This document shows, piece by piece, positions 1 through 64,000 of a stretch of DNA of 64,000 nt. Both the position numbers and the translations under genes were made by a program. The stretch is from assembly GCF_048403405.1 (NCBI RefSeq), contig NZ_CP183131.1. The stretch is one strand, 5' to 3'. Each line of letters opens with the position of its first letter. Position 1 is the first letter of the stretch. The stretch is from Escherichia coli. GTDB lineage: Bacteria; Pseudomonadota; Gammaproteobacteria; Enterobacterales; Enterobacteriaceae. The notes beneath the pieces were generated by a model. The model was not told the origin of the DNA and ran no database searches. It saw nothing but the letters and a program-made list of their open reading frames with translations.

Positions 1-1007
1 CCAACGTTCAGAATCGAGCGGAACTGGCTCCAGGATGTCCTGTATGCGACTTTCCTTGGTGCGAACAGGCTGAACCTTCTCAAGTTCAAACCCGTCGATC
101 CCGTGGGAAAGCGCAACAACACAAAGACGCTTGCGGCGCTCAATAACCCCAAACTCATTGCCGTCGAGAATGCGCTCTTGTAGGGAGTAACCCAACGAAG
201 AGAGCACCGAACGAATCACTTCCATCGAAGCGGTGTTCTGGTACTCAGGCACGTTCTCAATCAGCACAACGGCTGGGTTTAGCGCTTCTACGAATTGCAG
301 GAAGTTGAAGAACATGGCACCTGCCGCCTCATGCGATTCGGCAAACTCCAACTTGTTCTTACTGCGACCTGACTTTGACGCGCCGGTACACGGTATGCCC
401 CCCATCAAAACATCCACCTGTGGTGGGCGTTTGCTGAGATTCACAGCCTGGATTGGCGATTCGATAACAATAGAATCTTCGTTCCAAAGCTCCGGGTTAT
501 TTGCCAAAGACGAATCGAGATATTTCCCTTCCATCTCCACGGCCACAGATATGGCACTGGCAATTCCCGCCTTGTGAAAACCGGCGTGAATCGCTTTATC
601 AAGCACACCACCCCCATGAAAGAGGCTGCATACCGAAAGCGATTCTCCATTCTCCAGCTTACTGATAAGCCGGTTGACGCGCTCGATCACTCGCTCTTGT
701 TGATGGTGAGCAGAGATCACAATTGCGCCGTTACGGATGAACACGCGGAGCATCTCTACACCGTCAAAAACGGTAGCAAGCTCCTGCACGGTCAGATCGA
801 TGATTGGAGACACCCGGCCATTGCGCTCGCGCTTACTGATGGTGAACTTACCCTCCTCTTTGACGCGAAGCACAACCTGGGAATCTTTCAGCTCCAGATC
901 ATACTTCATGCCAGGATAGTAACCTTCACGCAGTAGCTTTTGGCCTTCCAGCCAGACGCGCTTCTTGCCTCGATGTTCTCCTAACTTGGTGTTTACGATA
1001 GTAGCCA
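1..1007 (-). CDS. DNA cytosine-5 methyltransferase (Dcm-like), 3' end cut by window edge
   Basis: Manual translation from ATG at 1005-1007 (RBS AGGAGAGAGC upstream) stays open to position 1; motifs FHGGGVL (motif I), GGIPCTGASKSG (motif IV with Pro-Cys), IENVPEY (motif VI); ~100 aa N-terminal extra domain. Confidence 0.7.
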
Positions 1008-1085
1008 TGAGCTCTCTCCTTTCGGTTGAGAGGCCACTACCGTCCCAATCGGGAAGTAATGGCCCCGATGGGTTTAAAGTGGTTC

Positions 1086-1388
1086 TCAGTTCACAGCGAT
1101 GCCGTGAGACTGAATGGCATTAGCAAAGCCAGCCATTTGTTCAGGGAAGGTGTAGCGGTTGATGTCCTGGCTGCGAGCCAGATTGACATGCACCTTCTTC
1201 ACCTTCGTTTCGTCAGAGTCGTACTTTTCAAGCGCCAGCTTCTCAGCTTCTTCCGGATCTCGGCCCAGCGAGTAGGCGTAAATCACAGAGGTGAAGCCAA
1301 GTCCTGAGCCGAATGCGTAGACTTGTTTCTCGAAATGGACGTCAGCGAAATAGATGCTGAATCCGGATTTGAGGTTATGTTTTTCCAT
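1086..1388 (-). CDS. hypothetical protein (100 aa)
   Basis: ORF track 1086..1469; start moved to ATG at 1386-1388 with RBS GGAGTG; preceded by conserved leader shared with module at 10066..10186. Confidence 0.5.
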   Translation of the reverse strand: MEKHNLKSGFSIYFADVHFEKQVYAFGSGLGFTSVIYAYSLGRDPEEAEKLALEKYDSDETKVKKVHVNLARSQDINRYTFPEQMAGFANAIQSHGIAVN

Positions 1389-1465
1389 GATGCACTCCAA
1401 ATAGTTTGGGGGCGCACCACGTCCCGAACCGGGCGGATGCACCCGGTTTAGGGTTAGTAGATTGC
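1389..1465 (-). promoter_or_regulatory. partial copy (proximal half) of the conserved 121-bp upstream module
   Basis: GGCGCACCACGTCCCGAACCGGGCGGATGC shared with 10066..10186 and 14901..15021, a few substitutions. Confidence 0.6.
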
Positions 1466-1810
1466 TCAAGCTGTTACGCCAGCCTGAGCCTTTATTGCTT
1501 CAAGCACGATCTCTGCTTCCTTGATAGAACCAGTGCTGTACAGCTTATGCAGCACCCGGCCAAGGTTCACAGAGATCTTTTCTTTCACTTGGAGATACTT
1601 GACATAGAAGTCATACAGTTTCTCCGCCTGCTCAAGGTGGGACATGCTCTCAACGGGAATGGTATTCCCTGGATTGCAGTACCACTTTCCGAGCACCTTT
1701 TGTACAAATCCCTCTTTGTCTCCTACGAACTGATTTGTGCCAAACACCCCACTGGTTGGTGAGCGTTGAATAACAGAAATCGGATTCGCAAAGCTGGCAA
1801 GAGTAGTCAT
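1466..1810 (-). CDS. hypothetical protein (114 aa)
   Basis: ORF track 1466..1867; start moved to internal ATG with RBS GGAGCC. Confidence 0.5.
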   Translation of the reverse strand: MTTLASFANPISVIQRSPTSGVFGTNQFVGDKEGFVQKVLGKWYCNPGNTIPVESMSHLEQAEKLYDFYVKYLQVKEKISVNLGRVLHKLYSTGSIKEAEIVLEAIKAQAGVTA

Positions 1811-1878
1811 AGTTGTGGCTCCATGTTTGTCAGGGAACCACCAGCCCGAGGGGCAGTGATCCCCCAAGGGTTATGTAG

Positions 1879-1950
1879 AATGCTGTTTGTTTGGGGAGGC
1901 CAGCTACCTCACTATTCACTCTCGACAGAGAGCAAAATCTTGCTTTCCGA
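1879..1950 (-). promoter_or_regulatory. degenerate copy (distal half) of the conserved upstream module
   Basis: GAATGCTGTTTGTTTGGGGAGGCCAGCTACCTCAC...CAAAATCTTGCTTTCC matches core of 10129..10190. Confidence 0.5.
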
Positions 1951-1959
1951 GGGGCACAA

Positions 1960-1977
1960 ACTTTCACATGTGAAAGT
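1960..1977. promoter_or_regulatory. 18-bp perfect palindrome ACTTTCACATGTGAAAGT (parS-like)
   Basis: Read directly; one of five copies of core CTTTCACATGTGAAAG. Confidence 0.6.
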
Positions 1978-2001
1978 CGATGCCACTGGGAAAGCAGGGG
2001 G

Positions 2002-2355
2002 TTAACCCCCCGCTTTAACCCGCGCTAAGCGGTTTAGGATAGACTTCACGCCTTCCCTTACTCCAGATGGATCGTAACCTGCTTCATCGCAGCAGACCAC
2101 AAATGAGAATGGATGTACCTCATCGGACATCACCCAAGCCATCGTTTCCTGCTTGATTTCACTTCCAGCTCGACCATCAGCAAGGACTCTAAGGCTATGC
2201 CATAAAAGCCCATCACGTAACTGCCTTACCTCATCATCAGTCCATTCAGGCTTTGGCTCAAATGGAATGACTTCTGCGGTCTTCGGCTCTTCATCCAGGA
2301 AGAAAAGCGGCAGCTCAAGCTGGTTTTCCTTCTGGATCATCTTCACTGCATTCAT
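2002..2355 (-). CDS. hypothetical protein (117 aa)
   Basis: ORF track 2002..2421; start moved to MNAVKM with RBS AAAAGGAGTCACC. Confidence 0.5.
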   Translation of the reverse strand: MNAVKMIQKENQLELPLFFLDEEPKTAEVIPFEPKPEWTDDEVRQLRDGLLWHSLRVLADGRAGSEIKQETMAWVMSDEVHPFSFVVCCDEAGYDPSGVREGVKSILNRLARVKAGG

Positions 2356-2423
2356 GGTGACTCCTTTTACGGGCACCATGCCCCCACAGGGGCATGAAGC
2401 CCCCAGTGGGGTTACAGTCATAG

Positions 2424-2615
2424 TTACTTCACGCCTGCCAGTTGAGAATTGATGTTCTCTTCCAGCCAGCCTTGAAGCGATTCAAGGTCACGTTTGTCTT
2501 CCGTATTGCTGGCTTTACGTGCATCTTCCGACACAGCGCTCAACATGGCGTTAGCCTCAGCAAGTGATTCAACATTGTTCCCAGGGAACACAATCGTTTG
2601 ACTGTGATCTTTCAT
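2424..2615 (-). CDS. hypothetical small protein (63 aa)
   Basis: ORF track 2424..2651; RBS AAGGAGAAGACC before internal ATG. Confidence 0.4.
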   Translation of the reverse strand: MKDHSQTIVFPGNNVESLAEANAMLSAVSEDARKASNTEDKRDLESLQGWLEENINSQLAGVK

Positions 2616-2672
2616 GGTCTTCTCCTTTGAGAATGGAGGACCGTCTCCCATCAGGAAGAGCGGCCCCGTGGG

Positions 2673-2948
2673 TTAAAAGTAAAAATCCTCCAGCTCTTCA
2701 TGGTCAGGCTTTCGCTCAACTGGTCGAAGCAACTCAGCTTCATCAGCGAACTCAAGCTCAGGATGAAAAGCAGGATGAAATCCTCGATGCCAGACTGGAC
2801 GGTCATTATCGAGGTCTAAGTAGCAGTGCCTCCCACTGGCTGGGTGATAGCAGTAAAGCCACTGTCTACCACTAACGGTAAACGGCTTCTCTGCACCTCC
2901 ACATGCCGGTACAAGGTTATCTGCTGCTATATGCGCTACAGCATCCAT
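2673..2948 (-). CDS. hypothetical protein with acidic-aromatic C-terminus (..ELEDFYF)
   Basis: ORF track 2673..2996; start moved to ATG after GAGGA; C-terminal tail read from track. Confidence 0.45.
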   Translation of the reverse strand: MDAVAHIAADNLVPACGGAEKPFTVSGRQWLYCYHPASGRHCYLDLDNDRPVWHRGFHPAFHPELEFADEAELLRPVERKPDHEELEDFYF

Positions 2949-2952
2949 AGGA

Positions 2953-3405
2953 TCAGTCCTCATCTTCGTCATCACGAACACAAAGATCACGAGCAACTAT
3001 TTCCGCAGCTATCAACGCATAATCGTTGCCCTGCCAGAACCACCGCTCCGCCAGCTCATAGGCTTCGCTGGAAGGTTCGCCATAACCATGAGCCACCACG
3101 TAATCGTGGAACACTTCATGATCAAATGCCTTGCCATCAGCTTCCATGAACCAACCGACAGGGCACTCCAGAATGCGATGCCTTACGACATCTCGCTCTG
3201 AATACCCCTCTCTGACGGCTTGCTCCAACATTTCCCGCGACATACCAGGAGGAGTGATGATCTCTATGCTGATCCCGTCACTTCCTGCAAGATTGTCCTC
3301 GTATGGAAGACCGGCAAGTGTAAGGTGATTGCGCTTGCACCAGCCGATGGTCCGAAGTATCCGACTTTTGTCAGACTCCCTGGCCGTGTATCGGTTAAGC
3401 TGCAT
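2953..3405 (-). CDS. hypothetical acidic protein (150 aa, C-terminus DDEDED)
   Basis: ORF track 2953..3462; RBS GGAGGTG before MQLNRY. Confidence 0.5.
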   Translation of the reverse strand: MQLNRYTARESDKSRILRTIGWCKRNHLTLAGLPYEDNLAGSDGISIEIITPPGMSREMLEQAVREGYSERDVVRHRILECPVGWFMEADGKAFDHEVFHDYVVAHGYGEPSSEAYELAERWFWQGNDYALIAAEIVARDLCVRDDEDED

Positions 3406-3784
3406 AGCCACCTCCAGCACACTCCCCATCTTCGATTTCACTTCCGAGCTCGACCATTCCAATCAGGTCAAGCTGGGTCATGTCCGAATCCAGAGAGCAG
3501 TCAATTGCTGACTGAATGATGCCTTTGTGGGCCAAGCCTAAAACGGACTTAATAGTCGAAAGCAGAGACTCGGCTTCGCTCTCGATTTGCTCCAGAATGT
3601 CTTTCCATTCCCAGTGCTCAAACGGTTGCCAAACGACCAGATCCTCAGGCTCGTCTCCCCGTTCGACACACTCAGACAAATACTCATAAGCCTTGCACCA
3701 ATTCTCTTGTTGGCCCAGTTCACTGAGCACTAGAGCGGTAGCATGACCGTATGCGATTTGTTCAACTTTGGTATTGATAGACAT
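3395..3784 (-). CDS. hypothetical highly acidic protein (129 aa)
   Basis: ORF track; strong RBS GAGGAGAAACACT before ATG. Confidence 0.55.
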   Translation of the reverse strand: MSINTKVEQIAYGHATALVLSELGQQENWCKAYEYLSECVERGDEPEDLVVWQPFEHWEWKDILEQIESEAESLLSTIKSVLGLAHKGIIQSAIDCSLDSDMTQLDLIGMVELGSEIEDGECAGGGYAA

Positions 3785-3845
3785 AGTGTTTCTCCTCGTA
3801 ATGGATAGAGGAGCCCCACCCGCAGGAAAGGCTCCTCCGGATGGG

Positions 3846-4076
3846 TTAAATTTCCAAGGTCACATCGGTTTTTGCTTTAGCGCAGCAAACCAACACTTCC
3901 CCTTCTTTGACAAATGCGATGGGCGTCTCGTCATAGGCCACTTGACCTTCGAGTAGACGAACCCGGCACATGCCACAAAAGCCACTGCGACAATGCGTTT
4001 CAACAGTGAGGCCTTTGCTTTCGATTTGCGCCAACAGCACATTGTTGCTGGCTTGAAGTTGTACGTTCATGGTCAC
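3846..4076 (-). CDS. 2Fe-2S ferredoxin-like small protein
   Basis: CRSGFCGMC (C-x4-C-x2-C) plus downstream CC; RBS AAAGGAGCG. Confidence 0.6.
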   Translation of the reverse strand: MTMNVQLQASNNVLLAQIESKGLTVETHCRSGFCGMCRVRLLEGQVAYDETPIAFVKEGEVLVCCAKAKTDVTLEI

Positions 4077-4135
4077 GCTCCTTTGTTGTTGATGAGCGCG
4101 ACCAATCCCCTCCGGGATGTCACGCCCCGGTTGGG

Positions 4136-5020
4136 CTACTCAGCAAGTGCATAGACACCTACCTCGATGCGAATAAAGAACCTGGCATCTTGAAGAACTT
4201 GCCTGACCTTTGCTTGCCAGTGGTTGTTCTCTCGATGCTTTGCGTAGGGTTCAATCTCTTTGTAAATCTGCTCCAGCTTCAACGTTTTCCCCTGTAGGGT
4301 TCGGCGTATTGCAGCTTTCCACGTAGTCGAAACCATATTGGTTGCTCGACGGTGTACGGCAGCAAGAAGACAGAGCGATGAGGCAACGTCGTTACGACGA
4401 AACACCAACAGCTTTTCATGGGCGATACGCACCAGCTTCCCGGAATACTGAGTTCGGTCACTCACACAGTTGTGCTGTGTTTTGATGATCTCATCCACCA
4501 GCTTCCCAGGTGCGATACGTTCCACAAGGCTGGACAGGTTGAAATAATCCCCATCGCGCCTCAGGTTTCCCATGAGGATTCCGTAATGCCCTCCTCGCTC
4601 ACAGGCGTCATGAATATTCATAACGGCCAGCTCAAGGGCTTCAACGAACTCAGGCAAATTCATGCGGCTCATATCCCATTTGTTGGGCTCGCCCCACTGC
4701 TTACCTGAATACTGGATCATGTCCCAGTAAGGAGGGTGCCACCAGATCAGGTGTGCAGGCTCTCCGAGGAACGAAAGGAAGTCATCCCGCAACAGGTTGA
4801 ACCCCTGATGCAAGTCTGTCCCTTTGAAACGGACACCAAGTTCATTGGCAACGTCGATGCTAGAGCCACCCCCAACACTTGGGTCTGCCACCAGCCCGTT
4901 CGGCTTTCTCATGTAAGACTCAATGAAGTCTTTAACGATAAAGCCCGAGCAGTTGCCTCGGTACTTGTTGTTTCCGTAAGGCCCCCTGTTTTCGTAGGAG
5001 CATACTGATGATTTGAACAT
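4136..5020 (-). CDS. DNA amino-methyltransferase (N6A/N4C type, motif I before PPY)
   Basis: ADPSVGGGSS (motif I-like) then WWHPPYWD (motif IV PPY); RBS GGAGGA before MFKSS; ORF track 4136..5059. Confidence 0.6.
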   Translation of the reverse strand: MFKSSVCSYENRGPYGNNKYRGNCSGFIVKDFIESYMRKPNGLVADPSVGGGSSIDVANELGVRFKGTDLHQGFNLLRDDFLSFLGEPAHLIWWHPPYWDMIQYSGKQWGEPNKWDMSRMNLPEFVEALELAVMNIHDACERGGHYGILMGNLRRDGDYFNLSSLVERIAPGKLVDEIIKTQHNCVSDRTQYSGKLVRIAHEKLLVFRRNDVASSLCLLAAVHRRATNMVSTTWKAAIRRTLQGKTLKLEQIYKEIEPYAKHRENNHWQAKVRQVLQDARFFIRIEVGVYALAE

Positions 5021-5093
5021 GGCGTCCTCCATCATAGATGGGGCGCACCATGCTCCCATCAGGGGCCGGTTCGCCCCTGGTTAGGGATTAAGA

Positions 5094-5594
5094 TCAAGCG
5101 TTATCTGCATACCACCAGCTAAGGCGATTGCAATCACGAAAGAAGGTTGCTTCATCAGGAGCCTTCATCATGACCACATCACCTTCGCAGTAGGTGCATA
5201 GCTCAAGCGTTGCTTCATTTTTCCAAAAGGCACTGCACCCCGATTCTTGATACACAACCTCCCATTTGGGATGTCGCAAGTACCGATGGAAGAAATCGAG
5301 AGTGTCACCATAAGGGAAGTTGAAGCGCTCCATCACTGAACCATTTTCTGTCAGTTCAGGTTTAACCTTGCCGGTTTTCAAGCGCTTCTTGATGATGCGC
5401 TGAACCCAACGAAGTCGTGCAAACAGCCGATTGGTGTCTTTCTCGTACCACTGGGGATTACGCTTGCTCCAGTAGAGCTTGGCGAAGATTTCCCCGGACA
5501 AATCCTTCATCTGGTTTTCGTTGAGCTCATCAAGAAAACGTCGAGAAGGTTTGTCGTAGTCAAGAACTGCTTCCAAAGCTGATAGGTTTTTCAT
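5094..5594 (-). CDS. hypothetical protein (166 aa)
   Basis: ORF track; RBS AAGGAGTCCCT. Confidence 0.55.
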   Translation of the reverse strand: MKNLSALEAVLDYDKPSRRFLDELNENQMKDLSGEIFAKLYWSKRNPQWYEKDTNRLFARLRWVQRIIKKRLKTGKVKPELTENGSVMERFNFPYGDTLDFFHRYLRHPKWEVVYQESGCSAFWKNEATLELCTYCEGDVVMMKAPDEATFFRDCNRLSWWYADNA

Positions 5595-5684
5595 AGGGAC
5601 TCCTTATTGCGATTGCGGAGCCCCGTCCCCTCAGGGCTATCGGAGCCCCATAGGGTTAATTAGGGTTAATGGTTGAACGGCGAT

Positions 5685-6224
5685 TTATCGAGGGTTGGTG
5701 AATCGAATGGCTTTACCAACGAAATCGGCCATCAGTCGATTCCCAGTAGAGCTGAAATAGCTCTGCCACTCTTTCCAACCACCAACGGATTCCACCGAGC
5801 TTGGAGACTCGAAGATACCCCAGATACGCATTTCACAACCTCGTTGCAACACTCGGTTTACCTGGTCAACCAAGTATTCCTTGTTCTGCAATGAAGAGAG
5901 GTTGCAAGGCATCTGCATGATCAGCTTTTCAGCTTGCTCGAAGTCGATTTTTTCAATCAACCCCGTGCGGGTATCCACAGAGAATGGAACCACCTGTTGA
6001 CCGTGGTTAGACCACAACCAATGGGTGATATAGATCGGATTAACGCCAACTTCCGCTGGCACCAATACGCTGCCGCAAGACCGCAACAGCCAGACCAGAC
6101 GTAAACCATCGAATCGATCCAGAGACTCCACATCGGTAGTGATGTCATCCTGGTAGATTTCAGGCAGCTTATGTTCGGCGGCGAGAGAGATCATTACGGA
6201 TTTGAGATTGTTCAGATGAGACAT
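5685..6224 (-). CDS. hypothetical protein (179 aa)
   Basis: ORF track; RBS AAGGAGCACAC; first gene downstream of a module copy. Confidence 0.55.
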   Translation of the reverse strand: MSHLNNLKSVMISLAAEHKLPEIYQDDITTDVESLDRFDGLRLVWLLRSCGSVLVPAEVGVNPIYITHWLWSNHGQQVVPFSVDTRTGLIEKIDFEQAEKLIMQMPCNLSSLQNKEYLVDQVNRVLQRGCEMRIWGIFESPSSVESVGGWKEWQSYFSSTGNRLMADFVGKAIRFTNPR

Positions 6225-6290
6225 GTGTGCTCCTTAAAGTAACTTGGGCACACAGAGCCTGTCAGGCGCAGTGCGCCCTTAGGCTGAGGT

Positions 6291-6365
6291 TGAATGCTGT
6301 TTGTTTTTGGCGACCAGCTATCGCACGTTTCGCCCTCAGAGAGGACAAAATTCACTTTCTCAGCA
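6291..6365 (-). promoter_or_regulatory. degenerate copy (distal half) of the conserved upstream module
   Basis: GAATGCTGTTTGTTTTTGGCGACCAGCTATCGCACGTTTCGCC nearly identical to core at 10129..10165. Confidence 0.55.
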
Positions 6366-6488
6366 ACCCTCAATGAAGGCCTCTGAGAAAGTGGGAGGGT
6401 ATTCCCTCCTCACTTTGATTGTTCCACGAGAGCTGTGTGAACAGGAACGCTCAAACTGCCCTTTTCGGGTGCAAAGCTCAAAGACGCA

Positions 6489-6824
6489 TCAACTGCCCCG
6501 TCTTTTCAGTTCTTCGACCAGATGTTCAGGCACCTTACTCGCAGTACAGGCCAGCAATACATCGAGGCCTACCGGCTTGTGAAAGCGCTTATTTGACCAG
6601 GAATCGCCAACTGATGACTTTGCCCAGTCGATTGCTTGCCCAAGACTGTGGAACTGCCGCCTGCCTGTGTATCCCATACGACTATCCAAAGTAACACCCT
6701 GGAACAGTCTCCAGTACATCGGAGGAATGCGCTTAGCAAGCAGTAAAAAAGGCGTCTCCGGCACTGTAGCCCTTCTACCTTTGTTCCGATGATACAAATC
6801 CAAAGATGAATGGAATTGGTTCAT
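6489..6824 (-). CDS. hypothetical protein (111 aa)
   Basis: ORF track; RBS GGAGAG. Confidence 0.45.
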   Translation of the reverse strand: MNQFHSSLDLYHRNKGRRATVPETPFLLLAKRIPPMYWRLFQGVTLDSRMGYTGRRQFHSLGQAIDWAKSSVGDSWSNKRFHKPVGLDVLLACTASKVPEHLVEELKRRGS

Positions 6825-6833
6825 AGACTCTCC

Positions 6834-6867
6834 AAATAAAAACGGCCACCCCCGAAGGGATAGCCGT
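6834..6867 (-). terminator. intrinsic terminator after vWA gene
   Basis: Minus-sense ACGGCUAUCCC-UUCG-GGGGUGGCCGU followed by UUUUUAUUU. Confidence 0.6.
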
Positions 6868-6885
6868 TTGTCGTTTCACTTCCTG

Positions 6886-8682
6886 TTAAGCTGCAAAAGC
6901 AGTCAATGACCGCTCCATCAACTTAAACAGTGTGCGTTGCAGAGCTGCCGCATCATCAATGACAATGTTCTTTTGGAACAGTCCTGACACTGCGGTAGTC
7001 TCTACCCCTATGCCGATCACCTCAACATCGCTTCGTTCACAGAGGTCAATCACTGAGCGACATGCCGGGGCGCTTTGAGGCTGCCCGTCAGTCACTACGA
7101 TCAACATTTTTCGCTCTTCACGGGTCTTGGTGAGTTCAAAAGCTGCATACCACATAGCTTCCGCCATAGGCGTACCGCCAGTTGCTTTGAACCCAAACCG
7201 ACCGGCCCGATTCTGAACCGTATCTCCATGCTTCACGACACTGAACACTGGCTGGTTCCGGTTGCCACCAAAAAAGGTGACTGCCGGGTTTACGCCGGGT
7301 ATTGCTTCCAGAGCCATCGAAATAGCCAAGGACGCTTCCCGCGCAATGTCTTGACGCTCCTTTCCATTGGCGGCCTTGTAGGCCATCGAGGAGCTCATAT
7401 CAACCAGGATGTGAACCGCCGTATTAGGGCGTTTCTTGGCTTCCGGCTTGAGGAATACGCGGGTATCACCCGTCACTACACGATGTAGTTTCCGAGCATC
7501 CACACGCTTCCCTGATCGTTGGTTACGGTGAGCAACTCGCTGGCTGGCCTGGACCAATCCGTAGAGCTGCGTTCTTATCTTTGAAGTGGTGCTCTTCACA
7601 TCCCCTACCAGGCTTTTGCCAACAGCAGGGTTGTCCTGGGTGTTCACAGCAGAGCGAACAGTCATATAGCTACTGTCCCCCTTATCTTGAGCCACCCGGT
7701 TGAGCTCGGCTTTAAGTGCATCATGCGCGTCACCACGCAAATCACCGGCACCGGCATTCAGAACCTGCTGGAGCATTTTGGCCGCGTCTTGTTTCGCCGC
7801 GTCAGAATTGCCACCAGCCTGGCTTTGTCCTGCCTTGCTGCCACCATCAGTATCCGACTTGCCTTGGTCGCCCTGTCCTTTCGGATCAGATTTCCCGTTA
7901 GCATCGTCTTGCTTCTGGTCTTTACCTTGCTGATCACCACCATTGGCATCAGGCCCTTGGTTTTGATCGTTACCACTTCCGCCCTGACTGTTCTGAGGTT
8001 GGTTGCCACCAGCATTCTGCTGGTTGTTACCATCCTGACCATTCAGGGGCTTTTGCTCTTCTTTCTCCTTTTCCTCCTCGATCATCTTGATGATTTGGTC
8101 GGCCAAGGATGTCACCTCTGCGGTTGACTTAGTGTTCACAGCCTTACGCAGTAAAGCGTTCAGCCGAACAACAACACCCTGAGGGAACACGCGCTCGAAT
8201 ACGGGGGTAGCCGAATCGAGATAGGGTTGAAGGACGGATTGCCCTACAGCCTTGGTTTGCAACCAGTACAAACAAAACCCTGTCAGAATGGAGGCAGGGG
8301 CCTCTTTGTCTGTGACGTGCTCGTAATGACCAGCTTGAGCCATATAGCGAGCAACCTCATTCAGGGTCTGCGACGTACCGGGGAAGAGTTCCATCATGGC
8401 CCGTTCTATGCGGCAGTCCTCCAAAACGTTGGACAACTCAGCATGAAGACCTCTGCGGCGCTCAACACCAAAGTCCGTAAACCGGACATGGGCTGCTTCA
8501 TGGGCCAAATACCCCCAGACAGCATCCATGTGAGGATAGTCGTCGGGGATATTCGGAACCACGATGGTCTTACCATCGGTGTATGCGTCATCGTTACCGA
8601 TGGCGACTTTGACACCGAGTTTTTCACCATAGGCTGCGGCCACGATTGGTAGAGCGCTGTAAATGGTGCGTTTTTTGGACAT
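6886..8682 (-). CDS. von Willebrand factor A domain protein (CobT-like) with long Q/G/D-rich disordered linker
   Basis: C-terminal MIDAS-like DMSSSM in a vWA-like segment; low-complexity middle; RBS CAGGAGAAAAGAT. Confidence 0.75.
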   Translation of the reverse strand: MSKKRTIYSALPIVAAAYGEKLGVKVAIGNDDAYTDGKTIVVPNIPDDYPHMDAVWGYLAHEAAHVRFTDFGVERRRGLHAELSNVLEDCRIERAMMELFPGTSQTLNEVARYMAQAGHYEHVTDKEAPASILTGFCLYWLQTKAVGQSVLQPYLDSATPVFERVFPQGVVVRLNALLRKAVNTKSTAEVTSLADQIIKMIEEEKEKEEQKPLNGQDGNNQQNAGGNQPQNSQGGSGNDQNQGPDANGGDQQGKDQKQDDANGKSDPKGQGDQGKSDTDGGSKAGQSQAGGNSDAAKQDAAKMLQQVLNAGAGDLRGDAHDALKAELNRVAQDKGDSSYMTVRSAVNTQDNPAVGKSLVGDVKSTTSKIRTQLYGLVQASQRVAHRNQRSGKRVDARKLHRVVTGDTRVFLKPEAKKRPNTAVHILVDMSSSMAYKAANGKERQDIAREASLAISMALEAIPGVNPAVTFFGGNRNQPVFSVVKHGDTVQNRAGRFGFKATGGTPMAEAMWYAAFELTKTREERKMLIVVTDGQPQSAPACRSVIDLCERSDVEVIGIGVETTAVSGLFQKNIVIDDAAALQRTLFKLMERSLTAFAA

Positions 8683-8766
8683 ATCTTTTCTCCTGGTAGG
8701 GAAGGAGATAGTCCACCCCTGGAGGGAATGGCTATCCCCTCCGGGTCGGTTTAGTTGAAGTGACTA

Positions 8767-10044
8767 TTAGAAGAAATAGTCGCCATCGTCGTCAGTTTTA
8801 GGCAGCTCCTGGTTGAGAGGCTCCTCTGTCGGCTCCTCTTGGACAGGCTCTTGCTCTACCGGAGTTTCCTCAGGCAAAACCGGCTCATCCTCAACATCAA
8901 CGCGCTCTTCTCGAACCACATCACCGGCATTGGATTCATCTTCCGATTCACCCTCGCCTCGTTCTGCAAAACTCTTGAAGAAGTTGTCGATGTCTTCATC
9001 CAGGTCAACAGCGTTACCACCGCTGTTAGTCTGTTCTGATTGAACAGATTCAGTACCACCTACCTGTTGCTGCTTGGTTTCGCCACCCTCTGTTGCAGGG
9101 ATAAGCTCACCGGCTTTATCGCTTTTCTGTTCGGCCTTTTCATCTTTAGAACGGTCCCCCATCTGGGCTCCCGAACCGCCAATGTCATTAGCCATGCCCT
9201 CTACAGTAATCGAGCCATTGGCATACTGCTCGATGCGGTCCCTCTCGCTCATGATCAGCACTGCGGCCACGACCTGATAAAAGAAAGGCGCAACGATGTT
9301 TCGGCCATCGGCATGTTGCTCGTATCCCCGGAGGGTTTGGTCGAGCAGCTTGACCAGAGGGTTAAAAGCGCTGTTCAGGAAGCTAAGCCCATCCACCTTG
9401 TCGCGGATGTTACGGAGTGTCTGCCGAGTAGTGACCGCACATTGGTCTCGACCGGCCAAACGTTCCATATAGAACTTATTCGCTTCCTGAACCACTTCGG
9501 AGATGAGATCGTCACCCAAGCGCTCAACCTTGCGGTTAAGGCGTTTGGCGTTGGCCTCATCTTCGTTCACAGGCTGGATCATGAACACCTGGTACTCAAA
9601 GCCAATCCGCTCCTCGACCGTTTCCTTTGGAAGGGCTCCGGCACGGATAGCTCGTTCATACTCAGGGTTCTCCTGACACCATTCATCCACGGCTTTGTTG
9701 TAACCTTTGATGAAATCCTGTTTCAGTTGGTTAAACTGAAAGTTTATGTCATTCAGCTTGTTACAGATTTCATCGGTCTTGCTGACGGGTACGGCAAATC
9801 CGTTCATGAACGGCATACCGAATTTCAGCAGGAGGCGACGAGTTTCTGTTTTCAGGCGATGAAAGCCTTTCAGCTTAGCCGGATCACAGATCTTCTTACT
9901 TCCCAGTTGAGCTACTTTCTCAGGTGGAATTTCACCACCCTCGCCCAGCTTGAGATCAGATGCAGACAAACGGGTTTGTCCACTCCAGATGTCAAAGTCT
10001 ACGTGGATAACACAGAGGCTTTGTAGATGGTTCACTTTAGTCAT
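8767..10044 (-). CDS. hypothetical protein with E/P-rich acidic tail ending DDDGDYFF
   Basis: ORF track 8767..10056; start moved to ATG after GGAGTGCATC. Confidence 0.55.
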   Translation of the reverse strand: MTKVNHLQSLCVIHVDFDIWSGQTRLSASDLKLGEGGEIPPEKVAQLGSKKICDPAKLKGFHRLKTETRRLLLKFGMPFMNGFAVPVSKTDEICNKLNDINFQFNQLKQDFIKGYNKAVDEWCQENPEYERAIRAGALPKETVEERIGFEYQVFMIQPVNEDEANAKRLNRKVERLGDDLISEVVQEANKFYMERLAGRDQCAVTTRQTLRNIRDKVDGLSFLNSAFNPLVKLLDQTLRGYEQHADGRNIVAPFFYQVVAAVLIMSERDRIEQYANGSITVEGMANDIGGSGAQMGDRSKDEKAEQKSDKAGELIPATEGGETKQQQVGGTESVQSEQTNSGGNAVDLDEDIDNFFKSFAERGEGESEDESNAGDVVREERVDVEDEPVLPEETPVEQEPVQEEPTEEPLNQELPKTDDDGDYFF

Positions 10045-10065
10045 GATGCACTCCAAAAAGTTGGG

Positions 10066-10186
10066 GGCGCACCACGTCCCGAACCGGGCGGATGCGCCCG
10101 GTTGGGCTAGTAAATTAACGTTAATTTGCTGTTTGTTTTTGGCGACCAGCTATCGCACTTTTCGCTCTCCGAAGAGAACAAAATCT
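10066..10186 (-). repeat. conserved 121-bp upstream module, copy 1 (identical to 14901..15021)
   Basis: 121 bp identical by direct reading; contains hairpin CCGGGCG-N4-CGCCCGG and palindrome AAATTAACGTTAATTT. Confidence 0.85.
10112..10127. promoter_or_regulatory. 16-bp perfect palindrome AAATTAACGTTAATTT (operator-like) inside module copy 1
   Basis: Read directly. Confidence 0.5.
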
Positions 10187-10243
10187 TGCTTTCCGTTGGA
10201 GACTCCCAGAATCCCCAAGGGAAAGCGGGGGAAAATCCCCCAC

Positions 10244-11254
10244 TCACCAGTAGAACGTCTCTACTTCTTCCGGCAAATCATCAAGAGGAGCAAGCACGTC
10301 CTCATCAACAATGTACCGTGGCTTCACAGAGCCAGTAACCGTTACACGGCACCGCTCTGATGACTTCTCTCTGTACTGGTCAACATCCTCAGGCTTCACG
10401 CCTGACGCCTTATCAGCCAACAGCTTTTTGTAGTCTACCCGGCCAGCCGCTTTGTATCTCGTTACCATCACACCGCAGTAGTCGGCATGGAAGTATTCCC
10501 CCATGAGGGACTTCATGGTGTCGAGATGAGGCTTTTGCCTTTCTTGAAGCTCAGACAGTCGCTGTTTCAGCTCCTGAATCTCAGCATCATAGAGGCGGTA
10601 TTCCTCAGCAGCAGCAATCCAACGGTTGACCTCTTCACCTTGCGGTATGTACAGGTCTCTCTCTGGATCTTTGTCGGGCTCCTTCTTGTCTACTACCTGT
10701 TGCCAGAACTTTTTAGCCTCGGCCAAGATTTCTTGAATCATGGCTTCGTCTCGGAGTATTGGAAACTCCTGAATCTGACCTTCAAAGTAGAAGACTAACC
10801 AGCCTTGCTTGGCCCCCGTTACCAGGAGCTGGTGTTGCACCTGCGGGTAATAAAGCTGGTATGCCTTGCTGTTTGCTTTCTCAGCACAAACATCTTCCCA
10901 GACAGTCGCACTCGGGCTTTTCAGCTCGACGGGCTCCCCGTTATCTCTCAGGCCATCCAGGGAGGCCCTCATGAGCGGGTATTGAACCGATTCGACACAG
11001 GCGGGGAGCAGCATGTCATCATACTTCTCCTCGAAAGCGCGTCTTGCAGCATCTTCGTTTTCTATCCCCCGGCGAACCAGCGGATTAAGACTCAGATCGA
11101 CTTCACGCGCATACCCAGTCTTCTCGGCCCACAGTCTCCATCGTGTTTTGTACGGAGACCGATTGAGCAGGATAGCGGCGTCAGTGGCTGTTACACCTTG
11201 ACGCCGCCAATCAAGCCAATCTTCCTCTCGTTGCGATAGGTTGACTATTTTCAT
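10244..11254 (-). CDS. exo: alkaline exonuclease (lambda Exo / YqaJ-like) of ssb-bet-exo module; C-terminus ..EEVETFYW
   Basis: Size and gene order after bet as in SXT/IncC elements; RBS TGGAGAGAGG. Confidence 0.75.
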   Translation of the reverse strand: MKIVNLSQREEDWLDWRRQGVTATDAAILLNRSPYKTRWRLWAEKTGYAREVDLSLNPLVRRGIENEDAARRAFEEKYDDMLLPACVESVQYPLMRASLDGLRDNGEPVELKSPSATVWEDVCAEKANSKAYQLYYPQVQHQLLVTGAKQGWLVFYFEGQIQEFPILRDEAMIQEILAEAKKFWQQVVDKKEPDKDPERDLYIPQGEEVNRWIAAAEEYRLYDAEIQELKQRLSELQERQKPHLDTMKSLMGEYFHADYCGVMVTRYKAAGRVDYKKLLADKASGVKPEDVDQYREKSSERCRVTVTGSVKPRYIVDEDVLAPLDDLPEEVETFYW

Positions 11255-11316
11255 GGACCTCTCTCCAATGGTTAGGAGGGAGATCTCCCCCAGCGGGGGA
11301 GTCCCCCCCGTTGGGG

Positions 11317-12306
11317 TTAGTAGTAACTGCCTTCCGCGCCCTCCTCTTCTGTAACAGGGATCATGTCCTCGTCACTCAAAGGCGGCATTTCTTCGGCACC
11401 AGGTTCAGCATTTGCAGAACCACCAGCGGCGGACTCTTGCTCGTGCGCTTCCTGGTAGTCAGGTTTCGGAGGCTCCATTTGATCCATCTCCTTGTCACGA
11501 AGGAATTGAGTCGCATATTGCAGTTCCGAACCTTCATACCGTCCCTTCACATACTCATGCGCCGCAGACCATGCGTTTTCAGCAATGGCGCGATTTGCGA
11601 GTTTGGTTAGGATCGGGTCAAGCTCTTTGTGCTCAATAGCCAAAGGCTCTTGGCTTTGAACTTGAGATGGTGAAGGGAGATTGGCAATAGCCGGGTTAAT
11701 GGCCGATGCCTGCTCCATTTCACGGATGCGTTCAGCTTCATCCTGGTCATAAATACCAGAGAAACCAAATGCGACACGAGAACACTGGATCAGCGACTTG
11801 TGCCGGAGTTGACGCTTGGTGTGCGTTTGCCAGGGGCCATCAACAGTGTAAGCACCATTGCGACCTTGACCCTGAAACGGTTCACGGTACACCTCATCAA
11901 TGAACTCCTTGATGCGGATAGGGCGAGATCTGTCCTTACGGTAAATCACGCATTCAATCCACTCAGGGCAGTCAACTTTCGCCCCCTGCATTCTGACCAT
12001 CTTGTCCGAATACACGAACTCGACGCCATCATACTGGGGATGCTCGTTGATGATGCGGCTCCAACCATCAACACCTACTACCGGAATGATCCCATTTTGC
12101 TTGTCAGGAAACGCATAGATTTCCCGAGTGAAAGGGTTCAAACCGTACTGTTCAGCCACGATCAGGAGCGTCATCATCTGCTCATCGGTCGGGGCACTTC
12201 CATCTCGCTGCTTGAATGCGGTCGCCTTCAAAGTTTCATAGAACTTTCGGGTGTCCACGCCAAACCGGCTTGCGATACGGGTTACAAGAGATTTGTTATC
12301 AGACAT
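11317..12306 (-). CDS. bet: single-strand annealing protein (Bet/RecT-type); C-terminus ..EEEGAEGSYY
   Basis: ORF track 11317..12348; start moved to MSDNK after RBS GGAGA; position between ssb and exo. Confidence 0.75.
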   Translation of the reverse strand: MSDNKSLVTRIASRFGVDTRKFYETLKATAFKQRDGSAPTDEQMMTLLIVAEQYGLNPFTREIYAFPDKQNGIIPVVGVDGWSRIINEHPQYDGVEFVYSDKMVRMQGAKVDCPEWIECVIYRKDRSRPIRIKEFIDEVYREPFQGQGRNGAYTVDGPWQTHTKRQLRHKSLIQCSRVAFGFSGIYDQDEAERIREMEQASAINPAIANLPSPSQVQSQEPLAIEHKELDPILTKLANRAIAENAWSAAHEYVKGRYEGSELQYATQFLRDKEMDQMEPPKPDYQEAHEQESAAGGSANAEPGAEEMPPLSDEDMIPVTEEEGAEGSYY

Positions 12307-12400
12307 GGTGTTTCTCCAATTCACGAATGAACGGTTTGAGGACACCATGACCCCCTCGGGGCATGAGTGCCCCCGTGGGGTTTAGTAAGAGTTGGCGGTG

Positions 12401-12928
12401 TTACCCGCCAGCCAAGTGGTGCAGCCGCATGAACGGGATGTCATCATCCCAGCCATCAGGAGCGGGACCATAGCCTCCGCCCATACCACCTTGCGGTGCT
12501 GATTGCTGCACAGGAGCAGATTGCGTACCGGCTCCTGTACGTTGCCCTTTTTGGGGCGCTGCACGTTGAGAGTTGTCCTGAGGTGCATTTCCACGACCAC
12601 CAAGCATCTGCATTTCAACGCAGTGTACTTCGGTGGTGTAGCGCTCGATTTGTTGGCTGTCAGTCCACTTCCGGGTGCGGTTGCTCCCTTCGAGATAGAC
12701 TTGGGAGCCCTTTTTCAGGTACTCACCAGCGACTTCTGCCAAACGACCTTTAAGCACAATACGGTGCCACTCAGTATGCTCTCTTTGCTCGCCAGACTGC
12801 TTATCGCGCCACGTATCCGTTGTTGCAACGTTGAAGTTGGCAACGGCAGTTCCGCTTGGCATGTAGCGAATTTCCGGGTCAGAACCGAGATTACCGACCA
12901 GAATTACTTTGTTGACGCCTTTAGACAT
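12401..12928 (-). CDS. ssb: single-stranded DNA-binding protein with 9-aa extension after DDDIPF
   Basis: N-terminus [15 protein letters not shown].., Gly-rich linker, DDDIPF then MRLHHLAGG before stop (verified by manual translation). Confidence 0.9.
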
Positions 12929-12991
12929 CATGACCTCCAAGTTATTTGGAGAGGGCCAACGCCCCTTTCGGGGAGCAAGCCCCCGTAAGGG

Positions 12992-13900
12992 TTAAAAAAA
13001 GTGATCCTCTTGTTCGGCGTCGATCTCTGCCAGGCGAATCAGCTCAGATACAAGGCCAAGCCTTTCTGCATCTGCTCTTACTTCGTCGTAGCTGAAACCA
13101 AACCGTTCAATGAGGGGTTTTAGTGAATCAAAACGCTCGTAGTCGAAGGTATCACCCTGTTCATCACAGAATGCCACCAGCGGCTTCTCTACGTTTGAAA
13201 AGTCATCCGCGAAACGCTGTTGCAGGTAAACCAACATCAGCAGGGGTTTGTGACCATGTTCCGGGCGGAGTTCACCAGCGCCTTCCAGCGTAGCTGGATG
13301 GATAGTGTTTTCGCCTAGTCCAGTGCTAACCCCAAGCTCATAACCGCTGTCAGTACGCATCAGCACACTGGGTAGCAAGTCATTTGAGCCTTCGCTCCGA
13401 GCAACCTCAAAGCCGATTAAACCGGCTCCTTTGGCAAAAACCCCAGCAACAAAACCTTTGAAGAGGTTTATGTCACCTGGAGGTAACTCAGAGGGCGGAG
13501 ATAACAGCCAGTTGAGAGATCCCAAGCTGGCTGTTTGTCCGGCTGAAACATTCCCCCCTTCCAGCACCGTCTGTGTCTCTGCGTTTACCAGCACCTCATC
13601 CAGAAAGGTGTACCCCTGGCTGAGAAACTGTGACACATACTGGCTTTCTTTGTCCTTGTAGGACATTGGGATCGTGTCTGGGCCGTTAGCTTCAAAAGGT
13701 CCTTCGAGCTTTGTCTCAGACCAATTTTCAGCTTTCCCATCAGTGACGGTTCGGCGTAGCTCGACCATCGTGAATTGGCCTGGCTCCGAGGAGCTGGGCT
13801 CCCGGAGCAACTTGTAGCCAATGAAGACTTCTATTGTGGTTTCGTCATTGCCCCACTCTTTAGCAGTGTAACGACGGCACAAACAGTCATTTTTCTTCAT
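12992..13900 (-). CDS. hypothetical protein (302 aa) ending ..AEQEDHFF
   Basis: ORF track; RBS AAGGGG; 10-nt gap after the AAA+ gene. Confidence 0.55.
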   Translation of the reverse strand: MKKNDCLCRRYTAKEWGNDETTIEVFIGYKLLREPSSSEPGQFTMVELRRTVTDGKAENWSETKLEGPFEANGPDTIPMSYKDKESQYVSQFLSQGYTFLDEVLVNAETQTVLEGGNVSAGQTASLGSLNWLLSPPSELPPGDINLFKGFVAGVFAKGAGLIGFEVARSEGSNDLLPSVLMRTDSGYELGVSTGLGENTIHPATLEGAGELRPEHGHKPLLMLVYLQQRFADDFSNVEKPLVAFCDEQGDTFDYERFDSLKPLIERFGFSYDEVRADAERLGLVSELIRLAEIDAEQEDHFF

Positions 13901-13910
13901 GCGTCACCCC

Positions 13911-14879
13911 TTAGCGCCATTGGTCCCCGAACACATCCTTCGCAACACGCAGGATGGCTTCACGCTCCTCTTTGGCCGCACGGATAAGCAGAGCTTGATC
14001 CAGGGCGTATTCAAGAGCATTTGGGGCACCACGGAACGCTAGAGACAGTTTCGCCCAACGCACCAACGTCCGAGTGGACATGGTGACGCTGATCTGACCA
14101 TCTTCACCGTTTTCGCCAAGAAACAGTTTGCGGACCTGATTAGCAATCCGAACCATTCCCTTCCGCACATTTTCCGGAAGTTTCGGAGTAACACGGCCAA
14201 GAATGCTGAGTTCAGCTTCCTCATCCGCATACCCTACTTTGGTGAAACGATAGCGATCCATAGCTGCGAGGTTCTGCATCATCACCCCCTGGTACAAACC
14301 AGAAGCATCACCGGACCCCGTAGAGTTACCAGTAACGACCACACGAAACATCGGGTGCGGCTTGATGATTTCCCCGCCATTCTGAGCGATCACAAGGGGA
14401 CGCCCTTCAAGGACATCGTTGAGACCAGCCAGCTCGGCAGGGTCGGCCAAATCCACCTCGTTGATGAGGAGCAGATGACCTTCACGCATAGCGACTGCCA
14501 GAGGTCCATACATGAACTTCATGACAGGTGGTTGACCAGGCTTTTCCGCGACCAGAGCGTGATGTCCAATCAGATCTGTCAGCTCCATCCGCCCGTGGGC
14601 AGTGATTTGCTGAACAGGCCAGTTGAGACGACCAGCGATCTCGGTGATACCTGAGGTTTTGCCAGACCCGGTAGGGCCGGTTACGAACAATGCGTCACCG
14701 CCAGGCTCTTTGAGATAGGCCAAGACCTCTCGCAGAAACTCTTTGCGGAAAACGTAGTTGGTATCAGTGGCAGGGATGAAAGGGTTTGAACCGTCAGCGT
14801 AGCCGATGGCCGTTACCTTCTCCGGAATGCTGGGCATACCGAAAACCTTGCTTACTGAGAATTGAGAGTATTGAGACAT
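13911..14879 (-). CDS. AAA+ ATPase (CobS/MoxR-like)
   Basis: Walker A GPTGSGKT, Walker B LLLINEVD; RBS TAGGAGCGCACCT. Confidence 0.8.
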   Translation of the reverse strand: MSQYSQFSVSKVFGMPSIPEKVTAIGYADGSNPFIPATDTNYVFRKEFLREVLAYLKEPGGDALFVTGPTGSGKTSGITEIAGRLNWPVQQITAHGRMELTDLIGHHALVAEKPGQPPVMKFMYGPLAVAMREGHLLLINEVDLADPAELAGLNDVLEGRPLVIAQNGGEIIKPHPMFRVVVTGNSTGSGDASGLYQGVMMQNLAAMDRYRFTKVGYADEEAELSILGRVTPKLPENVRKGMVRIANQVRKLFLGENGEDGQISVTMSTRTLVRWAKLSLAFRGAPNALEYALDQALLIRAAKEEREAILRVAKDVFGDQWR

Positions 14880-14900
14880 AGGTGCGCTCCTATTGTGACA

Positions 14901-15021
14901 GGCGCACCACGTCCCGAACCGGGCGGATGCGCCCGGTTGGGCTAGTAAATTAACGTTAATTTGCTGTTTGTTTTTGGCGACCAGCTATCGCACTTTTCGC
15001 TCTCCGAAGAGAACAAAATCT
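14901..15021 (-). repeat. conserved 121-bp upstream module, copy 2
   Basis: Identical to 10066..10186. Confidence 0.85.
14947..14962. promoter_or_regulatory. palindrome AAATTAACGTTAATTT inside module copy 2
   Basis: Read directly. Confidence 0.5.
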
Positions 15022-15098
15022 GCTTACTGATGGTATTCACCATGAGTAAGAAGACTTTTAAGGAGCGAGGAGAGTAGCCTCTCCTGGAGGCCACTCCC

Positions 15099-15284
15099 TC
15101 AATGGACGAACATCACCACATCGTCGTTTTGACCAATGACCCCGGTTTCTTTGGCCCACTTCACTGCTTCACTGTGCGCCTGGTAGGAGCTGGAATACAG
15201 TTTCGGATCAAATTTCACCTCGCGTCCATCAGCCAGATAGATGATGCCTGCGTGATCGTCGTAAACATGAAGATTCTGTTGCAT
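15099..15284 (-). CDS. hypothetical small protein (61 aa)
   Basis: ORF track 15099..15350; RBS AGGGGGA before internal ATG. Confidence 0.4.
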   Translation of the reverse strand: MQQNLHVYDDHAGIIYLADGREVKFDPKLYSSSYQAHSEAVKWAKETGVIGQNDDVVMFVH

Positions 15285-15400
15285 TCGACATTCCCCCTGT
15301 AGCTTGTCGTCAAAGCCAACTGACACCAGAAGACTTTGAGGACAAGCCACAGAGGCTTGACCAGAAAGAGAGGGGTTGCCCCCTCCCTTTGCGTTGACTA

Positions 15401-15493
15401 TCAGCAGTAACCGAACGATTCAGCGATTCTCACGAAAGGACGAGAGATTGCCCAACCAGTAGGGATACACAAAGCGATGATAGCGATTTCCAT
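15401..15493 (-). CDS. small hydrophobic peptide (30 aa, MEIAIIALCIPTGWAISRPFVRIAESFGYC)
   Basis: Not in ORF track (under 60 aa); found manually; RBS TAGGAGCAACATC identical in style to the neighbouring gene. Confidence 0.35.
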   Translation of the reverse strand: MEIAIIALCIPTGWAISRPFVRIAESFGYC

Positions 15494-15507
15494 GATGTTG
15501 CTCCTAA

Positions 15508-15547
15508 GCAAAAAGGGGCAACATCCCCGTCGGGGTATGGTTGCCCC
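15508..15547 (-). terminator. terminator-like hairpin with U-tract in the leader of the small peptide gene
   Basis: Minus-sense GGGGCAAC..(CCCC-GAC-GGGG)..GUUGCCCC UUUUUGC. Confidence 0.5.
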
Positions 15548-15587
15548 GATGGGTTTGAAAGTGTCGAAGATTACTCAGCGACAGTTA

Positions 15588-15908
15588 TTACCAAACAAGT
15601 TCCTTGCCCTTACGAAGGTAAGTCGGGATTTCGAGATAATCCCAGTCAGGTTCTTGTTTAGCGACTTCTTGAACTTGAGTTACCTCAGGTTCAACGACTG
15701 CTTTGGCTTGTTCAGCCTTGGCAGCACGTTCTTTGATGACGGCCTGTACAGACCGCATTGCAGGAACTGCGAATTTGTTCCAAAGGAACAAACCGATACG
15801 CTGGAACACTTTAGCGAGAACGATGAAGGAAAAAGCAAATGCCTTCGCGCCTACGTACAGTGCGCCCAGAGATGCAAGCAGAACTACAATGAAAGTGATG
15901 ATGTGCAT
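15588..15908 (-). CDS. small membrane protein (106 aa, N-terminal TM helix)
   Basis: Hydrophobic N-terminus; RBS TAGGAGCAACACC. Confidence 0.5.
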   Translation of the reverse strand: MHIITFIVVLLASLGALYVGAKAFAFSFIVLAKVFQRIGLFLWNKFAVPAMRSVQAVIKERAAKAEQAKAVVEPEVTQVQEVAKQEPDWDYLEIPTYLRKGKELVW

Positions 15909-15923
15909 GGTGTTGCTCCTATG

Positions 15924-15966
15924 TAAAAAAACAGGGGCAACACCCGAAAACCGGGAGAAGCCCCCG
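15924..15966 (-). terminator. terminator-like nested hairpin with U7 in the leader of the membrane protein gene
   Basis: Minus-sense GGGGC..CCCGG-UUUU-CGGG..GCCCC UGUUUUUUU. Confidence 0.5.
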
Positions 15967-16003
15967 GCTTGGGGTTAAGTAATGCCATACGGCATAAGAC
16001 TAG

Positions 16004-16050
16004 ATGCTGTTTGTTTTCGGAGACCAGCTATCTCACCTATAGCCGCAGAG
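16004..16050 (-). promoter_or_regulatory. degenerate copy (distal half) of the conserved upstream module
   Basis: AGATGCTGTTTGTTTTCGGAGACCAGCTATCTCAC. Confidence 0.45.
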
Positions 16051-16104
16051 CGACTAAGATGATTCAAATATAGCTCACCTTTGCTAAACAGAAAACGCTG
16101 TAAC

Positions 16105-16120
16105 TGTCCATTTTGGGCAC
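16105..16120 (+). promoter_or_regulatory. FlhDC-family (SetCD/AcaCD-like) activator box TGTCCATTTTGGGCAC
   Basis: One of six related GCCC/GTCC-N5-GGGC boxes in promoter regions; ~80 bp upstream of the 16202 start. Confidence 0.5.
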
Positions 16121-16201
16121 TTCGAGAGGTCAGGTTACAGATTGACCGCATTTATCCTTTCCAGTGCGTTTATCTGTACCTCAAATTTAGGAGTATCTCT
16201 A

Positions 16202-16843
16202 ATGGCAGAAGCACAAGTAGCACTGGACACAAACAACGACCGCAGCAACCACTACTCTCGCCCTGTTTTCAAGCAAGTTCTGAAAGTAAACAGCCTCCAA
16301 GCTCAGCGCGTCATGGAACGCAGCTTTGAGCGAGTTTCCAACTCCCTGTTCTCCATCGACGTGATCCTTCGCATCATCGGTGAGCAGGACGAAATCGACC
16401 AGGTTGAAACCGTCATCCTGGAACACATTTCCAAGGTCTCCGAAGACCTGGACAAAGCTACCGCCCAGCTCAACAAGCTGATGGAAGACAACGGCATCGA
16501 CATGATGCCCGGCTACACCAACCCGAATGAATACACCATCGAGATCAACTCTCCTCAGGTTGCTCAGTTTGCACACCTGATCCGCAAACTGGATACCCTG
16601 ATGGGGATCGTTGACACTCTCTGGCTGAACACCGTACTGACCAGCAAGCAGCGCACCGACGCCACTTACCAATGGCAGCAACGCCTCATCAAGCTGGCCG
16701 GTCGAATCATCGGCATCGAGAAACGGGCTCGCATTTCCGCCCACAGCAAAGGCAAAGAAGGTGAAGTGGCCGAAGCCGCTCCGGAATCTGCAACCGGCGA
16801 CAAGGAAATCGCAGACGAAGCCGAGAAAACAAAAGCAGCATAA
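16202..16843 (+). CDS. hypothetical protein (213 aa), box-associated
   Basis: ORF track 16142..16843; RBS AGGAG before internal ATG. Confidence 0.55.
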   Translation: MAEAQVALDTNNDRSNHYSRPVFKQVLKVNSLQAQRVMERSFERVSNSLFSIDVILRIIGEQDEIDQVETVILEHISKVSEDLDKATAQLNKLMEDNGIDMMPGYTNPNEYTIEINSPQVAQFAHLIRKLDTLMGIVDTLWLNTVLTSKQRTDATYQWQQRLIKLAGRIIGIEKRARISAHSKGKEGEVAEAAPESATGDKEIADEAEKTKAA

Positions 16844-16859
16844 CCCAGCCCAAACCTTT

Positions 16860-16887
16860 GCCCCTCGCCCGAGGGGCTTTTTTTTGT
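16860..16887 (+). terminator. intrinsic terminator
   Basis: GCCCCTCG-CC-CGAGGGGC followed by T8. Confidence 0.7.
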
Positions 16888-16965
16888 CTTTTATGGTTGC
16901 ATTTTTTGATGCTGTGATATTATCGAAGTAAATCAGATTCAACTCAGGTAAGAACGGAGAACAAC

Positions 16966-17826
16966 ATGAAAAAGGCTTTAATCACCACCGTGGCTCTGGC
17001 TGTAGCAGCTCTATCTGGCTGTGCATCCACCAGCAGTTACGAACCCACAGCGTACAAAACCAATCACAGTCGCGCTTACAACATCGCGGAGGCCGGTGGC
17101 CTGGTAACAGGCATCCAAGACGCTTCTGTTCCGCGTGACAAGCTGGAGCGTCTGACCGACACCAAAACGTTTGGGGCAGCCTACGTGCTGTCTGGCTACA
17201 TGTCCCCTCAGCTCGGAATGACCGACTGGCAAGGTGGCTTGGTCAACCTTGCGAACTGGGCTATCGGCCCCAAACAGCATGGCGCTCGCAATAGCTTGAT
17301 CGCTTGGATGCCTGCTAACGAAGCAGTTTCACCGGCAGACGCTCAGGCCAAATTTCTTTCACATGTGAAAGTTTCCATTGAGTCAGCGCTGACTGATTTG
17401 GGTGCCAATTTCACGCTTCTGTATGACAAAGATGGTCGCCTAACCTATCAGTTCTACAAGAATGAATGGGGTTGCCCGACGTGGGTGAACGGACAAAGTA
17501 AGGTAGCTGACATGTGTTCCGTTAAGGTGAAAATCGTGGAGCCTCGCCTAGGGTCAGCTCCTAATTTTGTCTCTGGCGTTCAAGGTACAGCGTATGCCTT
17601 CACATCAGGCCATGAGACCGCATACAACTTTGTGAATGTCGGTAATGGGGCAGCAAGCCATGCTCCTCAGCAAGCGATCTACGCAGCTATTAGCAAACAG
17701 CTACCAGCTTGGGCCTACCTCTACCTTGCTCCAAAATCGGTTGAGCTGGATAATGGCGAAAAAGTTGCTTTCCCTTACCTTCTTGATCAGGGAAAAGCAG
17801 AGTTATTTGTTTACCCAGAAGCGTAA
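16966..17826 (+). CDS. lipoprotein (286 aa)
   Basis: Signal peptide with lipobox LSGC; RBS ACGGAGAA. Confidence 0.6.
   Translation: MKKALITTVALAVAALSGCASTSSYEPTAYKTNHSRAYNIAEAGGLVTGIQDASVPRDKLERLTDTKTFGAAYVLSGYMSPQLGMTDWQGGLVNLANWAIGPKQHGARNSLIAWMPANEAVSPADAQAKFLSHVKVSIESALTDLGANFTLLYDKDGRLTYQFYKNEWGCPTWVNGQSKVADMCSVKVKIVEPRLGSAPNFVSGVQGTAYAFTSGHETAYNFVNVGNGAASHAPQQAIYAAISKQLPAWAYLYLAPKSVELDNGEKVAFPYLLDQGKAELFVYPEA
17356..17371. promoter_or_regulatory. palindrome CTTTCACATGTGAAAG (parS-like), intragenic copy
   Basis: Read directly; inside the lipoprotein CDS. Confidence 0.5.
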
Positions 17827-17840
17827 TCAATCTACATGAG

Positions 17841-17867
17841 AAAGGGGCCGAAAGGCCCCTTTTTTTA
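17841..17867. terminator. convergent terminator between lipoprotein gene and traN
   Basis: GGGGCC-GAAA-GGCCCC with T7 on plus strand and A-tract upstream. Confidence 0.65.
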
Positions 17868-20663
17868 TCCACCACCACCAGTTGGCGCGCCTGTTTGAGG
17901 GTCTATGCTGTTTGTCGCCTCTTTTCGCTTCGCGTCAATATCAATCCCTTCCAACCGCTCCAACGCCCTTTCCTGAGCATTCTTCCGCGTCCCGTCAATA
18001 TTGAAGTCATTCCCTGCTCCAGTCAGCGAGTCGAGATTTATTGAGGCCGGATCAGGGAATTTACCGTTCTGCTGTAATATCCCAAGCCACTCATCCAAAT
18101 TAATTTTGCTCCAATCAATTTCGGCAATTTTATCTAGTGGAATCCCTTCACACTGAGGATTTTTGGGGTCTCCAAAGTTCTGCCCCAATTGAGGGCGAAC
18201 CTGTTCTTGTATAATACGAGAGAGCGGAGAATTGAAGCAGCAATACGCTTCTCTTTTTTCAATACAAGCGCCCAACACCTTAGATTTACAATAAGAGCCT
18301 ACATAGGTGCAATTCTTGAGCGCTCTTTTGGCGTTCATAGTGAACTCTTCTTCCTCGCACTTATAAATCATCTGGATCATCACCATCGCAACGACATAGA
18401 CGGTATATATCGTCATGGCAGTGCTAAGCCATGTTGTCGCAGTCTCCATCATTGCTTCGGCAGCTTGTTCAGATGCTGCGGCAGCCGCCTGCTCTGTTGC
18501 TGCATCTTGGCCTGCTGATTTCATGACATCCATCATCACTTCTTTGACTTGCTCTTTGAGCTGGTCAATGAGTTGATCAACAAACTGCTCTACAGGCTGG
18601 AAGAACGAATCAACAGCACCTGAAACGTTCTCTATATAACTTGTGAACGGTTTTGTGACTTCTGTCCACCCTTGAAGGGCAGGTTCCCTAAGTACCTGAT
18701 AAGCACCTTTAAGCGCATTACCATCAGTCAGCCCCATCACTGCGCCATCGAGCTTTGGAACGGCCATTATTAGGTTCAGATAATCGGCAAGAGATATATT
18801 GGTTGGCTTTTCACAGCAATCAGAAACTCCCCCAACAGCTATCTTGCATTCGCCAGCTTCCCCTGCAAAAGCAGAGCAAATAACGTTTTCATCCCCGGTA
18901 GGATTGTCATCCCCATCTTGGCCTGTGCAGCTCATATCCTGCGTCATGAATTGGGCTGCATTGAGCAACGCAGTAGCGCGAGCAAAATCAGTGCTTTGTG
19001 TTTTGGTCAAATCAAGGCAGTCATCTCCCATGCAGCGTATAGGCCCACCGCACTGGTACTCAGTTTCCTTTTCCAAGGTCGGAACAGAAACATCTGTACC
19101 ACAGTCATAAGTATCCTCGTGGACGTAGCACGTACCAGAACTTCCCTGAGCACCATCAACACATTTGGAACTGATGAAGCCGCACTGAGGGTTTTCTTCA
19201 TATTTCTGACAGCTATCGAGATTCCCGCCCGTGTTTACCGGACAGTGCGTTTCACCTTGAGGGTCTGTCCAGCAGTCCATTTGCCCCTTATAAAAGTCAT
19301 AGTCAGCTTTAACTCGAACCTTTTTGCATAGTTTTGGAATACCAGGCAAAGGTGACGGCTTGAGTTGAGATTCGCAAACTTTGATCCCATTGATGACTGT
19401 GCAGCCCGTAGCATCAGTCGGGTCATCTATACATGTGATCTCGCCTTCCGCAAAACCATCTACAACCCCTTTGGCTGAATCCATGCAGCTCTGTGGAGCC
19501 CACTCATCCTTGGTAATGGCTTTTGATGGGTCATAGCGTAGCTTTATGCGGCCAAAACCCTCACCTGCGCCAGTTACTGAAACGCGGATCTTAAACGTAA
19601 CAACATCACCATCTTTCACATTCTTGAAATAGGGAGTGACATCAATATTAGGGTTTCGCTCCCAACTTGTTGACAATTCACATCGGCCAGCCGTTTCTGG
19701 AGGGAAATTGCCGTCAGGGCCGGACCATACTTTAGTTTCCTGACCTGATTTACCAACCCAAACTTGCATGTAGTCATCCCACTTGGCGTACTCAAGAGTT
19801 GCAGACACTATGGCGTCTGGATTACTGACTTGGACCCGCGTGTATTCCTCATAAATCGAACAGTTGCCACTCCAGTAGTCGTTACCAACTCGGCCAATCC
19901 ACAACTCAGTACAGCCTTCTCCACAAGATTTGAGGTTATATGGACCATCATAGTGCTTCACCACAGAGGCATCGTAGTCATGGACAACCTCACAGTCCGC
20001 GCTTTGATCTACAACACGCTGACACCGTTCATACTCTGGAATGTGGGCGTTGATAGTATTCTGATTGATGGTTGTTTCGGCAGAACAATCCCCAAAGCCA
20101 CCTGCGATGAGGTCCATATCCTCATAGGTCTTTTTGCTTAGATTTAGTACAGGGTCATTACTGAAATCAGGGCGTGATCGATTAGAGGCATCGAGAAGAA
20201 CCTTGTATGCCGCACCAGAGATTGATGGATTAGCACTATTGGCATCACTCCACAGCGACCCTTTTGCATTATTCCCCACGCTGTCCATGTCATCGCCAGA
20301 GTCGTAAATGCCTTGCAGACCGCCCACATCAGGTTTATTGGCATCAGGGAAGTAATAACTATCAGGTTTATTGTTGGTCCCGCTCGTTCCGGGGAATAGA
20401 TCATTGACATTAATCTGACTCCCCCCGTTCATTTGGAATTGACCGTCTTTCAACGTCGGCATAGAGATTGTGCCATCTTGCACAGTCCCCGAGCTCGACT
20501 TGAATGAGTTTGAGAGGTTTTGTCCGAAAGCCTGGGCCTCTTTACCCACCGCTGTGATGTCCTGGTCTTGGCTACCGTTAGCGTAGGAATGTATCGGCAG
20601 CGCAGACATGGTTACTGTCAACAGCGAGGCCACAGCTTTCATAAAGTAATTATGACTTCGCAT
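17865..20663 (-). CDS. traN: mating-pair stabilisation outer-membrane protein TraN
   Basis: Cys-rich 932 aa with signal peptide; position after traU; ORF track 17865..20675, RBS TGGAGAA before MRSHNYF. Confidence 0.85.
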   Translation of the reverse strand: MRSHNYFMKAVASLLTVTMSALPIHSYANGSQDQDITAVGKEAQAFGQNLSNSFKSSSGTVQDGTISMPTLKDGQFQMNGGSQINVNDLFPGTSGTNNKPDSYYFPDANKPDVGGLQGIYDSGDDMDSVGNNAKGSLWSDANSANPSISGAAYKVLLDASNRSRPDFSNDPVLNLSKKTYEDMDLIAGGFGDCSAETTINQNTINAHIPEYERCQRVVDQSADCEVVHDYDASVVKHYDGPYNLKSCGEGCTELWIGRVGNDYWSGNCSIYEEYTRVQVSNPDAIVSATLEYAKWDDYMQVWVGKSGQETKVWSGPDGNFPPETAGRCELSTSWERNPNIDVTPYFKNVKDGDVVTFKIRVSVTGAGEGFGRIKLRYDPSKAITKDEWAPQSCMDSAKGVVDGFAEGEITCIDDPTDATGCTVINGIKVCESQLKPSPLPGIPKLCKKVRVKADYDFYKGQMDCWTDPQGETHCPVNTGGNLDSCQKYEENPQCGFISSKCVDGAQGSSGTCYVHEDTYDCGTDVSVPTLEKETEYQCGGPIRCMGDDCLDLTKTQSTDFARATALLNAAQFMTQDMSCTGQDGDDNPTGDENVICSAFAGEAGECKIAVGGVSDCCEKPTNISLADYLNLIMAVPKLDGAVMGLTDGNALKGAYQVLREPALQGWTEVTKPFTSYIENVSGAVDSFFQPVEQFVDQLIDQLKEQVKEVMMDVMKSAGQDAATEQAAAAASEQAAEAMMETATTWLSTAMTIYTVYVVAMVMIQMIYKCEEEEFTMNAKRALKNCTYVGSYCKSKVLGACIEKREAYCCFNSPLSRIIQEQVRPQLGQNFGDPKNPQCEGIPLDKIAEIDWSKINLDEWLGILQQNGKFPDPASINLDSLTGAGNDFNIDGTRKNAQERALERLEGIDIDAKRKEATNSIDPQTGAPTGGGG

Positions 20664-20778
20664 TGTGTTCTCCATTTCAACCTTCCCATGCTATCTGAGA
20701 AGACAAGGGCCACCTGTACGTGTAGTGGCCCTTTTGGGGCATAATCTAAAATGCCCGTGCAAATTCGTTAGGGTCTGC

Positions 20779-21786
20779 TCAATTGTTACAGCAATCATTC
20801 CATCGCCAGATGGTGTAAATAGGGTCTTGCCCAATTGCCGGTATAGTTCGCGCCAGACCCCACGTAAGAGTGGATTCGCCAATTACGTGAGATGAGTTTG
20901 TCTCTGGAACCGGATGCAATAGCGTGAATTTGTACTGCGTTTTGGGTAGTGTTGGGCTAATAACACCTCTACACATAGCCTCAGAACCCATTGTCTTCCA
21001 CGCTAACCCCCGGCGATGCAAAGCAGCCAGAACCCTTGTGCTAAGAAGACTGCTATCGCGGATAACACCTTTTCCACCATTCTGGTTGCCACTAAATGGA
21101 TACAGGGTGCCCCATGAACCAGCACACCAGAAAAGCTGTTTTAAAGGTTTTCCAGCGGTTGATGAGACAGCATCAGCAGTACACGCAGCCGCCGCAATTG
21201 GGTTTGCTACTGCCGCCGCCTCTGGATTGGTAAAAAAAGCGAGCTCATCATTGTTCCAGGTCGGGTCGAGCTCCGACATGTACATGATGTCGAGATCCAT
21301 ATACCCATCAGCATTACAGGTCTGCTTAATAAATAAATCGAGCATCACCAACAGAGGAAACGCATAGTAGTGATAGTGCATAAAAGAACCATCACCACCA
21401 TCCATGTCTCCCATGCCATGATGCCCTTGGTTAGTCCTATCAAACGGGAACCTGACACCATTCAAGACAGATGAGCAGCCAGGCACTCTCTGAAATTCAA
21501 CAAGCCGTGCTGGCTCCCACATAGAAGTGGTGACTCCAGGCCGAGGGACCCCTAGATTATCCTCGCACATACACAGAGGGTTGCTTACGGCTTCACTCGG
21601 GAATGATCCGCCTCCACCACTTATAGGAACCCCTGCTACTTTGATGGGAAAAATACAGCTCCAGCAGATGTCAGTAATCAGTTTTCCGCCGATTACTTCC
21701 GCATTCTGGCACCCAGGGTCAGCCGATACCGAACGAACCCAAAAGACCGCGCTAACGGCAATGACCCGTAGAATTTTTTGCATCAT
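20779..21786 (-). CDS. traU: conjugal transfer pilus assembly protein TraU
   Basis: Signal peptide and Cys-containing TraU-like sequence; gene order; ORF track 20779..21858. Confidence 0.85.
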   Translation of the reverse strand: MMQKILRVIAVSAVFWVRSVSADPGCQNAEVIGGKLITDICWSCIFPIKVAGVPISGGGGSFPSEAVSNPLCMCEDNLGVPRPGVTTSMWEPARLVEFQRVPGCSSVLNGVRFPFDRTNQGHHGMGDMDGGDGSFMHYHYYAFPLLVMLDLFIKQTCNADGYMDLDIMYMSELDPTWNNDELAFFTNPEAAAVANPIAAAACTADAVSSTAGKPLKQLFWCAGSWGTLYPFSGNQNGGKGVIRDSSLLSTRVLAALHRRGLAWKTMGSEAMCRGVISPTLPKTQYKFTLLHPVPETNSSHVIGESTLTWGLARTIPAIGQDPIYTIWRWNDCCNN

Positions 21787-22454
21787 GGTAAGGCCTTTAC
21801 GTAATTCAAGTGTTTCTCCATGACAGCAGGCTTCCCGTGATAGAAACCTTGTTGCCATGACAGTCCAAGTAATTTGGCGCTCTCCCCCAATGGGAAGCTC
21901 TCCACCTGCTCAGCAATGAGCTGTATGCCTTTTCGGCGGCAGTGGAGGATGGCCGAGTAGTCTTCAAGCGACCGCAGTCTTCTCGCGTCAAACTTGCAAT
22001 AGTGCCAGTCATAACGACTCAGGCGCTCCAGCGAAGAGTTTTTGTCTCCATAGTCATCCAGCGCCAGCTCAACCCCTATTTCGGTAAGAGCCTCCCATCT
22101 CAATGCGAGAGAGGCATCCTGAATGCCCTCGGTAATCTCGATGACAAGCCGTGATGAGTGATTCTTAGCAATGTCGCGGACAACCCTCCACCACGCTTTG
22201 AAAATGACGTCTGATTGCAAAGTATGTTCAGAGACATTCAGAAAAAGAGCTGGGTACAGATCCAAGCAATAATGAAGGTTGTCCTGAATGAACCGTGCCA
22301 TCTCCATATCCACCAGCCCCCAATAAGGAGGTGATGACAGAGAGGATGGTGTAAGAACCCGGCCTTCGTCGTACCAACGAGCCAGTACCTCAGCAGCGAC
22401 AAACGAACCTGTGCCGACGTCTTTAATTGGTTGGAAAGCCGGGGCAAAAATCAT
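21783..22454 (-). CDS. stand-alone EAL-domain protein (putative c-di-GMP phosphodiesterase)
   Basis: EAL-like motifs EVLAR, N, EITE, DDYGD, KFD, AEQVES, QQGFYHGKP; start and stop overlap traW and traU. Confidence 0.7.
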   Translation of the reverse strand: MIFAPAFQPIKDVGTGSFVAAEVLARWYDEGRVLTPSSLSSPPYWGLVDMEMARFIQDNLHYCLDLYPALFLNVSEHTLQSDVIFKAWWRVVRDIAKNHSSRLVIEITEGIQDASLALRWEALTEIGVELALDDYGDKNSSLERLSRYDWHYCKFDARRLRSLEDYSAILHCRRKGIQLIAEQVESFPLGESAKLLGLSWQQGFYHGKPAVMEKHLNYVKALP

Positions 22455-23716
22455 TCACCGCCCTCCTCAGCAAGTTCGCGGACAACAAACTTCTTGCCTC
22501 TGGCAGTAATGACGCTCGGTGTGTGCTCCAGCTCGAACCGGGTAATCAGATCTGGCGTCAGCAGATATACCGGCGCGTCAAAGTTGTCGGTGACACTCTT
22601 GTAGGAATCCCAGCCTTTGTCTTTGTCGAACTCTGTGGCGATATAGGTAATCCGTTGTACGCCAGGTTCCTGCTTAATTTCAGGCAGCTTCTTGGCGAGC
22701 AGCTCCATTTGCTTTTTGTCCAGCGGGTCGAAAACTACGACCGCTTGGGTAAATGGCCGCGTTCCAGGCTTGCAAACTTCCTTCGGATCGCACAATGGGT
22801 TGATCACGTCACCCGCGTGAGCGAACACAGTGCCATCCGGAGTGCTGATGTCACTGGTGATCATGACGCTAGGGTCAATTTCTCGTGTTCGAGATTTTGG
22901 CGCTCTGGGCAGCTCATTGAAATTCTGCTTGGTCCAGAAGCGCTCTATAGCCTGTTTCTTCTTCTCTTCCCAGTCGATATTGGCAAGGCGTTTCTTGGCA
23001 ACATCAATAAGGTCTGGCTCACTGATTTTCTCCACCGGCCCCTTAACGCCGAGATCGCCTTTTTCTCCGTTATCCACTTCCCGAGCCAACCATACCGGGT
23101 CGGACAACCCGGAGACCTGGGCGACGACGTTTGGTTGTTCGCCAGGCAGCGGCTCATCCTCCAGCATCACAATCGTGGGAACGGCTGTGATGTTGTACGT
23201 TTTGAACAACGTAGGGTTGATGATGATGTTCGGCACTGGGTCTTTTTTGGCCGCGAGCGCCTGAATAGCTTTAACTCCCTGCCCCAAGTTCATTCCTTCC
23301 GGGATGCCACGGAACACAATTACAGAATCAGGCTGGCCTGACACCGCCGTTAGGACGTCATCTAACCCCTGTTCGCCAAGAGACAACGAGGCGAAAACCA
23401 GTATCCGATGGTCAGAGTAGATACCCTTTTCAGCCTGTTTCCGGTGCATCTCCTTGAGCGTTGGGTTAGTAGTTTGGAGCTGCTTGAAAAATGCCTTGGC
23501 TTCGGCCTGAGCCTCGTCCATGTGTTGGTTTTGCAACAGAGATGGCATTTCCATCTTCTGGGCCTTTTGGGCAATTTGCTTTCCTTTCTCAATAAGCGCC
23601 TTATCCTGCTCTGTGAGCGGAGACTCTTGAGCGTATGCCCCGCCAGCCACAGAGAATATCAACGCCACCAGAACGCTCTTAGAACAGGGGATATGCGCGG
23701 CCAATGATCTGATCAT
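22451..23716 (-). CDS. traW: TraW-like pilus assembly protein (long form, possibly TrbC-TraW fusion)
   Basis: Signal peptide; position between trhF and traU; 421 aa, longer than F-plasmid TraW. Confidence 0.7.
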   Translation of the reverse strand: MIRSLAAHIPCSKSVLVALIFSVAGGAYAQESPLTEQDKALIEKGKQIAQKAQKMEMPSLLQNQHMDEAQAEAKAFFKQLQTTNPTLKEMHRKQAEKGIYSDHRILVFASLSLGEQGLDDVLTAVSGQPDSVIVFRGIPEGMNLGQGVKAIQALAAKKDPVPNIIINPTLFKTYNITAVPTIVMLEDEPLPGEQPNVVAQVSGLSDPVWLAREVDNGEKGDLGVKGPVEKISEPDLIDVAKKRLANIDWEEKKKQAIERFWTKQNFNELPRAPKSRTREIDPSVMITSDISTPDGTVFAHAGDVINPLCDPKEVCKPGTRPFTQAVVVFDPLDKKQMELLAKKLPEIKQEPGVQRITYIATEFDKDKGWDSYKSVTDNFDAPVYLLTPDLITRFELEHTPSVITARGKKFVVRELAEEGGE

Positions 23717-24209
23717 TTTTCACAGTCCCCCAGTAACGTGAGTCGAAGCTGAATGGGCTTTTGCCCATAAACCAGTAGTTATTCTCTTTCAGCGTGGTCT
23801 TGCCGTAAAAGTGGCTCTCTGGCAGATGTAGTTTCCCTGCGAGCTGGAGCCCCTCTCCGACGACATCACCATTGACGGTGATCTTCCACTTATCGTTGAT
23901 CTCGACTTTATCCCCCGGCATACCGGTGAGGATTTTGACCATGCGAGTCCCGTCCTTGTAGAAAGGCTGCATGTTCTTGGCTTGGAAGGCGTAAACAGCT
24001 CCCCTCTCCAGAGTTTGGTCGTTCAGATCAATGAGGAAGAAGGTGTAACCCGGCAGGCACTTCTCCTGTTGTGGATCAATGCCAATACGGTAGCGGCTGG
24101 CAAAGGCCGCACCAGCAGCCCAAAGAACCAGTAGTGTCACACCGGCCTTAACCCCGAAGCGCTTCCAGGATTCCTTTTTGACGAAATACTTCTTGAGTGG
24201 AAAATTCAT
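23679..24209 (-). CDS. trhF: signal peptidase I-like conjugative peptidase (TraF/TrhF)
   Basis: S26 peptidase box SFDSRYWG; N-terminal TM; RBS GAGGTG. Confidence 0.8.
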   Translation of the reverse strand: MNFPLKKYFVKKESWKRFGVKAGVTLLVLWAAGAAFASRYRIGIDPQQEKCLPGYTFFLIDLNDQTLERGAVYAFQAKNMQPFYKDGTRMVKILTGMPGDKVEINDKWKITVNGDVVGEGLQLAGKLHLPESHFYGKTTLKENNYWFMGKSPFSFDSRYWGTVKNDQIIGRAYPLF

Positions 24210-24523
24210 TTCAGCACCTCATCAGGGAGGTACACGTCACTTGGAGCACCGACGACAGCACTTGCGTCAAGGACCAAATAACCTGCGTCTTTCAACTTCA
24301 AAATTGCGTCATTGGTCTTGACCATCAGTCTTTCAACTTCCTCCTGAGAGGCACCAGCGGGATACGCCGACGCCACTTTAGCGAAGTCAACCACGACCAC
24401 TGGCGGGGTTTGATTCAAACGCTGATGGATGCTTGCCGTTTGTTCGCTCATCACGTAGTAGCTACCGCCGAAGCCACCAGCGGCACCGAGAATGGCGGCG
24501 ATTGCGATTGATTTAATGTCCAT
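24206..24523 (-). CDS. TrbI-like inner-membrane conjugation protein
   Basis: N-terminal TM and ..YLVLDASAVVGAPSDV.. resembling F TrbI ..VILVSPAVVQGAPDIT.. Confidence 0.5.
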   Translation of the reverse strand: MDIKSIAIAAILGAAGGFGGSYYVMSEQTASIHQRLNQTPPVVVVDFAKVASAYPAGASQEEVERLMVKTNDAILKLKDAGYLVLDASAVVGAPSDVYLPDEVLK

Positions 24524-24537
24524 TACTGTCTCCCTGG

Positions 24538-26985
24538 TTATGCAGCCTGCTGACGGCTTCGCATCACGGCCTTGATTGCCTCAGGAATGCTCATGCCTTG
24601 TTTCACAAACTGGTCGATGGCGTTAACGTCCACCGGATCGGTCGAATAAAGCAGCTTCTGGAAGTCGCCCACTATCAAGCGTCCGACGCCCATGCCGCTC
24701 TTCGATTTGATAAAGATTTCTGAGTACACGCCCTGGATGGTGTGTACCGTCTTGAGGGTGTGGAACCCGCCCTCTGAAAGGGTCAGACGACCGCTACGTT
24801 TAACAGATTCCACGGTTTCTTCGGTTTGGCCGAGCAAGTACATGCTGGCCGAGTTCTCCGCGATGGCGCGGCCCACTGCGTTCTCATAGAGGTCGTTGAT
24901 GGACTGCGTTGCAATGACAACGGAGCCACCGTACTTACGGAATTTGCGGTAGGCATGTTCCATGAAGACCGAGACCTCGCCCTCTTTGAGCAGGTCCCAG
25001 GCCTCATCCACGATGACGACTTTCTTGCGGTTACGTTCACCCAGGAATACTTCTTGCTGGATCTGGTAAATAAGCTGGAGCAGTACAACCTGACGCAAGT
25101 GCTTACGCCCTTGCAGTTCATCGAGCTCCAGTACAGTGAACTGGTTCTGGAAGCTGACGTTGTTCTTGCGAGAGAAGTATTTCCCGTAGCTACCTTTCGA
25201 CGTAAAGGCGTAGAGCTGCTGACCAATATCCTTGAGGCGCTGGTCGTTTTCTTCTTCCAGACAGCGCTCAGCGATGTCGTCAACCTTCATCTCTTTACCT
25301 TTCTCTTCCCACAGGCGAGAAAGGACCTGTTTCAGCGCAGAGATTTGCCATTCATCCAGCAAGCCTTTGGCCGACGCCATTGCACAAACGAGGCTGACAA
25401 TCGCGTCTTCTTCGTCCTCGTAGTTCTGTATGAGCTCGAACGGGTTGAGGCAGACGTGCGTTCCTTCTTCAAAGTGAACGAAGTCGCCATTGAGCATTTC
25501 CGACAGCTTCTGGTAGGACTTACCGGCATCAATAACCCAGACCTGAGCACCCTCGGACAAGTAGGAAAAAATCAGTTCGTTGGTAAGGAACGATTTACCC
25601 GAGCCGGATTCGGCTGCGATCACCAGGTTTTTGTTGGTATTACTGTCGTGAAGAGACAGACTCATGAGCTGGCCGTTGCGGGAAATCAGCGCTGCATGAT
25701 AGGTCCCGGTCCCCTTCCATTCCCCAAACACCGGCAGGACCACAGCCGCCTGCTCGGTTGTCATGGTCTTGTAGCGGAATAGGTCTCGCACTGCATCCCG
25801 GTCTGTACAGAATGGCAGGCAGTTGAGGAACATCGGCAGAGCAACGAACTTATCCTCCATCAGCTCGAACCGAGATTCACGCCAGATGTTTCGTGCGGCC
25901 ATCGCCGCCGCTTCAACACGTTCTTTGGTTGGAGCAAATAAAACCACCGAGTAGGTGATCTTGACTGGCTTAGCCCCCTCTTTCATGGACTCATAGAGAG
26001 TGTCGAAGCTCTCCTTTTTGTCCGCCAGCACCGGCACGAATTTGAGCATCGGCCCGTAGGCTTGGTTTACAGTGAACTGGCGTTTGCGCTCCAGAGTGTT
26101 TTTCGTGCTTTCTGCCTCAGGGAAAAACACATTGGTCACAACCATGTAGTTTTCTTTGATGCTGGAGTTGCCGCCGCTGAGATCCCCGGCATAGGTCAAC
26201 GCATCACCAAAGTAGAAAACGTCAGGCAGCTTTTTCGCTGACATGACTTTCGCGTGGTAGTCCCCCAGCCTGATGCCGTTCTTGCTGACTTCCACATCAG
26301 TGCCGTAATCGAAGATTTGCTCGCAGATGGGCTTATCCATCTCCCAATCCACAGAGTCATGTCGCCATGAAGCATCCGGCCCCCAATTCAGGATGGTGCT
26401 CATGATCCGGATGTAGTTCACCGCCGTCATTGTGCGGGGACGCAGACCAACGGTTTGAAGCGATGATTCGACCTTCGTGCGAAGCTGTGCGAGCTGCTGG
26501 AGTTCGCTTTCAGTCGGGTTATTGTTCTTGATGGGGACTTTGCACGTAACGAACAGCTTGAGGTCTTGGATCAAGCCATTGTCGTAGATACCTTTGTTGG
26601 TCTTGGCAAATATGCGTTCTGTCGTGTGGTGCTGGAGGAAGTTAATCCGTTCCTTGATGACAGATGTCAGCAGCTCGTGACGGAAGCCATCACGCAACCC
26701 CATCATCCGGTACATCTCCTGATTGATGTCCGGGGAGCGGAACAGAACAAACTGGAGCGTAGTCTTCGACGGGAACTCCTGATTCAGGAAACCGTTCATT
26801 CGCTCCTGAACTTTTTCATCGGCACCACACAGGGGCTCACACATGAAACCAAAGCCTGCACTGTGGTCATCCATAAGGAAGACATGATCGTCTTCGTCAT
26901 AGGCCAGGACAGGAATAATCCCGGCAGCTCGCAAGTGCTCCGGGATCAACGTTTCTTCGAGTTTCTTTTTGATGGTTACGATCAT
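24538..26985 (-). CDS. traC: conjugative transfer ATPase TraC (VirB4-like)
   Basis: 815 aa; Walker A AAESGSGKS; gene order. Confidence 0.9.
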   Translation of the reverse strand: MIVTIKKKLEETLIPEHLRAAGIIPVLAYDEDDHVFLMDDHSAGFGFMCEPLCGADEKVQERMNGFLNQEFPSKTTLQFVLFRSPDINQEMYRMMGLRDGFRHELLTSVIKERINFLQHHTTERIFAKTNKGIYDNGLIQDLKLFVTCKVPIKNNNPTESELQQLAQLRTKVESSLQTVGLRPRTMTAVNYIRIMSTILNWGPDASWRHDSVDWEMDKPICEQIFDYGTDVEVSKNGIRLGDYHAKVMSAKKLPDVFYFGDALTYAGDLSGGNSSIKENYMVVTNVFFPEAESTKNTLERKRQFTVNQAYGPMLKFVPVLADKKESFDTLYESMKEGAKPVKITYSVVLFAPTKERVEAAAMAARNIWRESRFELMEDKFVALPMFLNCLPFCTDRDAVRDLFRYKTMTTEQAAVVLPVFGEWKGTGTYHAALISRNGQLMSLSLHDSNTNKNLVIAAESGSGKSFLTNELIFSYLSEGAQVWVIDAGKSYQKLSEMLNGDFVHFEEGTHVCLNPFELIQNYEDEEDAIVSLVCAMASAKGLLDEWQISALKQVLSRLWEEKGKEMKVDDIAERCLEEENDQRLKDIGQQLYAFTSKGSYGKYFSRKNNVSFQNQFTVLELDELQGRKHLRQVVLLQLIYQIQQEVFLGERNRKKVVIVDEAWDLLKEGEVSVFMEHAYRKFRKYGGSVVIATQSINDLYENAVGRAIAENSASMYLLGQTEETVESVKRSGRLTLSEGGFHTLKTVHTIQGVYSEIFIKSKSGMGVGRLIVGDFQKLLYSTDPVDVNAIDQFVKQGMSIPEAIKAVMRSRQQAA

Positions 26986-27689
26986 TCAACACTCTCCAAC
27001 CATGATTTCAGGTTCTTCGGACGTCCTTTGCTGACACGACCATCCGGAGCAACCACGAACGGAACGCCCTCAATCCCAATGAAATGAGCTGTCAGCAGCG
27101 TTTGATCGTATTGGCCGGGGTCGCAGGTTTCTTTTGAAGGAAGGGAACCCAAGGTGTTGTTCATCAGCGCATCGAGCGCGTGGGTTTTGTCTTTCGCGCA
27201 GTACAAGTTCTTTGCCAAGCGGTTGGACTCAGCACCCAGAGCAGGAATCACGATAAATTTAAAGGTGTAATCATCCACCAGCGATTTGGCATCACCCATG
27301 AGCTGATGGCAAACCGCGCATCTAGGATCGACAAAGACCACCACCTCTTTGTCACCACGCCCCATCGAAACGGTGTTCAGCGTGTCCACATCCATGCCCA
27401 TGCTCTTGAAGTGGATACGCTCCGCTACATCCCTCATTTGGGACATCGTGTTGAGGGGCTTCTTGCTCCACAGGTCGTAGATTTGTCCTGAAATAACAAA
27501 TCGCCCGTTTTCAGAGAGGAACATGATCTGCCCATCACTTTGGACGGCTCGAACCCCTTTGATGGGTAGCTCTACGATGTCCTCTATCTTCGCCGCTCTG
27601 GGATCGGTGATTTCCAATTTCGATGACGCATGAGCCGTGCCGGTAATAATCCCGAACACCATCAGCGCCCCGAGTAATTTTGTCCGCAT
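26982..27689 (-). CDS. dsbC: thiol:disulfide interchange protein DsbC-like
   Basis: Signal peptide; thioredoxin-like CxxC active site (CAVC); upstream of traC. Confidence 0.8.
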   Translation of the reverse strand: MRTKLLGALMVFGIITGTAHASSKLEITDPRAAKIEDIVELPIKGVRAVQSDGQIMFLSENGRFVISGQIYDLWSKKPLNTMSQMRDVAERIHFKSMGMDVDTLNTVSMGRGDKEVVVFVDPRCAVCHQLMGDAKSLVDDYTFKFIVIPALGAESNRLAKNLYCAKDKTHALDALMNNTLGSLPSKETCDPGQYDQTLLTAHFIGIEGVPFVVAPDGRVSKGRPKNLKSWLESVE

Positions 27690-27765
27690 GTCTATCCCCT
27701 AAGATTGGATTACTGGATGCTGGGCAGTGTATCCGGGGGAGGGAAATAGACTCGCCTCTGTAATA

Positions 27766-27779
27766 GCCCAATTTGGACA
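27766..27779 (-). promoter_or_regulatory. FlhDC-family activator box (minus-sense TGTCCAAATTGGGC)
   Basis: Plus strand GCCCAATTTGGACA, reverse orientation of the 16105 box; ~80 bp upstream of dsbC. Confidence 0.5.
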
Positions 27780-27837
27780 ATTCCAGCGCGATACAAAAAA
27801 AAGCCCGGTCTGAACCGGGCTTTGAGAGGAATGAACC

Positions 27838-30800
27838 TTAGTTCATGGTAACAGCTTCGGATTTGCCACCAGAGTCATCGACCCCAACCAGAGAGATGGT
27901 CGGCATCGTTTCATAGGTGCCCTTGCTGATAGTCACTCGATCAGAGCTGATGCTCTGCAACTCACCGGCAATGGTCCATTCGTAGGACTTCATGCGGCCA
28001 TCGGTATCTTCGCAGTTCGCATAAACGATCCACGACCCAACGGTCTCTCGTGAGCTCAGGCTACATGCAGGCAACTTGTTCTCTGCCACATTGATGTTCA
28101 CCTCGCCCTCAGCTTCATGCCCCATTTCTGAGGTTATTTTCAGCTTGATGCTGTGCTCACCAGCGCCCAGAGTTGCTCTGCCGTAGTAACCGCTGCTTTC
28201 CAACGGCGTACCATCTACCGAGTAGACGCGAGTCGAAATACGGTCGCGTGGGTGGCCGCCAGAAATGTACGGTCGCAACAGCACATCCAGAGGCTCACGC
28301 TCGTATTTGTTCGAGCCAGAGTATTGCAGGTCGATAGCATAGGGCTCTGCCTGGCCGATCTTGAGCGGTTGCTCGATCACGGTTTCATGGCCGCGAGCAT
28401 CACGGACAGTCACCTTGATGTTGTAATCGCCCGGCTCATTGATCACAAAGGACCGGACAATATCCTGCCGCTGATCCTGAATCACTGCGTCTTCCGGCAA
28501 CTCCCACTCGTAGGTCGGTTCTTCCAGCTTGCCGTTGAAGGCAATTGGCCGCACTGACGCGGTGATCGTCGCAGGAGCCACGTCAGCGTTCTTCCTGACC
28601 TGCATTCCGAAGCTCGGCCATACATACTGCCACACGCGGGAGCGTAGGCTATGCGAGGCTTCTGCACCCTGATCTCGGTATCCTTCGATCCAGGTGGTGT
28701 ACTTCGTTTCTACAGTAGCCTGGTTGAGGTCAGTGTCCGAAGGCACGTACTCAGCAGTATCACCCTGCACAATTGAGCCATCAGGCAGCGTGAAGAACCC
28801 GTTCAGCTTCACGTCCATCCCACGGTAAGGCAGGCTGGTTTCGGCTTTGAACACATACTTCTTACCGGTCTCAATGACTCGCGGCCCTGTCACGTAAGGA
28901 CGGGGGGCCTTCACTGCTCGGAAGTCAACTGCCGTTTTCGCAACTTCATAGGCATAGCCGTCATCAGCCGGTGCAGTGGCAGAGCGCACACGAGCCCACA
29001 GGCGGTATCGGGTTTCTTCATCGCTCGAAAGCGTGATGCTATCCCCTGTCTGCGCGTAGGTTTTGCCACCGTCAGTAGACCACTCAACAATGGCATTGCC
29101 ACCGGAGATTGGCTCATCGTTCAACGTCAGGTTCGCTGTGTACTTGCCTTCACTTCCGACAAACAACGTGGTCGGGCCGATAACAGCAATATCAGGTTTG
29201 TCGTAAGCGACAACACTGACCGCTTCGGTGTACTTTTCCGCACCTGAGTTGACGTTCACCACCTTGGCCCGAACCTGGTACTCCCCCTTGTCGAAGGTCT
29301 TCACAAGCTGATACTTGTATCGATCTTCTGGGATGAACTGCTCCCAGGTTTTACCGTCGTCCTTACTGGTTTCCCACACAACCTGGCCGGTAGCCCGGAG
29401 ATCCTGACGGTCGTCCAAAGATAGCTTGAACACAGCAGTGAACGGAGCTTCACCAGACAACTTGCGAGCCTCCACGCCAGCACCGATGGCACCACCACGA
29501 AGCACTGTCAAGAAGGCAGGTCTGATAGACAACTCTGTGCGGTTGTAACCCTCAACAGGGCTTTCCAGAACAGCCTCAGCAGCGATACGGACGGAGGAAG
29601 TATCCACACCAGACAGGTCTACTGAGAACTGAGCTTCACCGTTCGATGCTTCCGCATAATCAGTGAGCGCAACCGTCTCGTTGTAGGCCTTTTGCTGGAT
29701 CAGGCGTACTTTCCACACCCCCATCGTGTTAGCGTCATAGTCACCATCAGGTTTGTACTGATCACGGATGAGAACCCTAACCGGCAATGCCTGGGTGTCA
29801 ATCGCGGTATCACCTTTAACTTCAACGATAGGACGGATACTGTCAGAAGGTGCAGAGATAGCCCGGTAGACAACCTCAGTCTTCACATCAGGCACCTTGT
29901 TGTAGGCCGCGTTCACCTTGTAGGTGGTCTCCTCCCACAACGCTCGCTCATCGGTATTGATGCGGCGATACACCTTATTGGTGGCACCCCATCCCGGAGT
30001 GAAGGTCTCAGACTCAAGAACATCAGAGTTGCGCGATATGGCAATATCCAGATCAGCTCGTTCAGAGTTGATAATGGCATCACCCAGGTAGTTACCTGTC
30101 ATCGGCACCAAGTAGATGTTGTCTTTGAAGTTGTAGTCGGAGGCTAGTTCAACGGTCGGAGCTGGTGGGTCAACCGCTTCGACATTGAAAGTCTCGTCGT
30201 TCAACGTCACCCGAGTGCCGTTACGGGTGAAAATACTTACCCGCCACCCCAGAGGGTGATCACCGTTCTCGGCCAGGGAACCTGACAACGAAGGAGATTC
30301 CGATAACGGGTCTTGGACCAGTCCATCGGGGATCTGCTGCCACTCGAACAGACAGGTGCGGCTTGCACTGCCAACAGCTTTGTTCGCGGCCTCGTTTTTC
30401 GCACGGTCAGCACTGAGAGTGATTGAACAATCAGGACCTTTGCTCTGCTTGAAGTTCACATCAAAGTCTTCAATGACGCGATTCACCTGAGCAATGTCAT
30501 CAATCGGGGTGTAACCAACAGAGCCATAGGCAGTAGTTACCGTCAGGTTCTGAGAGCCAGACCCAACTTTTACCTTGGAACCGTCACCACTGAACAGGTA
30601 CAGGCTGTATTCGACAGGTTGTTCACCAATGCTCACAGCCTGCCCCACCAGCCCGGCAACTTTCATCCCGTTGTTGTCCTGCGTAGTTTGTTCAGCCTCA
30701 TCCGGAGTTCTGTCCCATTGGAGCAAACACACCGGGTCACGAATTGGGTCTGCGGCCATAGCCACATCCTCTTTCGTGGTGAACCGGCAAGGCACACCCG

Positions 30801-33369
30801 ACTCTGGCAGGGCATAGATTTTCACCGGGTCAATAACCTGGCGAATTGTCCATGATTCAGCCGAGAGCTTGGCCGTCCCTTTCCAGGTATTGATGTCCAC
30901 AACCAAGATGGGTGAGTTCGGCGCGGAGGTCATGACAAGAAGACTGGAAGAGCCGACCACATCAGGAACAGCCGGTTTAACCGGAATGCTCAAACGACCA
31001 CCTGACGCACCGAAATCATGTTGGCTCATGATCCCCATTGTCTGGCCCGGCTCGATACGCACCCCATTCACCACCAGCGGCACTTTCGCATCAGAACGGA
31101 GGGTCGCAAACACGTCGTATGAACCTGTCACGACAGCACCATCACTGAGCGTCAGCGGCTTGGTCTCGATGATCCGCTTGCCATCTGCATGAACAAATTC
31201 ATGAGTGACAGCGGGGACCATAACCTTGCCATCCATCCCATCCGCCAGCATCACCTGACGCGGTTTGTACTCGAAGCCAACCGCCTTTTGAACCGCGTTG
31301 CCTTGTGCGTCCTCACCGGAAACAGTCAGCGTGTAAGATTCCCCTTCCTTCAAAGACGGGAACATTACCGGGTACTCAAGGCGGAATCGACCTTTCGACT
31401 CCTCACGCCAAGACAACTGCACCTTGTCATCGGCTGGGCCTCCGACGAGGGCAATAGAGGTCAGCTTAGGACTCGGGTCGGCAGTATCAGTCAAGGTGAT
31501 TACAACATCATCCAAAGACTGGATTGGTGCTCCATCACTGATCGATACGGTTAGTGTCGGCGCTGAATTATCTATGCTCATAGCATATTGGGAGCCAGTG
31601 AATACCTGCTTAACCTCATTACCGAAAGCATCTTTAGCTACGAGAGATATGCCGGTATATGTGCCCTCTGACAGATTCTCAGCAGAAAATGTGAAAAACC
31701 AATCATTTGTGCTACTACGAAGAACTTCAGTACGAGACAACGGACGTTCTTCGCCAGTCGAGGTTATCGCAGACGCACTTGAGTTGTTAGAAATAACCCA
31801 CTGGTTAACACCCCAACCGTCAAATGAATCAGGCTCACGGAAATGAGCTTTAAAAATCCGCCCATTTCGTTCTAACCCAGCAATTTCAGGAGGGTTAAGG
31901 TCATAGCAGAACGTTGCCCCAATCCGATCAGACGGAAGTTCAGGCTTCCCTTCCGGTCGAGACCAATATCCAGGCCATGAACATGAGCGCCCACTGAACG
32001 ATATATCCGTATCCACTTCTGCATAAGAAGCATTTGCCGGAATTTTAGTAGTAGGCAACCAAGATCCCCATAACTCCTGAGCGTAAGGTCTCGGCTCAAC
32101 ATGAAATCTCAGTTTTTTATAATGGTTAACTGAGCTCATATTAATGGTTTCACCGCGGACCCACTGACCATCATCCCTAAGATATTCAACATACTTACCG
32201 ATGGGAGCCAAGCTAACCGATGGATCAGCTTTCACACTGACGGATGTATTACCAAGAGAGTTCATAACCCAGTCGTAAATAATAAACGACTTAGTTTTTG
32301 TCCCATGTTGCTGGAATACATCAGCTTGCGTCTGCCGATAATCATATGTACCGTCTTCGGCAATGATATTGCCTTCAATACAGTTTTTATAATCACACCA
32401 GTTACCGCTTTGAGCACCGTAAGGTGAAGAAGGATAGGAGTTTGTTTTGGGTATCCGGTAGAGCACCCTGTAGGTATCGGAATAAATGGTCATTCCGTTC
32501 TGATAAGGCGCAAAACCTGATAGGGCCTGACCATTAACCTTAAAAGTTGAGGCCTGCGGGTTCTTAGGGTCATACACTGCTACTGGCTCAGGATTCTCTC
32601 CAGACTTTGCACCTACTGAATCCCAAGCAATAGGATAGGCTATTGACCCTTTGTTCCCTGCTTTATCCAGGGCCTCGAAATGAAGCGTATATAGATCCTC
32701 CCCATTAGGGAACACAGTGCTCCAGTTCAACAACTGGCCTTGGCCGTTGGCGTAATTAACCGAGACAACAGGACTCCTCTTGCCTTTGCTATCTACAGCA
32801 TACGCCTGTATAGAGGAAACCGAAGAACCGGCATCAGATGCAGACACATCTATACCTGAAAATCGGTTAGGACCTCGCAGTAGCGTTCCATCAGAAAGCG
32901 CCCGGTTCCATTCCCCTTTTACTGTCACGTTTGCCAAACTTGGCGCTGTCGTATCGACTTGAAGCGGGTATTCATCAGTCTGAACGGAACTTCCGTCTGA
33001 CGCCAGTATTTCGGCCCTTAGTTTGTAGACTCCCTCGGAAGGAGCCGGTAGTTGAAGTTCCGCACCATAGTAGGATTTTCCACCCACTGTGATGCGATCA
33101 GTAGCCCCAAGAAGGTGGCTGGTCGCTGTCGAAACCACTGTTCCATCCGACCGAATCACCGAAATCTTTACCTTTCGGTCGATACCGGCACTCAAGGCAA
33201 ACGAGATATTGCCCGTTGGGTTGGCATAGTTGGCATTCGGAGTCAGAGACCGTTGCGTACCATCTGGAGCCTTAAAGGTGTATTCCAGCAGCTCTGCATG
33301 AGCAGCACCAGCGGTAAGAACCGCCAGAGCCCCAAGCATCGCCGGAATTTTAGGCTTGAAATTGATCAT
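27838..33369 (-). CDS. giant secreted repetitive protein (1843 aa) in the T4SS cluster
   Basis: ORF track 27838..33405; start moved to MINFKP (RBS TGGAGAA); signal peptide ..LTAGAAHA; very long G/T/S/V-rich sequence; Ig-like fold is inference only. Confidence 0.7.
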   Translation of the reverse strand: MINFKPKIPAMLGALAVLTAGAAHAELLEYTFKAPDGTQRSLTPNANYANPTGNISFALSAGIDRKVKISVIRSDGTVVSTATSHLLGATDRITVGGKSYYGAELQLPAPSEGVYKLRAEILASDGSSVQTDEYPLQVDTTAPSLANVTVKGEWNRALSDGTLLRGPNRFSGIDVSASDAGSSVSSIQAYAVDSKGKRSPVVSVNYANGQGQLLNWSTVFPNGEDLYTLHFEALDKAGNKGSIAYPIAWDSVGAKSGENPEPVAVYDPKNPQASTFKVNGQALSGFAPYQNGMTIYSDTYRVLYRIPKTNSYPSSPYGAQSGNWCDYKNCIEGNIIAEDGTYDYRQTQADVFQQHGTKTKSFIIYDWVMNSLGNTSVSVKADPSVSLAPIGKYVEYLRDDGQWVRGETINMSSVNHYKKLRFHVEPRPYAQELWGSWLPTTKIPANASYAEVDTDISFSGRSCSWPGYWSRPEGKPELPSDRIGATFCYDLNPPEIAGLERNGRIFKAHFREPDSFDGWGVNQWVISNNSSASAITSTGEERPLSRTEVLRSSTNDWFFTFSAENLSEGTYTGISLVAKDAFGNEVKQVFTGSQYAMSIDNSAPTLTVSISDGAPIQSLDDVVITLTDTADPSPKLTSIALVGGPADDKVQLSWREESKGRFRLEYPVMFPSLKEGESYTLTVSGEDAQGNAVQKAVGFEYKPRQVMLADGMDGKVMVPAVTHEFVHADGKRIIETKPLTLSDGAVVTGSYDVFATLRSDAKVPLVVNGVRIEPGQTMGIMSQHDFGASGGRLSIPVKPAVPDVVGSSSLLVMTSAPNSPILVVDINTWKGTAKLSAESWTIRQVIDPVKIYALPESGVPCRFTTKEDVAMAADPIRDPVCLLQWDRTPDEAEQTTQDNNGMKVAGLVGQAVSIGEQPVEYSLYLFSGDGSKVKVGSGSQNLTVTTAYGSVGYTPIDDIAQVNRVIEDFDVNFKQSKGPDCSITLSADRAKNEAANKAVGSASRTCLFEWQQIPDGLVQDPLSESPSLSGSLAENGDHPLGWRVSIFTRNGTRVTLNDETFNVEAVDPPAPTVELASDYNFKDNIYLVPMTGNYLGDAIINSERADLDIAISRNSDVLESETFTPGWGATNKVYRRINTDERALWEETTYKVNAAYNKVPDVKTEVVYRAISAPSDSIRPIVEVKGDTAIDTQALPVRVLIRDQYKPDGDYDANTMGVWKVRLIQQKAYNETVALTDYAEASNGEAQFSVDLSGVDTSSVRIAAEAVLESPVEGYNRTELSIRPAFLTVLRGGAIGAGVEARKLSGEAPFTAVFKLSLDDRQDLRATGQVVWETSKDDGKTWEQFIPEDRYKYQLVKTFDKGEYQVRAKVVNVNSGAEKYTEAVSVVAYDKPDIAVIGPTTLFVGSEGKYTANLTLNDEPISGGNAIVEWSTDGGKTYAQTGDSITLSSDEETRYRLWARVRSATAPADDGYAYEVAKTAVDFRAVKAPRPYVTGPRVIETGKKYVFKAETSLPYRGMDVKLNGFFTLPDGSIVQGDTAEYVPSDTDLNQATVETKYTTWIEGYRDQGAEASHSLRSRVWQYVWPSFGMQVRKNADVAPATITASVRPIAFNGKLEEPTYEWELPEDAVIQDQRQDIVRSFVINEPGDYNIKVTVRDARGHETVIEQPLKIGQAEPYAIDLQYSGSNKYEREPLDVLLRPYISGGHPRDRISTRVYSVDGTPLESSGYYGRATLGAGEHSIKLKITSEMGHEAEGEVNINVAENKLPACSLSSRETVGSWIVYANCEDTDGRMKSYEWTIAGELQSISSDRVTISKGTYETMPTISLVGVDDSGGKSEAVTMN

Positions 33370-33502
33370 CGCATTCTCCATTCGTTTTGAGTTACAAGAA
33401 CCCAATGCTGGAGGTTACGGGAGGGAGTGCATAAACATGGGCTGTGGAAGTGCCCTTTTTGAGCAAATAAGGAAATAGTTGGAATTTGTTATGACTGGAC
33501 TT

Positions 33503-33538
33503 TTTGCCAAAAAATAAGGGCAGCTTTTAGGCTGCCCC
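33503..33538 (-). terminator. intrinsic terminator after pilin gene traA
   Basis: Minus-sense GGGGCAGC-CUAAAA-GCUGCCC followed by UUAUUUUUUGG. Confidence 0.7.
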
Positions 33539-33569
33539 TATCACCCGTTGATTAACGGCAAGGTGTCTT

Positions 33570-33962
33570 TTACACCCCCAGGCCATTGCTGAGTTGCACA
33601 ACAGCCGGGATGACCTTCTCTGCATGTTCCAGAGTAGCAGACATGATGGATTCCACTACGGTCGGGGAGTTGTACAGGCCCATACCGCCACCGATACCCA
33701 TAGCGAAAGCCATGAGGCTCTGGCGAGCGATACCACCAACAACACCGACCAGGATCATCGCACCCGCAACGATTCGACCCAAAGTACCTTGGGTCCAATC
33801 CTTGAGAGTTACCCATACGTCGTCAAACGCTGTACCACCAGTACCAGCGTGGGCCTGATCCGGCACGAGCAGGAAGGCTACCACCATCAACCCCAGGAAG
33901 AGGAAGAGTGCGTTGTTTTTACTTGAGGCATTCGCCAACTGATTTGCGTTCATCAAGAACAT
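33570..33962 (-). CDS. traA: F-type pilin precursor TraA
   Basis: 130 aa, long leader then hydrophobic mature region; upstream of the terminator. Confidence 0.7.
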   Translation of the reverse strand: MFLMNANQLANASSKNNALFLFLGLMVVAFLLVPDQAHAGTGGTAFDDVWVTLKDWTQGTLGRIVAGAMILVGVVGGIARQSLMAFAMGIGGGMGLYNSPTVVESIMSATLEHAEKVIPAVVQLSNGLGV

Positions 33963-33965
33963 CTC

Positions 33966-34544
33966 CTATTTGGTTGTTTCAGACTTCGGTTCGTGTTGTA
34001 CCGTTTGCAGCGGTCTCAAAACTGGCTCACTTTGCGGTGTGCCATCCCCAATCACCCACCTGCGCGGTTCGATTTCGGTATAGACATACCCTGTCACGAT
34101 GAGATCACCATTGGTGTCCTCCCAGGGAGCTACCCAAATCCGCATAACCTGTGCTGGTGTACGAATTGGAATCGGGCGATCCGGAAGACGCGGTGCGACA
34201 TAGTTGTCAATCACCGGGTCTCCGGAGCTAGATGAGTTCGCTGAAACGTTTGAGGAACCTTCGCCATCCGCTTCCGCTTTGGCCTCGACTTCCTCTGGTT
34301 TCATTGGGCGCGGGACATTTCCGTCATTGGTTGCGGCGTAAACGTCTCGCGCTGACATACACTGAACACCATTCGGCATTCCCGGACAGCTATACTCATC
34401 CTTGCCGATGTTGAACGTCGAACAGCCCGACAAAATAAGTAGCGCTGCACCCACCCCCAACATCTTTGCGGATCTTACTGCCTGTTCCTTTTGAGCCTCG
34501 CCTCTGGAACTGCCCTTTCTGGTCAAAATGTTCAAATTTTTCAT
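33966..34544 (-). CDS. traV: T4SS lipoprotein TraV
   Basis: Lipobox LILSGCS; gene order. Confidence 0.75.
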   Translation of the reverse strand: MKNLNILTRKGSSRGEAQKEQAVRSAKMLGVGAALLILSGCSTFNIGKDEYSCPGMPNGVQCMSARDVYAATNDGNVPRPMKPEEVEAKAEADGEGSSNVSANSSSSGDPVIDNYVAPRLPDRPIPIRTPAQVMRIWVAPWEDTNGDLIVTGYVYTEIEPRRWVIGDGTPQSEPVLRPLQTVQHEPKSETTK

Positions 34545-35857
34545 TTCTTGGTTCCCCCGGTGGAACGAATTTGTAGCTTGGTTCCTTTGGTCACGATGAT
34601 GTCTACCTGACGGCCAGCATCGACCTCGATAACGGGGAAGATGCCTTCGGCCATGTCGATATAGAACTGAGCGATGCGATCTAGCGCCTTACTGGCCCCC
34701 TTCACTGCTGCTCCCTGCAACATCTGGTCGGAGAACACAGACTGGTACTGGGTATTTGAGCCAGGGTTAGTGCTGACGACCGGCACAGGATTGACGTCAA
34801 AGGCTTCGGAAACGCCACCAAGGAAGCCTGCCATCAAGCTCTTGGCGATGATTTGCCCCTGCTTCGATACGACGCGACCACGGACACCGGCCTTACCGTC
34901 TTCACCCACTGCATAGGAATCCAGCTTCGCTTCTATGACCCCCCCATCATCCCGAACGCACGAGAAGGTCTCGCCACGCAGGTACGCTCGCTCTGAACTG
35001 AGATCTCCATAGCCTGAAACAATCAGGAAGCACTCACGAACATCCGCACGGAAGCGGTTAGGCAAAATAGCCTCTTTCTGAATCCTGAGGGTCGAAGGGA
35101 ACGGATCTCGACGAGCACCTTGAGATGTTGGTGCGTCCATACCGTTGATGAGCACCCCTGTCAGGATGGAGCCAGAAGGTAGGTAGATAGACTCATCATC
35201 CTTGTTGTCCTTCTCTTCAACTTCTGGCGCTTTCTGCGAGTAGCTCACTATTTGGATGCCTGGTTTAGTTGCATCACGACCGTCTCCCTTGCCAGTTGCA
35301 GGAGCCCCACCCTTCGAGTCAGGAAGCGGTGCGTCCCGAAAAAAGGATGCTGGATCTTTGTAGTCGAGCTTTTTCTCCATGAACTGACCATCACCACCAG
35401 ATGCACCATTAACATCGGCTCTGGCATCCTCTGATGAAGAGGATGTTTTTCCACCAGCAGCGCCGGTTTCGACTTTCTTAGCCAATTCCATGTTCTTCTG
35501 GGTCAGGCGGTCCAAATCTTGACGAAGGCGGGTCATCTCACGGCCAACATCACTGGATTTCCCGGCAGTGGTTTTGGTTTCCTCCAGCTCTTTCTTGACT
35601 CGTTCCAGCTCCTTTTTCAGGTCGGAGTTTTCACGAGACACCATCTTCACATCGGCAGACAACGAATCTATCCCGATCTCACGGGTGTTTTTGTCTGTGA
35701 GAACGTGCTTGATGGTTTCTTGGCGACCGCGCTTCTCTTCTTTCTTGGGTTCACCAGAGAACATTGTCACGACCGCAAAAAGAACGAAGACGCCGCCAGC
35801 GATAGACACCCAACGCTTCTTGTTGGGGTCTAACTGTGTCCAAAATCGCTTAATCAT
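34541..35857 (-). CDS. traB: T4SS protein TraB (VirB10-like)
   Basis: 438 aa, N-terminal TM, charged coiled region, conserved C-terminal domain; gene order. Confidence 0.8.
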   Translation of the reverse strand: MIKRFWTQLDPNKKRWVSIAGGVFVLFAVVTMFSGEPKKEEKRGRQETIKHVLTDKNTREIGIDSLSADVKMVSRENSDLKKELERVKKELEETKTTAGKSSDVGREMTRLRQDLDRLTQKNMELAKKVETGAAGGKTSSSSEDARADVNGASGGDGQFMEKKLDYKDPASFFRDAPLPDSKGGAPATGKGDGRDATKPGIQIVSYSQKAPEVEEKDNKDDESIYLPSGSILTGVLINGMDAPTSQGARRDPFPSTLRIQKEAILPNRFRADVRECFLIVSGYGDLSSERAYLRGETFSCVRDDGGVIEAKLDSYAVGEDGKAGVRGRVVSKQGQIIAKSLMAGFLGGVSEAFDVNPVPVVSTNPGSNTQYQSVFSDQMLQGAAVKGASKALDRIAQFYIDMAEGIFPVIEVDAGRQVDIIVTKGTKLQIRSTGGTKK

Positions 35858-36771
35858 TGGGCACCTCCCAGCAGCGATGGACGCTTAGACGTTGGTGCGA
35901 GACCACGCTTCTGCTTCTTCGCCACATAGATCTCCGTCTTCTGGCCGGGCTCAAGCACGTTAAGCGGCCACGTAGTCACCGCAGCCACATCCCAGCTCCC
36001 ACACAACGCCTCTTTGAACTCAATAGGCTGATCAGAGACGTTCAGGGCGACACCGATGAACACGTTAAGGTGGTGGCCCATCATGTATTGCCCCTTGCTA
36101 AAATCCACCTTTACCCCAGGATGAGCGCAGCTCGGCACCGCAGCACCAGCAGGGATGCGGTTCAACGTGTAACCTTGAGGGACTTCACCAAGAGCAATCT
36201 TTCGGAATACTGACCGGATGGTTTCGACATAAGGCTGGCTCTGTTCCCAGGTCTCAGCCTTGGTATTGGCAAAAGCACCAGTGATACCTACACCACCATC
36301 GAGCTTGAGAAAGACTTCTCTGGGCGGAATACGACGGGGAACCATCGTCAGGCTGAGAGCTTGGGCTTCCGAGCCTTTTTCAGTAATGAACATAGTCACC
36401 GGATACTGCTTATCCGTGGCGACATAGACCACATTCTCTTTGATGCAGACCTCACCACACTGGCCGTTATCCGTCGCCCCGGTCAGAGATGTTGAAACGA
36501 TCTCAGGATTGCTGAAAGGCGTGACGATTCGGTTCGGATGACCAACGGCTATCGGGATGATCTGGTTAACCCCCGGCTTCATCGTCAGTAAGGGGTTTTC
36601 ATTCATGCTGCCCACAACCTCATGGGAGCTTTGTCCTGACGTCACAGGGGCAGGAACATCCTTTTTCATAACACTGGCCGGGACAACAGGAATGTCATCC
36701 GAGGCATAGGCCATTGAAGTTCCAAGCGCCAAGGACAGCGCCAGGAGCGAAAGTTTAGCGTTGTTCTTCAT
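35854..36771 (-). CDS. traK: T4SS protein TraK (VirB9/secretin-like)
   Basis: Signal peptide; gene order. Confidence 0.75.
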   Translation of the reverse strand: MKNNAKLSLLALSLALGTSMAYASDDIPVVPASVMKKDVPAPVTSGQSSHEVVGSMNENPLLTMKPGVNQIIPIAVGHPNRIVTPFSNPEIVSTSLTGATDNGQCGEVCIKENVVYVATDKQYPVTMFITEKGSEAQALSLTMVPRRIPPREVFLKLDGGVGITGAFANTKAETWEQSQPYVETIRSVFRKIALGEVPQGYTLNRIPAGAAVPSCAHPGVKVDFSKGQYMMGHHLNVFIGVALNVSDQPIEFKEALCGSWDVAAVTTWPLNVLEPGQKTEIYVAKKQKRGLAPTSKRPSLLGGAQ

Positions 36772-37381
36772 GCTTTCTCCGGTTTTCTTCTTTGCGCTGG
36801 AGTTGCTCCAAAACAGTTTTGGTGCGTGGCTTTCCTACATAGGTGTCGATGTAGTCCAGCACGGGCGCGTAGTTTGAAATCTTGATGGCGAACTCGTAGG
36901 AGCGTTCGCTACGCTCTTCGTTAGAAGAAGCCCCTTTGACGTAGGAATATCCGTAGACAAACACCTTGTCGCTCTTGGGCTCGTACTCAACAAAACGCGG
37001 CTCAAACCGCATGGTTACGCGGTCGTTCTTGATCTGTTGAGCTTGAATTTCGATGGCATCAATCACGTCCTGATAGATGCTCGGGGAGAGAAGCGGGGTG
37101 ATCCGTTCTTTCACAAAGTCAACGGTTCCTGGCGTCACATTGCCAAGGAGCTGAGCAAAAGCGAAACCCCAAGCCTCTTTATAGGACTGAGAGGCGTTAT
37201 TTTTCGTCACCCAGGCTTCTTCCGTGAGCGTGAAAGGCTGGATAGTGACGATGGTTTCCTTGCTGAATACTTGGACCACCAGCAGGAAAACGATAGCAAT
37301 AAGACCACCCTGGAAGATTCGTCCCCACTTATTTTCTGTTTGGGTCCCTTCCCAGGTCTTGAGATACTTTTTCAGGTTCAA
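36755..37381 (-). CDS. traE: T4SS protein TraE (VirB8-like)
   Basis: Single N-terminal TM, 208 aa; gene order. Confidence 0.75.
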   Translation of the reverse strand: MNLKKYLKTWEGTQTENKWGRIFQGGLIAIVFLLVVQVFSKETIVTIQPFTLTEEAWVTKNNASQSYKEAWGFAFAQLLGNVTPGTVDFVKERITPLLSPSIYQDVIDAIEIQAQQIKNDRVTMRFEPRFVEYEPKSDKVFVYGYSYVKGASSNEERSERSYEFAIKISNYAPVLDYIDTYVGKPRTKTVLEQLQRKEENRRKHEEQR

Positions 37382-37659
37382 GGCAAATACCTCCGGACAA
37401 ACGGATTCTTGAGAGATTTGGCCTTGGTCATGATGAACCCGGCCCAGTAGATCATGTGGAGCAGGTATCCATCCGGATGGTTATCCCTGAATCGGCGATA
37501 AAGGTTGGTTACAAGTAACCCCCCCAGAAAGCAGATCAGGGCCTTACCGATGATGACCCCTATCGTTAGCCCCAAAAGCATCGGGGCCAACTCATCTGCG
37601 CTCCACAACAGCAGATGCGGGGGCTCATCGACCCGGCGCGGTATCTTTACAGGCTTCAT
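37378..37659 (-). CDS. traL: T4SS protein TraL (VirB3-like)
   Basis: 93 aa membrane protein; first gene of traLEKBVA. Confidence 0.75.
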   Translation of the reverse strand: MKPVKIPRRVDEPPHLLLWSADELAPMLLGLTIGVIIGKALICFLGGLLVTNLYRRFRDNHPDGYLLHMIYWAGFIMTKAKSLKNPFVRRYLP

Positions 37660-37727
37660 AGCAACCCTCTTCTTTTCCTAGTGGCCTGTATTCTCATTCA
37701 GGGTCACTGATTTTCTGCCACGGCTTC

Positions 37728-37744
37728 GCGCCCTTTTCGGGCAC
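37728..37744. promoter_or_regulatory. FlhDC-family activator box GCGCCCTTTTCGGGCAC upstream of traL
   Basis: ~70-85 bp upstream of traL start. Confidence 0.5.
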
Positions 37745-37756
37745 TTCCAGCGACAA

Positions 37757-37788
37757 ATAAAAAAAGGCGGCCTAAGCCGCCTTTTTTG
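37757..37788. terminator. bidirectional intrinsic terminator
   Basis: A9-GGCGGC-CTAA-GCCGCC-T6. Confidence 0.7.
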
Positions 37789-37803
37789 CGTTTACTGGAT
37801 CGG

Positions 37804-38181
37804 TTATTGATTTTGAGGAACCGCTTCCGAATGTTTTTCCGAAGCCGCAACGCTAACTTCATTGGCTGGTCGGGCCACCCCCAGAGTTTTCACTTCCTTG
37901 TTAGCATTGGCTTTAAACTTGAACATCAGACTGTACGCCGCCAGCAGGAAGAAGCTGAGAATGCCCCAGTAGGTCTGAACCGTGCCCAGAGCCTTGGCCG
38001 GGTCACTTGCAGCTCTGTTGGCCGTATCAGCAGCCAACTTAACCCACTGACTCCAGTCAAAACCTGCCGCAAAAGCAGACAGCCAAAACGCGACGGCCAC
38101 TGGAACGATGAAGATGCACATCAGCACCGCGTTCATCAAAAACCAGAAAAATTGTTTATTAAGGTTCACACTTCCTCCCAT
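37804..38181 (-). CDS. small membrane protein (125 aa)
   Basis: ORF track; hydrophobic; start overlaps upstream stop (TAATG). Confidence 0.45.
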   Translation of the reverse strand: MGGSVNLNKQFFWFLMNAVLMCIFIVPVAVAFWLSAFAAGFDWSQWVKLAADTANRAASDPAKALGTVQTYWGILSFFLLAAYSLMFKFKANANKEVKTLGVARPANEVSVAASEKHSEAVPQNQ

Positions 38182-38324
38182 TAACCTAGAAAATTGAATG
38201 CGTGTTCCAGGTTCATCCCTGCAACAACACCTATAACGAACATCACCTGCCAGACAAGGAACTGCCAGGAGATGAATGAACCAGATGAGCTTTCGCTTTC
38301 TCTGACGTGAGCTTGTGCGGACAT
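38181..38324 (-). CDS. small membrane peptide (47 aa)
   Basis: Manual; RBS GGAGGG; TAATG overlap with next gene. Confidence 0.35.
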   Translation of the reverse strand: MSAQAHVRESESSSGSFISWQFLVWQVMFVIGVVAGMNLEHAFNFLG

Positions 38325-38399
38325 AGACCCTCCAAATAACTTGTCGTCATCACGGAGTAATCGTCTCTTAATTGATCAATCTAGGAACAGTGCTGTTAC

Positions 38400-38415
38400 G
38401 GCCCATTTTGGGCAC
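38400..38415. promoter_or_regulatory. FlhDC-family activator box GGCCCATTTTGGGCAC
   Basis: In the 38325..38504 intergenic region. Confidence 0.5.
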
Positions 38416-38460
38416 TTTATGGAGGTTTATTCGAGGAGATGATAAGAGCGGGAGGCGAAA

Positions 38461-38480
38461 AACTTTCACATGTGAAAGTT
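38461..38480. promoter_or_regulatory. 20-bp perfect palindrome AACTTTCACATGTGAAAGTT (parS-like)
   Basis: Read directly. Confidence 0.6.
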
Positions 38481-38504
38481 CAAAGCGGCCAATGGCCGCT
38501 TGTT

Positions 38505-39167
38505 TCACACTGTTCTATTGTAACGGAGTTCTCGATAAGCATCCCATGCTTGCTCTGATGAGACACCTCGACAACCAACATCTGTGGCGCACTCAAGGTC
38601 CATCTTGTACTGCTTAACCTTCTGGTCTGCTGTATCGCCCCAGCTCATGGCTGATGGGTACTTGGAAACACTAAACACATTTTCAAGTTCAGCCTGATAG
38701 TCGTCGTTTTGTAACAGAGGTTCGGTTTCACCATCATCCCAGCGAATGTAAGCCTTACCCTGGAGAGCCTTCAAATGCAAAGGCACCAGTAAGGTGGAAA
38801 TCACTTCGTCAGCCCTGATGTCTTTGTAAGCACACCAGTGAGGTTTAACGGTGATCACACCATTTACCAAAACGATGTCACACGCCAGTGTCGCTTCAAC
38901 ATTATCGTTAACATCCTGCCGAGCGTAGATCTCCACGAAACCAACCTGCTCTGGAACAACCTTGTCGATGAAGCTCCAAAAGCTGGGGTACGACGTTCCA
39001 TCGCTGAGCGTCAACTGACCGTCATGCTCTTTCAGCATACGGTTCAGTTGTGCAGTGAAGAACTCTGCCGACACTTTTCTTGCCAATGGTTCCATATCAC
39101 TCAGTCGTAGAGTGGCTCCTGCACCCCCCTCATACACCTCTCCAAAAAAGAAATCTCTCTTACGCAT
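38505..39167 (-). CDS. hypothetical protein (220 aa)
   Basis: ORF track; RBS GGAGG inside upstream gene, TAATG overlap. Confidence 0.5.
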   Translation of the reverse strand: MRKRDFFFGEVYEGGAGATLRLSDMEPLARKVSAEFFTAQLNRMLKEHDGQLTLSDGTSYPSFWSFIDKVVPEQVGFVEIYARQDVNDNVEATLACDIVLVNGVITVKPHWCAYKDIRADEVISTLLVPLHLKALQGKAYIRWDDGETEPLLQNDDYQAELENVFSVSKYPSAMSWGDTADQKVKQYKMDLECATDVGCRGVSSEQAWDAYRELRYNRTV

Positions 39168-39544
39168 TAGACTTTGCCTCCTTTAATCGCTTGCTGGGTC
39201 AGCTTGATCCAGTTCAACGGGTTTTCACAGTCAACATGGTTGCCAGCGGCACCAACTACCGTTTTGTATGCCTCCGAGCCTGCCGCTGTGTGTACTGCCA
39301 GCATAAACGAAAACATAGGGTCATTTTGCATGGTGCCAATCATCATTGCACTGGAAGTGTCTTTGAGCTGGCAGTTTTCAACCCGCAGATTGAGTACATC
39401 TTTTGCCACCATCTTACAGTCGGGACACACCTTCTCAAGGTTCTTGAGCTTTGCGTCGTCATTGAGCACATCAGGAGCCGCGATGGCAGTACCGGCCATA
39501 CACAGCCCCAGTGCCAGCAGTTTGAGTTTATTGGTTACTTTCAT
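39167..39544 (-). CDS. secreted protein (125 aa, signal peptide)
   Basis: ORF track; N-terminal signal sequence. Confidence 0.5.
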   Translation of the reverse strand: MKVTNKLKLLALGLCMAGTAIAAPDVLNDDAKLKNLEKVCPDCKMVAKDVLNLRVENCQLKDTSSAMMIGTMQNDPMFSFMLAVHTAAGSEAYKTVVGAAGNHVDCENPLNWIKLTQQAIKGGKV

Positions 39545-39553
39545 GGTTCCTCT

Positions 39554-40000
39554 CTATATCGTTCCAATTTCGTTTCGGTAAAAGAACAGTGGCCCAGTGA
39601 CTGTTCTGAGTTCCGGCGTTACTTGCTTTACTCTTGAGCAAATATGCTGCTTGAAAAAGTTGTGGTATCCGTACAAAGCTGGGCGTGTAAAAACGGAATA
39701 GATAATGAGGGTGATGGCCGCACCAGCGGCCCACCCGATCACGTCCGGAGAGATAAGTCCTGGCACGTCTGAGATACGTTCTGGTTCAACCAAGCGGCAC
39801 ACCACCAGCACCCAGAACCACATTACCGGCATCACAAAGATCATCTTTCCGACGCAAGCAATGAGCACCTTCACCAAATTCAAGCTCTGCGCCCAGTAAA
39901 GCCACAACGCAGACAAGGATTGGCGACGTATCACCTGGTAGACGTTCAATGGGATGTCGCACAGATGCACCCCATCTTGATTTATAACGGAGTAGCTCAT
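39554..40000 (-). CDS. membrane protein (148 aa)
   Basis: ORF track; hydrophobic segments. Confidence 0.5.
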   Translation of the reverse strand: MSYSVINQDGVHLCDIPLNVYQVIRRQSLSALWLYWAQSLNLVKVLIACVGKMIFVMPVMWFWVLVVCRLVEPERISDVPGLISPDVIGWAAGAAITLIIYSVFTRPALYGYHNFFKQHICSRVKQVTPELRTVTGPLFFYRNEIGTI

Positions 40001-40009
40001 CCTCCCTCC

Positions 40010-40639
40010 CTATACCCGTTTCTGGAGGTTGCCGAACGTCAGGCCAACCAGGACACAGCACGTCATCATTGTCATCGGGATGACAACCGGATCGAGCGCT
40101 ATGGGGATGAAGAACGCGATGAACAATCCGGCCATCAGGTACATCGTTCCGCGAACGCTATAACGATGGAGAACCGGACTCGCATAATCGAAGTTGGTCC
40201 GCTTAATTCGCCATGTCATCATCCCGTCATATACCGCAGGTACGAACAGGATCAGCATATAGGGAGCCCACGCGGCTAACAGCGCCAACCGTGTGTAGAA
40301 CTGGTAAATGACGTTGACAAAGGCTTCCATGCGGCCTTTGACCCACACAAACCAGCCCTTGCCCATATCCTGCATCCCCTTGGACTTCTGGCGCTCCTCT
40401 TCTGATGGGATCAGCGTTTGGTACATCCCCTCATAGAAGCCTGAATCAATAACGCTCGACCTGAACCAGGTAGATGCTTTGTTCTGTATCCAGTCTCTTG
40501 CTTCGACACCAAGACTCTGTTCCACCAGCACGGATTCCCTTTTGATGGCTCTGTCTGTCCAGTCGCCAGGGATCAGCAGCAATATTGCCAGCAACTCAAT
40601 AACCAGCAGCCATGCGACCAGCAACCACGGCTTCTTCAT
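40010..40639 (-). CDS. polytopic membrane protein (TraJ-like position)
   Basis: ORF track; multiple TM segments; located between traD-proximal genes and traL as in SXT/IncC. Confidence 0.5.
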   Translation of the reverse strand: MKKPWLLVAWLLVIELLAILLLIPGDWTDRAIKRESVLVEQSLGVEARDWIQNKASTWFRSSVIDSGFYEGMYQTLIPSEEERQKSKGMQDMGKGWFVWVKGRMEAFVNVIYQFYTRLALLAAWAPYMLILFVPAVYDGMMTWRIKRTNFDYASPVLHRYSVRGTMYLMAGLFIAFFIPIALDPVVIPMTMMTCCVLVGLTFGNLQKRV

Positions 40640-41180
40640 AGTCGGTTCTCCTTAAAACAGTTTTCACGCTCTCACAGGTGATGAGCTCATACAGCAAGCC
40701 ACGCAAAGAGGTCTCATCCTCATGGGGCTGCGGGTTAATGGATAGTTCTCCTGGATGGGAAGAAAGCCACAGTGAGAACGACTCTCCTGAATCGACAGAC
40801 CATGAATCACCGCCACTATCGACAATTTGCACTTCCAACGCCCGGCAGGTTTCGGTGATCAGGGTTTCCAGAAATGCCCCAATTCTGGCCGGGTCTTCAT
40901 ATTTCTCTCTCTGCTCATGAAACACGAGCTGGCTGTAGCGATGCAGAGCTTCTTCAATGATCGGGTAAATCACAGGCTCCTGATTAGCCTTAATCCCGTC
41001 TGTGATGTAGCAGCTCAGCTTCTCGATGATGGCCTCCGATGCAGGCCAGTCGAATTGGAGGATGCTCAGGATGTGAGCGTTCTTGCGGCCACGACTTTTC
41101 AATTCATTCATAACCCTGTCGAAAGGGTTCACATCGACCATGATGGCTACCTCGTAATCTCTATACTTCTTGTCACACAT
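40596..41180 (-). CDS. hypothetical protein (194 aa) downstream of traD
   Basis: ORF track. Confidence 0.5.
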   Translation of the reverse strand: MCDKKYRDYEVAIMVDVNPFDRVMNELKSRGRKNAHILSILQFDWPASEAIIEKLSCYITDGIKANQEPVIYPIIEEALHRYSQLVFHEQREKYEDPARIGAFLETLITETCRALEVQIVDSGGDSWSVDSGESFSLWLSSHPGELSINPQPHEDETSLRGLLYELITCESVKTVLRRTDYEEAVVAGRMAAGY

Positions 41181-41190
41181 AGCTCTGCTC

Positions 41191-43056
41191 TTACTGGGTC
41201 AATATGGGCAGACGGCCTTTTACGATTGTTCCGCCTGAAATTTTGGCTATGTATTCCAGGTTCGGAAGCATTCCCAATAACTGGGCTGGGAACAGATCAG
41301 CTTCCTCCTCCATCAAACGCTCGCCTTGGTTGCCTCCGTGCATAATGGGCTCCTTGCCATCCGAGTTCTGGCCTTGAGTCCGCATGACGTACTTGAGCCG
41401 GGTCTTCGGCAGGTTATCCGCGATATACTCCTGGGTTTCACCATCGACGATACGCAGAGCAAACGTGTTGTTGATGTTCCCCAACACCTGGAGCGCTTTG
41501 TCTTTGCTACCCAGTCGAGCTGCGAAGTCAGCAAAAGTCTGAGTTGCAACGAAAAGACGAAGTTTCGCACCGCGACCTTTGTTCAGGAGCTGGATGAACG
41601 GGTCGTTGATCACCTCGGCAGCCTCATCAACAAAGATATTTACGGGTCTGTTGTTGACGCCGTAGTTGTATCTGTCACCGGCAACCGCTGTCAGGTCTGA
41701 CAGGAAGATGGACCCCATAGCACTACCAACCATGTTGTCGGTCAGGGAGTCGAGCCCCAGATAAGCAACTTGAGCGTTGTTGATGATTTTTGCGGAATCG
41801 GTGATCTGGCGTTCGTCGCTCAGATCAGATGAGTCTGGAGACAGCAGAGGGCCTAGCTCCCCGGACGTCAGCATATTCATGATCGGCAGGAGGTTCGCCA
41901 CCATCTTGGAGAAGTGGGTTTGGTCGTGCTGGAACATCGACAGCAAGCCTTCCAGGTCAGAGTTCGGGTGCTCAGGTTGGATGATGTCGTAGTAGAACTT
42001 CATCAACGCGAAAGCGATCTTCTCACGCGAACCGTTTTTGGCTTTTTCCAAGTAAGCCGCTGCTTCTGCCTCCCAGTCGGGCATAACTCGCTCTGAGTAA
42101 GCCTGAACGGCCTTGATGACCAAGCCAGCAGCGCCACCTTCAAGGAATCGGCGGAGCTTTGTCAGGTTGGGACGATCATGAGTGATGACCAAGCCCTGAG
42201 CGATGTTGTTCAGTGCCTGCCATCCAAATGATTTGAACGGGTCGGCCCCTGCTTCGGACGGGATCAACGCTGCCAAACGACTTGCGATTTCAGTCACGCG
42301 GGTGAAGTTACGCAGAGGGTCGATACGCACCGACTCTTCCGGGAATGCTGGATGAAATGAGACGAATCTTTCCGGCTGCCCCATAGCTTCACAGGCACGT
42401 CGGGCATTGTCCCGCATCTCCTTATCCCCTTTCGGGTCTATGATGATCACGGCTTCCCCACGCAGAATGGCCTGTGAAATCAGGATGTCGAACATACGGG
42501 TCTTGCCCGAGCCGGTGGTCCCAACGATCAGCGAATGCCCCTCAGTGTGCTTGAGTGGCTGCATCAGCTTCTCTTCTTTGGGCTCTACCCCGTGAATCCA
42601 GGGCTGGCCGATTGGCAGCTCCTTTTTCTTACCCTGTATCTTCCGGACAACCTTTTTGACCGTGGACTCTCTCCCTACGATGGAAGTCCAGTCGCGTTTC
42701 AGGATCTCAAACACGCGCTGGGCATGGCGGTTTTCCCACAGGAACCCACTACCAAGCCACATATCGTCCGGCGTGTCCTTGATGTACTTTTGGAGCTCCG
42801 CAATGGAAATAAACTCCAGATCACGCCCCTTCAAATGCTTTTGGAGCAGGTGAAGTTTGATAGCCTTGGGCAAACGAGCCATCGCCATCACGCCACAGAT
42901 CCCCGTCATCCAATAGAATGGCTCCGGCGGCATCGTGCTGACTTGCTCTACGGCCAAAGCCGCGCCGGAGGCGGCAAGCCAGCCTGCTACAGCATTTTTT
43001 TCATAGTTGGGCCGCCACGGCATCTCGTAGGCGAGCGGGTCATAACTCATTGTCAT
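41191..43056 (-). CDS. traD: type IV coupling protein TraD
   Basis: 621 aa; Walker A GTTGSGKT; N-terminal TM; follows traI. Confidence 0.9.
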   Translation of the reverse strand: MTMSYDPLAYEMPWRPNYEKNAVAGWLAASGAALAVEQVSTMPPEPFYWMTGICGVMAMARLPKAIKLHLLQKHLKGRDLEFISIAELQKYIKDTPDDMWLGSGFLWENRHAQRVFEILKRDWTSIVGRESTVKKVVRKIQGKKKELPIGQPWIHGVEPKEEKLMQPLKHTEGHSLIVGTTGSGKTRMFDILISQAILRGEAVIIIDPKGDKEMRDNARRACEAMGQPERFVSFHPAFPEESVRIDPLRNFTRVTEIASRLAALIPSEAGADPFKSFGWQALNNIAQGLVITHDRPNLTKLRRFLEGGAAGLVIKAVQAYSERVMPDWEAEAAAYLEKAKNGSREKIAFALMKFYYDIIQPEHPNSDLEGLLSMFQHDQTHFSKMVANLLPIMNMLTSGELGPLLSPDSSDLSDERQITDSAKIINNAQVAYLGLDSLTDNMVGSAMGSIFLSDLTAVAGDRYNYGVNNRPVNIFVDEAAEVINDPFIQLLNKGRGAKLRLFVATQTFADFAARLGSKDKALQVLGNINNTFALRIVDGETQEYIADNLPKTRLKYVMRTQGQNSDGKEPIMHGGNQGERLMEEEADLFPAQLLGMLPNLEYIAKISGGTIVKGRLPILTQ

Positions 43057-46031
43057 GTTTCATTTACCTCTAAATACAATTTTCCCTGACGTTTCTTGAG
43101 CAAAGGGCGTCTCTGTGCCCGGCTCAGCATCCCGCAGAGGATGTGTTTGCTGATGCCGATGTTTTCACCGGCAATCATGTCGAAGGCTTTGTCACTGGTT
43201 ACTAAGCAGCCATCCTCTTCCAGGACAGGTGTCACGAGCCATCGGCCCGAGCGTTTTTGGATCATGTCCTTGAGCATCTGGAGTGCTTTCTGAGGCGTAA
43301 CACCAGACGGCAAGAAATCTTCCGCGTTGATGTCTTTCGGGTTTGTTTTCGCCTTAGGCGGCTCAAACTCCCTAACCTCTGGATCTTCCCTTTCTCGCAC
43401 CTCGACGTGTCCCAATTCCTTCTCACGCTCAACTTTGGGCTCAGGAGCCACCGGTTGAGCCTCCCGCTTAGGAAGGCGAGCCACGTTCTGTTTTTCTTGG
43501 ACCGGCTTGCGCTGTTGCTCTTCAACCGGAGAAGTAACATCGACCTTCTTCTCCTTCGGCTGTGGCTGGGAGTCCTTACCTTTCGCCTTTTGTTCAGGCG
43601 AGGCTTTACCGGCATTAACCTCAGGCTTCTGCTGCTGCGCCTTTTTTCGGCTTTGTTGTTTCGGTGCAGACTTATTTTTGCTTGCATCCAAGCCAGGGGG
43701 AGAGACGAGCTCAAAGGCATCCTGGTATCCACCCATTGACGCCTCGGCATCCTTAATGGCCGCCACGACTGCATCTGAAAGCTGCTCCGCCAGTACAATT
43801 GCCTTCACTCCGCTGAAATCACGAACTTTGCGACCTGGCATAATCGGGTCCGGAACAATCGCGTTGGCGTGGGACAGCTTCGAGAGAACCTCTGACGGCG
43901 CACCCAGCGACCGAGCGCCATCCGGGTACAAAATGACGGCTTGCCCCTTCATCAGGCATAGGACTTCGCCCAGCGTCGTTTTACCTTCCAAAACAGGCAT
44001 GATCGCTTGTTCAAGCAACGCCGATGCTTCCCCGTATCCAGACAACATCTCAACGAGCAAGGTCTTTGCGTCCTTCTCATGCTGATTAACGTTGTCCGTA
44101 TGCGGCATTTCTGGCGTGTGCGTTGGTTGTTCTGGTGCGTCAGTCAGCATAGGGAGCGGCTCAATCGCCCATGATGGCGGTTCATCAGAACCACCGAACA
44201 TTGGAAAGTCATCGCCCTGCAGGGAGTTTTGTTCTTGTGGAACGAAGTCCTGTTTTGGCTGCTCCTCTTGCTTTCCGGGCATTGCCACATCTGGGATTTC
44301 TGAGTTTGTTGCGTCAGTGCTGGTTGTCTCTGCCGATGCGTTGAATGCGTCAAACGGGAAGTCGATGTCCCCCAGTCCACCCCCAACATCCTTGAGTGCT
44401 TGTAACGGATTGTCGTTTGCCAAAGGTGGTGCGTTTTTGGCAATGTCCTGAGGGGACAGATCCTCTTTTGCCTCTGGTTTATGGGGTTGTTTCTCCGTAT
44501 CACTCTTCGGTTTTGCTTTGCCCGGTTTGCTCTGCGGCTTACCCTTCTTGCCAGCGTCAGGCTTAGATGATTCCGTTGGTCCCGCATCTTTTTGCTCTGG
44601 CTTCTCCTCGACAGCATCGGAGGTGCTTTTCAGCATCTCCATCGCATCACCAAAGCCAAGGCCAGCTAGAGCTTTCTCTGCTTCCTGCTCTGCGGCCAAC
44701 ATGTCATCGTTCAGAGCTGCTTCACCTTCCTCTTGGTCGTCACCGTCATCGGCTTCCTCAGGATCAACGAACTCAATCTCAGCGTCCTCAACATCACCAA
44801 CAACTTCCGCAGCAACAGCCGCAGGAGGCTCAGTCGTAAACACCAGGTCGTTTGATTCGAGTCGGAGCATCAAGATCTTCACCGAACCCGCCGCCTCCTG
44901 GAGCATCTCAGGCAAAACTTCCCAGTAGCGGTAGTACGCACGTTCACCCTTCTCCTGCACCGTGTTTGGTACAGCAAAACCACGTTCGATGAGAATGTCG
45001 GCCAGTGTGTCAGGGTCTCGTGGGATACCGGGGATCTTGTCGTGGCTGATCAAGTCATAAAGGTCCCCAAGCTGTTTCCAGGCAATGAATACACCTTGGT
45101 TGAGGTGCCAGACTTTCGCGCCTGGCTCATTGACCTTCCATTTTCCGGTTTTAACCAGGCGGCGGATGGCATCGAACACGTAACGCTCGACGGGCACACC
45201 ATAGGAGAACTCGTCCACATCGAGACGACTCTGGCGAAGGTCCCGTGAGACGCTCTCTTGGTCAGCGCGAAGCATCAGCTTGGTCACAGGCTGATTGACG
45301 CTGGTTCCTGAGATAGCTTCCAGCATCGCTTCCATGATGGACGGGCCAGACTTGGACAGAAACTCCCGAGTCTCAGCCGGAATAATTCGATCCACCGCCA
45401 GCAGCGAGAATTGCTCATGTCTTTTGTGTCGCTTGTCGCGCCACCGGATAAAGTAACGGTCGATTTCGTGACGGTGTGCCCAGTCATGAAGTGACTCCGA
45501 ATACGGGTTCCATGTGATTGACCCGTCTTTGTCCGTAATGGACACATCCGAGAGCGGTTTACCCACATCATGCAGCAGCCCAGAGAAACAGCTCGCCAGT
45601 CTCCAACGCGGCTCATTGTCACGGCGTTCCCGAGGCGTCCCCTCGATGGAAAAGATAACTGACTCAGATGCCTGAGCTGCCCAGAAGGCCACTTCAAGCC
45701 CATGTCGGAACAGACCACCAGCGCCACGGTGGTGGTGTGATTCGGAAGCTGGCAACAGGTGAACAAACGCGGCATACCGCTGGATCACCGGCAAAACAAG
45801 CCGGTTGAAGTCGTCCACAGTGAAACCGAGAGAGTTCCGCACTTTCTCAATCAGTTCAGCTTGGGTTGCCAGTATCTTGTCTAGTGGGGCCACTGGCAGG
45901 CCCTTGGCAAAAGGTGGGTATCGAGGGATTTCTTCATCTTCCACGTCTTTAAGCGGCAACACTCTGGCGCTCGGCGCGGTCTCGATCACTCCACTTCGCC
46001 CACCAAATAACTTGTTAAGGGCTTTCAGCAT
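43053..46031 (-). CDS. traI: relaxase TraI (HD-domain, MOBH-type)
   Basis: 992 aa; HD hydrolase motifs (HHHRGAGGLFRHGLEV, LLHDVGK); long disordered acidic/lysine-rich middle; precedes traD. Confidence 0.8.
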   Translation of the reverse strand: MLKALNKLFGGRSGVIETAPSARVLPLKDVEDEEIPRYPPFAKGLPVAPLDKILATQAELIEKVRNSLGFTVDDFNRLVLPVIQRYAAFVHLLPASESHHHRGAGGLFRHGLEVAFWAAQASESVIFSIEGTPRERRDNEPRWRLASCFSGLLHDVGKPLSDVSITDKDGSITWNPYSESLHDWAHRHEIDRYFIRWRDKRHKRHEQFSLLAVDRIIPAETREFLSKSGPSIMEAMLEAISGTSVNQPVTKLMLRADQESVSRDLRQSRLDVDEFSYGVPVERYVFDAIRRLVKTGKWKVNEPGAKVWHLNQGVFIAWKQLGDLYDLISHDKIPGIPRDPDTLADILIERGFAVPNTVQEKGERAYYRYWEVLPEMLQEAAGSVKILMLRLESNDLVFTTEPPAAVAAEVVGDVEDAEIEFVDPEEADDGDDQEEGEAALNDDMLAAEQEAEKALAGLGFGDAMEMLKSTSDAVEEKPEQKDAGPTESSKPDAGKKGKPQSKPGKAKPKSDTEKQPHKPEAKEDLSPQDIAKNAPPLANDNPLQALKDVGGGLGDIDFPFDAFNASAETTSTDATNSEIPDVAMPGKQEEQPKQDFVPQEQNSLQGDDFPMFGGSDEPPSWAIEPLPMLTDAPEQPTHTPEMPHTDNVNQHEKDAKTLLVEMLSGYGEASALLEQAIMPVLEGKTTLGEVLCLMKGQAVILYPDGARSLGAPSEVLSKLSHANAIVPDPIMPGRKVRDFSGVKAIVLAEQLSDAVVAAIKDAEASMGGYQDAFELVSPPGLDASKNKSAPKQQSRKKAQQQKPEVNAGKASPEQKAKGKDSQPQPKEKKVDVTSPVEEQQRKPVQEKQNVARLPKREAQPVAPEPKVEREKELGHVEVREREDPEVREFEPPKAKTNPKDINAEDFLPSGVTPQKALQMLKDMIQKRSGRWLVTPVLEEDGCLVTSDKAFDMIAGENIGISKHILCGMLSRAQRRPLLKKRQGKLYLEVNET

Positions 46032-46109
46032 GTAGGTTGACCATATTCCTATCGTATTTCTCGTCGCTACATGCTCTCAAAACACCTTTAGATCGCACAC
46101 ACGCCTATC

Positions 46110-46124
46110 TGTCCAATTTGGGCA
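46110..46124 (+). promoter_or_regulatory. FlhDC-family activator box TGTCCAATTTGGGCAG
   Basis: Between divergent traI and lipoprotein gene; same orientation as the 16105 box. Confidence 0.5.
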
Positions 46125-46198
46125 GTTTGAGAAACCAGCTTTCCATCCCCCCCCTTTTAGAATGGGCTCATCGACAATTTTTGATGAGGAACGACACG

Positions 46199-46816
46199 AT
46201 GAGACAACTGATAGCAATTCTGGGAGTGGCAATTCTGGCCGGGTGTGCCTCTAACGCCCCCGAGCAAAAGCCTCAGCCCCAGACTGCCCCTGCCGAAAAT
46301 GACAAACCTGCCCGAGTTAGCCGGGAACTGTCGATGGCATGGGACAACATGGGGCGCGGTGGTGCTGCATTACGTCAACCTGGTTATATCCATGTGCTGG
46401 GCGACGGTAATGTCAGCGCAACGATGAACAAGGTCAAAGATGACTCCGCTGGTTCAGATAAAACTCCAGCAGGGATCAAGCAGCACGGGGATGTGAACGA
46501 AGCCATCAATACCTTCAAGTCCATGAATAAAGGCAAAGGCTACTCGCTGTACGAGTTGTCACGCTGGGAACGCTATTGCGATGGCGGCAAAGGTATGGAC
46601 GAGCACGATTGGCGCTTTGTGGAAGCCGAGGGGACTACAAACATCCCCAAGGATGTTGTAACCGGCTGCATACCACCTACCCACACCTATCAAGATTATC
46701 TGAATGCCTGGACGCACTTTTGCACCAGCCAGGCTGTAACTGACGCAGATCGCCGCATTGTGCGCGAGTCCGTGCGTCCCTATTCAGTGGTGAACCCATG
46801 CAAAGCTCTGAAATAA
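46199..46816 (+). CDS. lipoprotein (205 aa)
   Basis: ORF track 46037..46816; start moved to MRQLIAILGVAILAGC (lipobox) after RBS GAGGAA. Confidence 0.55.
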   Translation: MRQLIAILGVAILAGCASNAPEQKPQPQTAPAENDKPARVSRELSMAWDNMGRGGAALRQPGYIHVLGDGNVSATMNKVKDDSAGSDKTPAGIKQHGDVNEAINTFKSMNKGKGYSLYELSRWERYCDGGKGMDEHDWRFVEAEGTTNIPKDVVTGCIPPTHTYQDYLNAWTHFCTSQAVTDADRRIVRESVRPYSVVNPCKALK

Positions 46817-47031
46817 GAAACCAGACAGAGCCAAGCCGTAAGGCTGAGCTCTTCGACGCTTTATCAATCATGCTCCAGGAGGCCGGTTCGAGGGGTAATT
46901 CCCGCGAAGCGGCCTATGTCATTTCTGGAGTCCTCGAAAACCTCTCCAGAGACTACCCCGAAGTCAAAGGTCTGGCCCAAAGCTGGGCTGAGCTGGCGAA
47001 TCTGGAATCAAAGATGAGAGGAGCTGCTTAA
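46798..47031 (+). CDS. hypothetical small protein (77 aa)
   Basis: ORF track; fills gap before topB; weak RBS. Confidence 0.35.
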   Translation: MQSSEIRNQTEPSRKAELFDALSIMLQEAGSRGNSREAAYVISGVLENLSRDYPEVKGLAQSWAELANLESKMRGAA

Positions 47032-49223
47032 TGGACCTTTATATCTGCGAGAAGCCTTCTCAGGCCAAAGATTTGGCTGGCGTAATGAAGGCCTCCCAAC
47101 GAGGTGATGGATTTCTCCATGATGGAGGAAACCGCGTTATTACGTGGGCGTTCGGCCACCTGCTGGAATTGTATATGCCAGACGATTATGACGAACGCTA
47201 CAAGTCATGGTCACTGGAGACCCTCCCTATTGCACCAGAGTCATGGCGGTACAACGTTCGCAAGAGTGCGTTCAAACAGTACAAAATTGTTGAGGGACTG
47301 GTCAAAAAGGCGAGCACCATCTACATCTCAACGGACTACGACCGAGAAGGTGAGGCTATCGCCCGTTCGCTTCTGGATCGATTCCGCTACTCTGGCCCTA
47401 TTCGCCGGGTTTGTTTGACGGCTCTCGATGAGTCAAGCATCAAGAAAGCGCTGAACAACGTAAAGGATGGCAAGGATACGGTCTCACTCTACTACGCCGC
47501 ATTGGCACGGCAACGCGCTGACTGGTTGGTAGGCATGAACGTGAGCCGCCTCTACACAGTGCTGGCCCGAGATGTCGGCTTCAACCACACTCTTCACGTT
47601 GGCAGGGTTATCACCCCAACCGTCGCTCTTGTTTGTCAACGGGACCGAGAGATCGCCGGTTTCACCCCCTCACCATACTGGACTCTGGGTGTGAACGTGT
47701 CCGTACAGAATGGACAGTTTGCCGCCCAATGGATACCACCAGAAGAGTGCAGTGACGAGCAAGGCCGGTGCGTCAATAAGGCCTATGCCGAGCAGGTAGC
47801 CTCCCAGGTCAATGGTGCCAATGCTGTTATCAGCAAAGCAGAAACCAAACCAGGTAAAGAGTCAGCCCCCCTCCCCTTCGATCTAACGTCGCTGCAACAA
47901 TACGCAAGCAAACGATGGGGATACACCGCTCAGCAGGTACTGGATGCAGCTCAAGCTCTGTACGAGACGCACAAAGCGACCACCTACCCTCGTACTGATA
48001 GTCGTTATCTACCCGAGAGCCAAAAGGAAGACATTCCGGACATTCTCCAGGCGCTCATTTTGTCCGATCAGAACGTCTCTGGGCTGGTGGCTGGCGCAGA
48101 TCCTCATCGCAAGGCCAGGGTATTCAATGACGCCAAAGTGACCGCGCACCACGCGATCATTCCAACACCGGCCAGAACAGACATCAGTGCCATGTCTGAG
48201 ATCGAGTTCAATCTTTACGACGCCATCCGTCGTTTCTACATCGCGCAGTTCTACAGCGAGTTCGAGTTCACCAAAACCTCCATCGAGGTGCAGTGTGGGC
48301 GTCACCTCTTTGCGGCCTCTGGTAAGACACCTGCCAAACAAGGCTGGAAGGTTTTGTTTGCTTCTGATAGTGAAAGCAGTCCCAAGGACGAGGGGGAAGA
48401 CACCGACGCGCCGGTTGAACAAGAGAAGCTCCCCAGGGTTAGCCAGGGCGAACCCGCTTTGCTTAATGGTGCCGAGCTGGCAAACAAAATGACGCGGCCA
48501 GCACCGCACTTCACCGAAGCCACATTGCTTGCCGCGATGGAGAACATTGCCCGGTTCGTGACTGAGGAGAAGTTCAAGCAAATTCTCAAAGACACAGCCG
48601 GTTTAGGCACTCCAGCAACACGCGCAAGCATCATCCAGGGCGCTGTTGATAAAGGCTACTTCAAACGTCAGAAAAAGGTACTGCTTGCAACTGATAAGGC
48701 TCATGCGCTTATCGCAGTGCTTCCACCAGCCATCAAATCACCCGGCATGACTGCGGCTTGGGAGCAGGAGCTTGAGAAAGTCGCCTCCGGCTCCGGGAAT
48801 ATGTCTGTCTTCATGAAGCAGATTTCCACCTGGATCTGCCAAATGGTTGAGCAGCTCAAAGTGCCCGCACCGGTTCTGACCAAAGAAGGTGGCGCGATGG
48901 CTAAAGCCTTCGAGGGCGCTAAGCCGCCTTCACACGAATGCTTCAACTGCGGTGGAGAGATGCACCGGATCAAAGGGAAGAACGGATTTTTCTGGGGCTG
49001 CCAGAACGAGGCTTGCAAGAAGACGTTCCCAGACAACCGAGGGAAACCCGAGAAGCGTATCGCGGCTGAGGATTGTCCAGACTGCCCAGATTGCGGTAGC
49101 CCGATGCGTCTCAGGAAAGGAAAAGCGCCCGGCAAGAAGCGAGCTTCTAAGTTCTGGGGCTGCACCGCCTATCCCGATTGCAAAGGCACTATGCCCTTCA
49201 AAAAGTCGGACTTTATGGATTGA
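47031..49223 (+). CDS. topB: DNA topoisomerase III
   Basis: Toprim N-terminus, active-site region TYPRTDSRYL, two C-terminal Cys4 zinc ribbons. Confidence 0.9.
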   Translation: MDLYICEKPSQAKDLAGVMKASQRGDGFLHDGGNRVITWAFGHLLELYMPDDYDERYKSWSLETLPIAPESWRYNVRKSAFKQYKIVEGLVKKASTIYISTDYDREGEAIARSLLDRFRYSGPIRRVCLTALDESSIKKALNNVKDGKDTVSLYYAALARQRADWLVGMNVSRLYTVLARDVGFNHTLHVGRVITPTVALVCQRDREIAGFTPSPYWTLGVNVSVQNGQFAAQWIPPEECSDEQGRCVNKAYAEQVASQVNGANAVISKAETKPGKESAPLPFDLTSLQQYASKRWGYTAQQVLDAAQALYETHKATTYPRTDSRYLPESQKEDIPDILQALILSDQNVSGLVAGADPHRKARVFNDAKVTAHHAIIPTPARTDISAMSEIEFNLYDAIRRFYIAQFYSEFEFTKTSIEVQCGRHLFAASGKTPAKQGWKVLFASDSESSPKDEGEDTDAPVEQEKLPRVSQGEPALLNGAELANKMTRPAPHFTEATLLAAMENIARFVTEEKFKQILKDTAGLGTPATRASIIQGAVDKGYFKRQKKVLLATDKAHALIAVLPPAIKSPGMTAAWEQELEKVASGSGNMSVFMKQISTWICQMVEQLKVPAPVLTKEGGAMAKAFEGAKPPSHECFNCGGEMHRIKGKNGFFWGCQNEACKKTFPDNRGKPEKRIAAEDCPDCPDCGSPMRLRKGKAPGKKRASKFWGCTAYPDCKGTMPFKKSDFMD

Positions 49224-49237
49224 TAGAGGAATTAAGT

Positions 49238-49726
49238 ATGTTTGGAACAATCATTTTAACTGCGATGCTCACCACCAGCTCAGCCACTGCCGAAGATGCA
49301 GGGAAGAACATCGCCTCAGGCTTGGCGGCGGCATCCGCCAGCCAAATGGGGCAGGCCGTAATGCCAACTTTAGCTACCAGCTCGGCCATTGCAAAAAGCG
49401 CAGGTAAAGGCATGGTGTCAGGTTTGGCTGCGGCGACTGCCAGCTACATTCCCCAAGACGAGCTGAGCTTTACTCGAAGCTATAAGAACTCTGAGGCTGT
49501 GGATATGGCAAAGGGCCTGGGGACATTGAAAGAAGCGCCTGAGTTTCTCTACGTTGTTACAGACGTAAATGCCAACATGGCGGTCAAATGCAAGCGCGTC
49601 TGGGAGCCTCAATCTCTGGCTTTAAGTCCAGTGATTGTTGAGCTGGTGGAACTACGTAAGACGAACAACAAAGACAGCTACGAACAAGCACTATCCCACC
49701 TCGATTGTTCAATGTTCACAGACTAA
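49238..49726 (+). CDS. secreted protein (162 aa)
   Basis: ORF track 49178..49726; RBS GAGGAA before MFGTIILTAML signal peptide. Confidence 0.5.
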   Translation: MFGTIILTAMLTTSSATAEDAGKNIASGLAAASASQMGQAVMPTLATSSAIAKSAGKGMVSGLAAATASYIPQDELSFTRSYKNSEAVDMAKGLGTLKEAPEFLYVVTDVNANMAVKCKRVWEPQSLALSPVIVELVELRKTNNKDSYEQALSHLDCSMFTD

Positions 49727-49735
49727 AACAATTAA

Positions 49736-49758
49736 GGGGCCGATGGCCCCTAATTTTT
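49736..49758 (+). terminator. intrinsic terminator
   Basis: GGGGCC-GAT-GGCCCC then TAATTTTT. Confidence 0.65.
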
Positions 49759-49817
49759 AATAACCCAATTTCTTTTGATACCTGATTTTCCTACCAAGCA
49801 CAGTTGTCATACACCAT

Positions 49818-50096
49818 TCAATTCACATGGATAGCGAATACTTCAACCGGACAATCTCCAAAGTGCGGGTGCGTTATAACACTCCTTGAGAAGCCACGCC
49901 AAGGGCGAATCTCTATCCTGGACATATCTCCAGCCTTTGGGTAGCCACACTTAACATGGACTTCATCATACTCGCGCCCCTCTAGTCTTTTTATCCAGTA
50001 GTCTGTAACGAGGCGATATTCATCTGGTTTTTCTCCAGATTTGATCTGATCGAAGTAAATCTTTTTTACGGGCAGATGAAGTATTCTCTTTTTCAT
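49818..50096 (-). CDS. ASCH/PUA-like small protein
   Basis: ORF track 49818..50117; RBS AGGTGG before MKKRILHL; ASCH-like pattern is a weak motif-level call. Confidence 0.4.
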   Translation of the reverse strand: MKKRILHLPVKKIYFDQIKSGEKPDEYRLVTDYWIKRLEGREYDEVHVKCGYPKAGDMSRIEIRPWRGFSRSVITHPHFGDCPVEVFAIHVN

Positions 50097-50121
50097 AATC
50101 ACCACCTGATAGCCCATCAGA

Positions 50122-50328
50122 CTATCTAACTATTCGACAAAACATCCCTTTTTCAATTTCTGTCTCTCTCGCCTCATGGGCCAATACAATATCCGCGATA
50201 ACACGAATATTCCCTTCATAGTTGCGAATGGCCGCATCCCTCATCGTGTCTAAAGTGTCCTGACACTTCGCTCGCCTGAATTTAACGAGCCAACTTTGCC
50301 GATCTATCTTGTCCACACCAAATCCCAT
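50122..50328 (-). CDS. hypothetical small protein (68 aa)
   Basis: ORF track. Confidence 0.35.
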   Translation of the reverse strand: MGFGVDKIDRQSWLVKFRRAKCQDTLDTMRDAAIRNYEGNIRVIADIVLAHEARETEIEKGMFCRIVR

Positions 50329-50946
50329 TTAGCGAACCATGTATCCAGCTTTTTTGGCCGCAGCATCAAGCTCGGAGGAGAAGTTAACGTCGGACTTTTC
50401 TGCCGCGTTATAGAGGGCTCCACACTTGGGCCATGAGCGTCCTACCAGTTTCATCGCCAACGCATCCGCCAGCATTTCTCGGATCTGTGTTTCAGCCTCA
50501 CCAAAATCGGCCAGAGTTTCGTCTATGCCCGACTCTTCCATCAGCTCGATGAGCTGTGGTTGTTTGAGCCAGACGCCTGTTTGCATTTCCAACTGATCTC
50601 TTGCATCGGCCACCAATTGGCGTTCAAGGGTTACGCCATTCACGGTCTTAACAAATTGCTTTGGCTGACGCTTTACCTTTTTTGGCCTGGACACATCAGA
50701 GATAACCGTCACCGGCTTCCCACGCAGTTCACGCGGCAACGGTCCACTTAGCCCCAGAACTAAGCGACGAGCGTACTCATGCTCGTATGGTTTCAACCCT
50801 CGACCTTCACGGTACATTTCAGTATCCACCAGCAGATCACCGCGCAGCCTCGCATTTTTCCGCACTTGTTCGGACAAGACCGATTTACCCTTCCCGCTGG
50901 CTCCCATTACGAGCGAGTGAGATTCTACTTTGTTATCAAAAAACAT
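50329..50946 (-). CDS. P-loop NTPase / kinase-like protein
   Basis: N-terminal Walker A GASGKGKS. Confidence 0.55.
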   Translation of the reverse strand: MFFDNKVESHSLVMGASGKGKSVLSEQVRKNARLRGDLLVDTEMYREGRGLKPYEHEYARRLVLGLSGPLPRELRGKPVTVISDVSRPKKVKRQPKQFVKTVNGVTLERQLVADARDQLEMQTGVWLKQPQLIELMEESGIDETLADFGEAETQIREMLADALAMKLVGRSWPKCGALYNAAEKSDVNFSSELDAAAKKAGYMVR

Positions 50947-51039
50947 AATTCCGCCCCCAAGGAGGTGTTGCTATAAAACATGGTTTGAACATCCGTATTT
51001 TCACGGCAATAACCGCCGGATAATGCAAGACTCCCAAAC

Positions 51040-51258
51040 CTAAATAGGTCTCCAGGTGATGACATCGAAGTCATAGCTGACTTCCGAGTTGTCGTCCGCC
51101 GTTCGCCACGAACAATCATCTTCCTGAACATGGATCAAGTCGTACTCAACAATTTTGCCCGACCAACATCCTTTAAGCTGGCAATGAACAGGCACACCGA
51201 CGACCGGCATCTTGTCGTTGACGCTGATCCACGGTTCTTGCTTTTGATCCAGATCCAC
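51040..51258 (-). CDS. hypothetical small protein (DUF551-like pattern)
   Basis: ORF track; W-x-S-V-x-D-x-x-P ... TWRPI pattern. Confidence 0.35.
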   Translation of the reverse strand: MDLDQKQEPWISVNDKMPVVGVPVHCQLKGCWSGKIVEYDLIHVQEDDCSWRTADDNSEVSYDFDVITWRPI

Positions 51259-51261
51259 CGG

Positions 51262-51525
51262 TTAGTCCTCTATGAACGATTTAATGGATCGCCCATCAAA
51301 AAACAGTTTCCCAGTTCCTGATACCGAATGTACTTCTGGAGCTGCCTTCCCTTTCAGGAGTTTCTGATAGCGCACCGCGTCTTTGAGCTCAGAGATCCTG
51401 ACGCCAATGAGTGTGGCCGTCTCCTCAACTGTTAAAATACGGTCCCAAAAGCTGGTGGCGCTGTTATTGCGCCCACCGATACTCTGGGCAACGCACTCTG
51501 TTCTGGCCGCTTTTCCCTTTGCCAT
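51262..51525 (-). CDS. small HTH DNA-binding protein
   Basis: ORF track 51262..51543; helix-turn-helix-like TVEETATLIGVRISELKDAVR. Confidence 0.45.
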   Translation of the reverse strand: MAKGKAARTECVAQSIGGRNNSATSFWDRILTVEETATLIGVRISELKDAVRYQKLLKGKAAPEVHSVSGTGKLFFDGRSIKSFIED

Positions 51526-52120
51526 TGGCAATGTCCTCTTCATTCTTCTCAGCCCCCAGCTTACTCAGTATTTCAGCTTTTGTAGCGCGATGGCCGCGCA
51601 TTAAAAGAGCATTCAGCAGGTATCCAGTGAACACCTCTGTACTCGGCATACGGTCAAGCAACTCAACATACTGCTCATCCGTCAAATCATGGATCTCACA
51701 ATATTTTTCCACCGCCTTTTCGTAGGCTTCTGCGTAGCCATGAGTGGAAATCCTGAAAGCAATATCCCCATTGCCGTAGCCTGGCTTTGTGACGAGAAAA
51801 CAAGGCGCGAAGTAGGTTCTCTTCACCCCCATCCGGCTCCGGTTCTCAATGCTGATATAAGCCCTCAGCCCCTCAGCAATGATGTTTGGCCCGGAGTTGC
51901 GTCGCCGCTTACAAGTCTTATTCTGACGCTTCACCTCTTCTGCCTCAGCTTCCCACTTTCGGTCCAAGCTGTAGGCCAGCCGGTGAGCTGTTGCGTAGGA
52001 ATACTCTCTCAAGGAGAAGTATTCCTGCCGGTAATCATCCGCCACCCCAACTGTTCGTGCGACACGGAACCCGACGAAACCGGCGTCATGGGTTCCCTCG
52101 CCGTAGTAAATGACTGCCAT
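51464..52120 (-). CDS. DNA-binding protein with two AP2-like repeats
   Basis: Repeated Y..G.F...EEA..AY-like patterns (REYSYATAHRLAYSLD; GYAEAYEKAVEKY). Confidence 0.4.
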   Translation of the reverse strand: MAVIYYGEGTHDAGFVGFRVARTVGVADDYRQEYFSLREYSYATAHRLAYSLDRKWEAEAEEVKRQNKTCKRRRNSGPNIIAEGLRAYISIENRSRMGVKRTYFAPCFLVTKPGYGNGDIAFRISTHGYAEAYEKAVEKYCEIHDLTDEQYVELLDRMPSTEVFTGYLLNALLMRGHRATKAEILSKLGAEKNEEDIANGKGKSGQNRVRCPEYRWAQ

Positions 52121-53547
52121 TATCTACCTTCCTTACTTCTGATACCGTGCTGCACCACGGTATGGCGACCGCAATTCACATTCAGGTGATCCCGAACTGC
52201 GGCCATGACCGCTGAATGCAATCTGTAATCCACACTCTGCCCAAGCGTTTCTGTCGCTTGTTCTTTTGCCATCCACGAAACATCAAAGCTATCAGGTATC
52301 GACATCAACTCCTGAACCAGATCGACCGATGGCTTGTAAATGCGGCCACCGTCTTGGATGTACACTGCATCCTTTACCCCACGATCCTGAGACTTGAGGA
52401 TGGTCGGGCAACTGGTGCTTTCTCTCGTCAAGAACGCAGGCATCCTGCGAGAAGTTGACTCTCTGGCCTGAATTGACTTCAACACTGTGACGTCAGCACA
52501 ATCCCCGAGGTGCTTCTCGATCACCGGCCACAATCGTCCACCAGCTCTCTGCTCAGGTTTCGGTGGAACGAACCCAGGGAAGACCGACGCCACCATGTAA
52601 TAGCGTTCTCGCCCCTGGTAAGCGCCGAAATCCAGACCGTTCAAGACCATCTCAGTGAGGAAGTACCCCATCCGCCGCAGTGTCGTTCCCATCATCGCCC
52701 CGGCTCCGGATGCTTTGAAGTTCGGGACGTTTTCCACCAGCACGACGGCAGGGTTCACGACCTCGATCTGTTTTAGTGCCGGGTAAACCATGTCGAGCAT
52801 GGTGGAGAGATCCTCAAGAGAACGCTCTTTGTCCCTTGGACTTTTGGCGTTTGAGTGGTCATCACACCCCAACGAGTAATGGGCCAAACCAATTGGTGGG
52901 CACTCCGCCAGCAAGGCTCCAAGGCGATCCAGCTCCAGGTGATGAATGTCTTCATTCAGCAGGATACGCGGGGAGCTGTTCACCAGCGTATTGAGCGCAT
53001 GTACTTCACTCAGGTTCCGCCCGGATGCTCTGTCTCTGGCTTCAACTGGACGATGCTCCAAAACAATCTCAGCCTTCCAGCCAAGCGCTTCCATAACATG
53101 AATGTCTACCCCGCCAGTCAATGCCACAAAGGCACGGAAAGGGCTGGTTTTTCTGAACCGATCCGCAATGGCAAAGGCTCTGTTTGCGACAGGAGTGAAG
53201 ACTACTCGGCCTTTTCGCATTTCGACGTGGAAACGCTCTGTATAGCGAGGGAAGCACTTATCTATGAGCCCTTGTCCAGAAAACTCAATAACGGTTTCCA
53301 GCGGGTTGTTGGAGCGACTCTTTGGTTGATACCGGCGCTGATAAACCTGGTGTGTCTGTAGTTCATCGGTCGCTGGGATCACCGAAAAACCGCCCATCCC
53401 CTCCCCTGGCTCAACGGCGATGCCCATACCTGGCTTGAACCCCATAACATCCAAAAAGTTGGACGAAACCCTAACCTTGCGTTTATCGCCTACTCGATTG
53501 AACGCAAGTTGTTTGGTTACTACGGAGGGGGAGACGATCGGTAACAT
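52120..53547 (-). CDS. C5-methyltransferase-like protein, paralog of the gene at 1..1007, Gly-Cys in place of catalytic Pro-Cys
   Basis: ALTGGVD (motif I-like), SLGCDDHSNAKS (motif IV position), VENVPNF (motif VI); related N-terminal domain. Confidence 0.6.
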   Translation of the reverse strand: MLPIVSPSVVTKQLAFNRVGDKRKVRVSSNFLDVMGFKPGMGIAVEPGEGMGGFSVIPATDELQTHQVYQRRYQPKSRSNNPLETVIEFSGQGLIDKCFPRYTERFHVEMRKGRVVFTPVANRAFAIADRFRKTSPFRAFVALTGGVDIHVMEALGWKAEIVLEHRPVEARDRASGRNLSEVHALNTLVNSSPRILLNEDIHHLELDRLGALLAECPPIGLAHYSLGCDDHSNAKSPRDKERSLEDLSTMLDMVYPALKQIEVVNPAVVLVENVPNFKASGAGAMMGTTLRRMGYFLTEMVLNGLDFGAYQGRERYYMVASVFPGFVPPKPEQRAGGRLWPVIEKHLGDCADVTVLKSIQARESTSRRMPAFLTRESTSCPTILKSQDRGVKDAVYIQDGGRIYKPSVDLVQELMSIPDSFDVSWMAKEQATETLGQSVDYRLHSAVMAAVRDHLNVNCGRHTVVQHGIRSKEGR

Positions 53548-53550
53548 TGG

Positions 53551-54051
53551 TCAACCTCTTTTCTTCTTGTTTTGCTCGCGCTTCACCATTGCTCCAGCAG
53601 CTTTCAGAAGTCTCTGGTTCTCCGCCAGCTCCTCTTGGAGTTCCTGAGTATCCTCTTCTGTCTGAGGCTTTTTCAGCTCGGCCTCGCAATATTGGACCTC
53701 TTCCTGCAAGCTGACTTTCGCAAACTTGAGAGCGGCCAGTCGCGTCGTATAAACGCCAAAAGGCAATTCGCCACCTTCCCGGAACTGCTTCAAACACCAG
53801 CTCGGTATAGATGGCAACCAACCAAAGTCCCCATTCTTCCGTGACCTTTTCCCCCACGTAATCCCATCTAACTTTTGGGCAAGATTGACATAGCGTTGAT
53901 CGCTGGTTGAGTTGCGTCGTTTCTGAATAGAGCGAACTATCCACTCTGTAACCTCGACCTTTGCTTTATCATCATCAGAGATGTAATAAAGGGCTGCGTA
54001 CAACACAGCGCCTTTACGAATGACTGATGGTGGGTATGCCTGGGCTTTCAT
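53551..54051 (-). CDS. hypothetical protein (166 aa)
   Basis: ORF track; RBS TAGGGGGATAG. Confidence 0.45.
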   Translation of the reverse strand: MKAQAYPPSVIRKGAVLYAALYYISDDDKAKVEVTEWIVRSIQKRRNSTSDQRYVNLAQKLDGITWGKRSRKNGDFGWLPSIPSWCLKQFREGGELPFGVYTTRLAALKFAKVSLQEEVQYCEAELKKPQTEEDTQELQEELAENQRLLKAAGAMVKREQNKKKRG

Positions 54052-54059
54052 CTATCCCC

Positions 54060-54392
54060 CTATCGCTTTTTCTGTCCGACAAGACGGAGATGATCGGCGG
54101 CCAAGTCATACTGCTCGTTTTTGTCGCGGCGGCGGAATCTGTCAAAAAACTTCCCTCGTGGCAGGGTTTCTTCCATAGCGATCAGGCGGTTCAGCCACAC
54201 TTCTTGAGGTAGCATCCCTGCTGGAGTCGGCCCGAGCTTACGTCCTTCCTTGACGTGCTCCATTGTTTGCGTGGCAGTAAAAATCGCACCACCAAACTTT
54301 CTCCACTTGAATTGCAGGGGCATATCTGGAGACTCATCCAGCATCAATTTCTTATTGGTTTGTTCTGTCACGACAATTACTCCACCATCCAT
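54060..54392 (-). CDS. hypothetical basic protein (110 aa)
   Basis: ORF track. Confidence 0.4.
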   Translation of the reverse strand: MDGGVIVVTEQTNKKLMLDESPDMPLQFKWRKFGGAIFTATQTMEHVKEGRKLGPTPAGMLPQEVWLNRLIAMEETLPRGKFFDRFRRRDKNEQYDLAADHLRLVGQKKR

Positions 54393-54883
54393 TCTTCACT
54401 AAGCAGGAACGCCCAGCGCTCTTCTGCTTTTTCTGGGTTGTCTTTGGCCTGTTTGATCATGATCTCGGCGGCGTTAAAGCCTACCTCTCCACTGAACCGG
54501 CCCCATGAATGGCTATGCCACTCGCGCATCACACTTCGGCCAAGCGATGCAAGTTCTGGACTTACACCCTCATGGAGGGCATAGAGCTCCCAAGCATCCC
54601 ACCCGTATCGTAATAGGTTGTGCCCTGGGGCGTTAAAGGCCTGAGCAGCCTTGAACCGCTCTCCAGGCTCCTTCCCTCTAACATCCACACCCTGGAGCAC
54701 CAACCCCATTACCACTTCAATGACCGGCTCGCGTTGCTTCTTTGCCAGCTCGATGGCAGCCACCAGCATTGCTTTGGCGTCAGCAAATTTCCCATGCCCT
54801 TGGCACATACCGCAGGTTTCTTTGGAAGGGGAAAAGTCATAAACACCGGAACCAGCACAGAGGCGGCATGTCATGTCAATCAT
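54377..54883 (-). CDS. protein with DnaJ-type zinc finger (two CxxCxGxG repeats)
   Basis: CRLCAGSG and CGMCQGHG; RBS AGGAGAGAAG; ORF track 54377..54901. Confidence 0.5.
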   Translation of the reverse strand: MIDMTCRLCAGSGVYDFSPSKETCGMCQGHGKFADAKAMLVAAIELAKKQREPVIEVVMGLVLQGVDVRGKEPGERFKAAQAFNAPGHNLLRYGWDAWELYALHEGVSPELASLGRSVMREWHSHSWGRFSGEVGFNAAEIMIKQAKDNPEKAEERWAFLLSEEWMVE

Positions 54884-55550
54884 GGGCTCTTCTCTCCTCA
54901 TACTCTTCGATGCGCTCTTTCAGACGCTGAACCACTGGTGCGAGCTCAGGGATAGCTTCCGCTTCCTCAAGCGTGTATCGCTTGTCTTCCTGGTAATCGA
55001 CTATTTGAGGAGGCCTTGGCTGTTTAGGGAACTCAGCAAAGTCATTCAGCGACATCGAGGTAGGAAGTCCTCCTTCAATCTCACCTTTTTCGTTGAGTGA
55101 CTGGGTGACGATAAGCTGTGTTCCGCCCACCTCGGTATCAAAGCGGTCATCAAAGCGCTCACCGATAGTCCAGCCGCCACGGCCAAGAACACAGGTCGTA
55201 CTCATACGTAGGCGATTGAATGCTTTAGCGTCATCCCAGTTCAAAGGATTTTCATCCATGAGGAAAAAAGGCGCTTCGTCCCGAACGAACACCTTGGACT
55301 TGGCGTTATCGAAGATCGGCCCAAACACCCCCTGCTGGAGGTATGGTTCGACCTTCTCTGCAAGATCCTGGTGCCCTTGAGAACGCAGCGCCTCATAGAG
55401 CTGGGTGATTGTTTGTTTGCCGGTGCCCGGAAGGCAGGACAATACTGTCTGCTTTTCCTCGTCACTCAGGCTTACCATTCTGGACAAAAAGCTGACTACC
55501 AGCTCGTTGTGCCCATCGACCGTTTCAATGTTGAGCTTGTTCTCGTCCAT
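54876..55550 (-). CDS. hypothetical protein (224 aa)
   Basis: ORF track 54876..55583; RBS GAGGAA. Confidence 0.45.
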   Translation of the reverse strand: MDENKLNIETVDGHNELVVSFLSRMVSLSDEEKQTVLSCLPGTGKQTITQLYEALRSQGHQDLAEKVEPYLQQGVFGPIFDNAKSKVFVRDEAPFFLMDENPLNWDDAKAFNRLRMSTTCVLGRGGWTIGERFDDRFDTEVGGTQLIVTQSLNEKGEIEGGLPTSMSLNDFAEFPKQPRPPQIVDYQEDKRYTLEEAEAIPELAPVVQRLKERIEEYEERRAHD

Positions 55551-55806
55551 CTTCTTCCTCAGTAATCGGTTCGATAAATTCAATGGAGTCCATGCTTACA
55601 TGACTGATAATGGCTTTCAGGCCGCAGCAGTCGCATGGTTCAAAGGTCAGTTCTGATCCCTTGGGAGACTGATGCGTGACCGTTGCCACAGCCCCTAGAG
55701 GGATCACCCCCCAGCCGTTTTTTAGTACCCGAGTAGTTCTGACCAGCCGACCTTTGTACTCTCGTTTCAGTTTCGGATGCGGCACTACCGCATATCGCTT
55801 ACTCAT
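55525..55806 (-). CDS. hypothetical small protein (93 aa)
   Basis: ORF track 55525..55893; RBS AAGGGG before MSKRYAV. Confidence 0.4.
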   Translation of the reverse strand: MSKRYAVVPHPKLKREYKGRLVRTTRVLKNGWGVIPLGAVATVTHQSPKGSELTFEPCDCCGLKAIISHVSMDSIEFIEPITEEEDGREQAQH

Positions 55807-56185
55807 TTCGGTCCCCTTGTACCAAAGGCTCGACAACCAGCTCTTGAGCTTCGTCCCAGTCGGACACCTTTGCATCACCAAACGCAAAGGCAATTCGCAT
55901 AGCCACTGTCGGCCTGCCTATTTTCATCAAGTAAGCCGCAGCACCGGCACACATCGACTCTTGTCCCGAAGGTGCATAGTTACCCTCTTCATCCCATTCA
56001 CCACCTGACTTTGAATGCACGGTCTTGTGGCAATGAAACGTCGTCATGTCGTTTTCAACGATGTCGTTGATGATGCCTTCTAATCGCCCAGGGACCAGCT
56101 CGATAGCGCCCTCCTTCCGGAATGGACAGTTGGCGCAAGGTTTCTTCAAACGGAGATGATTTGCTTGCTTTGGCATACATATCAC
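55799..56185 (-). CDS. hypothetical Cys/His-containing protein (possible zinc ribbon)
   Basis: CANCPF and FHCHKT; non-ATG (GTG) start in track, ATG 9 nt downstream. Confidence 0.4.
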   Translation of the reverse strand: MICMPKQANHLRLKKPCANCPFRKEGAIELVPGRLEGIINDIVENDMTTFHCHKTVHSKSGGEWDEEGNYAPSGQESMCAGAAAYLMKIGRPTVAMRIAFAFGDAKVSDWDEAQELVVEPLVQGDRNE

Positions 56186-56194
56186 TTTTACAGT

Positions 56195-56207
56195 ATCATT
56201 TTATGAT
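56195..56207. promoter_or_regulatory. palindrome ATCATTTTATGAT (operator-like), shared with parA promoter
   Basis: Same sequence reverse-complemented at 59783..59795. Confidence 0.45.
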
Positions 56208-56274
56208 TCTATGATATAGCCATATTCCGTGTAGTCAATATCTCACTAACAATTACTTTCTATCGGACGCTTAC

Positions 56275-56291
56275 GCGCCCATTTTGGGCAG
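56275..56291. promoter_or_regulatory. FlhDC-family activator box GCGCCCATTTTGGGCAG
   Basis: In divergent intergenic hub 56186..56494. Confidence 0.5.
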
Positions 56292-56341
56292 ATAGACAAG
56301 TTATTTGGGCGTTTGGAGTGTGCGAGGTGGACAGCGGGGAG

Positions 56342-56359
56342 ACTTTCACATGTGAAAGT
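56342..56359. promoter_or_regulatory. 18-bp palindrome ACTTTCACATGTGAAAGT (parS-like)
   Basis: Read directly. Confidence 0.6.
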
Positions 56360-56494
56360 TTTGTTTCTTGGTATCGTTTTATTGTCCCTTGATATTATTT
56401 TATGATGCTGTAATAATCATAAATAAGGGCCGCATCGCTCTTCGACCTTCGTTGCAGCCCTTACAACACAATCAAGCAATTAAGGAGCTTTGTT

Positions 56495-56638
56495 ATGCTG
56501 CAAGGCAATACTAACACGAATAAGCGCATCCCGCTCGCGGCGTTCATGAAATGGCCGCTGGCGAAACGTCAGGACTTCATCGACCGGGAAATGTCCGGTT
56601 GCCCCGACTTTATCAAGACGTCTTTGCTTCGGCATTAA
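56495..56638 (+). CDS. small leader ORF (47 aa)
   Basis: Manual; RBS AAGGAGCTTTGTT; followed by hairpin 56661..56691. Confidence 0.3.
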   Translation: MLQGNTNTNKRIPLAAFMKWPLAKRQDFIDREMSGCPDFIKTSLLRH

Positions 56639-56660
56639 GGCGATCAGGCAGGAAAGCAAA

Positions 56661-56691
56661 GAACCTCGCTTCGGCGGGGTTCTTCGTTTCT
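56661..56691 (+). terminator. terminator/attenuator hairpin between leader ORF and methyltransferase-like gene
   Basis: GAACCTCGC-TTCG-GCGGGGTTC then TTCGTTTCT. Confidence 0.5.
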
Positions 56692-56729
56692 ACCTCTTGA
56701 ATGTTTCGTCAGAACAAACTGGAGCGCTT

Positions 56730-57365
56730 ATGTCACCAGAAACACAGCAACTTACATCCAAGGCTTTATCTCTCATCGAGCAGTCCCGATACAGAATGGG
56801 CACATCTCGGTTTGTTGAGGCCTTTATTGACCAGTGGGCATACTTGCAGACTGGCCTATACCCAGCCAAGGAGGAGATCCCGGAAGAACTTCAGCCGGTC
56901 GCCTTCGAGCTCTCTCACGTCCTGTCTGCCGCCATTAAGCGCGACCCCACCAGCGATGTTTTGGGTTACGTCCTAAGCATGTCTGGCTTCCACAAGAAGG
57001 GCACCAATTACTTCCCCACTCCTCCAGAGATTGGCCGCTTGATGTCACTCATTGTTGGCTCACAGTCTTCGGCAGACTTTTATGAGCCCTGCTGTGGTTC
57101 TGGCATCAACGCCATTCACTGGATGGAAAACCTGATCGAGAACCACGGTCCCGAAGCATTGAGAGAAGCCTCAATCTACCTGGAAGACATCGATCCGTTG
57201 ATGGTGAAGTGCTGCATGATCCAGCTATTCCATTATTTCGAGTCCCGCAATACCACTCCCAAAACGCTGAGTATCGTCGGCATAGACACCCTTAGCAGAC
57301 GAACCAAGAACATCGCCTACTACGCCGAAAAACCTCCAGCAACCGCCGCTACCGTGGCAGCATAA
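56730..57365 (+). CDS. truncated N6-adenine methyltransferase-like protein (SAM-binding half only)
   Basis: YFPTPPEIGRLM (HsdM motif X-like) and FYEPCCGSG (motif I); no NPPF/NPPY before stop; RBS CTGGAGCG; ORF track 56697..57365. Confidence 0.55.
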   Translation: MSPETQQLTSKALSLIEQSRYRMGTSRFVEAFIDQWAYLQTGLYPAKEEIPEELQPVAFELSHVLSAAIKRDPTSDVLGYVLSMSGFHKKGTNYFPTPPEIGRLMSLIVGSQSSADFYEPCCGSGINAIHWMENLIENHGPEALREASIYLEDIDPLMVKCCMIQLFHYFESRNTTPKTLSIVGIDTLSRRTKNIAYYAEKPPATAATVAA

Positions 57366-57390
57366 AAAAACCCGCCGATTGGCGGGTTTT
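57364..57390. terminator. bidirectional intrinsic terminator
   Basis: A7-CCCGCC-GATT-GGCGGG-TTTT. Confidence 0.7.
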
Positions 57391-57417
57391 GCATTCAATG
57401 CGCTGCTCTATGGCACC

Positions 57418-57690
57418 TTACAGTTTTCCGTACCGGTTCAAGAACGAAGACCTGTCTAAGATCCCCCAGTCTGTCAGCATGTAGTAGCCGGTGGCACCTC
57501 GTTCGCCGGTAGACTCCCTGACGAACAAGATATTCATTCCGAACTCATCACGCAGGGCAGACAACTGTCTCTTGATCGTTGATTCAGGAATATTTGTTGC
57601 CTTGTGAAGGTCTTGGAGACTTGGCTTCTCCGTTTTAGACAGGGCATTCACCAAAGCAAATTTTCTTTTCATGTCCTGTGAGATCTTCAT
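57418..57690 (-). CDS. small DNA-binding protein, third gene of partition operon (IncC 053-like position)
   Basis: ORF track 57418..57696; HTH-like LQDLHKATNIPESTIKRQLSALR. Confidence 0.45.
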   Translation of the reverse strand: MKISQDMKRKFALVNALSKTEKPSLQDLHKATNIPESTIKRQLSALRDEFGMNILFVRESTGERGATGYYMLTDWGILDRSSFLNRYGKL

Positions 57691-57738
57691 ATTCACCTGT
57701 TCTTGACAGGCCCAACCTCTCTGGCTGGGCCTCCTTTA

Positions 57739-58920
57739 TTAGCCTTCGACACTCAGGAGTTCAATGTCTGACACAGGCACATGAACATGCTTTTCCTTGC
57801 CTTCGCCATCGAGCGTTTTAACCCAGACAGTAGACGGAACCAGAGCAACACGGTCGGTCATGATGACTCCACGTTTGGTCTCGCCATCCAGGTTAACGTT
57901 GACAGCAAAAATCAAACTGTCAGCCCGGACGTTCTTCCATTCCTTGTCCTTCGGCAGAGGAGGAAGAGCATCACCGCCTTCTTCATCTTTGTCCTTGCCG
58001 CTGTTATCTGGCTGCTTGACAGGATCTTTGTGCTCACCCTCTTCATCACGCAAAGGGTCTTCGTCATCATCGTCCTGACCATTGGAATTTTTACCCCCTT
58101 CCAGTTCCTCCTGGGCAAGGTTCAGGTCGTCATTCCCGGTTTGTTCCGACGTACCATCCCCACCCGAGTTGAGGGATTGCTCGTCGGTGTTGCCAGCGCC
58201 AAGCTCATCATTCTGGTGGGAGCCAGTCAGTGGGCCTTTTTCCATTTCGTCTTTGATACGTTTGGCATCATTCAGCAGCTCACGGCTTTGTTTACGAGTA
58301 ATCCCGTCAGACATAGCCACCGCGCAGACGGCGCGACATCTTTCTTCATTCAGATCGAACAAGAGACGAAGGTTATTCAAGGTCTCTGTATCAGAACATA
58401 CTTCATTATCGTATAACTCACGCACACAGTCAGGTAGCTTGAGCAACGACAGATGCGTAGATACGAAAGTGATATTCTTACCGAGCCGATCAGCAATATC
58501 CTTTTGCTTCCAACCTTCTTCAATAAACAGGTTTAACGCCTCGGCAATCTCTACCGGAGTCAAGTCATCCCGCTGGATGTTTTCGATCAGCTCACCAGCA
58601 GTCTCGTCCAAGTTGTTCTGGACCTTATCATTCACCACCAAGTCAATGGTCTCGATACCAGCGTGTTTACACGCTCTCCAACGCCGCTCCCCTTTTTGGA
58701 TGACGAACTTGCCTTCTTCGTTCTTCGGGAACACGATGATCGGAGACTGCTGCCCTTCGGTCAGCAAGGTTGCCGCCAGCTCTTCAATGTTACGGAAGCG
58801 CTTACGAACCTGGACCTTGGATACAACGTCGTCAACAGGTACGGTAAGAACCTCTTTGCCTTTCTTGCCTTTGGCGGCTTTAGCAAGTTCGGACAGGCCT
58901 TTTAAATTGTTCAATGCCAT
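57739..58920 (-). CDS. parB: partition protein ParB (KorB-like, 393 aa)
   Basis: ParB N-terminal box KGERRWRAC; acidic disordered middle; directly follows parA. Confidence 0.75.
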   Translation of the reverse strand: MALNNLKGLSELAKAAKGKKGKEVLTVPVDDVVSKVQVRKRFRNIEELAATLLTEGQQSPIIVFPKNEEGKFVIQKGERRWRACKHAGIETIDLVVNDKVQNNLDETAGELIENIQRDDLTPVEIAEALNLFIEEGWKQKDIADRLGKNITFVSTHLSLLKLPDCVRELYDNEVCSDTETLNNLRLLFDLNEERCRAVCAVAMSDGITRKQSRELLNDAKRIKDEMEKGPLTGSHQNDELGAGNTDEQSLNSGGDGTSEQTGNDDLNLAQEELEGGKNSNGQDDDDEDPLRDEEGEHKDPVKQPDNSGKDKDEEGGDALPPLPKDKEWKNVRADSLIFAVNVNLDGETKRGVIMTDRVALVPSTVWVKTLDGEGKEKHVHVPVSDIELLSVEG

Positions 58921-58923
58921 CGC

Positions 58924-59709
58924 TTAGCCCACCTTCTCTAATAGTTCTTCCAACACCGCCTCAACTTCTTTGGCCGCGACATGTCCATAGCGAAGCTCCC
59001 AGACAGGGATGCCATCAGTCGTCGCCGTATCGAGCGGAGGCCGGTGCATAATTTTGTTCTCAAACAACAGATCCGGAACTGTGTTCTCCAGCGACTTGAG
59101 GGCTTTGTCGTGATTGACAGAGCGGTCCATGTCGTTGATCACGATGCCCAGGATCTCCAAATCTTGGTTGTACGCCTCGCGCACACCAATAATCGTGTTC
59201 AGGAGACCTTCTACGCCGTCCACAGCGAAGCCAGAGAGCTTTACTGGACATGCCACATGGGTAGACATCACCAACGCTGCCACCAGCTTTCTGCCGAGGC
59301 TAGGCGGACAATCAATCAGCACGTAGTCGTAGTTCTCAAACAGCTCAGCCAAATGGCGAGCCGGATTCATGGCCTGGTCAAGAGGCACAGCCTCCATCTC
59401 AAACAGATCCGGGTCGTTTTTCGGCGTATGAATGAGGTCTGCACCGCAAGGGCAGTGCATGACCTCAATGCCGTCCAGCTCGTAAGCGAACAGCTCTGCG
59501 GTTTTGGTTCCTGTGAGGATGGGCTCGTAGTCACCATCCTCAAGCTCTCGTCTGGGGGCCAGTCGAGAGGACGTGTTCCCCTGACCATCCATATCCAAGA
59601 CCAGCACTTTCTTTTTCTTCTGTAACGCCAGATAAAAGGCCTGCTGGATACAGAGGGTACTCTTACCCACTCCGCCTTTCTGGTTGGCGAAGCTGATTAC
59701 TTTTGCCAT
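58924..59709 (-). CDS. parA: partition ATPase ParA
   Basis: Deviant Walker A KGGVGKST; RBS GAGGTG; ORF track 58924..59715. Confidence 0.85.
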   Translation of the reverse strand: MAKVISFANQKGGVGKSTLCIQQAFYLALQKKKKVLVLDMDGQGNTSSRLAPRRELEDGDYEPILTGTKTAELFAYELDGIEVMHCPCGADLIHTPKNDPDLFEMEAVPLDQAMNPARHLAELFENYDYVLIDCPPSLGRKLVAALVMSTHVACPVKLSGFAVDGVEGLLNTIIGVREAYNQDLEILGIVINDMDRSVNHDKALKSLENTVPDLLFENKIMHRPPLDTATTDGIPVWELRYGHVAAKEVEAVLEELLEKVG

Positions 59710-59757
59710 ACCCACCTCTATTTTGGTTTCTCGCAGGTGATCAAGACCACCCCCAAA

Positions 59758-59773
59758 CTTTCACATGTGAAAG
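59758..59773. promoter_or_regulatory. palindrome CTTTCACATGTGAAAG (parS-like) upstream of parA
   Basis: Read directly. Confidence 0.6.
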
Positions 59774-59782
59774 ATTGTAGCG

Positions 59783-59795
59783 ATCATAAAATGAT
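59783..59795. promoter_or_regulatory. palindrome ATCATAAAATGAT (operator-like) upstream of parA
   Basis: Read directly. Confidence 0.45.
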
Positions 59796-59837
59796 ACTGC
59801 AATATCTAATTATGGTTCTGTTAAAACAAACTTTAAA

Positions 59838-59862
59838 CAAAAAAACGGCCATGAAGGCCGCT
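59838..59862 (-). terminator. intrinsic terminator
   Basis: Minus-sense GCGGCC-TTCAT-GGCCG then TTTTTTTG. Confidence 0.6.
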
Positions 59863-59882
59863 TATTGACAAGGTTTGTGCTG

Positions 59883-60194
59883 TCAGCGCAATTGATTTGC
59901 TGCTCCAAGCCCATTCGCCAATAACTGCATCGCATCGTTGAACAGCGCGGAGCCCCGTTCCGGTGTGAGCAATTCCGGCATATCTTCTCGCGGCCAAGTA
60001 CCGGCTACTTGAATGAGCAAACTGGCAGCCCAGTGGATCTGCTTTTCTTCACTTTCATCGGCCAGAGTGCATACGACGGGGAAACCGTACTTACGCCCCC
60101 AGCGACTCACCTCTTTGAACGATACCAGCTCAGGCTTTTGCAAATCCCGGCTGTAGGCCTCAGCTATCATGTGGTTCAGTTCTTTAGCGTCCAT
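59883..60194 (-). CDS. hypothetical protein (103 aa)
   Basis: ORF track; RBS GAGTGGGA; divergent from sul2. Confidence 0.4.
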   Translation of the reverse strand: MDAKELNHMIAEAYSRDLQKPELVSFKEVSRWGRKYGFPVVCTLADESEEKQIHWAASLLIQVAGTWPREDMPELLTPERGSALFNDAMQLLANGLGAANQLR

Positions 60195-60500
60195 TTATCC
60201 CACTCTATTGTAAACAAGACATTTTTATCTTTTATATTCAATGGCTTATTTTCCTGCTAATTGGTAATACCATGAAAAATACCATGCTCAGAAAAGGCTT
60301 AACAATATTTTGAAAAATTGCCTACTGAGCGCTGCCGCACAGCTCCATAGGCCGCTTTCCTGGCTTTGCTTCCAGATGTATGCTATTCTGCTCCTGCAGC
60401 TAATGGATCACCGCAAACAGGTTACTCGCCTGGGGATTCCCTTTCGACCCGAGCATCCGTATGAGACTCATGCTCGATTATTATTATTATAGAAGCCCCC

Positions 60501-61316
60501 ATGAATAAATCGCTCATCATTTTCGGCATCGTCAACATAACCTCGGACAGTTTCTCCGATGGAGGCCGGTATCTGGCGCCAGACGCAGCCATTGCGCAGG
60601 CGCGTAAGCTGATGGCCGAGGGGGCAGATGTGATCGACCTCGGTCCGGCATCCAGCAATCCCGACGCCGCGCCTGTTTCGTCCGACACAGAAATCGCGCG
60701 TATCGCGCCGGTGCTGGACGCGCTCAAGGCAGATGGCATTCCCGTCTCGCTCGACAGTTATCAACCCGCGACGCAAGCCTATGCCTTGTCGCGTGGTGTG
60801 GCCTATCTCAATGATATTCGCGGTTTTCCAGACGCTGCGTTCTATCCGCAATTGGCGAAATCATCTGCCAAACTCGTCGTTATGCATTCGGTGCAAGACG
60901 GGCAGGCAGATCGGCGCGAGGCACCCGCTGGCGACATCATGGATCACATTGCGGCGTTCTTTGACGCGCGCATCGCGGCGCTGACGGGTGCCGGTATCAA
61001 ACGCAACCGCCTTGTCCTTGATCCCGGCATGGGGTTTTTTCTGGGGGCTGCTCCCGAAACCTCGCTCTCGGTGCTGGCGCGGTTCGATGAATTGCGGCTG
61101 CGCTTCGATTTGCCGGTGCTTCTGTCTGTTTCGCGCAAATCCTTTCTGCGCGCGCTCACAGGCCGTGGTCCGGGGGATGTCGGGGCCGCGACACTCGCTG
61201 CAGAGCTTGCCGCCGCCGCAGGTGGAGCTGACTTCATCCGCACACACGAGCCGCGCCCCTTGCGCGACGGGCTGGCGGTATTGGCGGCGCTGAAAGAAAC
61301 CGCAAGAATTCGTTAA
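60501..61316 (+). CDS. sul2: sulfonamide-resistant dihydropteroate synthase Sul2
   Basis: 271-aa protein recognised as Sul2 from memory of the sequence (MNKSLIIFGIVNITSDSF...). Confidence 0.97.
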   Translation: MNKSLIIFGIVNITSDSFSDGGRYLAPDAAIAQARKLMAEGADVIDLGPASSNPDAAPVSSDTEIARIAPVLDALKADGIPVSLDSYQPATQAYALSRGVAYLNDIRGFPDAAFYPQLAKSSAKLVVMHSVQDGQADRREAPAGDIMDHIAAFFDARIAALTGAGIKRNRLVLDPGMGFFLGAAPETSLSVLARFDELRLRFDLPVLLSVSRKSFLRALTGRGPGDVGAATLAAELAAAAGGADFIRTHEPRPLRDGLAVLAALKETARIR

Positions 61317-61376
61317 CTGCACATTCGGGATATTTCTCTATATTCGCGCTTCATCAGAAAACTGAAGGAACCTCCA

Positions 61377-62180
61377 TTGAATCGAACTAATATTTTTTTT
61401 GGTGAATCGCATTCTGACTGGTTGCCTGTCAGAGGCGGAGAATCTGGTGATTTTGTTTTTCGACGTGGTGACGGGCATGCCTTCGCGAAAATCGCACCTG
61501 CTTCCCGCCGCGGTGAGCTCGCTGGAGAGCGTGACCGCCTCATTTGGCTCAAAGGTCGAGGTGTGGCTTGCCCCGAGGTCATCAACTGGCAGGAGGAACA
61601 GGAGGGTGCATGCTTGGTGATAACGGCAATTCCGGGAGTACCGGCGGCTGATCTGTCTGGAGCGGATTTGCTCAAAGCGTGGCCGTCAATGGGGCAGCAA
61701 CTTGGCGCTGTTCACAGCCTATCGGTTGATCAATGTCCGTTTGAGCGCAGGCTGTCGCGAATGTTCGGACGCGCCGTTGATGTGGTGTCCCGCAATGCCG
61801 TCAATCCCGACTTCTTACCGGACGAGGACAAGAGTACGCCGCAGCTCGATCTTTTGGCTCGTGTCGAACGAGAGCTACCGGTGCGGCTCGACCAAGAGCG
61901 CACCGATATGGTTGTTTGCCATGGTGATCCCTGCATGCCGAACTTCATGGTGGACCCTAAAACTCTTCAATGCACGGGTCTGATCGACCTTGGGCGGCTC
62001 GGAACAGCAGATCGCTATGCCGATTTGGCACTCATGATTGCTAACGCCGAAGAGAACTGGGCAGCGCCAGATGAAGCAGAGCGCGCCTTCGCTGTCCTAT
62101 TCAATGTATTGGGGATCGAAGCCCCCGACCGCGAACGCCTTGCCTTCTATCTGCGATTGGACCCTCTGACTTGGGGTTGA
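61377..62180 (+). CDS. strA: aminoglycoside 3''-phosphotransferase APH(3'')-Ib (StrA)
   Basis: 267 aa recognised as StrA (MNRTNIFFGESHSDWLPV...). Confidence 0.97.
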   Translation: MNRTNIFFGESHSDWLPVRGGESGDFVFRRGDGHAFAKIAPASRRGELAGERDRLIWLKGRGVACPEVINWQEEQEGACLVITAIPGVPAADLSGADLLKAWPSMGQQLGAVHSLSVDQCPFERRLSRMFGRAVDVVSRNAVNPDFLPDEDKSTPQLDLLARVERELPVRLDQERTDMVVCHGDPCMPNFMVDPKTLQCTGLIDLGRLGTADRYADLALMIANAEENWAAPDEAERAFAVLFNVLGIEAPDRERLAFYLRLDPLTWG

Positions 62181-63016
62181 TGTTCATGCCGCCTGTTTTT
62201 CCTGCTCATTGGCACGTTTCGCAACCTGTTCTCATTGCGGACACCTTTTCCAGCCTCGTTTGGAAAGTTTCATTGCCAGACGGGACTCCTGCAATCGTCA
62301 AGGGATTGAAACCTATAGAAGACATTGCTGATGAACTGCGCGGGGCCGACTATCTGGTATGGCGCAATGGGAGGGGAGCAGTCCGGTTGCTCGGTCGTGA
62401 GAACAATCTGATGTTGCTCGAATATGCCGGGGAGCGAATGCTCTCTCACATCGTTGCCGAGCACGGCGACTACCAGGCGACCGAAATTGCAGCGGAACTA
62501 ATGGCGAAGCTGTATGCCGCATCTGAGGAACCCCTGCCTTCTGCCCTTCTCCCGATCCGGGATCGCTTTGCAGCTTTGTTTCAGCGGGCGCGCGATGATC
62601 AAAACGCAGGTTGTCAAACTGACTACGTCCACGCGGCGATTATAGCCGATCAAATGATGAGCAATGCCTCGGAACTGCGTGGGCTACATGGCGATCTGCA
62701 TCATGAAAACATCATGTTCTCCAGTCGCGGCTGGCTGGTGATAGATCCCGTCGGTCTGGTCGGTGAAGTGGGCTTTGGCGCCGCCAATATGTTCTACGAT
62801 CCGGCTGACAGAGACGACCTTTGTCTCGATCCTAGACGCATTGCACAGATGGCGGACGCATTCTCTCGTGCGCTGGACGTCGATCCGCGTCGCCTGCTCG
62901 ACCAGGCGTACGCTTATGGGTGCCTTTCCGCAGCTTGGAACGCGGATGGAGAAGAGGAGCAACGCGATCTAGCTATCGCGGCCGCGATCAAGCAGGTGCG
63001 ACAGACGTCATACTAG
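62180..63016 (+). CDS. strB: aminoglycoside 6-phosphotransferase APH(6)-Id (StrB)
   Basis: 278 aa from ATG at 62180 (MFMPPVFPAHW...); overlaps strA stop by 1 nt. Confidence 0.97.
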   Translation: MFMPPVFPAHWHVSQPVLIADTFSSLVWKVSLPDGTPAIVKGLKPIEDIADELRGADYLVWRNGRGAVRLLGRENNLMLLEYAGERMLSHIVAEHGDYQATEIAAELMAKLYAASEEPLPSALLPIRDRFAALFQRARDDQNAGCQTDYVHAAIIADQMMSNASELRGLHGDLHHENIMFSSRGWLVIDPVGLVGEVGFGAANMFYDPADRDDLCLDPRRIAQMADAFSRALDVDPRRLLDQAYAYGCLSAAWNADGEEEQRDLAIAAAIKQVRQTSY

Positions 63017-63221
63017 ATATCAAGCGACTTCTCCTATCCCCTGGGAACACATCAATCTCACCGGAGAATATCGCTGGCCAAAGCCTTAGCGTAGGATTCC
63101 GCCCCTTCCCGCAAACGACCCCAAACAGGAAACGCAGCTGAAACGGGAAGCTCAACACCCACTGACGCATGGGTTGTTCAGGCAGTACTTCATCAACCAG
63201 CAAGGCGGCACTTTCGGCCAT
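62988..63221 (-). mobile_element. possible IS91/ISCR-family transposase remnant
   Basis: 77-aa minus ORF with ..LVDEVLPEQPMRQWVLSFPFQLR.. recalled as IS91-family-like; bounded by strB and the Tn3 inverted repeat. Confidence 0.25.
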
Positions 63222-63283
63222 CCGCCGCGCCCCACAGCTCGGGCAGAAACCGCGACGCTTACAGCTGAAAGCGACCAGGTGCT

Positions 63284-63321
63284 GGGGTCTGACGCTCAGT
63301 GGAACGAAAACTCACGTTAAG
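63284..63321. repeat. Tn3-family 38-bp terminal inverted repeat (bla-proximal end)
   Basis: GGGGTCTGACGCTCAGTGGAACGAAAACTCACGTTAAG read directly. Confidence 0.85.
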
Positions 63322-63430
63322 GGATTTTGGTCATGAGATTATCAAAAAGGATCTTCACCTAGATCCTTTTAAATTAAAAATGAAGTTTTAAATCAATCTA
63401 AAGTATATATGAGTAAACTTGGTCTGACAG

Positions 63431-64000
<570 letters not shown>

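Follow-up and report, generated by a model that had tools for sequence, protein, structure and literature searches.

An intercistronic element family in the IncC accessory array

The 64,000-nucleotide stretch of Escherichia coli contig NZ_CP183131.1 analysed here (the window) is backbone of an IncC (IncA/C2) multidrug-resistance plasmid, and across a 28-kb block of this plasmid nearly every gene is preceded by a module that reads, on the sense strand, AACCC, alternating G and C tracts, GGAG and ATG. Such elements occupy 18 of about 20 minus-strand spacers of at least 45 nt in the window, between 1006 and 15976, and none was found on the plus strand or in the other 48 kb. An over-extended coding-sequence annotation had concealed one of them (1386-1455); the two exceptions among the array spacers hold an intrinsic terminator (6834-6869) and a different long hairpin (about 15285-15397). 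A detector that required A[AG]CC followed by a hairpin of -17 kcal/mol or lower and by the SD and ATG of an ORF gave 19 matches on the minus strand of the window, all within 1008-15976 (18 true, one intragenic), and none on the plus strand or in 16-64 kb. On the complete IncC plasmid the elements are restricted to the single 28-kb array, which carries about 27 of them and where almost every cistron has one. Compared with dinucleotide shuffles, the 18 window elements have fold z-scores between -2.2 and -5.5. Sequence conservation is confined to AACCC and GGAG, the hairpin arms being gene-specific, and an unpaired A/U-rich stretch and the AACCC precede the first hairpin (H1) directly after each ORF.

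A sequence-only reading had recognized this family, correctly placed on the sense strand, in nearly every short spacer of the array. Its five example spacers (2356-2423, 12307-12400, 5021-5093, 3785-3845 and 8683-8766) are true minus-strand intergenic spacers, and all carry an element. The range it gave, 1008-15100, does contain elements, but the family reaches 15976 and continues leftward past the window start; its consensus, AACCC(C)AC-GGGGGC..CATGCCCC..GGGGG..CATGG, captures the shared tract pattern but as a literal string fits only 2353-2413 and 12304-12382. The window elements are as follows (LH is the long hairpin described below).

1006-1074, minus strand: before dcm (ATG 1008); AACCC 1074, LH 1066-1030, SD 1019; z -2.9; LH is retained in the MFE fold, with the SD within a small additional hairpin
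1386-1455, minus strand: before a 100-aa gene (true start ATG 1388); AACCC 1455, LH 1444-1410, SD 1398; z -4.6
1808-1872, minus strand: behind a leader pseudoknot, before the gene starting at 1810; AACCC 1872, LH 1867-1830; z -2.9
2353-2413, minus strand: before the gene starting at 2355; AACCCC 2413, LH 2402-2371; one of the copies matching the earlier consensus; z -4.8
2613-2674, minus strand: before the gene starting at 2615; the TAA of TAACCC is the upstream stop codon; z -2.2
3782-3847, minus strand: before the gene starting at 3784; TAACCC contains the upstream stop codon; z -3.9
4068-4137, minus strand: before a yfaE-like ferredoxin gene (ATG 4070); ribosome site GGAGCGUGACC mimicked by A5' GGGCGUGAC; z -4.9
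5018-5082, minus strand: before a 294-aa gene (ATG 5020); z -4.7
5592-5657, minus strand: before the gene starting at 5594; TTAACCCTA motif present twice; z -3.2
6222-6291, minus strand: behind a leader pseudoknot, before the gene starting at 6224 (vcrx098 operon); z -3.1
8680-8751, minus strand: before a VWA-domain gene (ATG 8682); z -3.0
10042-10108, minus strand: behind a leader pseudoknot, before a DUF3150 gene (ATG 10044); z -5.1
11252-11318, minus strand: before exo (ATG 11254); the TAA of TAACCCC is the bet stop codon; z -3.7
12304-12382, minus strand: between ssb and bet, before bet (ATG 12306); counterpart of the SXT bet attenuator; z -3.9
12929-12993, minus strand: before ssb (ATG 12931); LH is retained, with the SD within a small additional hairpin; z -3.0
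14877-14943, minus strand: behind a leader pseudoknot, before the AAA ATPase gene vcrx089 (ATG 14879); z -5.0
15491-15555, minus strand: before an unannotated 30-aa ORF (15401-15493); z -5.5
15906-15976, minus strand: behind a leader pseudoknot, before vcrx087 (ATG 15908), the first cistron of an AcaCD-driven operon; z -4.3

Six segments and two predicted folds

Each element has six segments, which from 5' to 3' are 0, A5', A3', B5', B3' and C. Segment 0 is AACCC(C), A5' is a G-rich mimic of the downstream ribosome site, A3' is C-rich, B5' is G-rich, B3' is C-rich and anti-SD-like, and C is the GGAG-to-AUG region of the next gene. In the predicted OFF ground state segment 0 would pair with B5' and A5' with A3' (H1), and B3' would pair with C (H2), hiding the SD and start codon; in the competing ON state A would pair with B as the single long hairpin LH, leaving segment 0 and the ribosome site free. 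The earlier reading had described four tracts in mutually exclusive hairpins, followed by the ribosome site. Two of its pairings, G2:C3 (A5':A3') and C3:G4 (A3':B5'), are real alternatives, but for C1 (AACCC) the predicted partner is G4 rather than G2, and the set is incomplete, since the alternative fold is one long hairpin that joins G2 to a fifth tract. This tract, B3', is predicted to pair with the SD and ATG of the gene that follows, so that the ribosome site belongs to the element.

All 18 window elements have a paired SD in their MFE folds. Of the 81 spacers of 45 nt or longer in three divergent arrays, 60 give a pair of neighbouring hairpins, the second of which holds the SD. Exposure of positions -13 to +3 costs a median of 7.9 kcal/mol for array genes versus 4.5 for the plasmid's non-array genes, a significant difference (p = 5e-4) between overlapping distributions. 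Complementarity was measured in 60 elements selected without reference to LH. Duplexes between the H1 region and B3' average -14.0 kcal/mol for cognate and -9.6 for non-cognate partners, and those between B3' and C average -12.5 and -7.4 kcal/mol, respectively (0 of 20,000 permutations in each case); each plasmid taken separately shows both specificities. The 5' arm of H2 thus has two specific complements, the ribosome site and, upstream, a mimic of that site. The mimic is element-specific and often lies in the H1 loop, a position in which it is usable by LH only (as in the element before ATG 4070).

Mean free energies are -17.9 kcal/mol for H1, -12.7 for H2 and -22.2 for LH, and the OFF state lies about 8-8.5 kcal/mol below the LH state. 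When segment 0 and its linker are deleted, LH becomes the MFE fold in 12-13 of the 18 window elements and in 36 of 52 elements from three plasmids. LH averages -22.2 kcal/mol on the sense and -18.3 on the antisense strand, with the sense strand better in 47 of 59 elements (p = 8e-9); G-U pairs make up 14% of its pairs, and detector matches in four replicons number 12/0, 15/3, 8/0 and 19/0 (sense/antisense). LH and masking of the SD are compatible rather than exclusive in three of the 18 window elements. Direct-path barriers, which are upper bounds, come to about 24 kcal/mol for OFF to ON and about 20 kcal/mol for nascent H1 to LH; with estimates this high, LH may never form without an active agent.

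Leader pseudoknots

Five of the window elements are preceded by a leader with no ORF close by, and these leaders carry copies of a predicted H-type pseudoknot. The copies, the AcaCD boxes and the terminator of the array are listed here.

16006-16036, minus strand: leader pseudoknot copy 1, GUGAGA-UAGCUGG-UCUCC-GAAAACAAA-CAGC, 27 nt 3' of the mapped vcrx087 transcription start
14963-14993, minus strand: copy 2, operon-internal
10128-10158, minus strand: copy 3, operon-internal, within a repeat of about 110 bp common to copy 2
6296-6326, minus strand: copy 4, 3' of the vcrx098 AcaCD promoter
1882-1912, minus strand: copy 5, stem GAGG/CCUC
16096-16124, minus strand: AcaCD box of Pvcrx087, CGAAGTGCCCAAAATGGACAGTTACAGCG
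6448-6476, minus strand: AcaCD box of Pvcrx098
6834-6869, minus strand: ordinary intrinsic terminator, hairpin plus U-tract, in an array spacer that has no element

The motif has two stems, bases of the stem-1 loop pair with a downstream strand, and the stems covary: 97.9% of alignment cells are paired, 37 cells are changed on both sides, the covariation score is 0.424 versus 0.179 (0 of 500 shuffles), and in S2 a G-C pair is replaced by A-U in two lineages. PreQ1-I riboswitches consist of a 5-bp P1, a loop with a ligand-pairing C, an A-rich tail and P2, and the leader resembles them in P1, the A-rich L3 and a 4-bp P2. It was rejected as a member of that class, as RF00522 gave no match and only 1 nt separates S2 from S1. 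Comparison of the elements and leader with Rfam gave chance-level matches only, none near a gathering score.

Conservation in other replicons

The architecture is kept, with different sequences, in IncA, Aeromonas, Vibrio, Edwardsiella, Alcanivorax, Paraglaciecola and Azomonas replicons and in an SXT/R391-type ICE. The double complementarity of the H2 5' arm is kept in IncC, IncA, Aeromonas, Vibrio, Edwardsiella, Alcanivorax and Paraglaciecola replicons and the SXT/R391-type ICE. When one subfamily is aligned, paired cells make up 88% for OFF and 97% for LH, versus at most 55% in slid controls. An alignment of the spacers had been proposed by the sequence-only reading as its check; AACCC and GGAG are conserved, and covariation is weak in the one subfamily formally aligned, where two pairs are altered on both sides.

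A default-off model and its rivals

Each element would act in cis, within the polycistronic mRNA of the AcaCD-controlled accessory array, to set the translation level of its downstream cistron. Segment 0 would be the lock: with it present OFF is favoured, and in its absence LH would be the ground state in about 70% of elements. Because segment 0 locks OFF and its loss favours LH, we think it fairly probable, from these computed folds, that the elements are modular default-off translational attenuators with a built-in anti-sequestor. Formation of LH in vivo, and its trigger, are steps that we infer. Opening would need the lock strand to be taken out of play, and in the roughly one quarter of elements in which the stop codon lies in or adjoins AACCC a terminating ribosome could do this, giving translational coupling. 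Such a ribosome is not a general trigger, since in 45 of 78 elements at least 13 nt separate the stop codon from the AACCC 3' of it, and the ORF-less leaders precede five of the window elements; elements with a distant stop would require a further factor or 5' processing. The array proteins yielded no RNA-binding candidate.

Several known systems share parts of this design. In the tetQ leader of CTnDOT, Hp1-Hp8 and Hp1-Hp2 are alternative hairpins (PMC5812530). The ermC, cat and tetQ leaders, in which the ribosome of a short leader ORF stalls over the first segment, resemble the elements in having hairpins that exclude each other, with one fold hiding the SD and start codon and its competitor releasing them. 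The elements differ in being intercistronic and repeated, and in having as competing fold a long nested hairpin built on a ribosome-site mimic. An AUG lies within segment A in only two of 18 elements, out of frame, and there is no conserved leader-peptide uORF. In R1 tap-repA, and in MS2 between coat and the replicase and lysis genes, structure that masks a downstream ribosome site can be opened by a ribosome arriving from upstream; the quarter of elements with a stop codon inside the lock motif resemble such coupling, but most stops are too far upstream and the five leaders are untranslated. In phage Mu, Com bound beside an inhibitory stem exposes the start site of the DNA-modification gene mom, which is a conceptual model only for a factor acting on AACCC, there being no similarity to the elements in sequence or structure. 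Integron attC sites, which follow every cassette as an imperfect hairpin set between an inverse core RYYYAAC and a core GTTRRRY, were rejected because the far end of the element has no matching core and is the next gene's SD-ATG.

It is possible, though we consider it unlikely, that the elements are static attenuators, in which H2 keeps costly accessory genes at a low, fixed level of translation, with LH absent in vivo and neither switch nor trigger; the LH complementarity would then only soften the thermodynamic cost of opening. This would fit the position of OFF as ground state by about 8.5 kcal/mol, the high barrier estimates, the lack of an evident universal trigger, and the SXT bet element, which secondary accounts describe simply as a strong attenuator. 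However, the conserved, element-specific mimic often lies in the H1 loop, and there it serves neither H1 nor H2; AACCC, for its part, does not vary between elements, and deleting it turns the ground state to LH. A fixed tuner would need neither mimic nor AACCC. We give still less credence to a role in processing or stability, an option the sequence-only reading had also offered. An endoribonuclease would cut in the A/U-rich stretch and AACCC before H1, and H1 and H2 would shield the upstream 3' end and downstream 5' end, much as at T7 RNase III sites or in REP-stabilised operons; cleavage that removed AACCC could double as the activating event. The placement of H1 directly after each ORF, behind that stretch and AACCC, agrees with this, as does the gain of LH and a free SD on loss of segment 0. 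The T7 early-region RNase III sites and REP/BIME are likewise intercistronic hairpins without U-tracts in long operons. But AACCC is not known to resemble the preference of RNase E, and LH, at 11-18 bp with bulges, is short for RNase III, whose T7-type sites have about two helical turns of dsRNA and often an internal loop. Unlike T7 sites and REP, moreover, the elements are gene-specific and pair with the next SD-AUG; as REP/BIME repeats, which are one conserved palindrome recurring around a genome, they were rejected because only AACCC and GGAG are conserved. Processing or stabilisation alone also leaves the B3':C pairing and the mimic unexplained.

Signals acting on RNA polymerase rather than the ribosome (pausing, attenuation or Rho-related) appear very improbable. 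Nascent GC-rich hairpins can pause polymerase, and the repeated leader pseudoknots could be antitermination signals, but a U-tract follows none of the 18 elements, which also bears out the earlier view that they are not terminators; the partner of the last hairpin is in every element the SD-AUG of the next gene, and vcrx087 to vcrx094 form a single transcript by RT-PCR (PMC7498323). The attenuator proposed by the sequence-only reading is supported, but as a translational, not a transcriptional, one. We find it hardest to credit a function in DNA, as single-stranded hairpins in conjugative transfer (priming or promoter-like) or as cruciforms or protein-binding palindromes. The elements are inverted repeats and the plasmid is conjugative, but the strand asymmetry, the many G-U pairs and the participation of SD and AUG in pairing all count against it, as do the maintenance of pairing while sequences vary, the lack of elements elsewhere on the plasmid, and their distance from oriT and mobI.

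The SXT bet attenuator as a family member

Upstream of SXT bet a structure has been published, according to secondary descriptions, as a strong translational attenuator that reportedly holds back expression of bet and exo; it is from this literature, and for the SXT bet member, that an effect of such a structure on translation is taken. A review passage on the bet attenuator says of its functionality in IncA/C that it "remains to be investigated". A SetCD- or AcaCD-driven operon containing bet has been described, and Roy et al. (2020) predicted a structure sequestering the vcrx089 RBS (PMC7498323). The SXT attenuator stands directly before bet in its operon, as does 12304-12382 in the window; the bet spacer of an SXT/R391-type ICE (locus L019) has the same H1/H2 architecture, and the predicted H2 of the window element pairs B3' with GGAG-to-AUG, occluding the RBS. 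These literature cases are single instances, whereas the computations here, of anatomy, three-way complementarity, conservation and energetics, describe a family with a competing hairpin, a lock motif and a leader pseudoknot. In the literature searched, where the SXT element (Garriss 2013) was compared through secondary descriptions, the family, its two-state design and the conserved leader pseudoknot appear to be undescribed. With modules before nearly every gene of the array, the SXT bet attenuator thus appears to belong to a large conserved family.

Structured elements in the spacers of an IncC gene array

The first 16 kb of the window match IncC (IncA/C2) conjugative plasmids at 99.8-100% identity by BLAST, pP99-018 (NC_008612) and 942 PLSDB records among them; these matches rule out the phage origin that its abundant small genes and hairpins had suggested. 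Every gene in 1-16000 lies on the minus strand, and the content includes dcm, small ORFs, a yfaE-like ferredoxin gene, VWA and DUF3150 genes, exo, bet, ssb, and genes for a 302-aa protein and an AAA ATPase. The exo, bet, ssb, 302-aa protein and AAA ATPase genes make up the hde operon (vcrx089-093) described by Roy et al. 2020 (PMC7498323); this operon (anti-restriction, ssb, bet, exo) allows survival of restriction and CRISPR upon entry into a new host (PMC7498323). The AcaCD boxes and transcription starts of vcrx087, vcrx098 and vcrx114 were mapped by Carraro et al. 2014, where hairpins go unmentioned.

The interval 1006-15976 has approximately 20 spacers that are 45 nt or longer, and eighteen of them share one layout on the minus strand. 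It begins with (U)AACCC(C) (segment 0), followed after 2-6 nt by a G tract (A5'), a C tract (A3'), 3-5 nt, a second G tract (B5') and a C tract with a CUC(C) end (B3'); 5-20 nt further on come GGAG, 6-9 nt and AUG (together segment C, which belongs to the next gene). The sequence-only reading had described paired GC-rich hairpins in these spacers, and all five of its example spacers carry the element; its literal consensus matches two copies, while the remaining copies have the same pattern in other sequence. It was also right that these are not terminators, as a U-tract follows none of the 18. A detector for the layout gave 19 minus-strand matches, all within 1008-15976, of which 18 are true and one is intragenic; neither the plus strand nor the further 48 kb of the window gave a match. 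All 18 copies fold better than dinucleotide shuffles (z-scores -2.2 to -5.5). Identities as attC sites, REP sequences or ssDNA promoters were ruled out on their defining features, and Rfam scans at gathering and relaxed thresholds returned no match for the elements or for the leader pseudoknot described below.

On a complete IncC plasmid the elements, approximately 27 copies on the sense strand, are restricted to one 28-kb array, with the divergent promoter region downstream of traN at one end and the toprim/RHS genes at the other, and the family therefore extends leftward past the window. The module is also present in IncA pRSE15 and IncC pVCR94, in Aeromonas, Vibrio and Edwardsiella plasmids, in contigs of Alcanivorax, a Rhodospirillaceae MAG, Paraglaciecola (39% G+C) and Azomonas, and in an SXT/R391-type ICE locus, where it lies upstream of bet, exo, CbbQ-type ATPase, DUF3150, VWA and radC genes. 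In the A+T-rich replicons L014 (Paraglaciecola, 39% G+C) and L015 (Vibrio, 43% G+C) the elements are still G+C-rich, and they are therefore compositional islands in every spacer.

Two predicted folds share one C tract

Folded alone, the G/C core of an element gives a single long, imperfect hairpin (LH), 11-18 bp in length and rich in G-U pairs. When folding is extended through the start codon, the minimum free energy structure differs from LH in 15 of the 18 copies: in hairpin H1 the AACCC of segment 0 pairs with B5' and A5' pairs with A3', and directly 3' of it, in hairpin H2, B3' pairs with the GGAG-to-AUG region of the next gene. LH is retained in three copies (1008, 2615 and 12931) in which the SD lies in a small extra hairpin, so that every one of the 18 predicted ground states has a paired SD. 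Two segments, C and A5', can thus partner B3', and A5' is itself similar to the ribosome site (GGGCGUGAC against GGAGCGUGACC at 4070; GGGGCAAC against GGAGCAAC at 15493).

Complementarity among A, B and C was measured against the element copies themselves with partners permuted. In the window, cognate B:C duplexes had a mean of -15.4 kcal/mol against -11.2 for permuted partners, and cognate A:B duplexes -23.6 against -15.9; no permutation was as low in either case. Because circularity had to be avoided, we also took all annotated spacers of 45 nt or more from the arrays of IncC, Aeromonas pK520-MPH and Vibrio pVPS43 (the DUF3150 proteins of the latter two share 67-71% identity with that of IncC). 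Of these 81 spacers, 60 fold into a pair of neighbouring hairpins, the second of which contains the SD, and these 60 test elements were picked without reference to LH. Pairing of the H1 region with B3' had a cognate mean of -14.0 against -9.6 kcal/mol for non-cognate partners, and B3':C of -12.5 against -7.4; neither excess was reached in 20,000 permutations, and both hold within every plasmid separately. Often the element-specific portion of the mimic is found in the H1 loop, where it is of use to neither H1 nor H2. In the orthologous spacers upstream of the AAA ATPase gene (IncC, Aeromonas and Vibrio in order), B3' reads GGUGCGCC, GAUGCGCC and GGUGUGCC, C reads CGCACC, CGCAUC and CGCACC, and A5' reads GCGCAUC, GUGCAUC and GCACAC, so the three segments appear to change in concert.

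The covariation check proposed for these spacers was carried out on a 10-sequence alignment of one subfamily: 88% (OFF, that is H1 + H2) and 97% (LH) of cells are paired against at most 55% in slid controls; variation in this alignment is low, and only two pairs per structure changed on both sides. For RNAalifold on eight exo-upstream elements the MAFFT alignment was too poor to inform.

Strand asymmetry and energetics

The sense strand gives a more stable LH than its complement does (-22.2 against -18.3 kcal/mol; sense better in 47 of 59, p = 8e-9), 14% of its pairs being G-U, and H1 + H2 show the same preference (-31.5 sense against -28.9 antisense, p = 8e-5). Detector matches in other replicons divide 12/0, 15/3, 8/0 and 19/0 between sense and antisense. 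This sense-strand bias, together with the involvement of SD and AUG, therefore points to function at the mRNA level.

Mean free energies are -17.9 (H1), -12.7 (H2) and -22.2 kcal/mol (LH). Against H1 alone, as in an RNA without segment C, LH is the more stable fold in 47 of 59 elements; with segment C present, H1 + H2 are ahead of LH by 8.5 kcal/mol. Deletion of segment 0 and the linker in silico made LH the ground state in 12-13 of 18 window copies and in 36 of 52 over three plasmids, and AACCC, the sole invariant sequence, therefore behaves as a lock strand in these predictions. Direct-path barriers, which are upper bounds, are approximately 14 (ON to OFF, ON being LH), 24 (OFF to ON) and 20 kcal/mol (nascent H1 to LH); they suggest two kinetically trapped states rather than a rapid equilibrium. 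Opening of -13 to +3 costs a median of 7.9 kcal/mol in array genes against 4.5 in other genes of the same plasmid (p = 5e-4), although the distributions overlap. We used this opening free energy in place of pairing probability over -14 to +3, a crude control in which the difference is just 0.62 against 0.52.

A leader pseudoknot heads each sub-operon

Each sub-operon is headed by a 31-nt motif that precedes its first AACCC by 8-45 nt. It consists of a stem of 4-5 bp, an invariant loop UAGCUGG, an A-rich stretch (AAAACAAA) and CAGC. Its five copies in the window are as follows.

16036-16006, minus strand, leader pseudoknot
14993-14963, minus strand, leader pseudoknot
10158-10128, minus strand, leader pseudoknot
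6326-6296, minus strand, leader pseudoknot
1912-1882, minus strand, leader pseudoknot

Further copies occur in the compared replicon loci L003, L005-L007, L011, L013, L014, L018 and L019. Since copy 16036-16006 starts 27 nt past the mapped start of the vcrx087 transcript, the motif is part of the RNA rather than an AcaCD box; GTGCGATAGCTGGTCGCCAAAAACAAACAGCA was ruled out as that box, since it sits in the transcribed leader and the true box differs (Carraro 2014 Table S3 mapped on pVCR94).

Among 26 distinct copies from nine replicon kinds (two IncC plasmids and two Vibrio loci being counted once each), the first stem covaries as GCGA/UCGC, GAGA/UCUC, GCGG/CUGC, ACGU/ACGU, GAGG/CCUC, ACGG/CCGU and GUGA/UCAC. 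The second stem joins loop GCUG to the downstream CAGC, and it is GCUA with UAGC in Paraglaciecola and the SXT-type ICE. Overall 97.9% of cells are paired, both sides are changed in 37 cells, and the covariation score is 0.424 against 0.179, with 0 of 500 shuffles reaching it. The motif belongs to the H-type pseudoknots, and its third loop is A-rich. A pattern search of IMG/VR gave one true copy, on an ICE fragment, the other matches being coincidences in coding sequence; the pseudoknot is limited to such arrays. We found no description of it in the literature. As speculation, it might act in cis against termination in an operon that is long and poorly translated, or it might load ribosomes for those first cistrons that no ribosome reaches from upstream.

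Other features of the array

Further features of the array are as follows.

1086-1469, minus strand, CDS; the AB571791 (GenBank) start is TTG 1469, the likely start is the SD-ATG at 1388, as in RefSeq
15401-15493, minus strand, unannotated 30-aa hydrophobic ORF (MEIAIIALCIPTGW...) with its own element and a strong SD
~15285-15397, minus strand, very stable long hairpin outside the family, upstream of the 61-aa gene 15099-15284
~10066-10185 and 14900-15020, two near-identical repeats of ~110 bp, each a small hairpin, pseudoknot and element
~15024-15051, minus-strand reading, imperfect 13-bp inverted repeat CTTACTCATGGTG AA TACCATCAGTAAG in the spacer upstream of the vcrx089 leader
12401-12440, minus strand, ssb 3' end; the plasmid SSB runs nine residues (MRLHHLAGG) beyond DDDIPF
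6834-6869, minus strand, ordinary intrinsic terminator (hairpin with U-tract) after the VWA gene

The element at 1386-1455 was hidden because the AB571791 CDS is over-extended across it. The 30-aa ORF is also kept in IncA, IncC and Aeromonas plasmids. In pP99-018 the 100 nt upstream of the 61-aa gene plus its first two codons fold at -51.9 kcal/mol, with the SD within the 3' arm of the predicted hairpin, which would thus mask an SD by structure outside the family. The inverted repeat could be an operator. The DDDIPF motif of SSB is normally C-terminal. The terminator probably marks the end of the first operon; it is followed by one small gene, beyond which lies the vcrx098 promoter with its AcaCD box (6476-6448). 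Multi-mapping reads at both ~110-bp repeats might conceal signals in published ChIP-exo and 5'-RACE data.

A proposed default-off translational attenuator and its trigger

We commit to the reading that the elements would be translational attenuators that are off by default and carry their own anti-sequestor. When an element is OFF, H2 would conceal SD and AUG while H1 holds the ribosome-site mimic; in the ON state B3' would be tied up by LH and the ribosome site left free, the state being set by availability of the AACCC strand. The sequence-only reading had offered attenuation among its functions, and attenuation stands, but as an action on translation, with a ribosome site inside the element that it had missed. 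A serious rival is a static attenuator in which LH is never used; it would leave the conserved mimic and the invariant AACCC without explanation. That the structures of all elements are predictions is, with the trigger, the main uncertainty.

The trigger is the weak point of the switching mechanism. In 21 of 78 elements, among them the ones ahead of exo, ssb and a number of small genes, a stop codon lies inside AACCC, and there a terminating ribosome would cover the lock and give translational coupling. As a general trigger the terminating ribosome is ruled out by stop-codon distances, the stop being at least 13 nt upstream of AACCC in 45 of 78; an untranslated leader precedes five window elements. 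Such elements would need another agent: an AACCC-binding factor, cleavage between segment 0 and A5', a helicase or a standby ribosome. Among the array proteins NCBIfam and PHROGs gave only a YfaE ferredoxin and a CbbQ-type ATPase, and no trans-acting candidate. The high estimated barriers count against a spontaneous kinetic window, in which nascent RNA would pass from H1 through LH to OFF.

Significance

An attenuator upstream of bet has been published for SXT (its counterpart here is 12304-12382, minus strand), and it appears to belong to the family described here. In our search of the literature on AcaCD, IncC or SXT in combination with hairpin, stem-loop, attenuator or pseudoknot, no such family was described. 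Within the accessible literature, the existence of a whole family, its competing hairpin and its lock motif seem not to have been reported.

If nearly every array cistron is so gated, RNA-seq levels would be no guide to protein output, and deletion constructs in the array would carry built-in polar and structural effects; one unexplained effect of this kind was seen by Roy et al. (PMC7498323). One conserved motif, AACCC or the pseudoknot, could then serve as a control point for establishment in a new host. The modules would offer a natural library of compact two-state translation gates, each fitted to its own ribosome site. A bolder proposal, which we hold to be improbable, is that the whole 28-kb array (defence evasion, recombination, DNA modification) is one post-transcriptional regulon, in which a single AACCC-recognising agent (a plasmid or host RNA-binding protein, sRNA or endoribonuclease) would flip approximately 27 kinetically trapped switches from OFF to ON together, while the leader pseudoknot, as a cis-acting antiterminator, would keep RNA polymerase going through kilobases of poorly translated RNA. 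If this is true, IncC plasmids and SXT/R391 elements would have a new level at which their establishment in new hosts is controlled.

Follow-up and report, generated by a model that had tools for sequence, protein, structure and literature searches.

A conserved core that appears to be a structured RNA leader in the repeats dividing the accessory gene array of an IncC plasmid

Repeated non-coding modules standing in one orientation ahead of anti-restriction, ssb and establishment genes are known from conjugative plasmids as CUP and Frpo/ssi elements. CUP elements, in the leading region of IncN pKM101, are promoter-plus-operator units of several hundred bp, and Frpo, in the leading regions of F and IncI plasmids, is a single-stranded-DNA promoter of about 300 nt. 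The repeat core described here is likewise placed in one orientation before successive plasmid genes, but it is only about 63 nt long, promoterless and transcribed through. Lambda nut boxA/boxB, HK022 put, rrn boxB-boxA and ops/JUMPstart (RfaH) are, like the core, short conserved elements in the leader or interior of long operons. The core resembles boxB plus boxA in that a hairpin, its loop conserved and its stem covarying, is joined to a conserved single-stranded part, and many of its copies carry the GGTAGC of ops, but none of these leader antitermination signals matches it in sequence. The ops element (GGCGGTAGnnTG), whose G5 and T6 are invariant and specifically read on the non-template strand, was rejected as an identity: the equivalent of G5 is A in four of the five copies of the window (the whole 64-kb stretch of DNA analysed). 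Across the family all four bases occur at this position, each time complementary to the base opposite in the stem, and such covariation is incompatible with RfaH read-out. The proposed topology also recalls H-type pseudoknots of the preQ1-I type (a stem of 4-5 bp, a loop pairing with a 3' tail, an A/C-rich connecting loop of about 10 nt, about 30 nt in total), from which it differs by the lack of any Rfam match even at E<=1 and of an expression platform overlapping the tail. Unlike metabolite riboswitches, the motif precedes genes functionally unrelated to each other.

The closest described repeats are the rptI of IncC plasmids. In the portions of Roy et al. 2020 (NAR 48:8815; PMC7498323) considered here, rptI are intergenic repeats of the backbone around hde (vcrx089-093), present in at least six copies, the longest of 155 bp and the others partial copies of it, and conserved as a family across IncC. 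Bet/Exo uses them to repair CRISPR (Cas3) breaks, with published deletions of 23,702 bp (rptIb-rptIf) and 14,076 bp (rptIb-rptIe), and a 32-bp piece of rptIb is 100% identical in SGI1. In those portions rptI figures only as DNA homology for Bet/Exo single-strand annealing, and there is no mention of covarying hairpins, of an invariant loop and tail, of a placement where AcaCD transcripts begin or of a spread beyond IncC.

The window is an IncC (IncA/C2) plasmid backbone, in which every gene between 1 and 16 kb is on the minus strand. The original prediction placed two full and several half copies of one module in this array, and all were recovered at their predicted places. The features considered are the following:
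16105..16119, minus strand: AcaCD box of the divergent acaB/vcrx087 promoters, 1 mismatch to TGCCCAAAWWGGGCA, outside the repeat
16003..16065, minus strand: copy E of the leader motif, covariance-model hit of 72.5 bits, promoter-proximal in the 5' UTR of vcrx087
14880..15098, minus strand: full module D, intergenic, before vcrx089, containing the motif core 14960-15024
10045..10243, minus strand: full module C, intergenic, before vcrx094 (DUF3150), containing the motif core 10125-10189
6840..6869, minus strand: intrinsic terminator, a 13-pair stem then TTATTT, 3' of the VWA gene
6457..6471, minus strand: AcaCD box of Pvcrx098, 3 mismatches to the core TGCCCAAAWWGGGCA, outside the repeat
6293..6356, minus strand: copy B of the leader motif, covariance-model hit of 80.7 bits, in the 5' UTR of vcrx098
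5021..5093, minus strand: degenerate proximal-type copy, before vcrx100 (gene 4136-5020)
1879..1943, minus strand: copy A of the leader motif, covariance-model hit of 72.5 bits, before vcrx107 (gene 1466-1810)
1389..1465, minus strand: proximal-half copy, before vcrx108 (gene 1086-1388)

What the prediction called half copies falls into two unlike elements. The distal half is a structured leader core, the proximal half a set of hairpins enclosing a ribosome-binding site. On the coding strand the core reads HP1, a hairpin of variable sequence, an A-rich linker, HP2, a short hairpin of 4-5 bp with the near-invariant loop UAGCUGG, then 2-3 nt and the near-invariant CA-rich tail AAACAAACAGCA. Its five copies in the window (E, D, C, B and A) are homologous, as predicted. 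The pattern TAGCTGG-N7-AAACAAACAGCA was matched with 0-1 mismatches at 1881, 6295, 10127, 14962 and 16005 on the minus strand, against 0.00 matches expected from 100 dinucleotide-preserving shuffles. The covariance model returned the same five copies at 72-81 bits and none further at E<=1; the core is absent from the rest of the 64 kb. Just outside the window, at least two further copies lie upstream of vcrx112 and vcrx120. The vcrx114 leader holds a degenerate one. Copy E stands where it was predicted, but its end moves from 16050 to about 16065, and HP1 is present there with a different stem sequence; its parts are HP1 AGUCGC/GCGGCU, HP2 GAGA-UAGCUGG-UCUC and the tail AAAACAAACAGCA. Gene starts, predicted 70-130 bp from the copies, lie 70-96 nt after the motif tail in the window, and the median distance from motif to start codon is 78 nt over 130 distinct copies from all loci.

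The full modules add further elements around the core. Module C opens at its 5' end with a GC hairpin and GCUUUCC (10222-10241); a variable hairpin, GGAAAGC, the core, a palindrome (10112-10127) and the proximal half (10045-10106) follow in that order. Its 202-nt RNA folds with an MFE of -92.4 kcal/mol (z = -6.47). In module D, AAATTAACGTTAATTT forms the palindrome (14947-14962) and the proximal half spans 14880-14941; the two modules are 100% identical over 121 nt (10066-10186 and 14901-15021). Two hairpins also stand 5' of copy A, a GC hairpin with GCUUUCC at about 1997-2016 and, at 1941-1996, a long variable one. The proximal half stands apart from the core as an ordinary feature of the array, made of hairpins around the ribosome-binding site and start codon. 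It occurs in three copies, 1406-1448 being 98% identical to 10061-10103 and 88% to 14896-14938, plus the degenerate one at 5021..5093, which keeps the two-hairpin layout with compensatory stem changes. The copy at 1389..1465 consists of a CCC-hairpin-GGG element and a hairpin around the Shine-Dalgarno sequence and start codon.

This family is almost certainly the published rptI, an identification made by deletion sizes and the 32-bp SGI1 identity, not by sequence. One longest repeat with partial copies is what we see: modules D and C are full, copies E, B and A are partial, and proximal copies occur besides. Gene coordinates of pVCR94 and motif-to-start distances put D about 23,703 bp from the copy ahead of vcrx120, and the starts of vcrx089 and vcrx108 lie 14,077 bp apart in pVCR94 coordinates; both values agree with the published deletions within 1-2 bp. 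Exactly 32 nt, corresponding to HP2 plus tail (GTGCGATAGCTGGTCGCCAAAAACAAACAGCA), are found at 100% identity in the S018 leader of an SGI1-type record. Module D is thus probably rptIb and the proximal copy 1389..1465 probably rptIe. Since the family matches rptI, the repeat as DNA is already known. The RecHS site of IncA/C (Hegyi et al. 2017) was also considered and rejected: it has a different locus and gene context, the modules here lying between co-directional genes.

The copies do split the array into units, as had been proposed, and operon starts called by Rockhopper in pVCR94 coincide with them. Comparison of gene content across relatives gave conserved blocks and lineage-specific genes bounded by copies, and the leader core looks like the head of each block of plasmid accessory (anti-defence and recombination) genes. 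Among the first genes of blocks, vcrx089 encodes an AAA ATPase and opens the hde operon (vcrx089-093), and vcrx094 encodes a DUF3150 protein. The intrinsic terminator at 6840..6869 is the single strong one on the coding strand of the array and is likely the end of the Pvcrx087 transcription unit.

The proposal that the copies act as a common control element did not hold up in the sense of a promoter or operator. Only two window copies, E and B, have an AcaCD box 5' of them (at 40-110 nt); no box was found inside the repeat or near copies D, C and A in the window. The positions of both boxes agree with Table S3 of Carraro et al. 2014 (PMC4207636), and the acaB-vcrx087 promoter pair is named in PMC8373056. 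The published start site at 65081-83 corresponds to about 16060-62, placing it 4-9 nt before HP1 of copy E, and for copy B the AcaCD-dependent start is expected about 60-130 nt 5' of the motif. An AcaCD-like box and a -10 element, constantly spaced, directly precede the motif in 12 promoter-proximal copies representing 10 lineages, SGI1 included. Three to four copies in this plasmid and SGI1 are directly 3' of AcaCD boxes, and the AcaCD regulon (PMC4207636) includes all genes behind copies, but the box is a different sequence, most copies are box-less, and tra promoters have a box and no motif. In published expression data, vcrx087-vcrx125 read hundreds to thousands on induction and about 0 once acaCD is deleted, and genes after box-less copies stay at 0-5 without AcaCD. 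Expression neither rises nor falls consistently from one side of a copy to the other. No sigma-70-like promoter was found in any copy, and RT-PCR detected a single mRNA from Pvcrx087 to vcrx094, through two copies (PMC7498323). Because the copies contain no promoter or operator and mRNA spans two of them, they are transcribed leader or intercistronic sequence. A same-strand Shine-Dalgarno sequence and ORF follow the motif in 83% of the 130 distinct copies, compared to 31% in the control orientation.

Covariation was examined on 54 distinct copies fetched without use of the motif, from plasmid relatives and loci of DUF3150 proteins. Cells of the alignment are paired in 93% of cases overall and 99.5% in HP2, and 8 of the 10 pairs show double changes, a number reached by none of 500 shuffles; controls with slid positions pair at 39-59%. 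RNAalifold independently recovers both hairpins, and the loop-adjacent pair of HP2 occurs as G-C, A-U, U-A and C-G. G.U pairs outnumber A.C pairs (93 vs 24), an excess that fits folding of the sense strand. The copy E leader folds with z = -4.9, HP2 being replaced by an alternative pairing in its single-sequence fold. The tail CAGC can pair with the loop GCUG, which would give a small pseudoknot of the H type whose third loop, rich in A, is 10 nt long in 119 of 126 copies. This helix is paired in 98.6% of cells; two of its four pairs never vary, three compensated variants occur (ACUG/CAGU at L029:9857 and L156:23626, GCUA/UAGC at L029:4152) besides several G.U pairs, and three Paraglaciecola copies have an A.C mismatch.

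The core is kept in IncA, pAQU-like, Aeromonas, Edwardsiella, Photobacterium, Alcanivorax, Paraglaciecola and Azomonas elements and in SGI1, and also in more than 120 metagenome contigs, where the invariance of loop and tail is partly by construction, the search pattern having fixed them. HP2 plus tail of copy A are identical over 30 nt to copies of the Alcanivorax-type locus L027, whose DUF3150 protein is only 59% identical; in L027 a DndC/PAPS-reductase-like gene with its own copy lies between exo and DUF3150. In Photobacterium pPGC22 copies are present, with none before the AAA ATPase or DUF3150 genes, so some blocks can do without the motif. Rfam 15 gave no family at gathering threshold in the window, no relevant match at E<=1 over 1-17 kb, and none in four related loci (families including PreQ1, nut/put-type and tRNA-like), and ARAGORN found no tRNA or tmRNA. 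The core was not flagged as an intrinsic terminator, an A/C-rich tail and not a U-run following HP2; the upstream GC hairpins, followed by GCUUUCC, have a poor U-tract. On these comparisons the core appears to be an uncatalogued, strongly conserved structured RNA.

From sequence and published transcripts, our tentative leading reading, given slightly less than an even chance, is that the distal half acts in cis as a structured RNA leader and would keep long accessory operons expressed. The motif is transcribed at the extreme 5' end of AcaCD-activated operons (vcrx087, vcrx098, vcrx114 in degenerate form, SGI1 S018) and recurs within accessory operons ahead of each gene sub-block. Since loop and tail stay constant while the proteins are only about 55-60% identical and the hosts span several orders, their partner may belong to the conserved host machinery (RNA polymerase, ribosome, Hfq or RNase E) and not be an element-specific protein. 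The version that we prefer is 5'-end protection and definition of sub-operon mRNAs, because in every lineage HP1 follows the start site by 4-9 nt, at a set distance from the -10. A U-run before HP1 resembles an RNase E site in 57% of copies (9% in background), and cleavage there is doubtful because the U-run is predicted to pair with the A-rich linker.

Processive antitermination, set against 5'-end protection, is about an equal possibility for the mechanism; as a full account of the repeats we consider it rather unlikely. The motif RNA, alone (put-like) or with a factor (nut/N-like, LoaP-like), would modify the transcribing RNA polymerase, which would then pass GC hairpins and long untranslated gaps, copies being renewed every 1-5 kb because cleavage would remove the RNA tether. 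Several features are consistent with it. The core packs two hairpins into about 65 nt, and its invariant part suits a conserved host target. The motif stands in each accessory-operon leader and returns behind every terminator-like GC hairpin that carries GCUUUCC. Expression extends over more than 10 kb from one AcaCD promoter, and the sole strong coding-strand terminator is at the unit's end. Few convincing intrinsic terminators lie within units, however, so the need is not evident; nut and put sites are not so strictly close to the start site, and the first gene 3' of copy E, vcrx087, encodes a membrane protein, not an N-like factor.

It is less probable that the repeat is primarily a DNA element, its RNA structure incidental: dispersed homology, perhaps with Chi-like pause sites, on which a RecT-type annealing protein and exonuclease would rescue broken plasmids and reshuffle blocks. 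Bet/Exo did repair Cas3 breaks at exactly rptI, and palindromes were proposed to slow Exo (PMC7498323). The motif travels with RecT-family recombinases paired with a YqaJ-type or RecE-type exonuclease, copies bound gene blocks, and the identity of modules C and D suggests gene conversion. Homology alone, however, needs neither a constant loop and tail at about 55-60% protein identity nor compensatory stem changes, and it leaves unexplained the fixed position after the -10 and start site, the constant distance of about 78 nt to the start codon, the strict sense orientation and the G.U excess. Recombination was moreover seen with only 7 identical nt in the considered portions of Roy et al. 2020 (PMC7498323), so no special sequence is needed.

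A post-transcriptional regulator site, bound by an Hfq/sRNA pair or an element-encoded RNA-binding protein as a joint translation switch of the blocks' first genes, seems to us somewhat more doubtful again. It would account for the constant spacing of about 60-100 nt between motif and start codon, where the ribosome-binding site is sequestered in a hairpin, and the 32 nt shared with the SGI1 S018 leader would be expected if SGI1 taps the same regulator. Hfq binds A-R-N triplets, and the tail sequence has two or three of them. The 64-kb window, however, holds no sequence complementary to the motif, we identified no candidate protein or trans-acting partner, and the near-invariance of the site is not what co-evolution with an element-encoded partner would lead one to expect. 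Finally, a promoter or operator, the literal sense of the original prediction, is very improbable, even though copies precede blocks at Rockhopper operon starts and an operator could be seen in the perfect 16-bp palindrome shared by C, D and the vcrx120 copy: sigma-70-like sites are depleted in the copies' region (3 found vs 11.7 expected), AcaCD motifs lie outside the copies, genes after box-less copies are silent without AcaCD, copies E and B are downstream of the start site, and a dimer-binding operator would show the reverse of the conserved loop and covarying arms seen here.

Returning to the structured RNA leader, its job would be to keep long, horizontally mobile operons expressed over their whole length. 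As DNA, the same copies (rptI) are annealed by the element's RecT-type protein and exonuclease pair, so that the blocks between copies are deleted and, plausibly, swapped.

Over bases 1-20,000 the window shows 100% identity with many IncC (IncA/C2) conjugative plasmids, with 957 matching PLSDB records, and it runs in the reverse of pVCR94 numbering. From 15908 down to 1 every gene lies on the minus strand, from vcrx087 through dcm (vcrx109); the hde operon within this array (vcrx089-093) comprises an AAA ATPase gene, vcrx090, ssb, bet and exo. Repeat families were recovered by a repeat search of the window. The original prediction held that half-copies of one module punctuate the array, and such half-copies do exist. 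The distal core, TAGCTGG-N7-AAACAAACAGCA, has five minus-strand matches (1881, 6295, 10127, 14962 and 16005; copies A to E, from left to right) against 0.00 expected from shuffles, with no sixth match anywhere in the 64 kb. Proximal-half copies were found at 1389-1465, 10045-10106 and 14880-14941, with a degenerate one at 5021-5093. Copies C and D belong to full modules, identical at 100% over 121 nt (10066-10186 and 14901-15021). In related IncC records more copies lie beyond the left end of the window, before vcrx112 and vcrx120, and the vcrx114 leader holds a degenerate one. The main features are:

17865-20675, minus strand: traN
16202-16843, plus strand: acaB
16105-16119: AcaCD box upstream of copy E
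6457-6471: AcaCD box upstream of copy B
12932-12991, minus strand: example of the shared gap design
12307-12400, minus strand: example of the shared gap design
11255-11316, minus strand: example of the shared gap design
4071-4135, minus strand: example of the shared gap design
2356-2423, minus strand: example of the shared gap design

Some details of the array were recorded separately. An unannotated ORF of 30 codons (MEIAIIALCIPTGWAISRPFVRIAESFGYC; 15401-15493, minus strand) lies between vcrx087 and vcrx088. Over 30 nt the ribosome-binding region of this ORF (15485-15514) shares 83% identity with the vcrx087 one (15900-15929); the ORF is probably a real gene for a small membrane protein. On its coding strand the array has a single strong intrinsic terminator (6840-6869, minus strand), which follows the VWA gene; a small gene separates it from the next AcaCD promoter. 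The two 121-nt repeats are direct and bracket the hde operon exactly, 4,835 bp apart; annealing between them would remove the annealing genes themselves. Between the halves of the full modules lies a perfect 16-bp palindrome, AAATTAACGTTAATTT (10112-10127 and 14947-14962), which may serve for protein binding or form an A-U hairpin; a pAQU-like plasmid (L003, around 15625) has the version CAATTAACGTTAATTG. The vcrx120 copy varies among IncC plasmids: pKPHS3 has the full core (L005, 20010-20074), and in pPM154 (L004, 19630-19703) a clean deletion has taken the 3' half of the first hairpin, the second hairpin and the tail, leaving the 5' flank and the palindrome (19688-19703).

The repeat itself appears to be already known as DNA. 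In Roy et al. 2020 (PMC7498323), rptIa to rptIf are IncC-conserved intergenic repeats, rptIb being the longest (155 bp) and the others partial copies of it; Cas3 breaks are repaired by Bet/Exo single-strand annealing at rptI, with 9-24 kb deleted. Module D lies about 23,703 bp from the vcrx120 copy, compared with 23,702 bp for the published rptIb-rptIf deletion, and the vcrx089 start lies 14,077 bp from the vcrx108 start, compared with 14,076 bp for rptIb-rptIe. The 32-bp rptIb segment reported there as 100% identical in SGI1 is exactly the second hairpin plus tail, in the S018 leader. From these two sizes and this segment, rather than from a base-by-base comparison, we infer that the window repeats are the rptI family. 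The other deletion sizes (10,310, 9,268 and 14,003 bp) gave no clean fit to motif copies when rptIa, rptIc and rptId were placed. The RecHS recombination hot spot (Hegyi 2017) is a different locus. What appears to be new is the reading of the repeat as a leader RNA that covaries, is widely conserved and has no Rfam entry. In the literature we found no earlier RNA-level description beyond the mention by Roy et al. of a structure that sequesters the RBS ahead of vcrx089.

On the coding strand the distal core reads as two hairpins joined by an A-rich linker. The stem of the first hairpin (HP1), of at least 6 base pairs, varies by copy (GUUCUC/GAGAGC, GUCCUC/GAGGGC, GCUCUC/GAGAGU, AGUCGC/GCGGCU). 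The second (HP2) presents the loop UAGCUGG on a stem GCGA/UCGC, GAGA/UCUC or GAGG/CCUC, and is followed after 2-3 nt by the tail AAACAAACAGCA. In the folds of internal copies a U-run 5' of HP1 pairs with the linker and extends HP1; upstream of these copies stand a GC hairpin, then GCUUUCC, a variable hairpin and GGAAAGC pairing back onto GCUUUCC. For the entire 202-nt gap ahead of vcrx094 the predicted fold has -92.4 kcal/mol (z = -6.5), and the vcrx087 leader gives z = -4.9. The loop GCUG is complementary to the tail CAGC across an A/C-rich spacer of 10 nt in 119/126 copies. The four proposed loop-tail pairs hold in 98.6% of cells, and compensated variants occur: ACUG/CAGU in the Paraglaciecola locus (L029:9857) and in Photobacterium (L156:23626), and GCUA/UAGC in the former (L029:4152). 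This helix includes several G.U pairs, and an A.C mismatch in three Paraglaciecola copies. Together these data are suggestive of a loop-tail pseudoknot.

Covariation was followed with a covariance model built from 20 copies. It found 6-10 copies in each locus, without exception on the coding strand, in IncA, Aeromonas pKAM339_1, pAQU-like pVPH1, an Edwardsiella plasmid, Alcanivorax and 'Rhodospirillaceae' contigs, a Paraglaciecola MAG and Azomonas, the last five loci having been fetched through the DUF3150 protein and not through the motif. Among 54 distinct sequences 93% of cells are paired (99.5% in HP2), with double changes at 8 of the 10 pairs; none of 500 shuffles reached the observed values, and slid controls gave 39-59% pairing. 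RNAalifold, run independently, gave the same two hairpins. The loop-adjacent pair of HP2 occurs as G-C, A-U, U-A and C-G when the metagenome loci (a pattern scan, at least 120 stretches) are included; in that set the invariance of loop and tail is by construction, because the search pattern fixed both, so that the unbiased evidence is that of the protein-fetched and synteny-fetched loci. There are more G.U than A.C pairs (93 vs 24), as expected for the sense strand. HP2 and tail of copy A share 30 identical nt with copies of the Alcanivorax-type locus (L027), where the adjacent DUF3150 protein is 59% identical. Photobacterium pPGC22, a more distant syntenic plasmid, has three copies, and a lambda-type bet locus used as negative control has no motif. 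A scan of viral contigs with a 17-base pattern gave 17 single matches; only one (L007) scored with the covariance model, and the other 16 look like chance. We conclude that the distal core is a transcribed, structured, sense-strand element. It had no match to a known RNA family, in Rfam at gathering or E-value thresholds or with ARAGORN. An RfaH ops site was a tempting identity because many copies read GCGGTAGC, and was rejected as the key G covaries; mimicry of a tRNA D-arm or anticodon-arm by HP2, noticed by eye from AGCUGG, was left without support.

The proximal half is a different thing. Nearly every array gap (1009-16201, minus strand) shows two features, the stems of which differ between gaps and stay complementary: a short GC hairpin of the form (A)ACCC-N2-3-hairpin-N2-3-GGG, and a second hairpin, formed by perfect pairing of the 5-9 nt ahead of the AUG with a segment further upstream, which leaves the Shine-Dalgarno in or near the loop. 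A structure of this kind, sequestering the RBS of vcrx089, is noted in PMC7498323. This design is independent of the repeat. Three of these translation-initiation regions are near-identical and were the source of the impression of proximal half-copies.

AcaCD boxes were searched with the motif of PMC4207636. An AcaCD operator was the initial guess for the repeat, and was dropped, since the boxes are distinct from the repeat and precede only copies E and B. The vcrx087 primary start, published at 65081-83 (XRN-1/RppH protocol), maps to about 16060-62, 4-9 nt ahead of the first hairpin of copy E. A sigma-70 scan found no site within any copy, and sigma-70-like matches are depleted over 1-17000 (3 found, 11.7 +/- 3.2 expected from shuffles); neither by eye nor by scan did the module contain a sigma-70, extended -10 or sigma-54 promoter. 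An AcaCD-independent promoter is excluded by expression data: in Dataset S1, vcrx087 to vcrx125 each stand at about 0-5 in the acaCD deletion and at hundreds to thousands with AcaCD induced; this holds too for the genes that follow copies D, C and A, which have no box. In PMC7498323, RT-PCR primed in vcrx094 places vcrx087, vcrx089 and bet on one transcript; with the AcaCD-dependence, this means that transcription from Pvcrx087 runs through copies D and C. Rockhopper nonetheless calls a new "operon" at every copy (087, 089, 094, 098, 107, 112, 120). In the tra region good AcaCD matches (at most 2 mismatches) occur at 20727, 27765, 33451, 37729, 38400, 46110 and 56276, all on the minus strand, presumably the known traN, dsbC, vcrx076, traV, traL and traI-side promoters; the leader motif follows none of the seven.

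The position of the motif is constant. In 12 promoter-proximal copies from ten lineages (SGI1 S018 and vcrx114 included) it directly follows an AcaCD-like box and -10 element at constant spacing. Downstream on the same strand, 83% of 130 distinct copies have a Shine-Dalgarno and an ORF of at least 50 aa (median 78 nt), against 31% in the control orientation; the start falls in the 60-99 nt bins for 78 of the 108 copies with such an ORF. We conclude that the motif lies at the 5' ends of the accessory transcripts driven by AcaCD and ahead of internal blocks. A crude gene-order comparison found one set of blocks, in one order, shared by the lineages, with a copy at the head of each block: vcrx087-088; AAA-vcrx090-(ssb)-bet-exo; DUF3150-VWA; the vcrx098 block; and the vcrx107 block. 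Genes specific to a lineage either close a block at its 3' end, directly ahead of the next copy, or form whole copy-bounded blocks; in the Alcanivorax-type locus a 375-aa DndC/PAPS-reductase-like gene with its own copy stands between exo and DUF3150, a slot other than that of the IncC PAPS-reductase-like gene. In divergent metagenome contigs the motif precedes RecE/RecT pairs and primase-like genes. Gene blocks are thus bounded by copies across lineages, and the predicted picture of modular units therefore holds descriptively. As an observation apart, the SGI1 S018 unit (SGI1-type record L034, OX345320.1, 7690-8206) mirrors the whole vcrx087 unit: AcaCD box, -10 element, leader motif with an HP1 stem of its own, and a small protein whose N-terminal membrane segment resembles the one in Vcrx087.

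We infer that the motif keeps these long operons expressed, its near-invariant loop and tail contacting a conserved host component. The favoured version is that it would protect the 5' ends of sub-operon mRNAs and define them, because its nearness to the start site is conserved so strictly. Processive antitermination carries nearly the same weight. A lambda-N-like factor was sought in vcrx087, right after the first copy; this is a membrane protein. A pure DNA homology role is rated lower, as homology alone calls for no compensatory stem changes. DNA copies of the motif do recombine, and the block pattern with the data of Roy et al. suggests that they are also recombination joints. Also rated lower are a post-transcriptional regulator site, no antisense partner of loop or tail being found within the window, and a literal promoter or operator, the downstream genes being silent without AcaCD. 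Beyond 5'-end protection, a wider proposal, which we hold to be possible but rather unlikely as a whole, is a novel class of leader RNA with a pseudoknot, common in MOBH-type conjugative plasmids, ICEs and the islands that live off them. It would bind RNA polymerase or the ribosome as a conserved host machine and render whole anti-defence/establishment gene arrays read-through-proof, its ~30-nt invariant DNA serving also as a crossover site at which the RecT/exonuclease pair of the element itself would delete, insert and exchange motif-headed blocks. If this crossover role were true, it would be an integron-like cassette system with single-strand annealing in place of an integrase.

Whatever its mechanism, the motif makes a clean and testable candidate for an RNA family that Rfam lacks. 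IncC plasmids and SGI1 are important vehicles of multidrug resistance, and the genes behind the repeats include the hde operon, for plasmid survival of restriction and CRISPR on entry into a new host. Should expression of these genes need the motif as a leader RNA, it would be a single near-invariant target common to many elements and hosts, and the SGI1 copy would be a further plug of the island into plasmid circuitry. If the copies are also recombination joints, this would explain the loss and exchange of accessory gene blocks in the superfamily.

Follow-up and report, generated by a model that had tools for sequence, protein, structure and literature searches.

The OB operator of KorB, from IncP-1 plasmids, is the 13-bp sequence TTTAGCSGCTAAA, and the chromosomal parS site of Spo0J/ParB is the 16-bp palindrome TGTTTCACGTGAAACA, with a CG centre. 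RK2/RP4 carries twelve OB operators dispersed round the plasmid, located at promoters, within about 200 bp upstream of them (class II among these) or far from promoters (class III), and KorB, which acts alongside KorA, a repressor with the operator OA close to the KorB sites, represses several operons. Chromosomal parS sites are present in several copies per replicon and are clustered near the origin, while sopC of the F plasmid consists of tandem 43-bp repeats. The island SGI1, which is parasitic and lacks its own parAB, carries parS mimics (DR1/DR2) with the same 22-bp inverted repeat as IncC plasmids; these are bound by the IncC ParB, are used for partition, and act to hijack and destabilise the plasmid.

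The closest described sites are those of the IncA/IncC plasmids, for which Murányi, Szabó, Acsai and Kiss (NAR 2024; PMC10954446) described, as IncC parS, the same motif that is analysed here. Plasmid R55 carries 14 parS copies with an invariant core, TTTCACATGTGAAA, and AAAC/GTTT flanks. Purified ParB binds parS in EMSA, with the site in the parA promoter (PparA) and a consensus site near eexC as probes, and the gel shifts are unusually high, suggestive of spreading. Binding is abolished by a 4-bp central insertion, and the 14-bp core by itself is unbound, the core-adjacent G being invariant and the next T nearly so (PMC10954446). A mini-replicon with one parS is stabilised only if ParA and ParB are both supplied; the product of the third par operon gene, 053, makes no contribution to this parS-dependent stabilisation. 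A promoter was predicted upstream of parA, with its -10 box overlapping parS. Whole plasmids repress PparA 8-11-fold; ParA, ParB and 053 alone repress it weakly, and full repression needs an additional factor from another part of the plasmid. Work by the same authors on further ParB roles is ongoing (PMC10954446).

Results

The window, namely the whole 64,000-nucleotide stretch of Escherichia coli DNA analysed here, consists of conjugative plasmid backbone of the IncC (IncA/C2) type and matches many records at 100% identity. It contains exactly five exact matches to CTTTCACATGTGAAAG, at 1961-1976, 17356-17371, 38463-38478, 56343-56358 and 59758-59773, against a chance expectation of 0.00 in dinucleotide-preserving shuffles, which confirms the copies reported by a first-pass annotation of the sequence. 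Allowing up to 3 mismatches yielded no extra copies in the window, indicating that the palindrome is all-or-none. In window order, the perfect palindrome extends over 18, 16, 20, 18 and 16 bp, so that three copies do reach 18-20 bp, as had been claimed. The invariant 14-bp core TTTCACATGTGAAA is exact and flanked by C...G in all five copies, and every copy shows one or more full AAAC/GTTT arms on one strand; similarity between the plasmid copies stops at 22 bp. The identical core, the AAAC/GTTT flanks, the backbone, the positions and the 12-14 copies per plasmid are those of the published IncA/IncC sites, with no sequence difference, and the order and type of the window sites agree with the published list (parA promoter, R55_55, R55_74, in-ORF R55_91 and R55_109; PMC10954446). 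Thus, the five palindromes are the published ParB-binding parS sites of IncA/IncC multidrug-resistance plasmids, and the finding is correct but not new.

Four of the window copies are intergenic and one lies inside a gene. The copy in the parA promoter (59754..59775) reads AATC-TTTCACATGTGAAA-GTTT on the minus strand, has the exact core and is identical in the IncA plasmid pRA1; among the five, it alone served as an EMSA probe (PMC10954446), and the shared sequence of the copies at 1961, 17356, 38463 and 56343 implies that ParB would bind these as well. The copy at 56339..56360 (R55_55 in PMC10954446; pRA1 orthologue at 33477) has the exact core and is located between the divergent vcrx036 gene (minus strand) and an operon containing a small ORF and an N6-methylase gene (plus strand). 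The copy at 38459..38480 (pRA1 orthologue at 51315), a 20-bp perfect palindrome with the exact core, lies upstream of the AcaCD-dependent promoter of vcrx068, which precedes the traL transfer operon. The copy at 17352..17373 falls within the gene for a predicted lipoprotein (plus-strand ORF 16966-17826), retains the exact core and spans codons 131-135 (LSHVK); it corresponds to the in-ORF site R55_91 of PMC10954446, and its pRA1 orthologue, at 72334, likewise lies in the orthologous ORF. The start of this ORF, MKKALITTVALAVAALSGC, contains a lipobox, so the lipoprotein label given earlier is reasonable. Lastly, the copy at 1957..1978 (R55_109 in PMC10954446; pRA1 orthologue at 87793), an 18-bp palindrome with the exact core, lies in the 191 bp separating two small genes that both run along the minus strand; no sigma-70-like promoter was detected at this site, and the distance to the closest AcaCD box is 4.5 kb. 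The earlier description of all four intergenic sites as promoter-containing therefore holds for those at 59758 (PparA), 56343 (vcrx036 AcaCD promoter) and 38463 (vcrx068 AcaCD promoter) and fails for the one at 1961.

The proposed likeness to chromosomal parS is real at the sequence level: both sites are perfect palindromes with the half-site TTTCAC/GTGAAA, in several copies per replicon. However, two more bases separate the half-sites in IncC (CACATGTG versus CACGTG), AAAC/GTTT takes the place of TG/CA in the flanks, and the IncC sites are replicon-wide instead of being clustered near the origin. The two extra central bases and the different flanks rule out the identification of the window palindrome as chromosomal parS TGTTTCACGTGAAACA. 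As with KorB, many identical palindromes are dispersed round the plasmid and accompanied by a KorB-domain ParB, and they are positioned at promoters, about 90-120 bp upstream or far from promoters, as are the OB operators. Since the 14-bp even palindrome TTTCACATGTGAAA, with its required flanks, differs from the 13-bp OB sequence TTTAGCSGCTAAA, the window sites are not OB operators, only analogous to them. The SGI1 mimics are absent from the window.

The par operon, on the minus strand, has the features of a ParABS system, namely a Walker-type ParA adjacent to a ParB that combines an HTH domain with a CTPase fold at its N-terminus (GxxRxxA, ENxQR). The partition ATPase gene parA (58924..59709) is annotated as encoding a ParA family protein, which matches NCBIfam ParA_partition with an E value of 8e-26, under the curated cut-off. 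The adjacent parB (57739..58920) encodes a 393-aa KorB-type centromere-binding protein with Pfam ParB_N, HTH_ParB and KorB (PF08535, E 4e-38) domains, whose best solved relative is RK2 KorB (8qa8, E 9e-21; KorB 1r71 also matched, E 3e-13). The first-pass annotation had called this protein unusually long; its homologues are mostly about 310-410 aa, and, as in KorB, an acidic linker accounts for the additional residues. The ParB motifs GERRWRA and ENIQRDDL align to GARRYRG and ENLQRNEL of KorB, as well as to the motifs of Noc and Spo0J, and the CTP-binding motifs GERRWRA/ENIQR are invariant in eight ParB family members. Because ParB retains the CTP-binding motifs of ParB/KorB clamps, it probably loads at parS and then slides outwards. 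The third gene, 053 (57418..57690), encodes a small winged-helix protein (Pfam HTH_43, E 8e-10) with no NCBIfam match; an HTH_43 gene follows parB in five related elements (L009, L011, L012, L014 and L015) and is lacking after parB in two others (L008 and L010), which nonetheless retain parS sites. An orphan N6 DNA methylase gene adjoins the operon.

The PparA core promoter (59774..59802, minus strand), as read from the sequence, consists of a -35 element TTGCAG (59802-59797), a 17-bp spacer and a -10 element TACAAT (59779-59774). Its parS copy adjoins the -10 hexamer, 49 bp ahead of the annotated parA ATG at 59709, in line with the initial placement of a site directly upstream of parA. The -35 and -10 elements are kept across seven aligned lineages, and the order -35, 17-bp spacer, -10, parS is in register in IncC, IncA, L008, L009, L010 and L015. 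In L011, the parA promoter lacks parS, yet three copies are located elsewhere on the element, so the operator role is dispensable in at least one lineage. The IncC autoregulatory site overlaps the -10 element and the start, whereas that of KorB is upstream of -35.

To relate the sites to AcaCD-dependent promoters, activator boxes and transcription starts were taken from the ChIP-exo/MAST coordinates of Carraro 2014 (Table S3) and mapped to the window by exact sequence match. Two window sites precede mapped boxes by about 45-50 bp, measured edge to edge; the boxes themselves lie outside parS. The 56343 core is 48 bp upstream of the vcrx036 box (56267-56295), one of two overlapping boxes, for vcrx036 and vcrx035 (56267..56300, minus strand), and the centre of its parS (56339-56360) is at -119.5 from the mapped vcrx036 start at about 56231. 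Likewise, the centre of parS at 38459-38480, which precedes the vcrx068 box (38391..38419, minus strand), is at -116.5 from the vcrx068 start at about 38354. In pVCR94deltaX, four of 12 sites are 36-66 bp from AcaCD boxes, all on the upstream side; these four copies, including the two in the window, are centred at -86.5, -90.5, -116.5 and -119.5 from mapped starts. The association is marginal against a null in which sites fall anywhere in intergenic DNA (P=0.056).

Complete plasmids carry 13 (p1540-2), 12 (pVCR94deltaX) or 14 (pRA1) copies, and each of the five window sites has its positional counterpart in pRA1, even beside diverged flanks, which upholds the prediction of positional conservation in a related element. 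Eight of the 12 plasmid sites are fully intergenic, compared with 10.3% non-coding DNA (P=4e-6), an enrichment that could reflect selection against gene disruption and not regulation; the three or four in-gene copies per plasmid are kept there between IncC and IncA. Beyond these plasmids, the core is exact and multi-copy beside ParBs of 69, 63, 58, 56, 52 and 49% identity. In an element with a 42%-identical ParB, TTTCGC-YR-GCGAAA takes its place, occurring six times, including once 43 bp ahead of parA, and in L014 the site and ParB change together. L009 has eight core copies in a tandem array with a 48-bp period (8.6 units, each with the core), which resembles sopC; the window and IncA/IncC sites, in contrast, are single and kilobases apart. 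The same 16-mer was also seen in an unrelated Rhodobacteraceae MAG, as a high-copy dispersed repeat inside a longer oriented element.

A second dispersed palindrome, of 27 bp (TTACAGTATCAT-N3-ATGATACTGTAA), was found near parS sites. In PparA and promoters nearby, it occupies the spacer between -35 and -10, and its distance from parS copies is 23-60 bp across IncC, IncA and relatives (41-60 bp in distant relatives). This palindrome may simply mark a promoter family.

Discussion

The interpretation favoured here with high confidence is that the five window palindromes belong to the set of 12-14 parS sites on an IncC plasmid, which together form a ParB-bound centromere, serve in autoregulation of PparA and possibly damp AcaCD promoters. 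A KorB-like network had been proposed at the outset; dispersed parS sites bound by a KorB-type ParB were demonstrated in 2024 (PMC10954446), while the operator role is established at PparA and is suggested by position at the other sites. The expectation that ParB binds the palindrome was likewise borne out by EMSA with the purified protein (PMC10954446); the small HTH protein also named for binding tests, 053, is unnecessary for parS-dependent stabilisation (PMC10954446).

The competing explanation with the most weight, a serious possibility although it falls somewhat short of an even chance, is that outside the parA promoter parS acts solely as a centromere for ParB loading, and that the sites are intergenic since a perfect palindrome of 16-22 bp fits poorly in genes. 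The conserved in-gene copies, the 1961 site with no detected promoter, the AcaCD proximity that is not significant against the intergenic-only null and the L009 tandem array, a classic pure-centromere arrangement, are all in agreement with it, and experimental regulation is confined to PparA, whereas KorB represses several operons. However, the four copies associated with AcaCD all lie on the upstream side of their boxes and fall into two narrow groups by distance from the start, near -88 and near -118, several lineages have parS 41-60 bp away from a second palindrome that accompanies promoters, and ParB has KorB-type domains and KorB as its nearest solved relative, a family known for both roles. 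KorB-like regulation beyond the parA promoter, as read from site position, is plausible.

Two further explanations concern what recognises the repeat. That the palindrome is mainly an operator of 053 or another backbone regulator, with ParB binding secondary, would fit a winged-helix protein whose gene shares a transcript with parB and still follows it in five relatives, as well as the factor besides ParA, ParB and 053 that full PparA repression requires; this is very improbable, however, as purified ParB alone shifts the sites specifically and 053 is dispensable for stabilisation (PMC10954446), L008 and L010 keep the sites with no HTH_43 gene after parB, and the site changes along with ParB in L014. 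It is scarcely conceivable that the repeats are chance palindromes, REP/MITE-like elements, terminator stems or restriction-modification targets (with a CATG/ACATGT centre). The dispersed 16-mer of the Rhodobacteraceae MAG and the methylase gene beside the par operon could be cited in favour, but chance predicts zero copies, a palindrome without a loop is a poor terminator, and copies sharing nothing beyond 22 bp on the plasmid are not a mobile repeat there. Published ParB binding and partition function, from EMSA and stabilisation assays, already refute this explanation (PMC10954446).

Under the favoured interpretation of a ParB-bound centromere with operator functions, each parS is a 22-bp inverted repeat, AAAC-TTTCACATGTGAAA-GTTT, and the published EMSA, with two of the sites as probes, shows recognition by a dimer of the KorB-type ParB. 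Plasmid copies are partitioned at division by parS-bound ParB and the ParA ATPase, as the published mini-replicon with one site showed. The 59754-59775 copy, which abuts the -10 element and covers the parA transcript start, would also be an autoregulatory operator of parA-parB-053; repression of PparA was demonstrated for the whole plasmid, and occlusion by ParB is its presumable cause. The positions of the 56339-56360 and 38459-38480 copies would allow a damping effect on transfer and accessory promoters like that of KorB class II operators, while those at 17352-17373, in a gene, and 1957-1978, with no evident promoter, are most likely only additional ParB loading sites.

The extra factor required for full PparA repression indicates that ParB is not the sole player even at its own promoter, and a second repressor is apparently needed there, as with KorB and KorA. 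Tentatively, and with the odds against it, a circuit with two operators may be envisaged for the IncA/IncC plasmid family by analogy with KorB/KorA of RK2, in which ParB at parS would act with a putative repressor at the 27-bp palindrome, this repressor being both the additional factor and what the SGI1 anti-plasmid protein Sci targets. If so, the pair of ParB and the second repressor would couple partition with how maintenance and transfer genes are expressed.

The parS sites of the window

The 16-bp palindromic core CTTTCACATGTGAAAG has exactly five matches in the window, at 1961, 17356, 38463, 56343 and 59758, and does not occur in dinucleotide-preserving shuffles of the same sequence. A scan tolerating up to three mismatches added no copies in the window, so that copies are either perfect or absent. 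In window order, the perfect palindromes extend over 18, 16, 20, 18 and 16 bp; all five carry an invariant flanking C/G pair, and each has at least one complete AAAC/GTTT arm. The first-pass annotation had described the five palindromes accurately, and its main interpretation, that they are centromere-like sites served by the adjacent parA-parB genes, is also correct: according to the published work (PMC10954446) and our identity checks, the sites are very probably the parS of IncC plasmids. Alternative readings as terminators, REP elements or chance repeats were rejected. The finding is real yet already known, and nothing new is added here to the identity of the sites, which is settled.

The motif, a 14-bp core with AAAC/GTTT arms (22-mer), was named parS of IncC plasmids by Murányi et al. 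(NAR 2024; PMC10954446) in a study of helper-plasmid expulsion by Salmonella genomic island 1. Purified ParB bound the 22-mer, shifting both the parA-promoter copy and a consensus copy near eexC; it bound neither the 14-bp core alone nor a site with a 4-bp insertion at its centre (PMC10954446). Stabilization of a one-site mini-replicon required that both ParA and ParB be supplied, the 053 protein being dispensable (PMC10954446). The five window sites agree in order and type with the published list (parAB053, R55_55, R55_74, the in-ORF R55_91, and R55_109). The exact 16-mer string has no literature match because that paper prints the 14-mer.

The parA-parB region, encoded on the minus strand as an operon of parA (58924..59709), parB (57739..58920) and 053 (57418..57690), is 100% identical to that of >1000 plasmids of type IncC, which have a MOBH relaxase and mating-pair genes of the F type. 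The window also holds the transfer blocks traI/traD, traLEKBVA and traC-traN, the bet/exo recombination genes and the beginning of the sul2 resistance island, and runs collinear with p1540-2, a plasmid of E. coli, over about window positions 1-61000. Comparison of p1540-2, pVCR94deltaX and the RefSeq pRA1 record (IncA) gave 13, 12 and 14 core copies, respectively, in agreement with the range reported in PMC10954446. All five window sites, including the copy in the lipoprotein gene, have a positional orthologue in pRA1, with some flanks diverged and the core unchanged. Outside the window, a one-mismatch copy (TTTCACATGCGAAA) at p1540-2 position 136882, 34 bp inside a tyrosine recombinase gene, is apparently a decayed site, since its pRA1 counterpart at 105089 is intact.

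ParB and its site across the family

ParB (393 aa) comprises ParB_N, HTH_ParB and KorB domains, and RK2 KorB (8qa8, E 9e-21) is the best match to it among solved structures. Two CTP-binding signatures, GERRWRA and ENIQRDDL, can be aligned with their counterparts in KorB, Noc and Spo0J and are invariant across eight family members of 42-100% identity. The protein had been called unusually long, a description that does not hold: homologues are mostly ~310-410 aa, which makes 393 aa ordinary for the family. The 053 product is a small winged-helix protein.

DNA was fetched around ParB homologues of falling identity to IncC ParB. The exact 14-bp core occurs next to ParBs of 69, 63, 58, 56, 52 and 49% identity, with 2-13 copies per 16-21 kb. 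The locus L014, whose ParB is 42% identical, retains the order of parA, parB and winged-helix genes, and its element has no IncC core. It contains instead, in 11.9 kb, six copies of TTTCGCTGGCGAAA or its complement, at 2497, 3182, 4871, 7280, 8146 and 9178, one copy of this type lying 43 bp before parA. Since the core is kept down to 49% identity and switched at 42%, the site tracks ParB, a comparative pattern that argues for its assignment to ParB without recourse to the published gel shifts, and L014 looks like a specificity switch. An orphan parB on a Pseudohongiella chromosome, with neither parA nor sites, was set aside as not comparable.

Specificity in KorB depends on residues T211 and R240. 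ParB residues that are invariant in same-site homologues and changed in L014 include S158A, L160N, C165H, D177G and T180S.

One relative, L009, on E. coli plasmid CP100851.1 (ParB 58% identical), carries 8.6 tandem 48-bp units at locus positions 5000-5411, with an exact 14-bp core in each and different flanks (GTC...CAC); together with dispersed copies, the total is 13 in 21 kb. This array resembles sopC and represents a clustered centromere within the IncC ParB family.

A scan of species-representative genomes turned up contigs with more than one copy of the 16-mer in Vibrio, Shewanella, Marinomonas, Paraglaciecola, Salinimonas, Photorhabdus and others, and several of the multi-copy loci fetched also encode a ParB of the IncC family; single matches elsewhere occur at about the chance rate. 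Two metagenome-assembled genomes form a separate observation. The Rhodobacteraceae MAG CALKOT01 has at least 46 copies of the 16-mer on >30 contigs, always within a longer oriented element, AAAAC-CTTTCACATGTGAAAG-TAGnnnTAAGCyATTGATaTATA; the Rhodospirillaceae TMED167 MAG has at least 11 copies, which lack this flank. The neighbouring DNA fetched for the two sets showed no IncC-type ParB.

The parA promoter and a second palindrome

The parA promoter (PparA) consists of TTGCAG, a 17-bp spacer and TACAAT, followed by parS with zero gap, so that ParB, once bound, would sit over the transcription start. The register is shared by IncC, IncA and four lineages more distantly related. In Marinobacter sp. 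G11 (L011, ~9100-9212), the -35, spacer, -10 and upstream block are kept, and unrelated sequence stands in place of the parS that would follow the -10; three exact parS copies lie elsewhere in that element. The upstream block, TGTTTTAACAGAACCATAATTAG (window ~59803-59830, minus strand), lies directly upstream of the PparA -35, is conserved in seven lineages including the L011 type without parS, and is a possible UP element or other binding site.

Whole plasmids repress PparA 8-11-fold, and repression is weak with ParA, ParB and 053 alone, implying an additional backbone factor; the Sci protein of Salmonella genomic island 1 counteracts the repression (PMC10954446).

The PparA spacer holds a second inverted repeat, ATCATTTTATGAT, a 13-mer with a second exact copy at 56195 and a one-mismatch copy at 56394 (0.08 expected). 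It is the middle part of a 27-bp palindrome, TTACAGTATCAT-N3-ATGATACTGTAA (variant TCACAGCATCAA-N3-ATGCAACTGTGA), with window copies at 59776-59802, where the spacer of PparA is filled by it, and at 56188-56214, 56387-56413 and 16891-16917. At up to eight mismatches, ~10 copies are found in IncC and 11 in IncA, compared with ~0.25 in shuffles; the copies in the two plasmid types are mostly at orthologous positions, and all IncC copies are intergenic. Two of them flank the 56343 parS, each filling the spacer of a predicted promoter, and one precedes the lipoprotein gene holding the 17356 parS by ~50 bp. The palindrome is found 41-60 bp from parS in IncC, IncA and three further loci (L009, L011 and L015). 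No description of it was found in the searchable literature, and the LexA box and IHF consensus misfit in half-site order and spacing. Judged from sequence, promoters with the 27-bp palindrome may form a family under one common repressor, which would make the palindrome a candidate operator for the missing PparA co-repressor.

Position of parS relative to genes and AcaCD-dependent promoters

In pVCR94deltaX, 8 of the 12 copies are fully intergenic, compared with 10.3% non-coding DNA (P=4e-6). ChIP-exo and 5'-RACE coordinates for the activator AcaCD (Carraro et al. 2014, Table S3) were transferred to the window through exact matches of their sequences. The vcrx036 AcaCD box is preceded by the 56343 site at a distance of 48 bp (centre at -119.5 from the start), and the vcrx068 box by the 38463 site at 44 bp (centre at -116.5); outside the window, copies are centred at -86.5 and -90.5 for the vcrx012 and traF promoters. 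All four AcaCD-associated copies lie upstream of their box, a placement that recalls KorB class II operators. A KorB domain in ParB and a parS copy near four AcaCD-dependent promoters were also noted in PMC10954446, whose authors describe work on wider ParB roles as ongoing.

The association with AcaCD boxes is significant against all positions (P=2e-4) and no more than marginal against an intergenic-only null (P=0.056); it was therefore not relied on as proof of a regulatory role. As for the remaining sites, that at 17356 is inside a gene, and the scan around 1961 detected neither a promoter nor an AcaCD box.

An orphan N6 DNA methylase gene (56730-57365, plus strand) adjoins the par operon; its transcription apparently starts at the promoters on either side of the 56343 parS. 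Because parS has CATG/ACATGT at its centre, methylation there could in principle influence ParB binding.

Implications

Beyond the partition and PparA repression demonstrated with the plasmid system (PMC10954446), ParB would be expected to bind all five window copies, probably loading at parS as a CTP-dependent clamp, and the upstream copies may modulate AcaCD-dependent promoters. The first-pass annotation had proposed such a coupling of partition to regulation of the accessory and transfer operons; we consider the chances for and against a wider regulatory role of ParB and its sites to be about evenly balanced.

In Enterobacterales and Vibrio, IncC plasmids rank among the principal vehicles of multidrug-resistance genes, those for carbapenemases included, and they rely for stable inheritance on the parA-parB-parS system, whose sites are also the lever with which Salmonella genomic island 1 evicts its helper plasmid. 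The remaining interest lies in a possible control of transfer and accessory operons by ParB, similar to that by KorB of RK2, and in the second palindrome. The positional data and this palindrome provide concrete, testable candidates for ParB regulation and for the PparA co-repressor.
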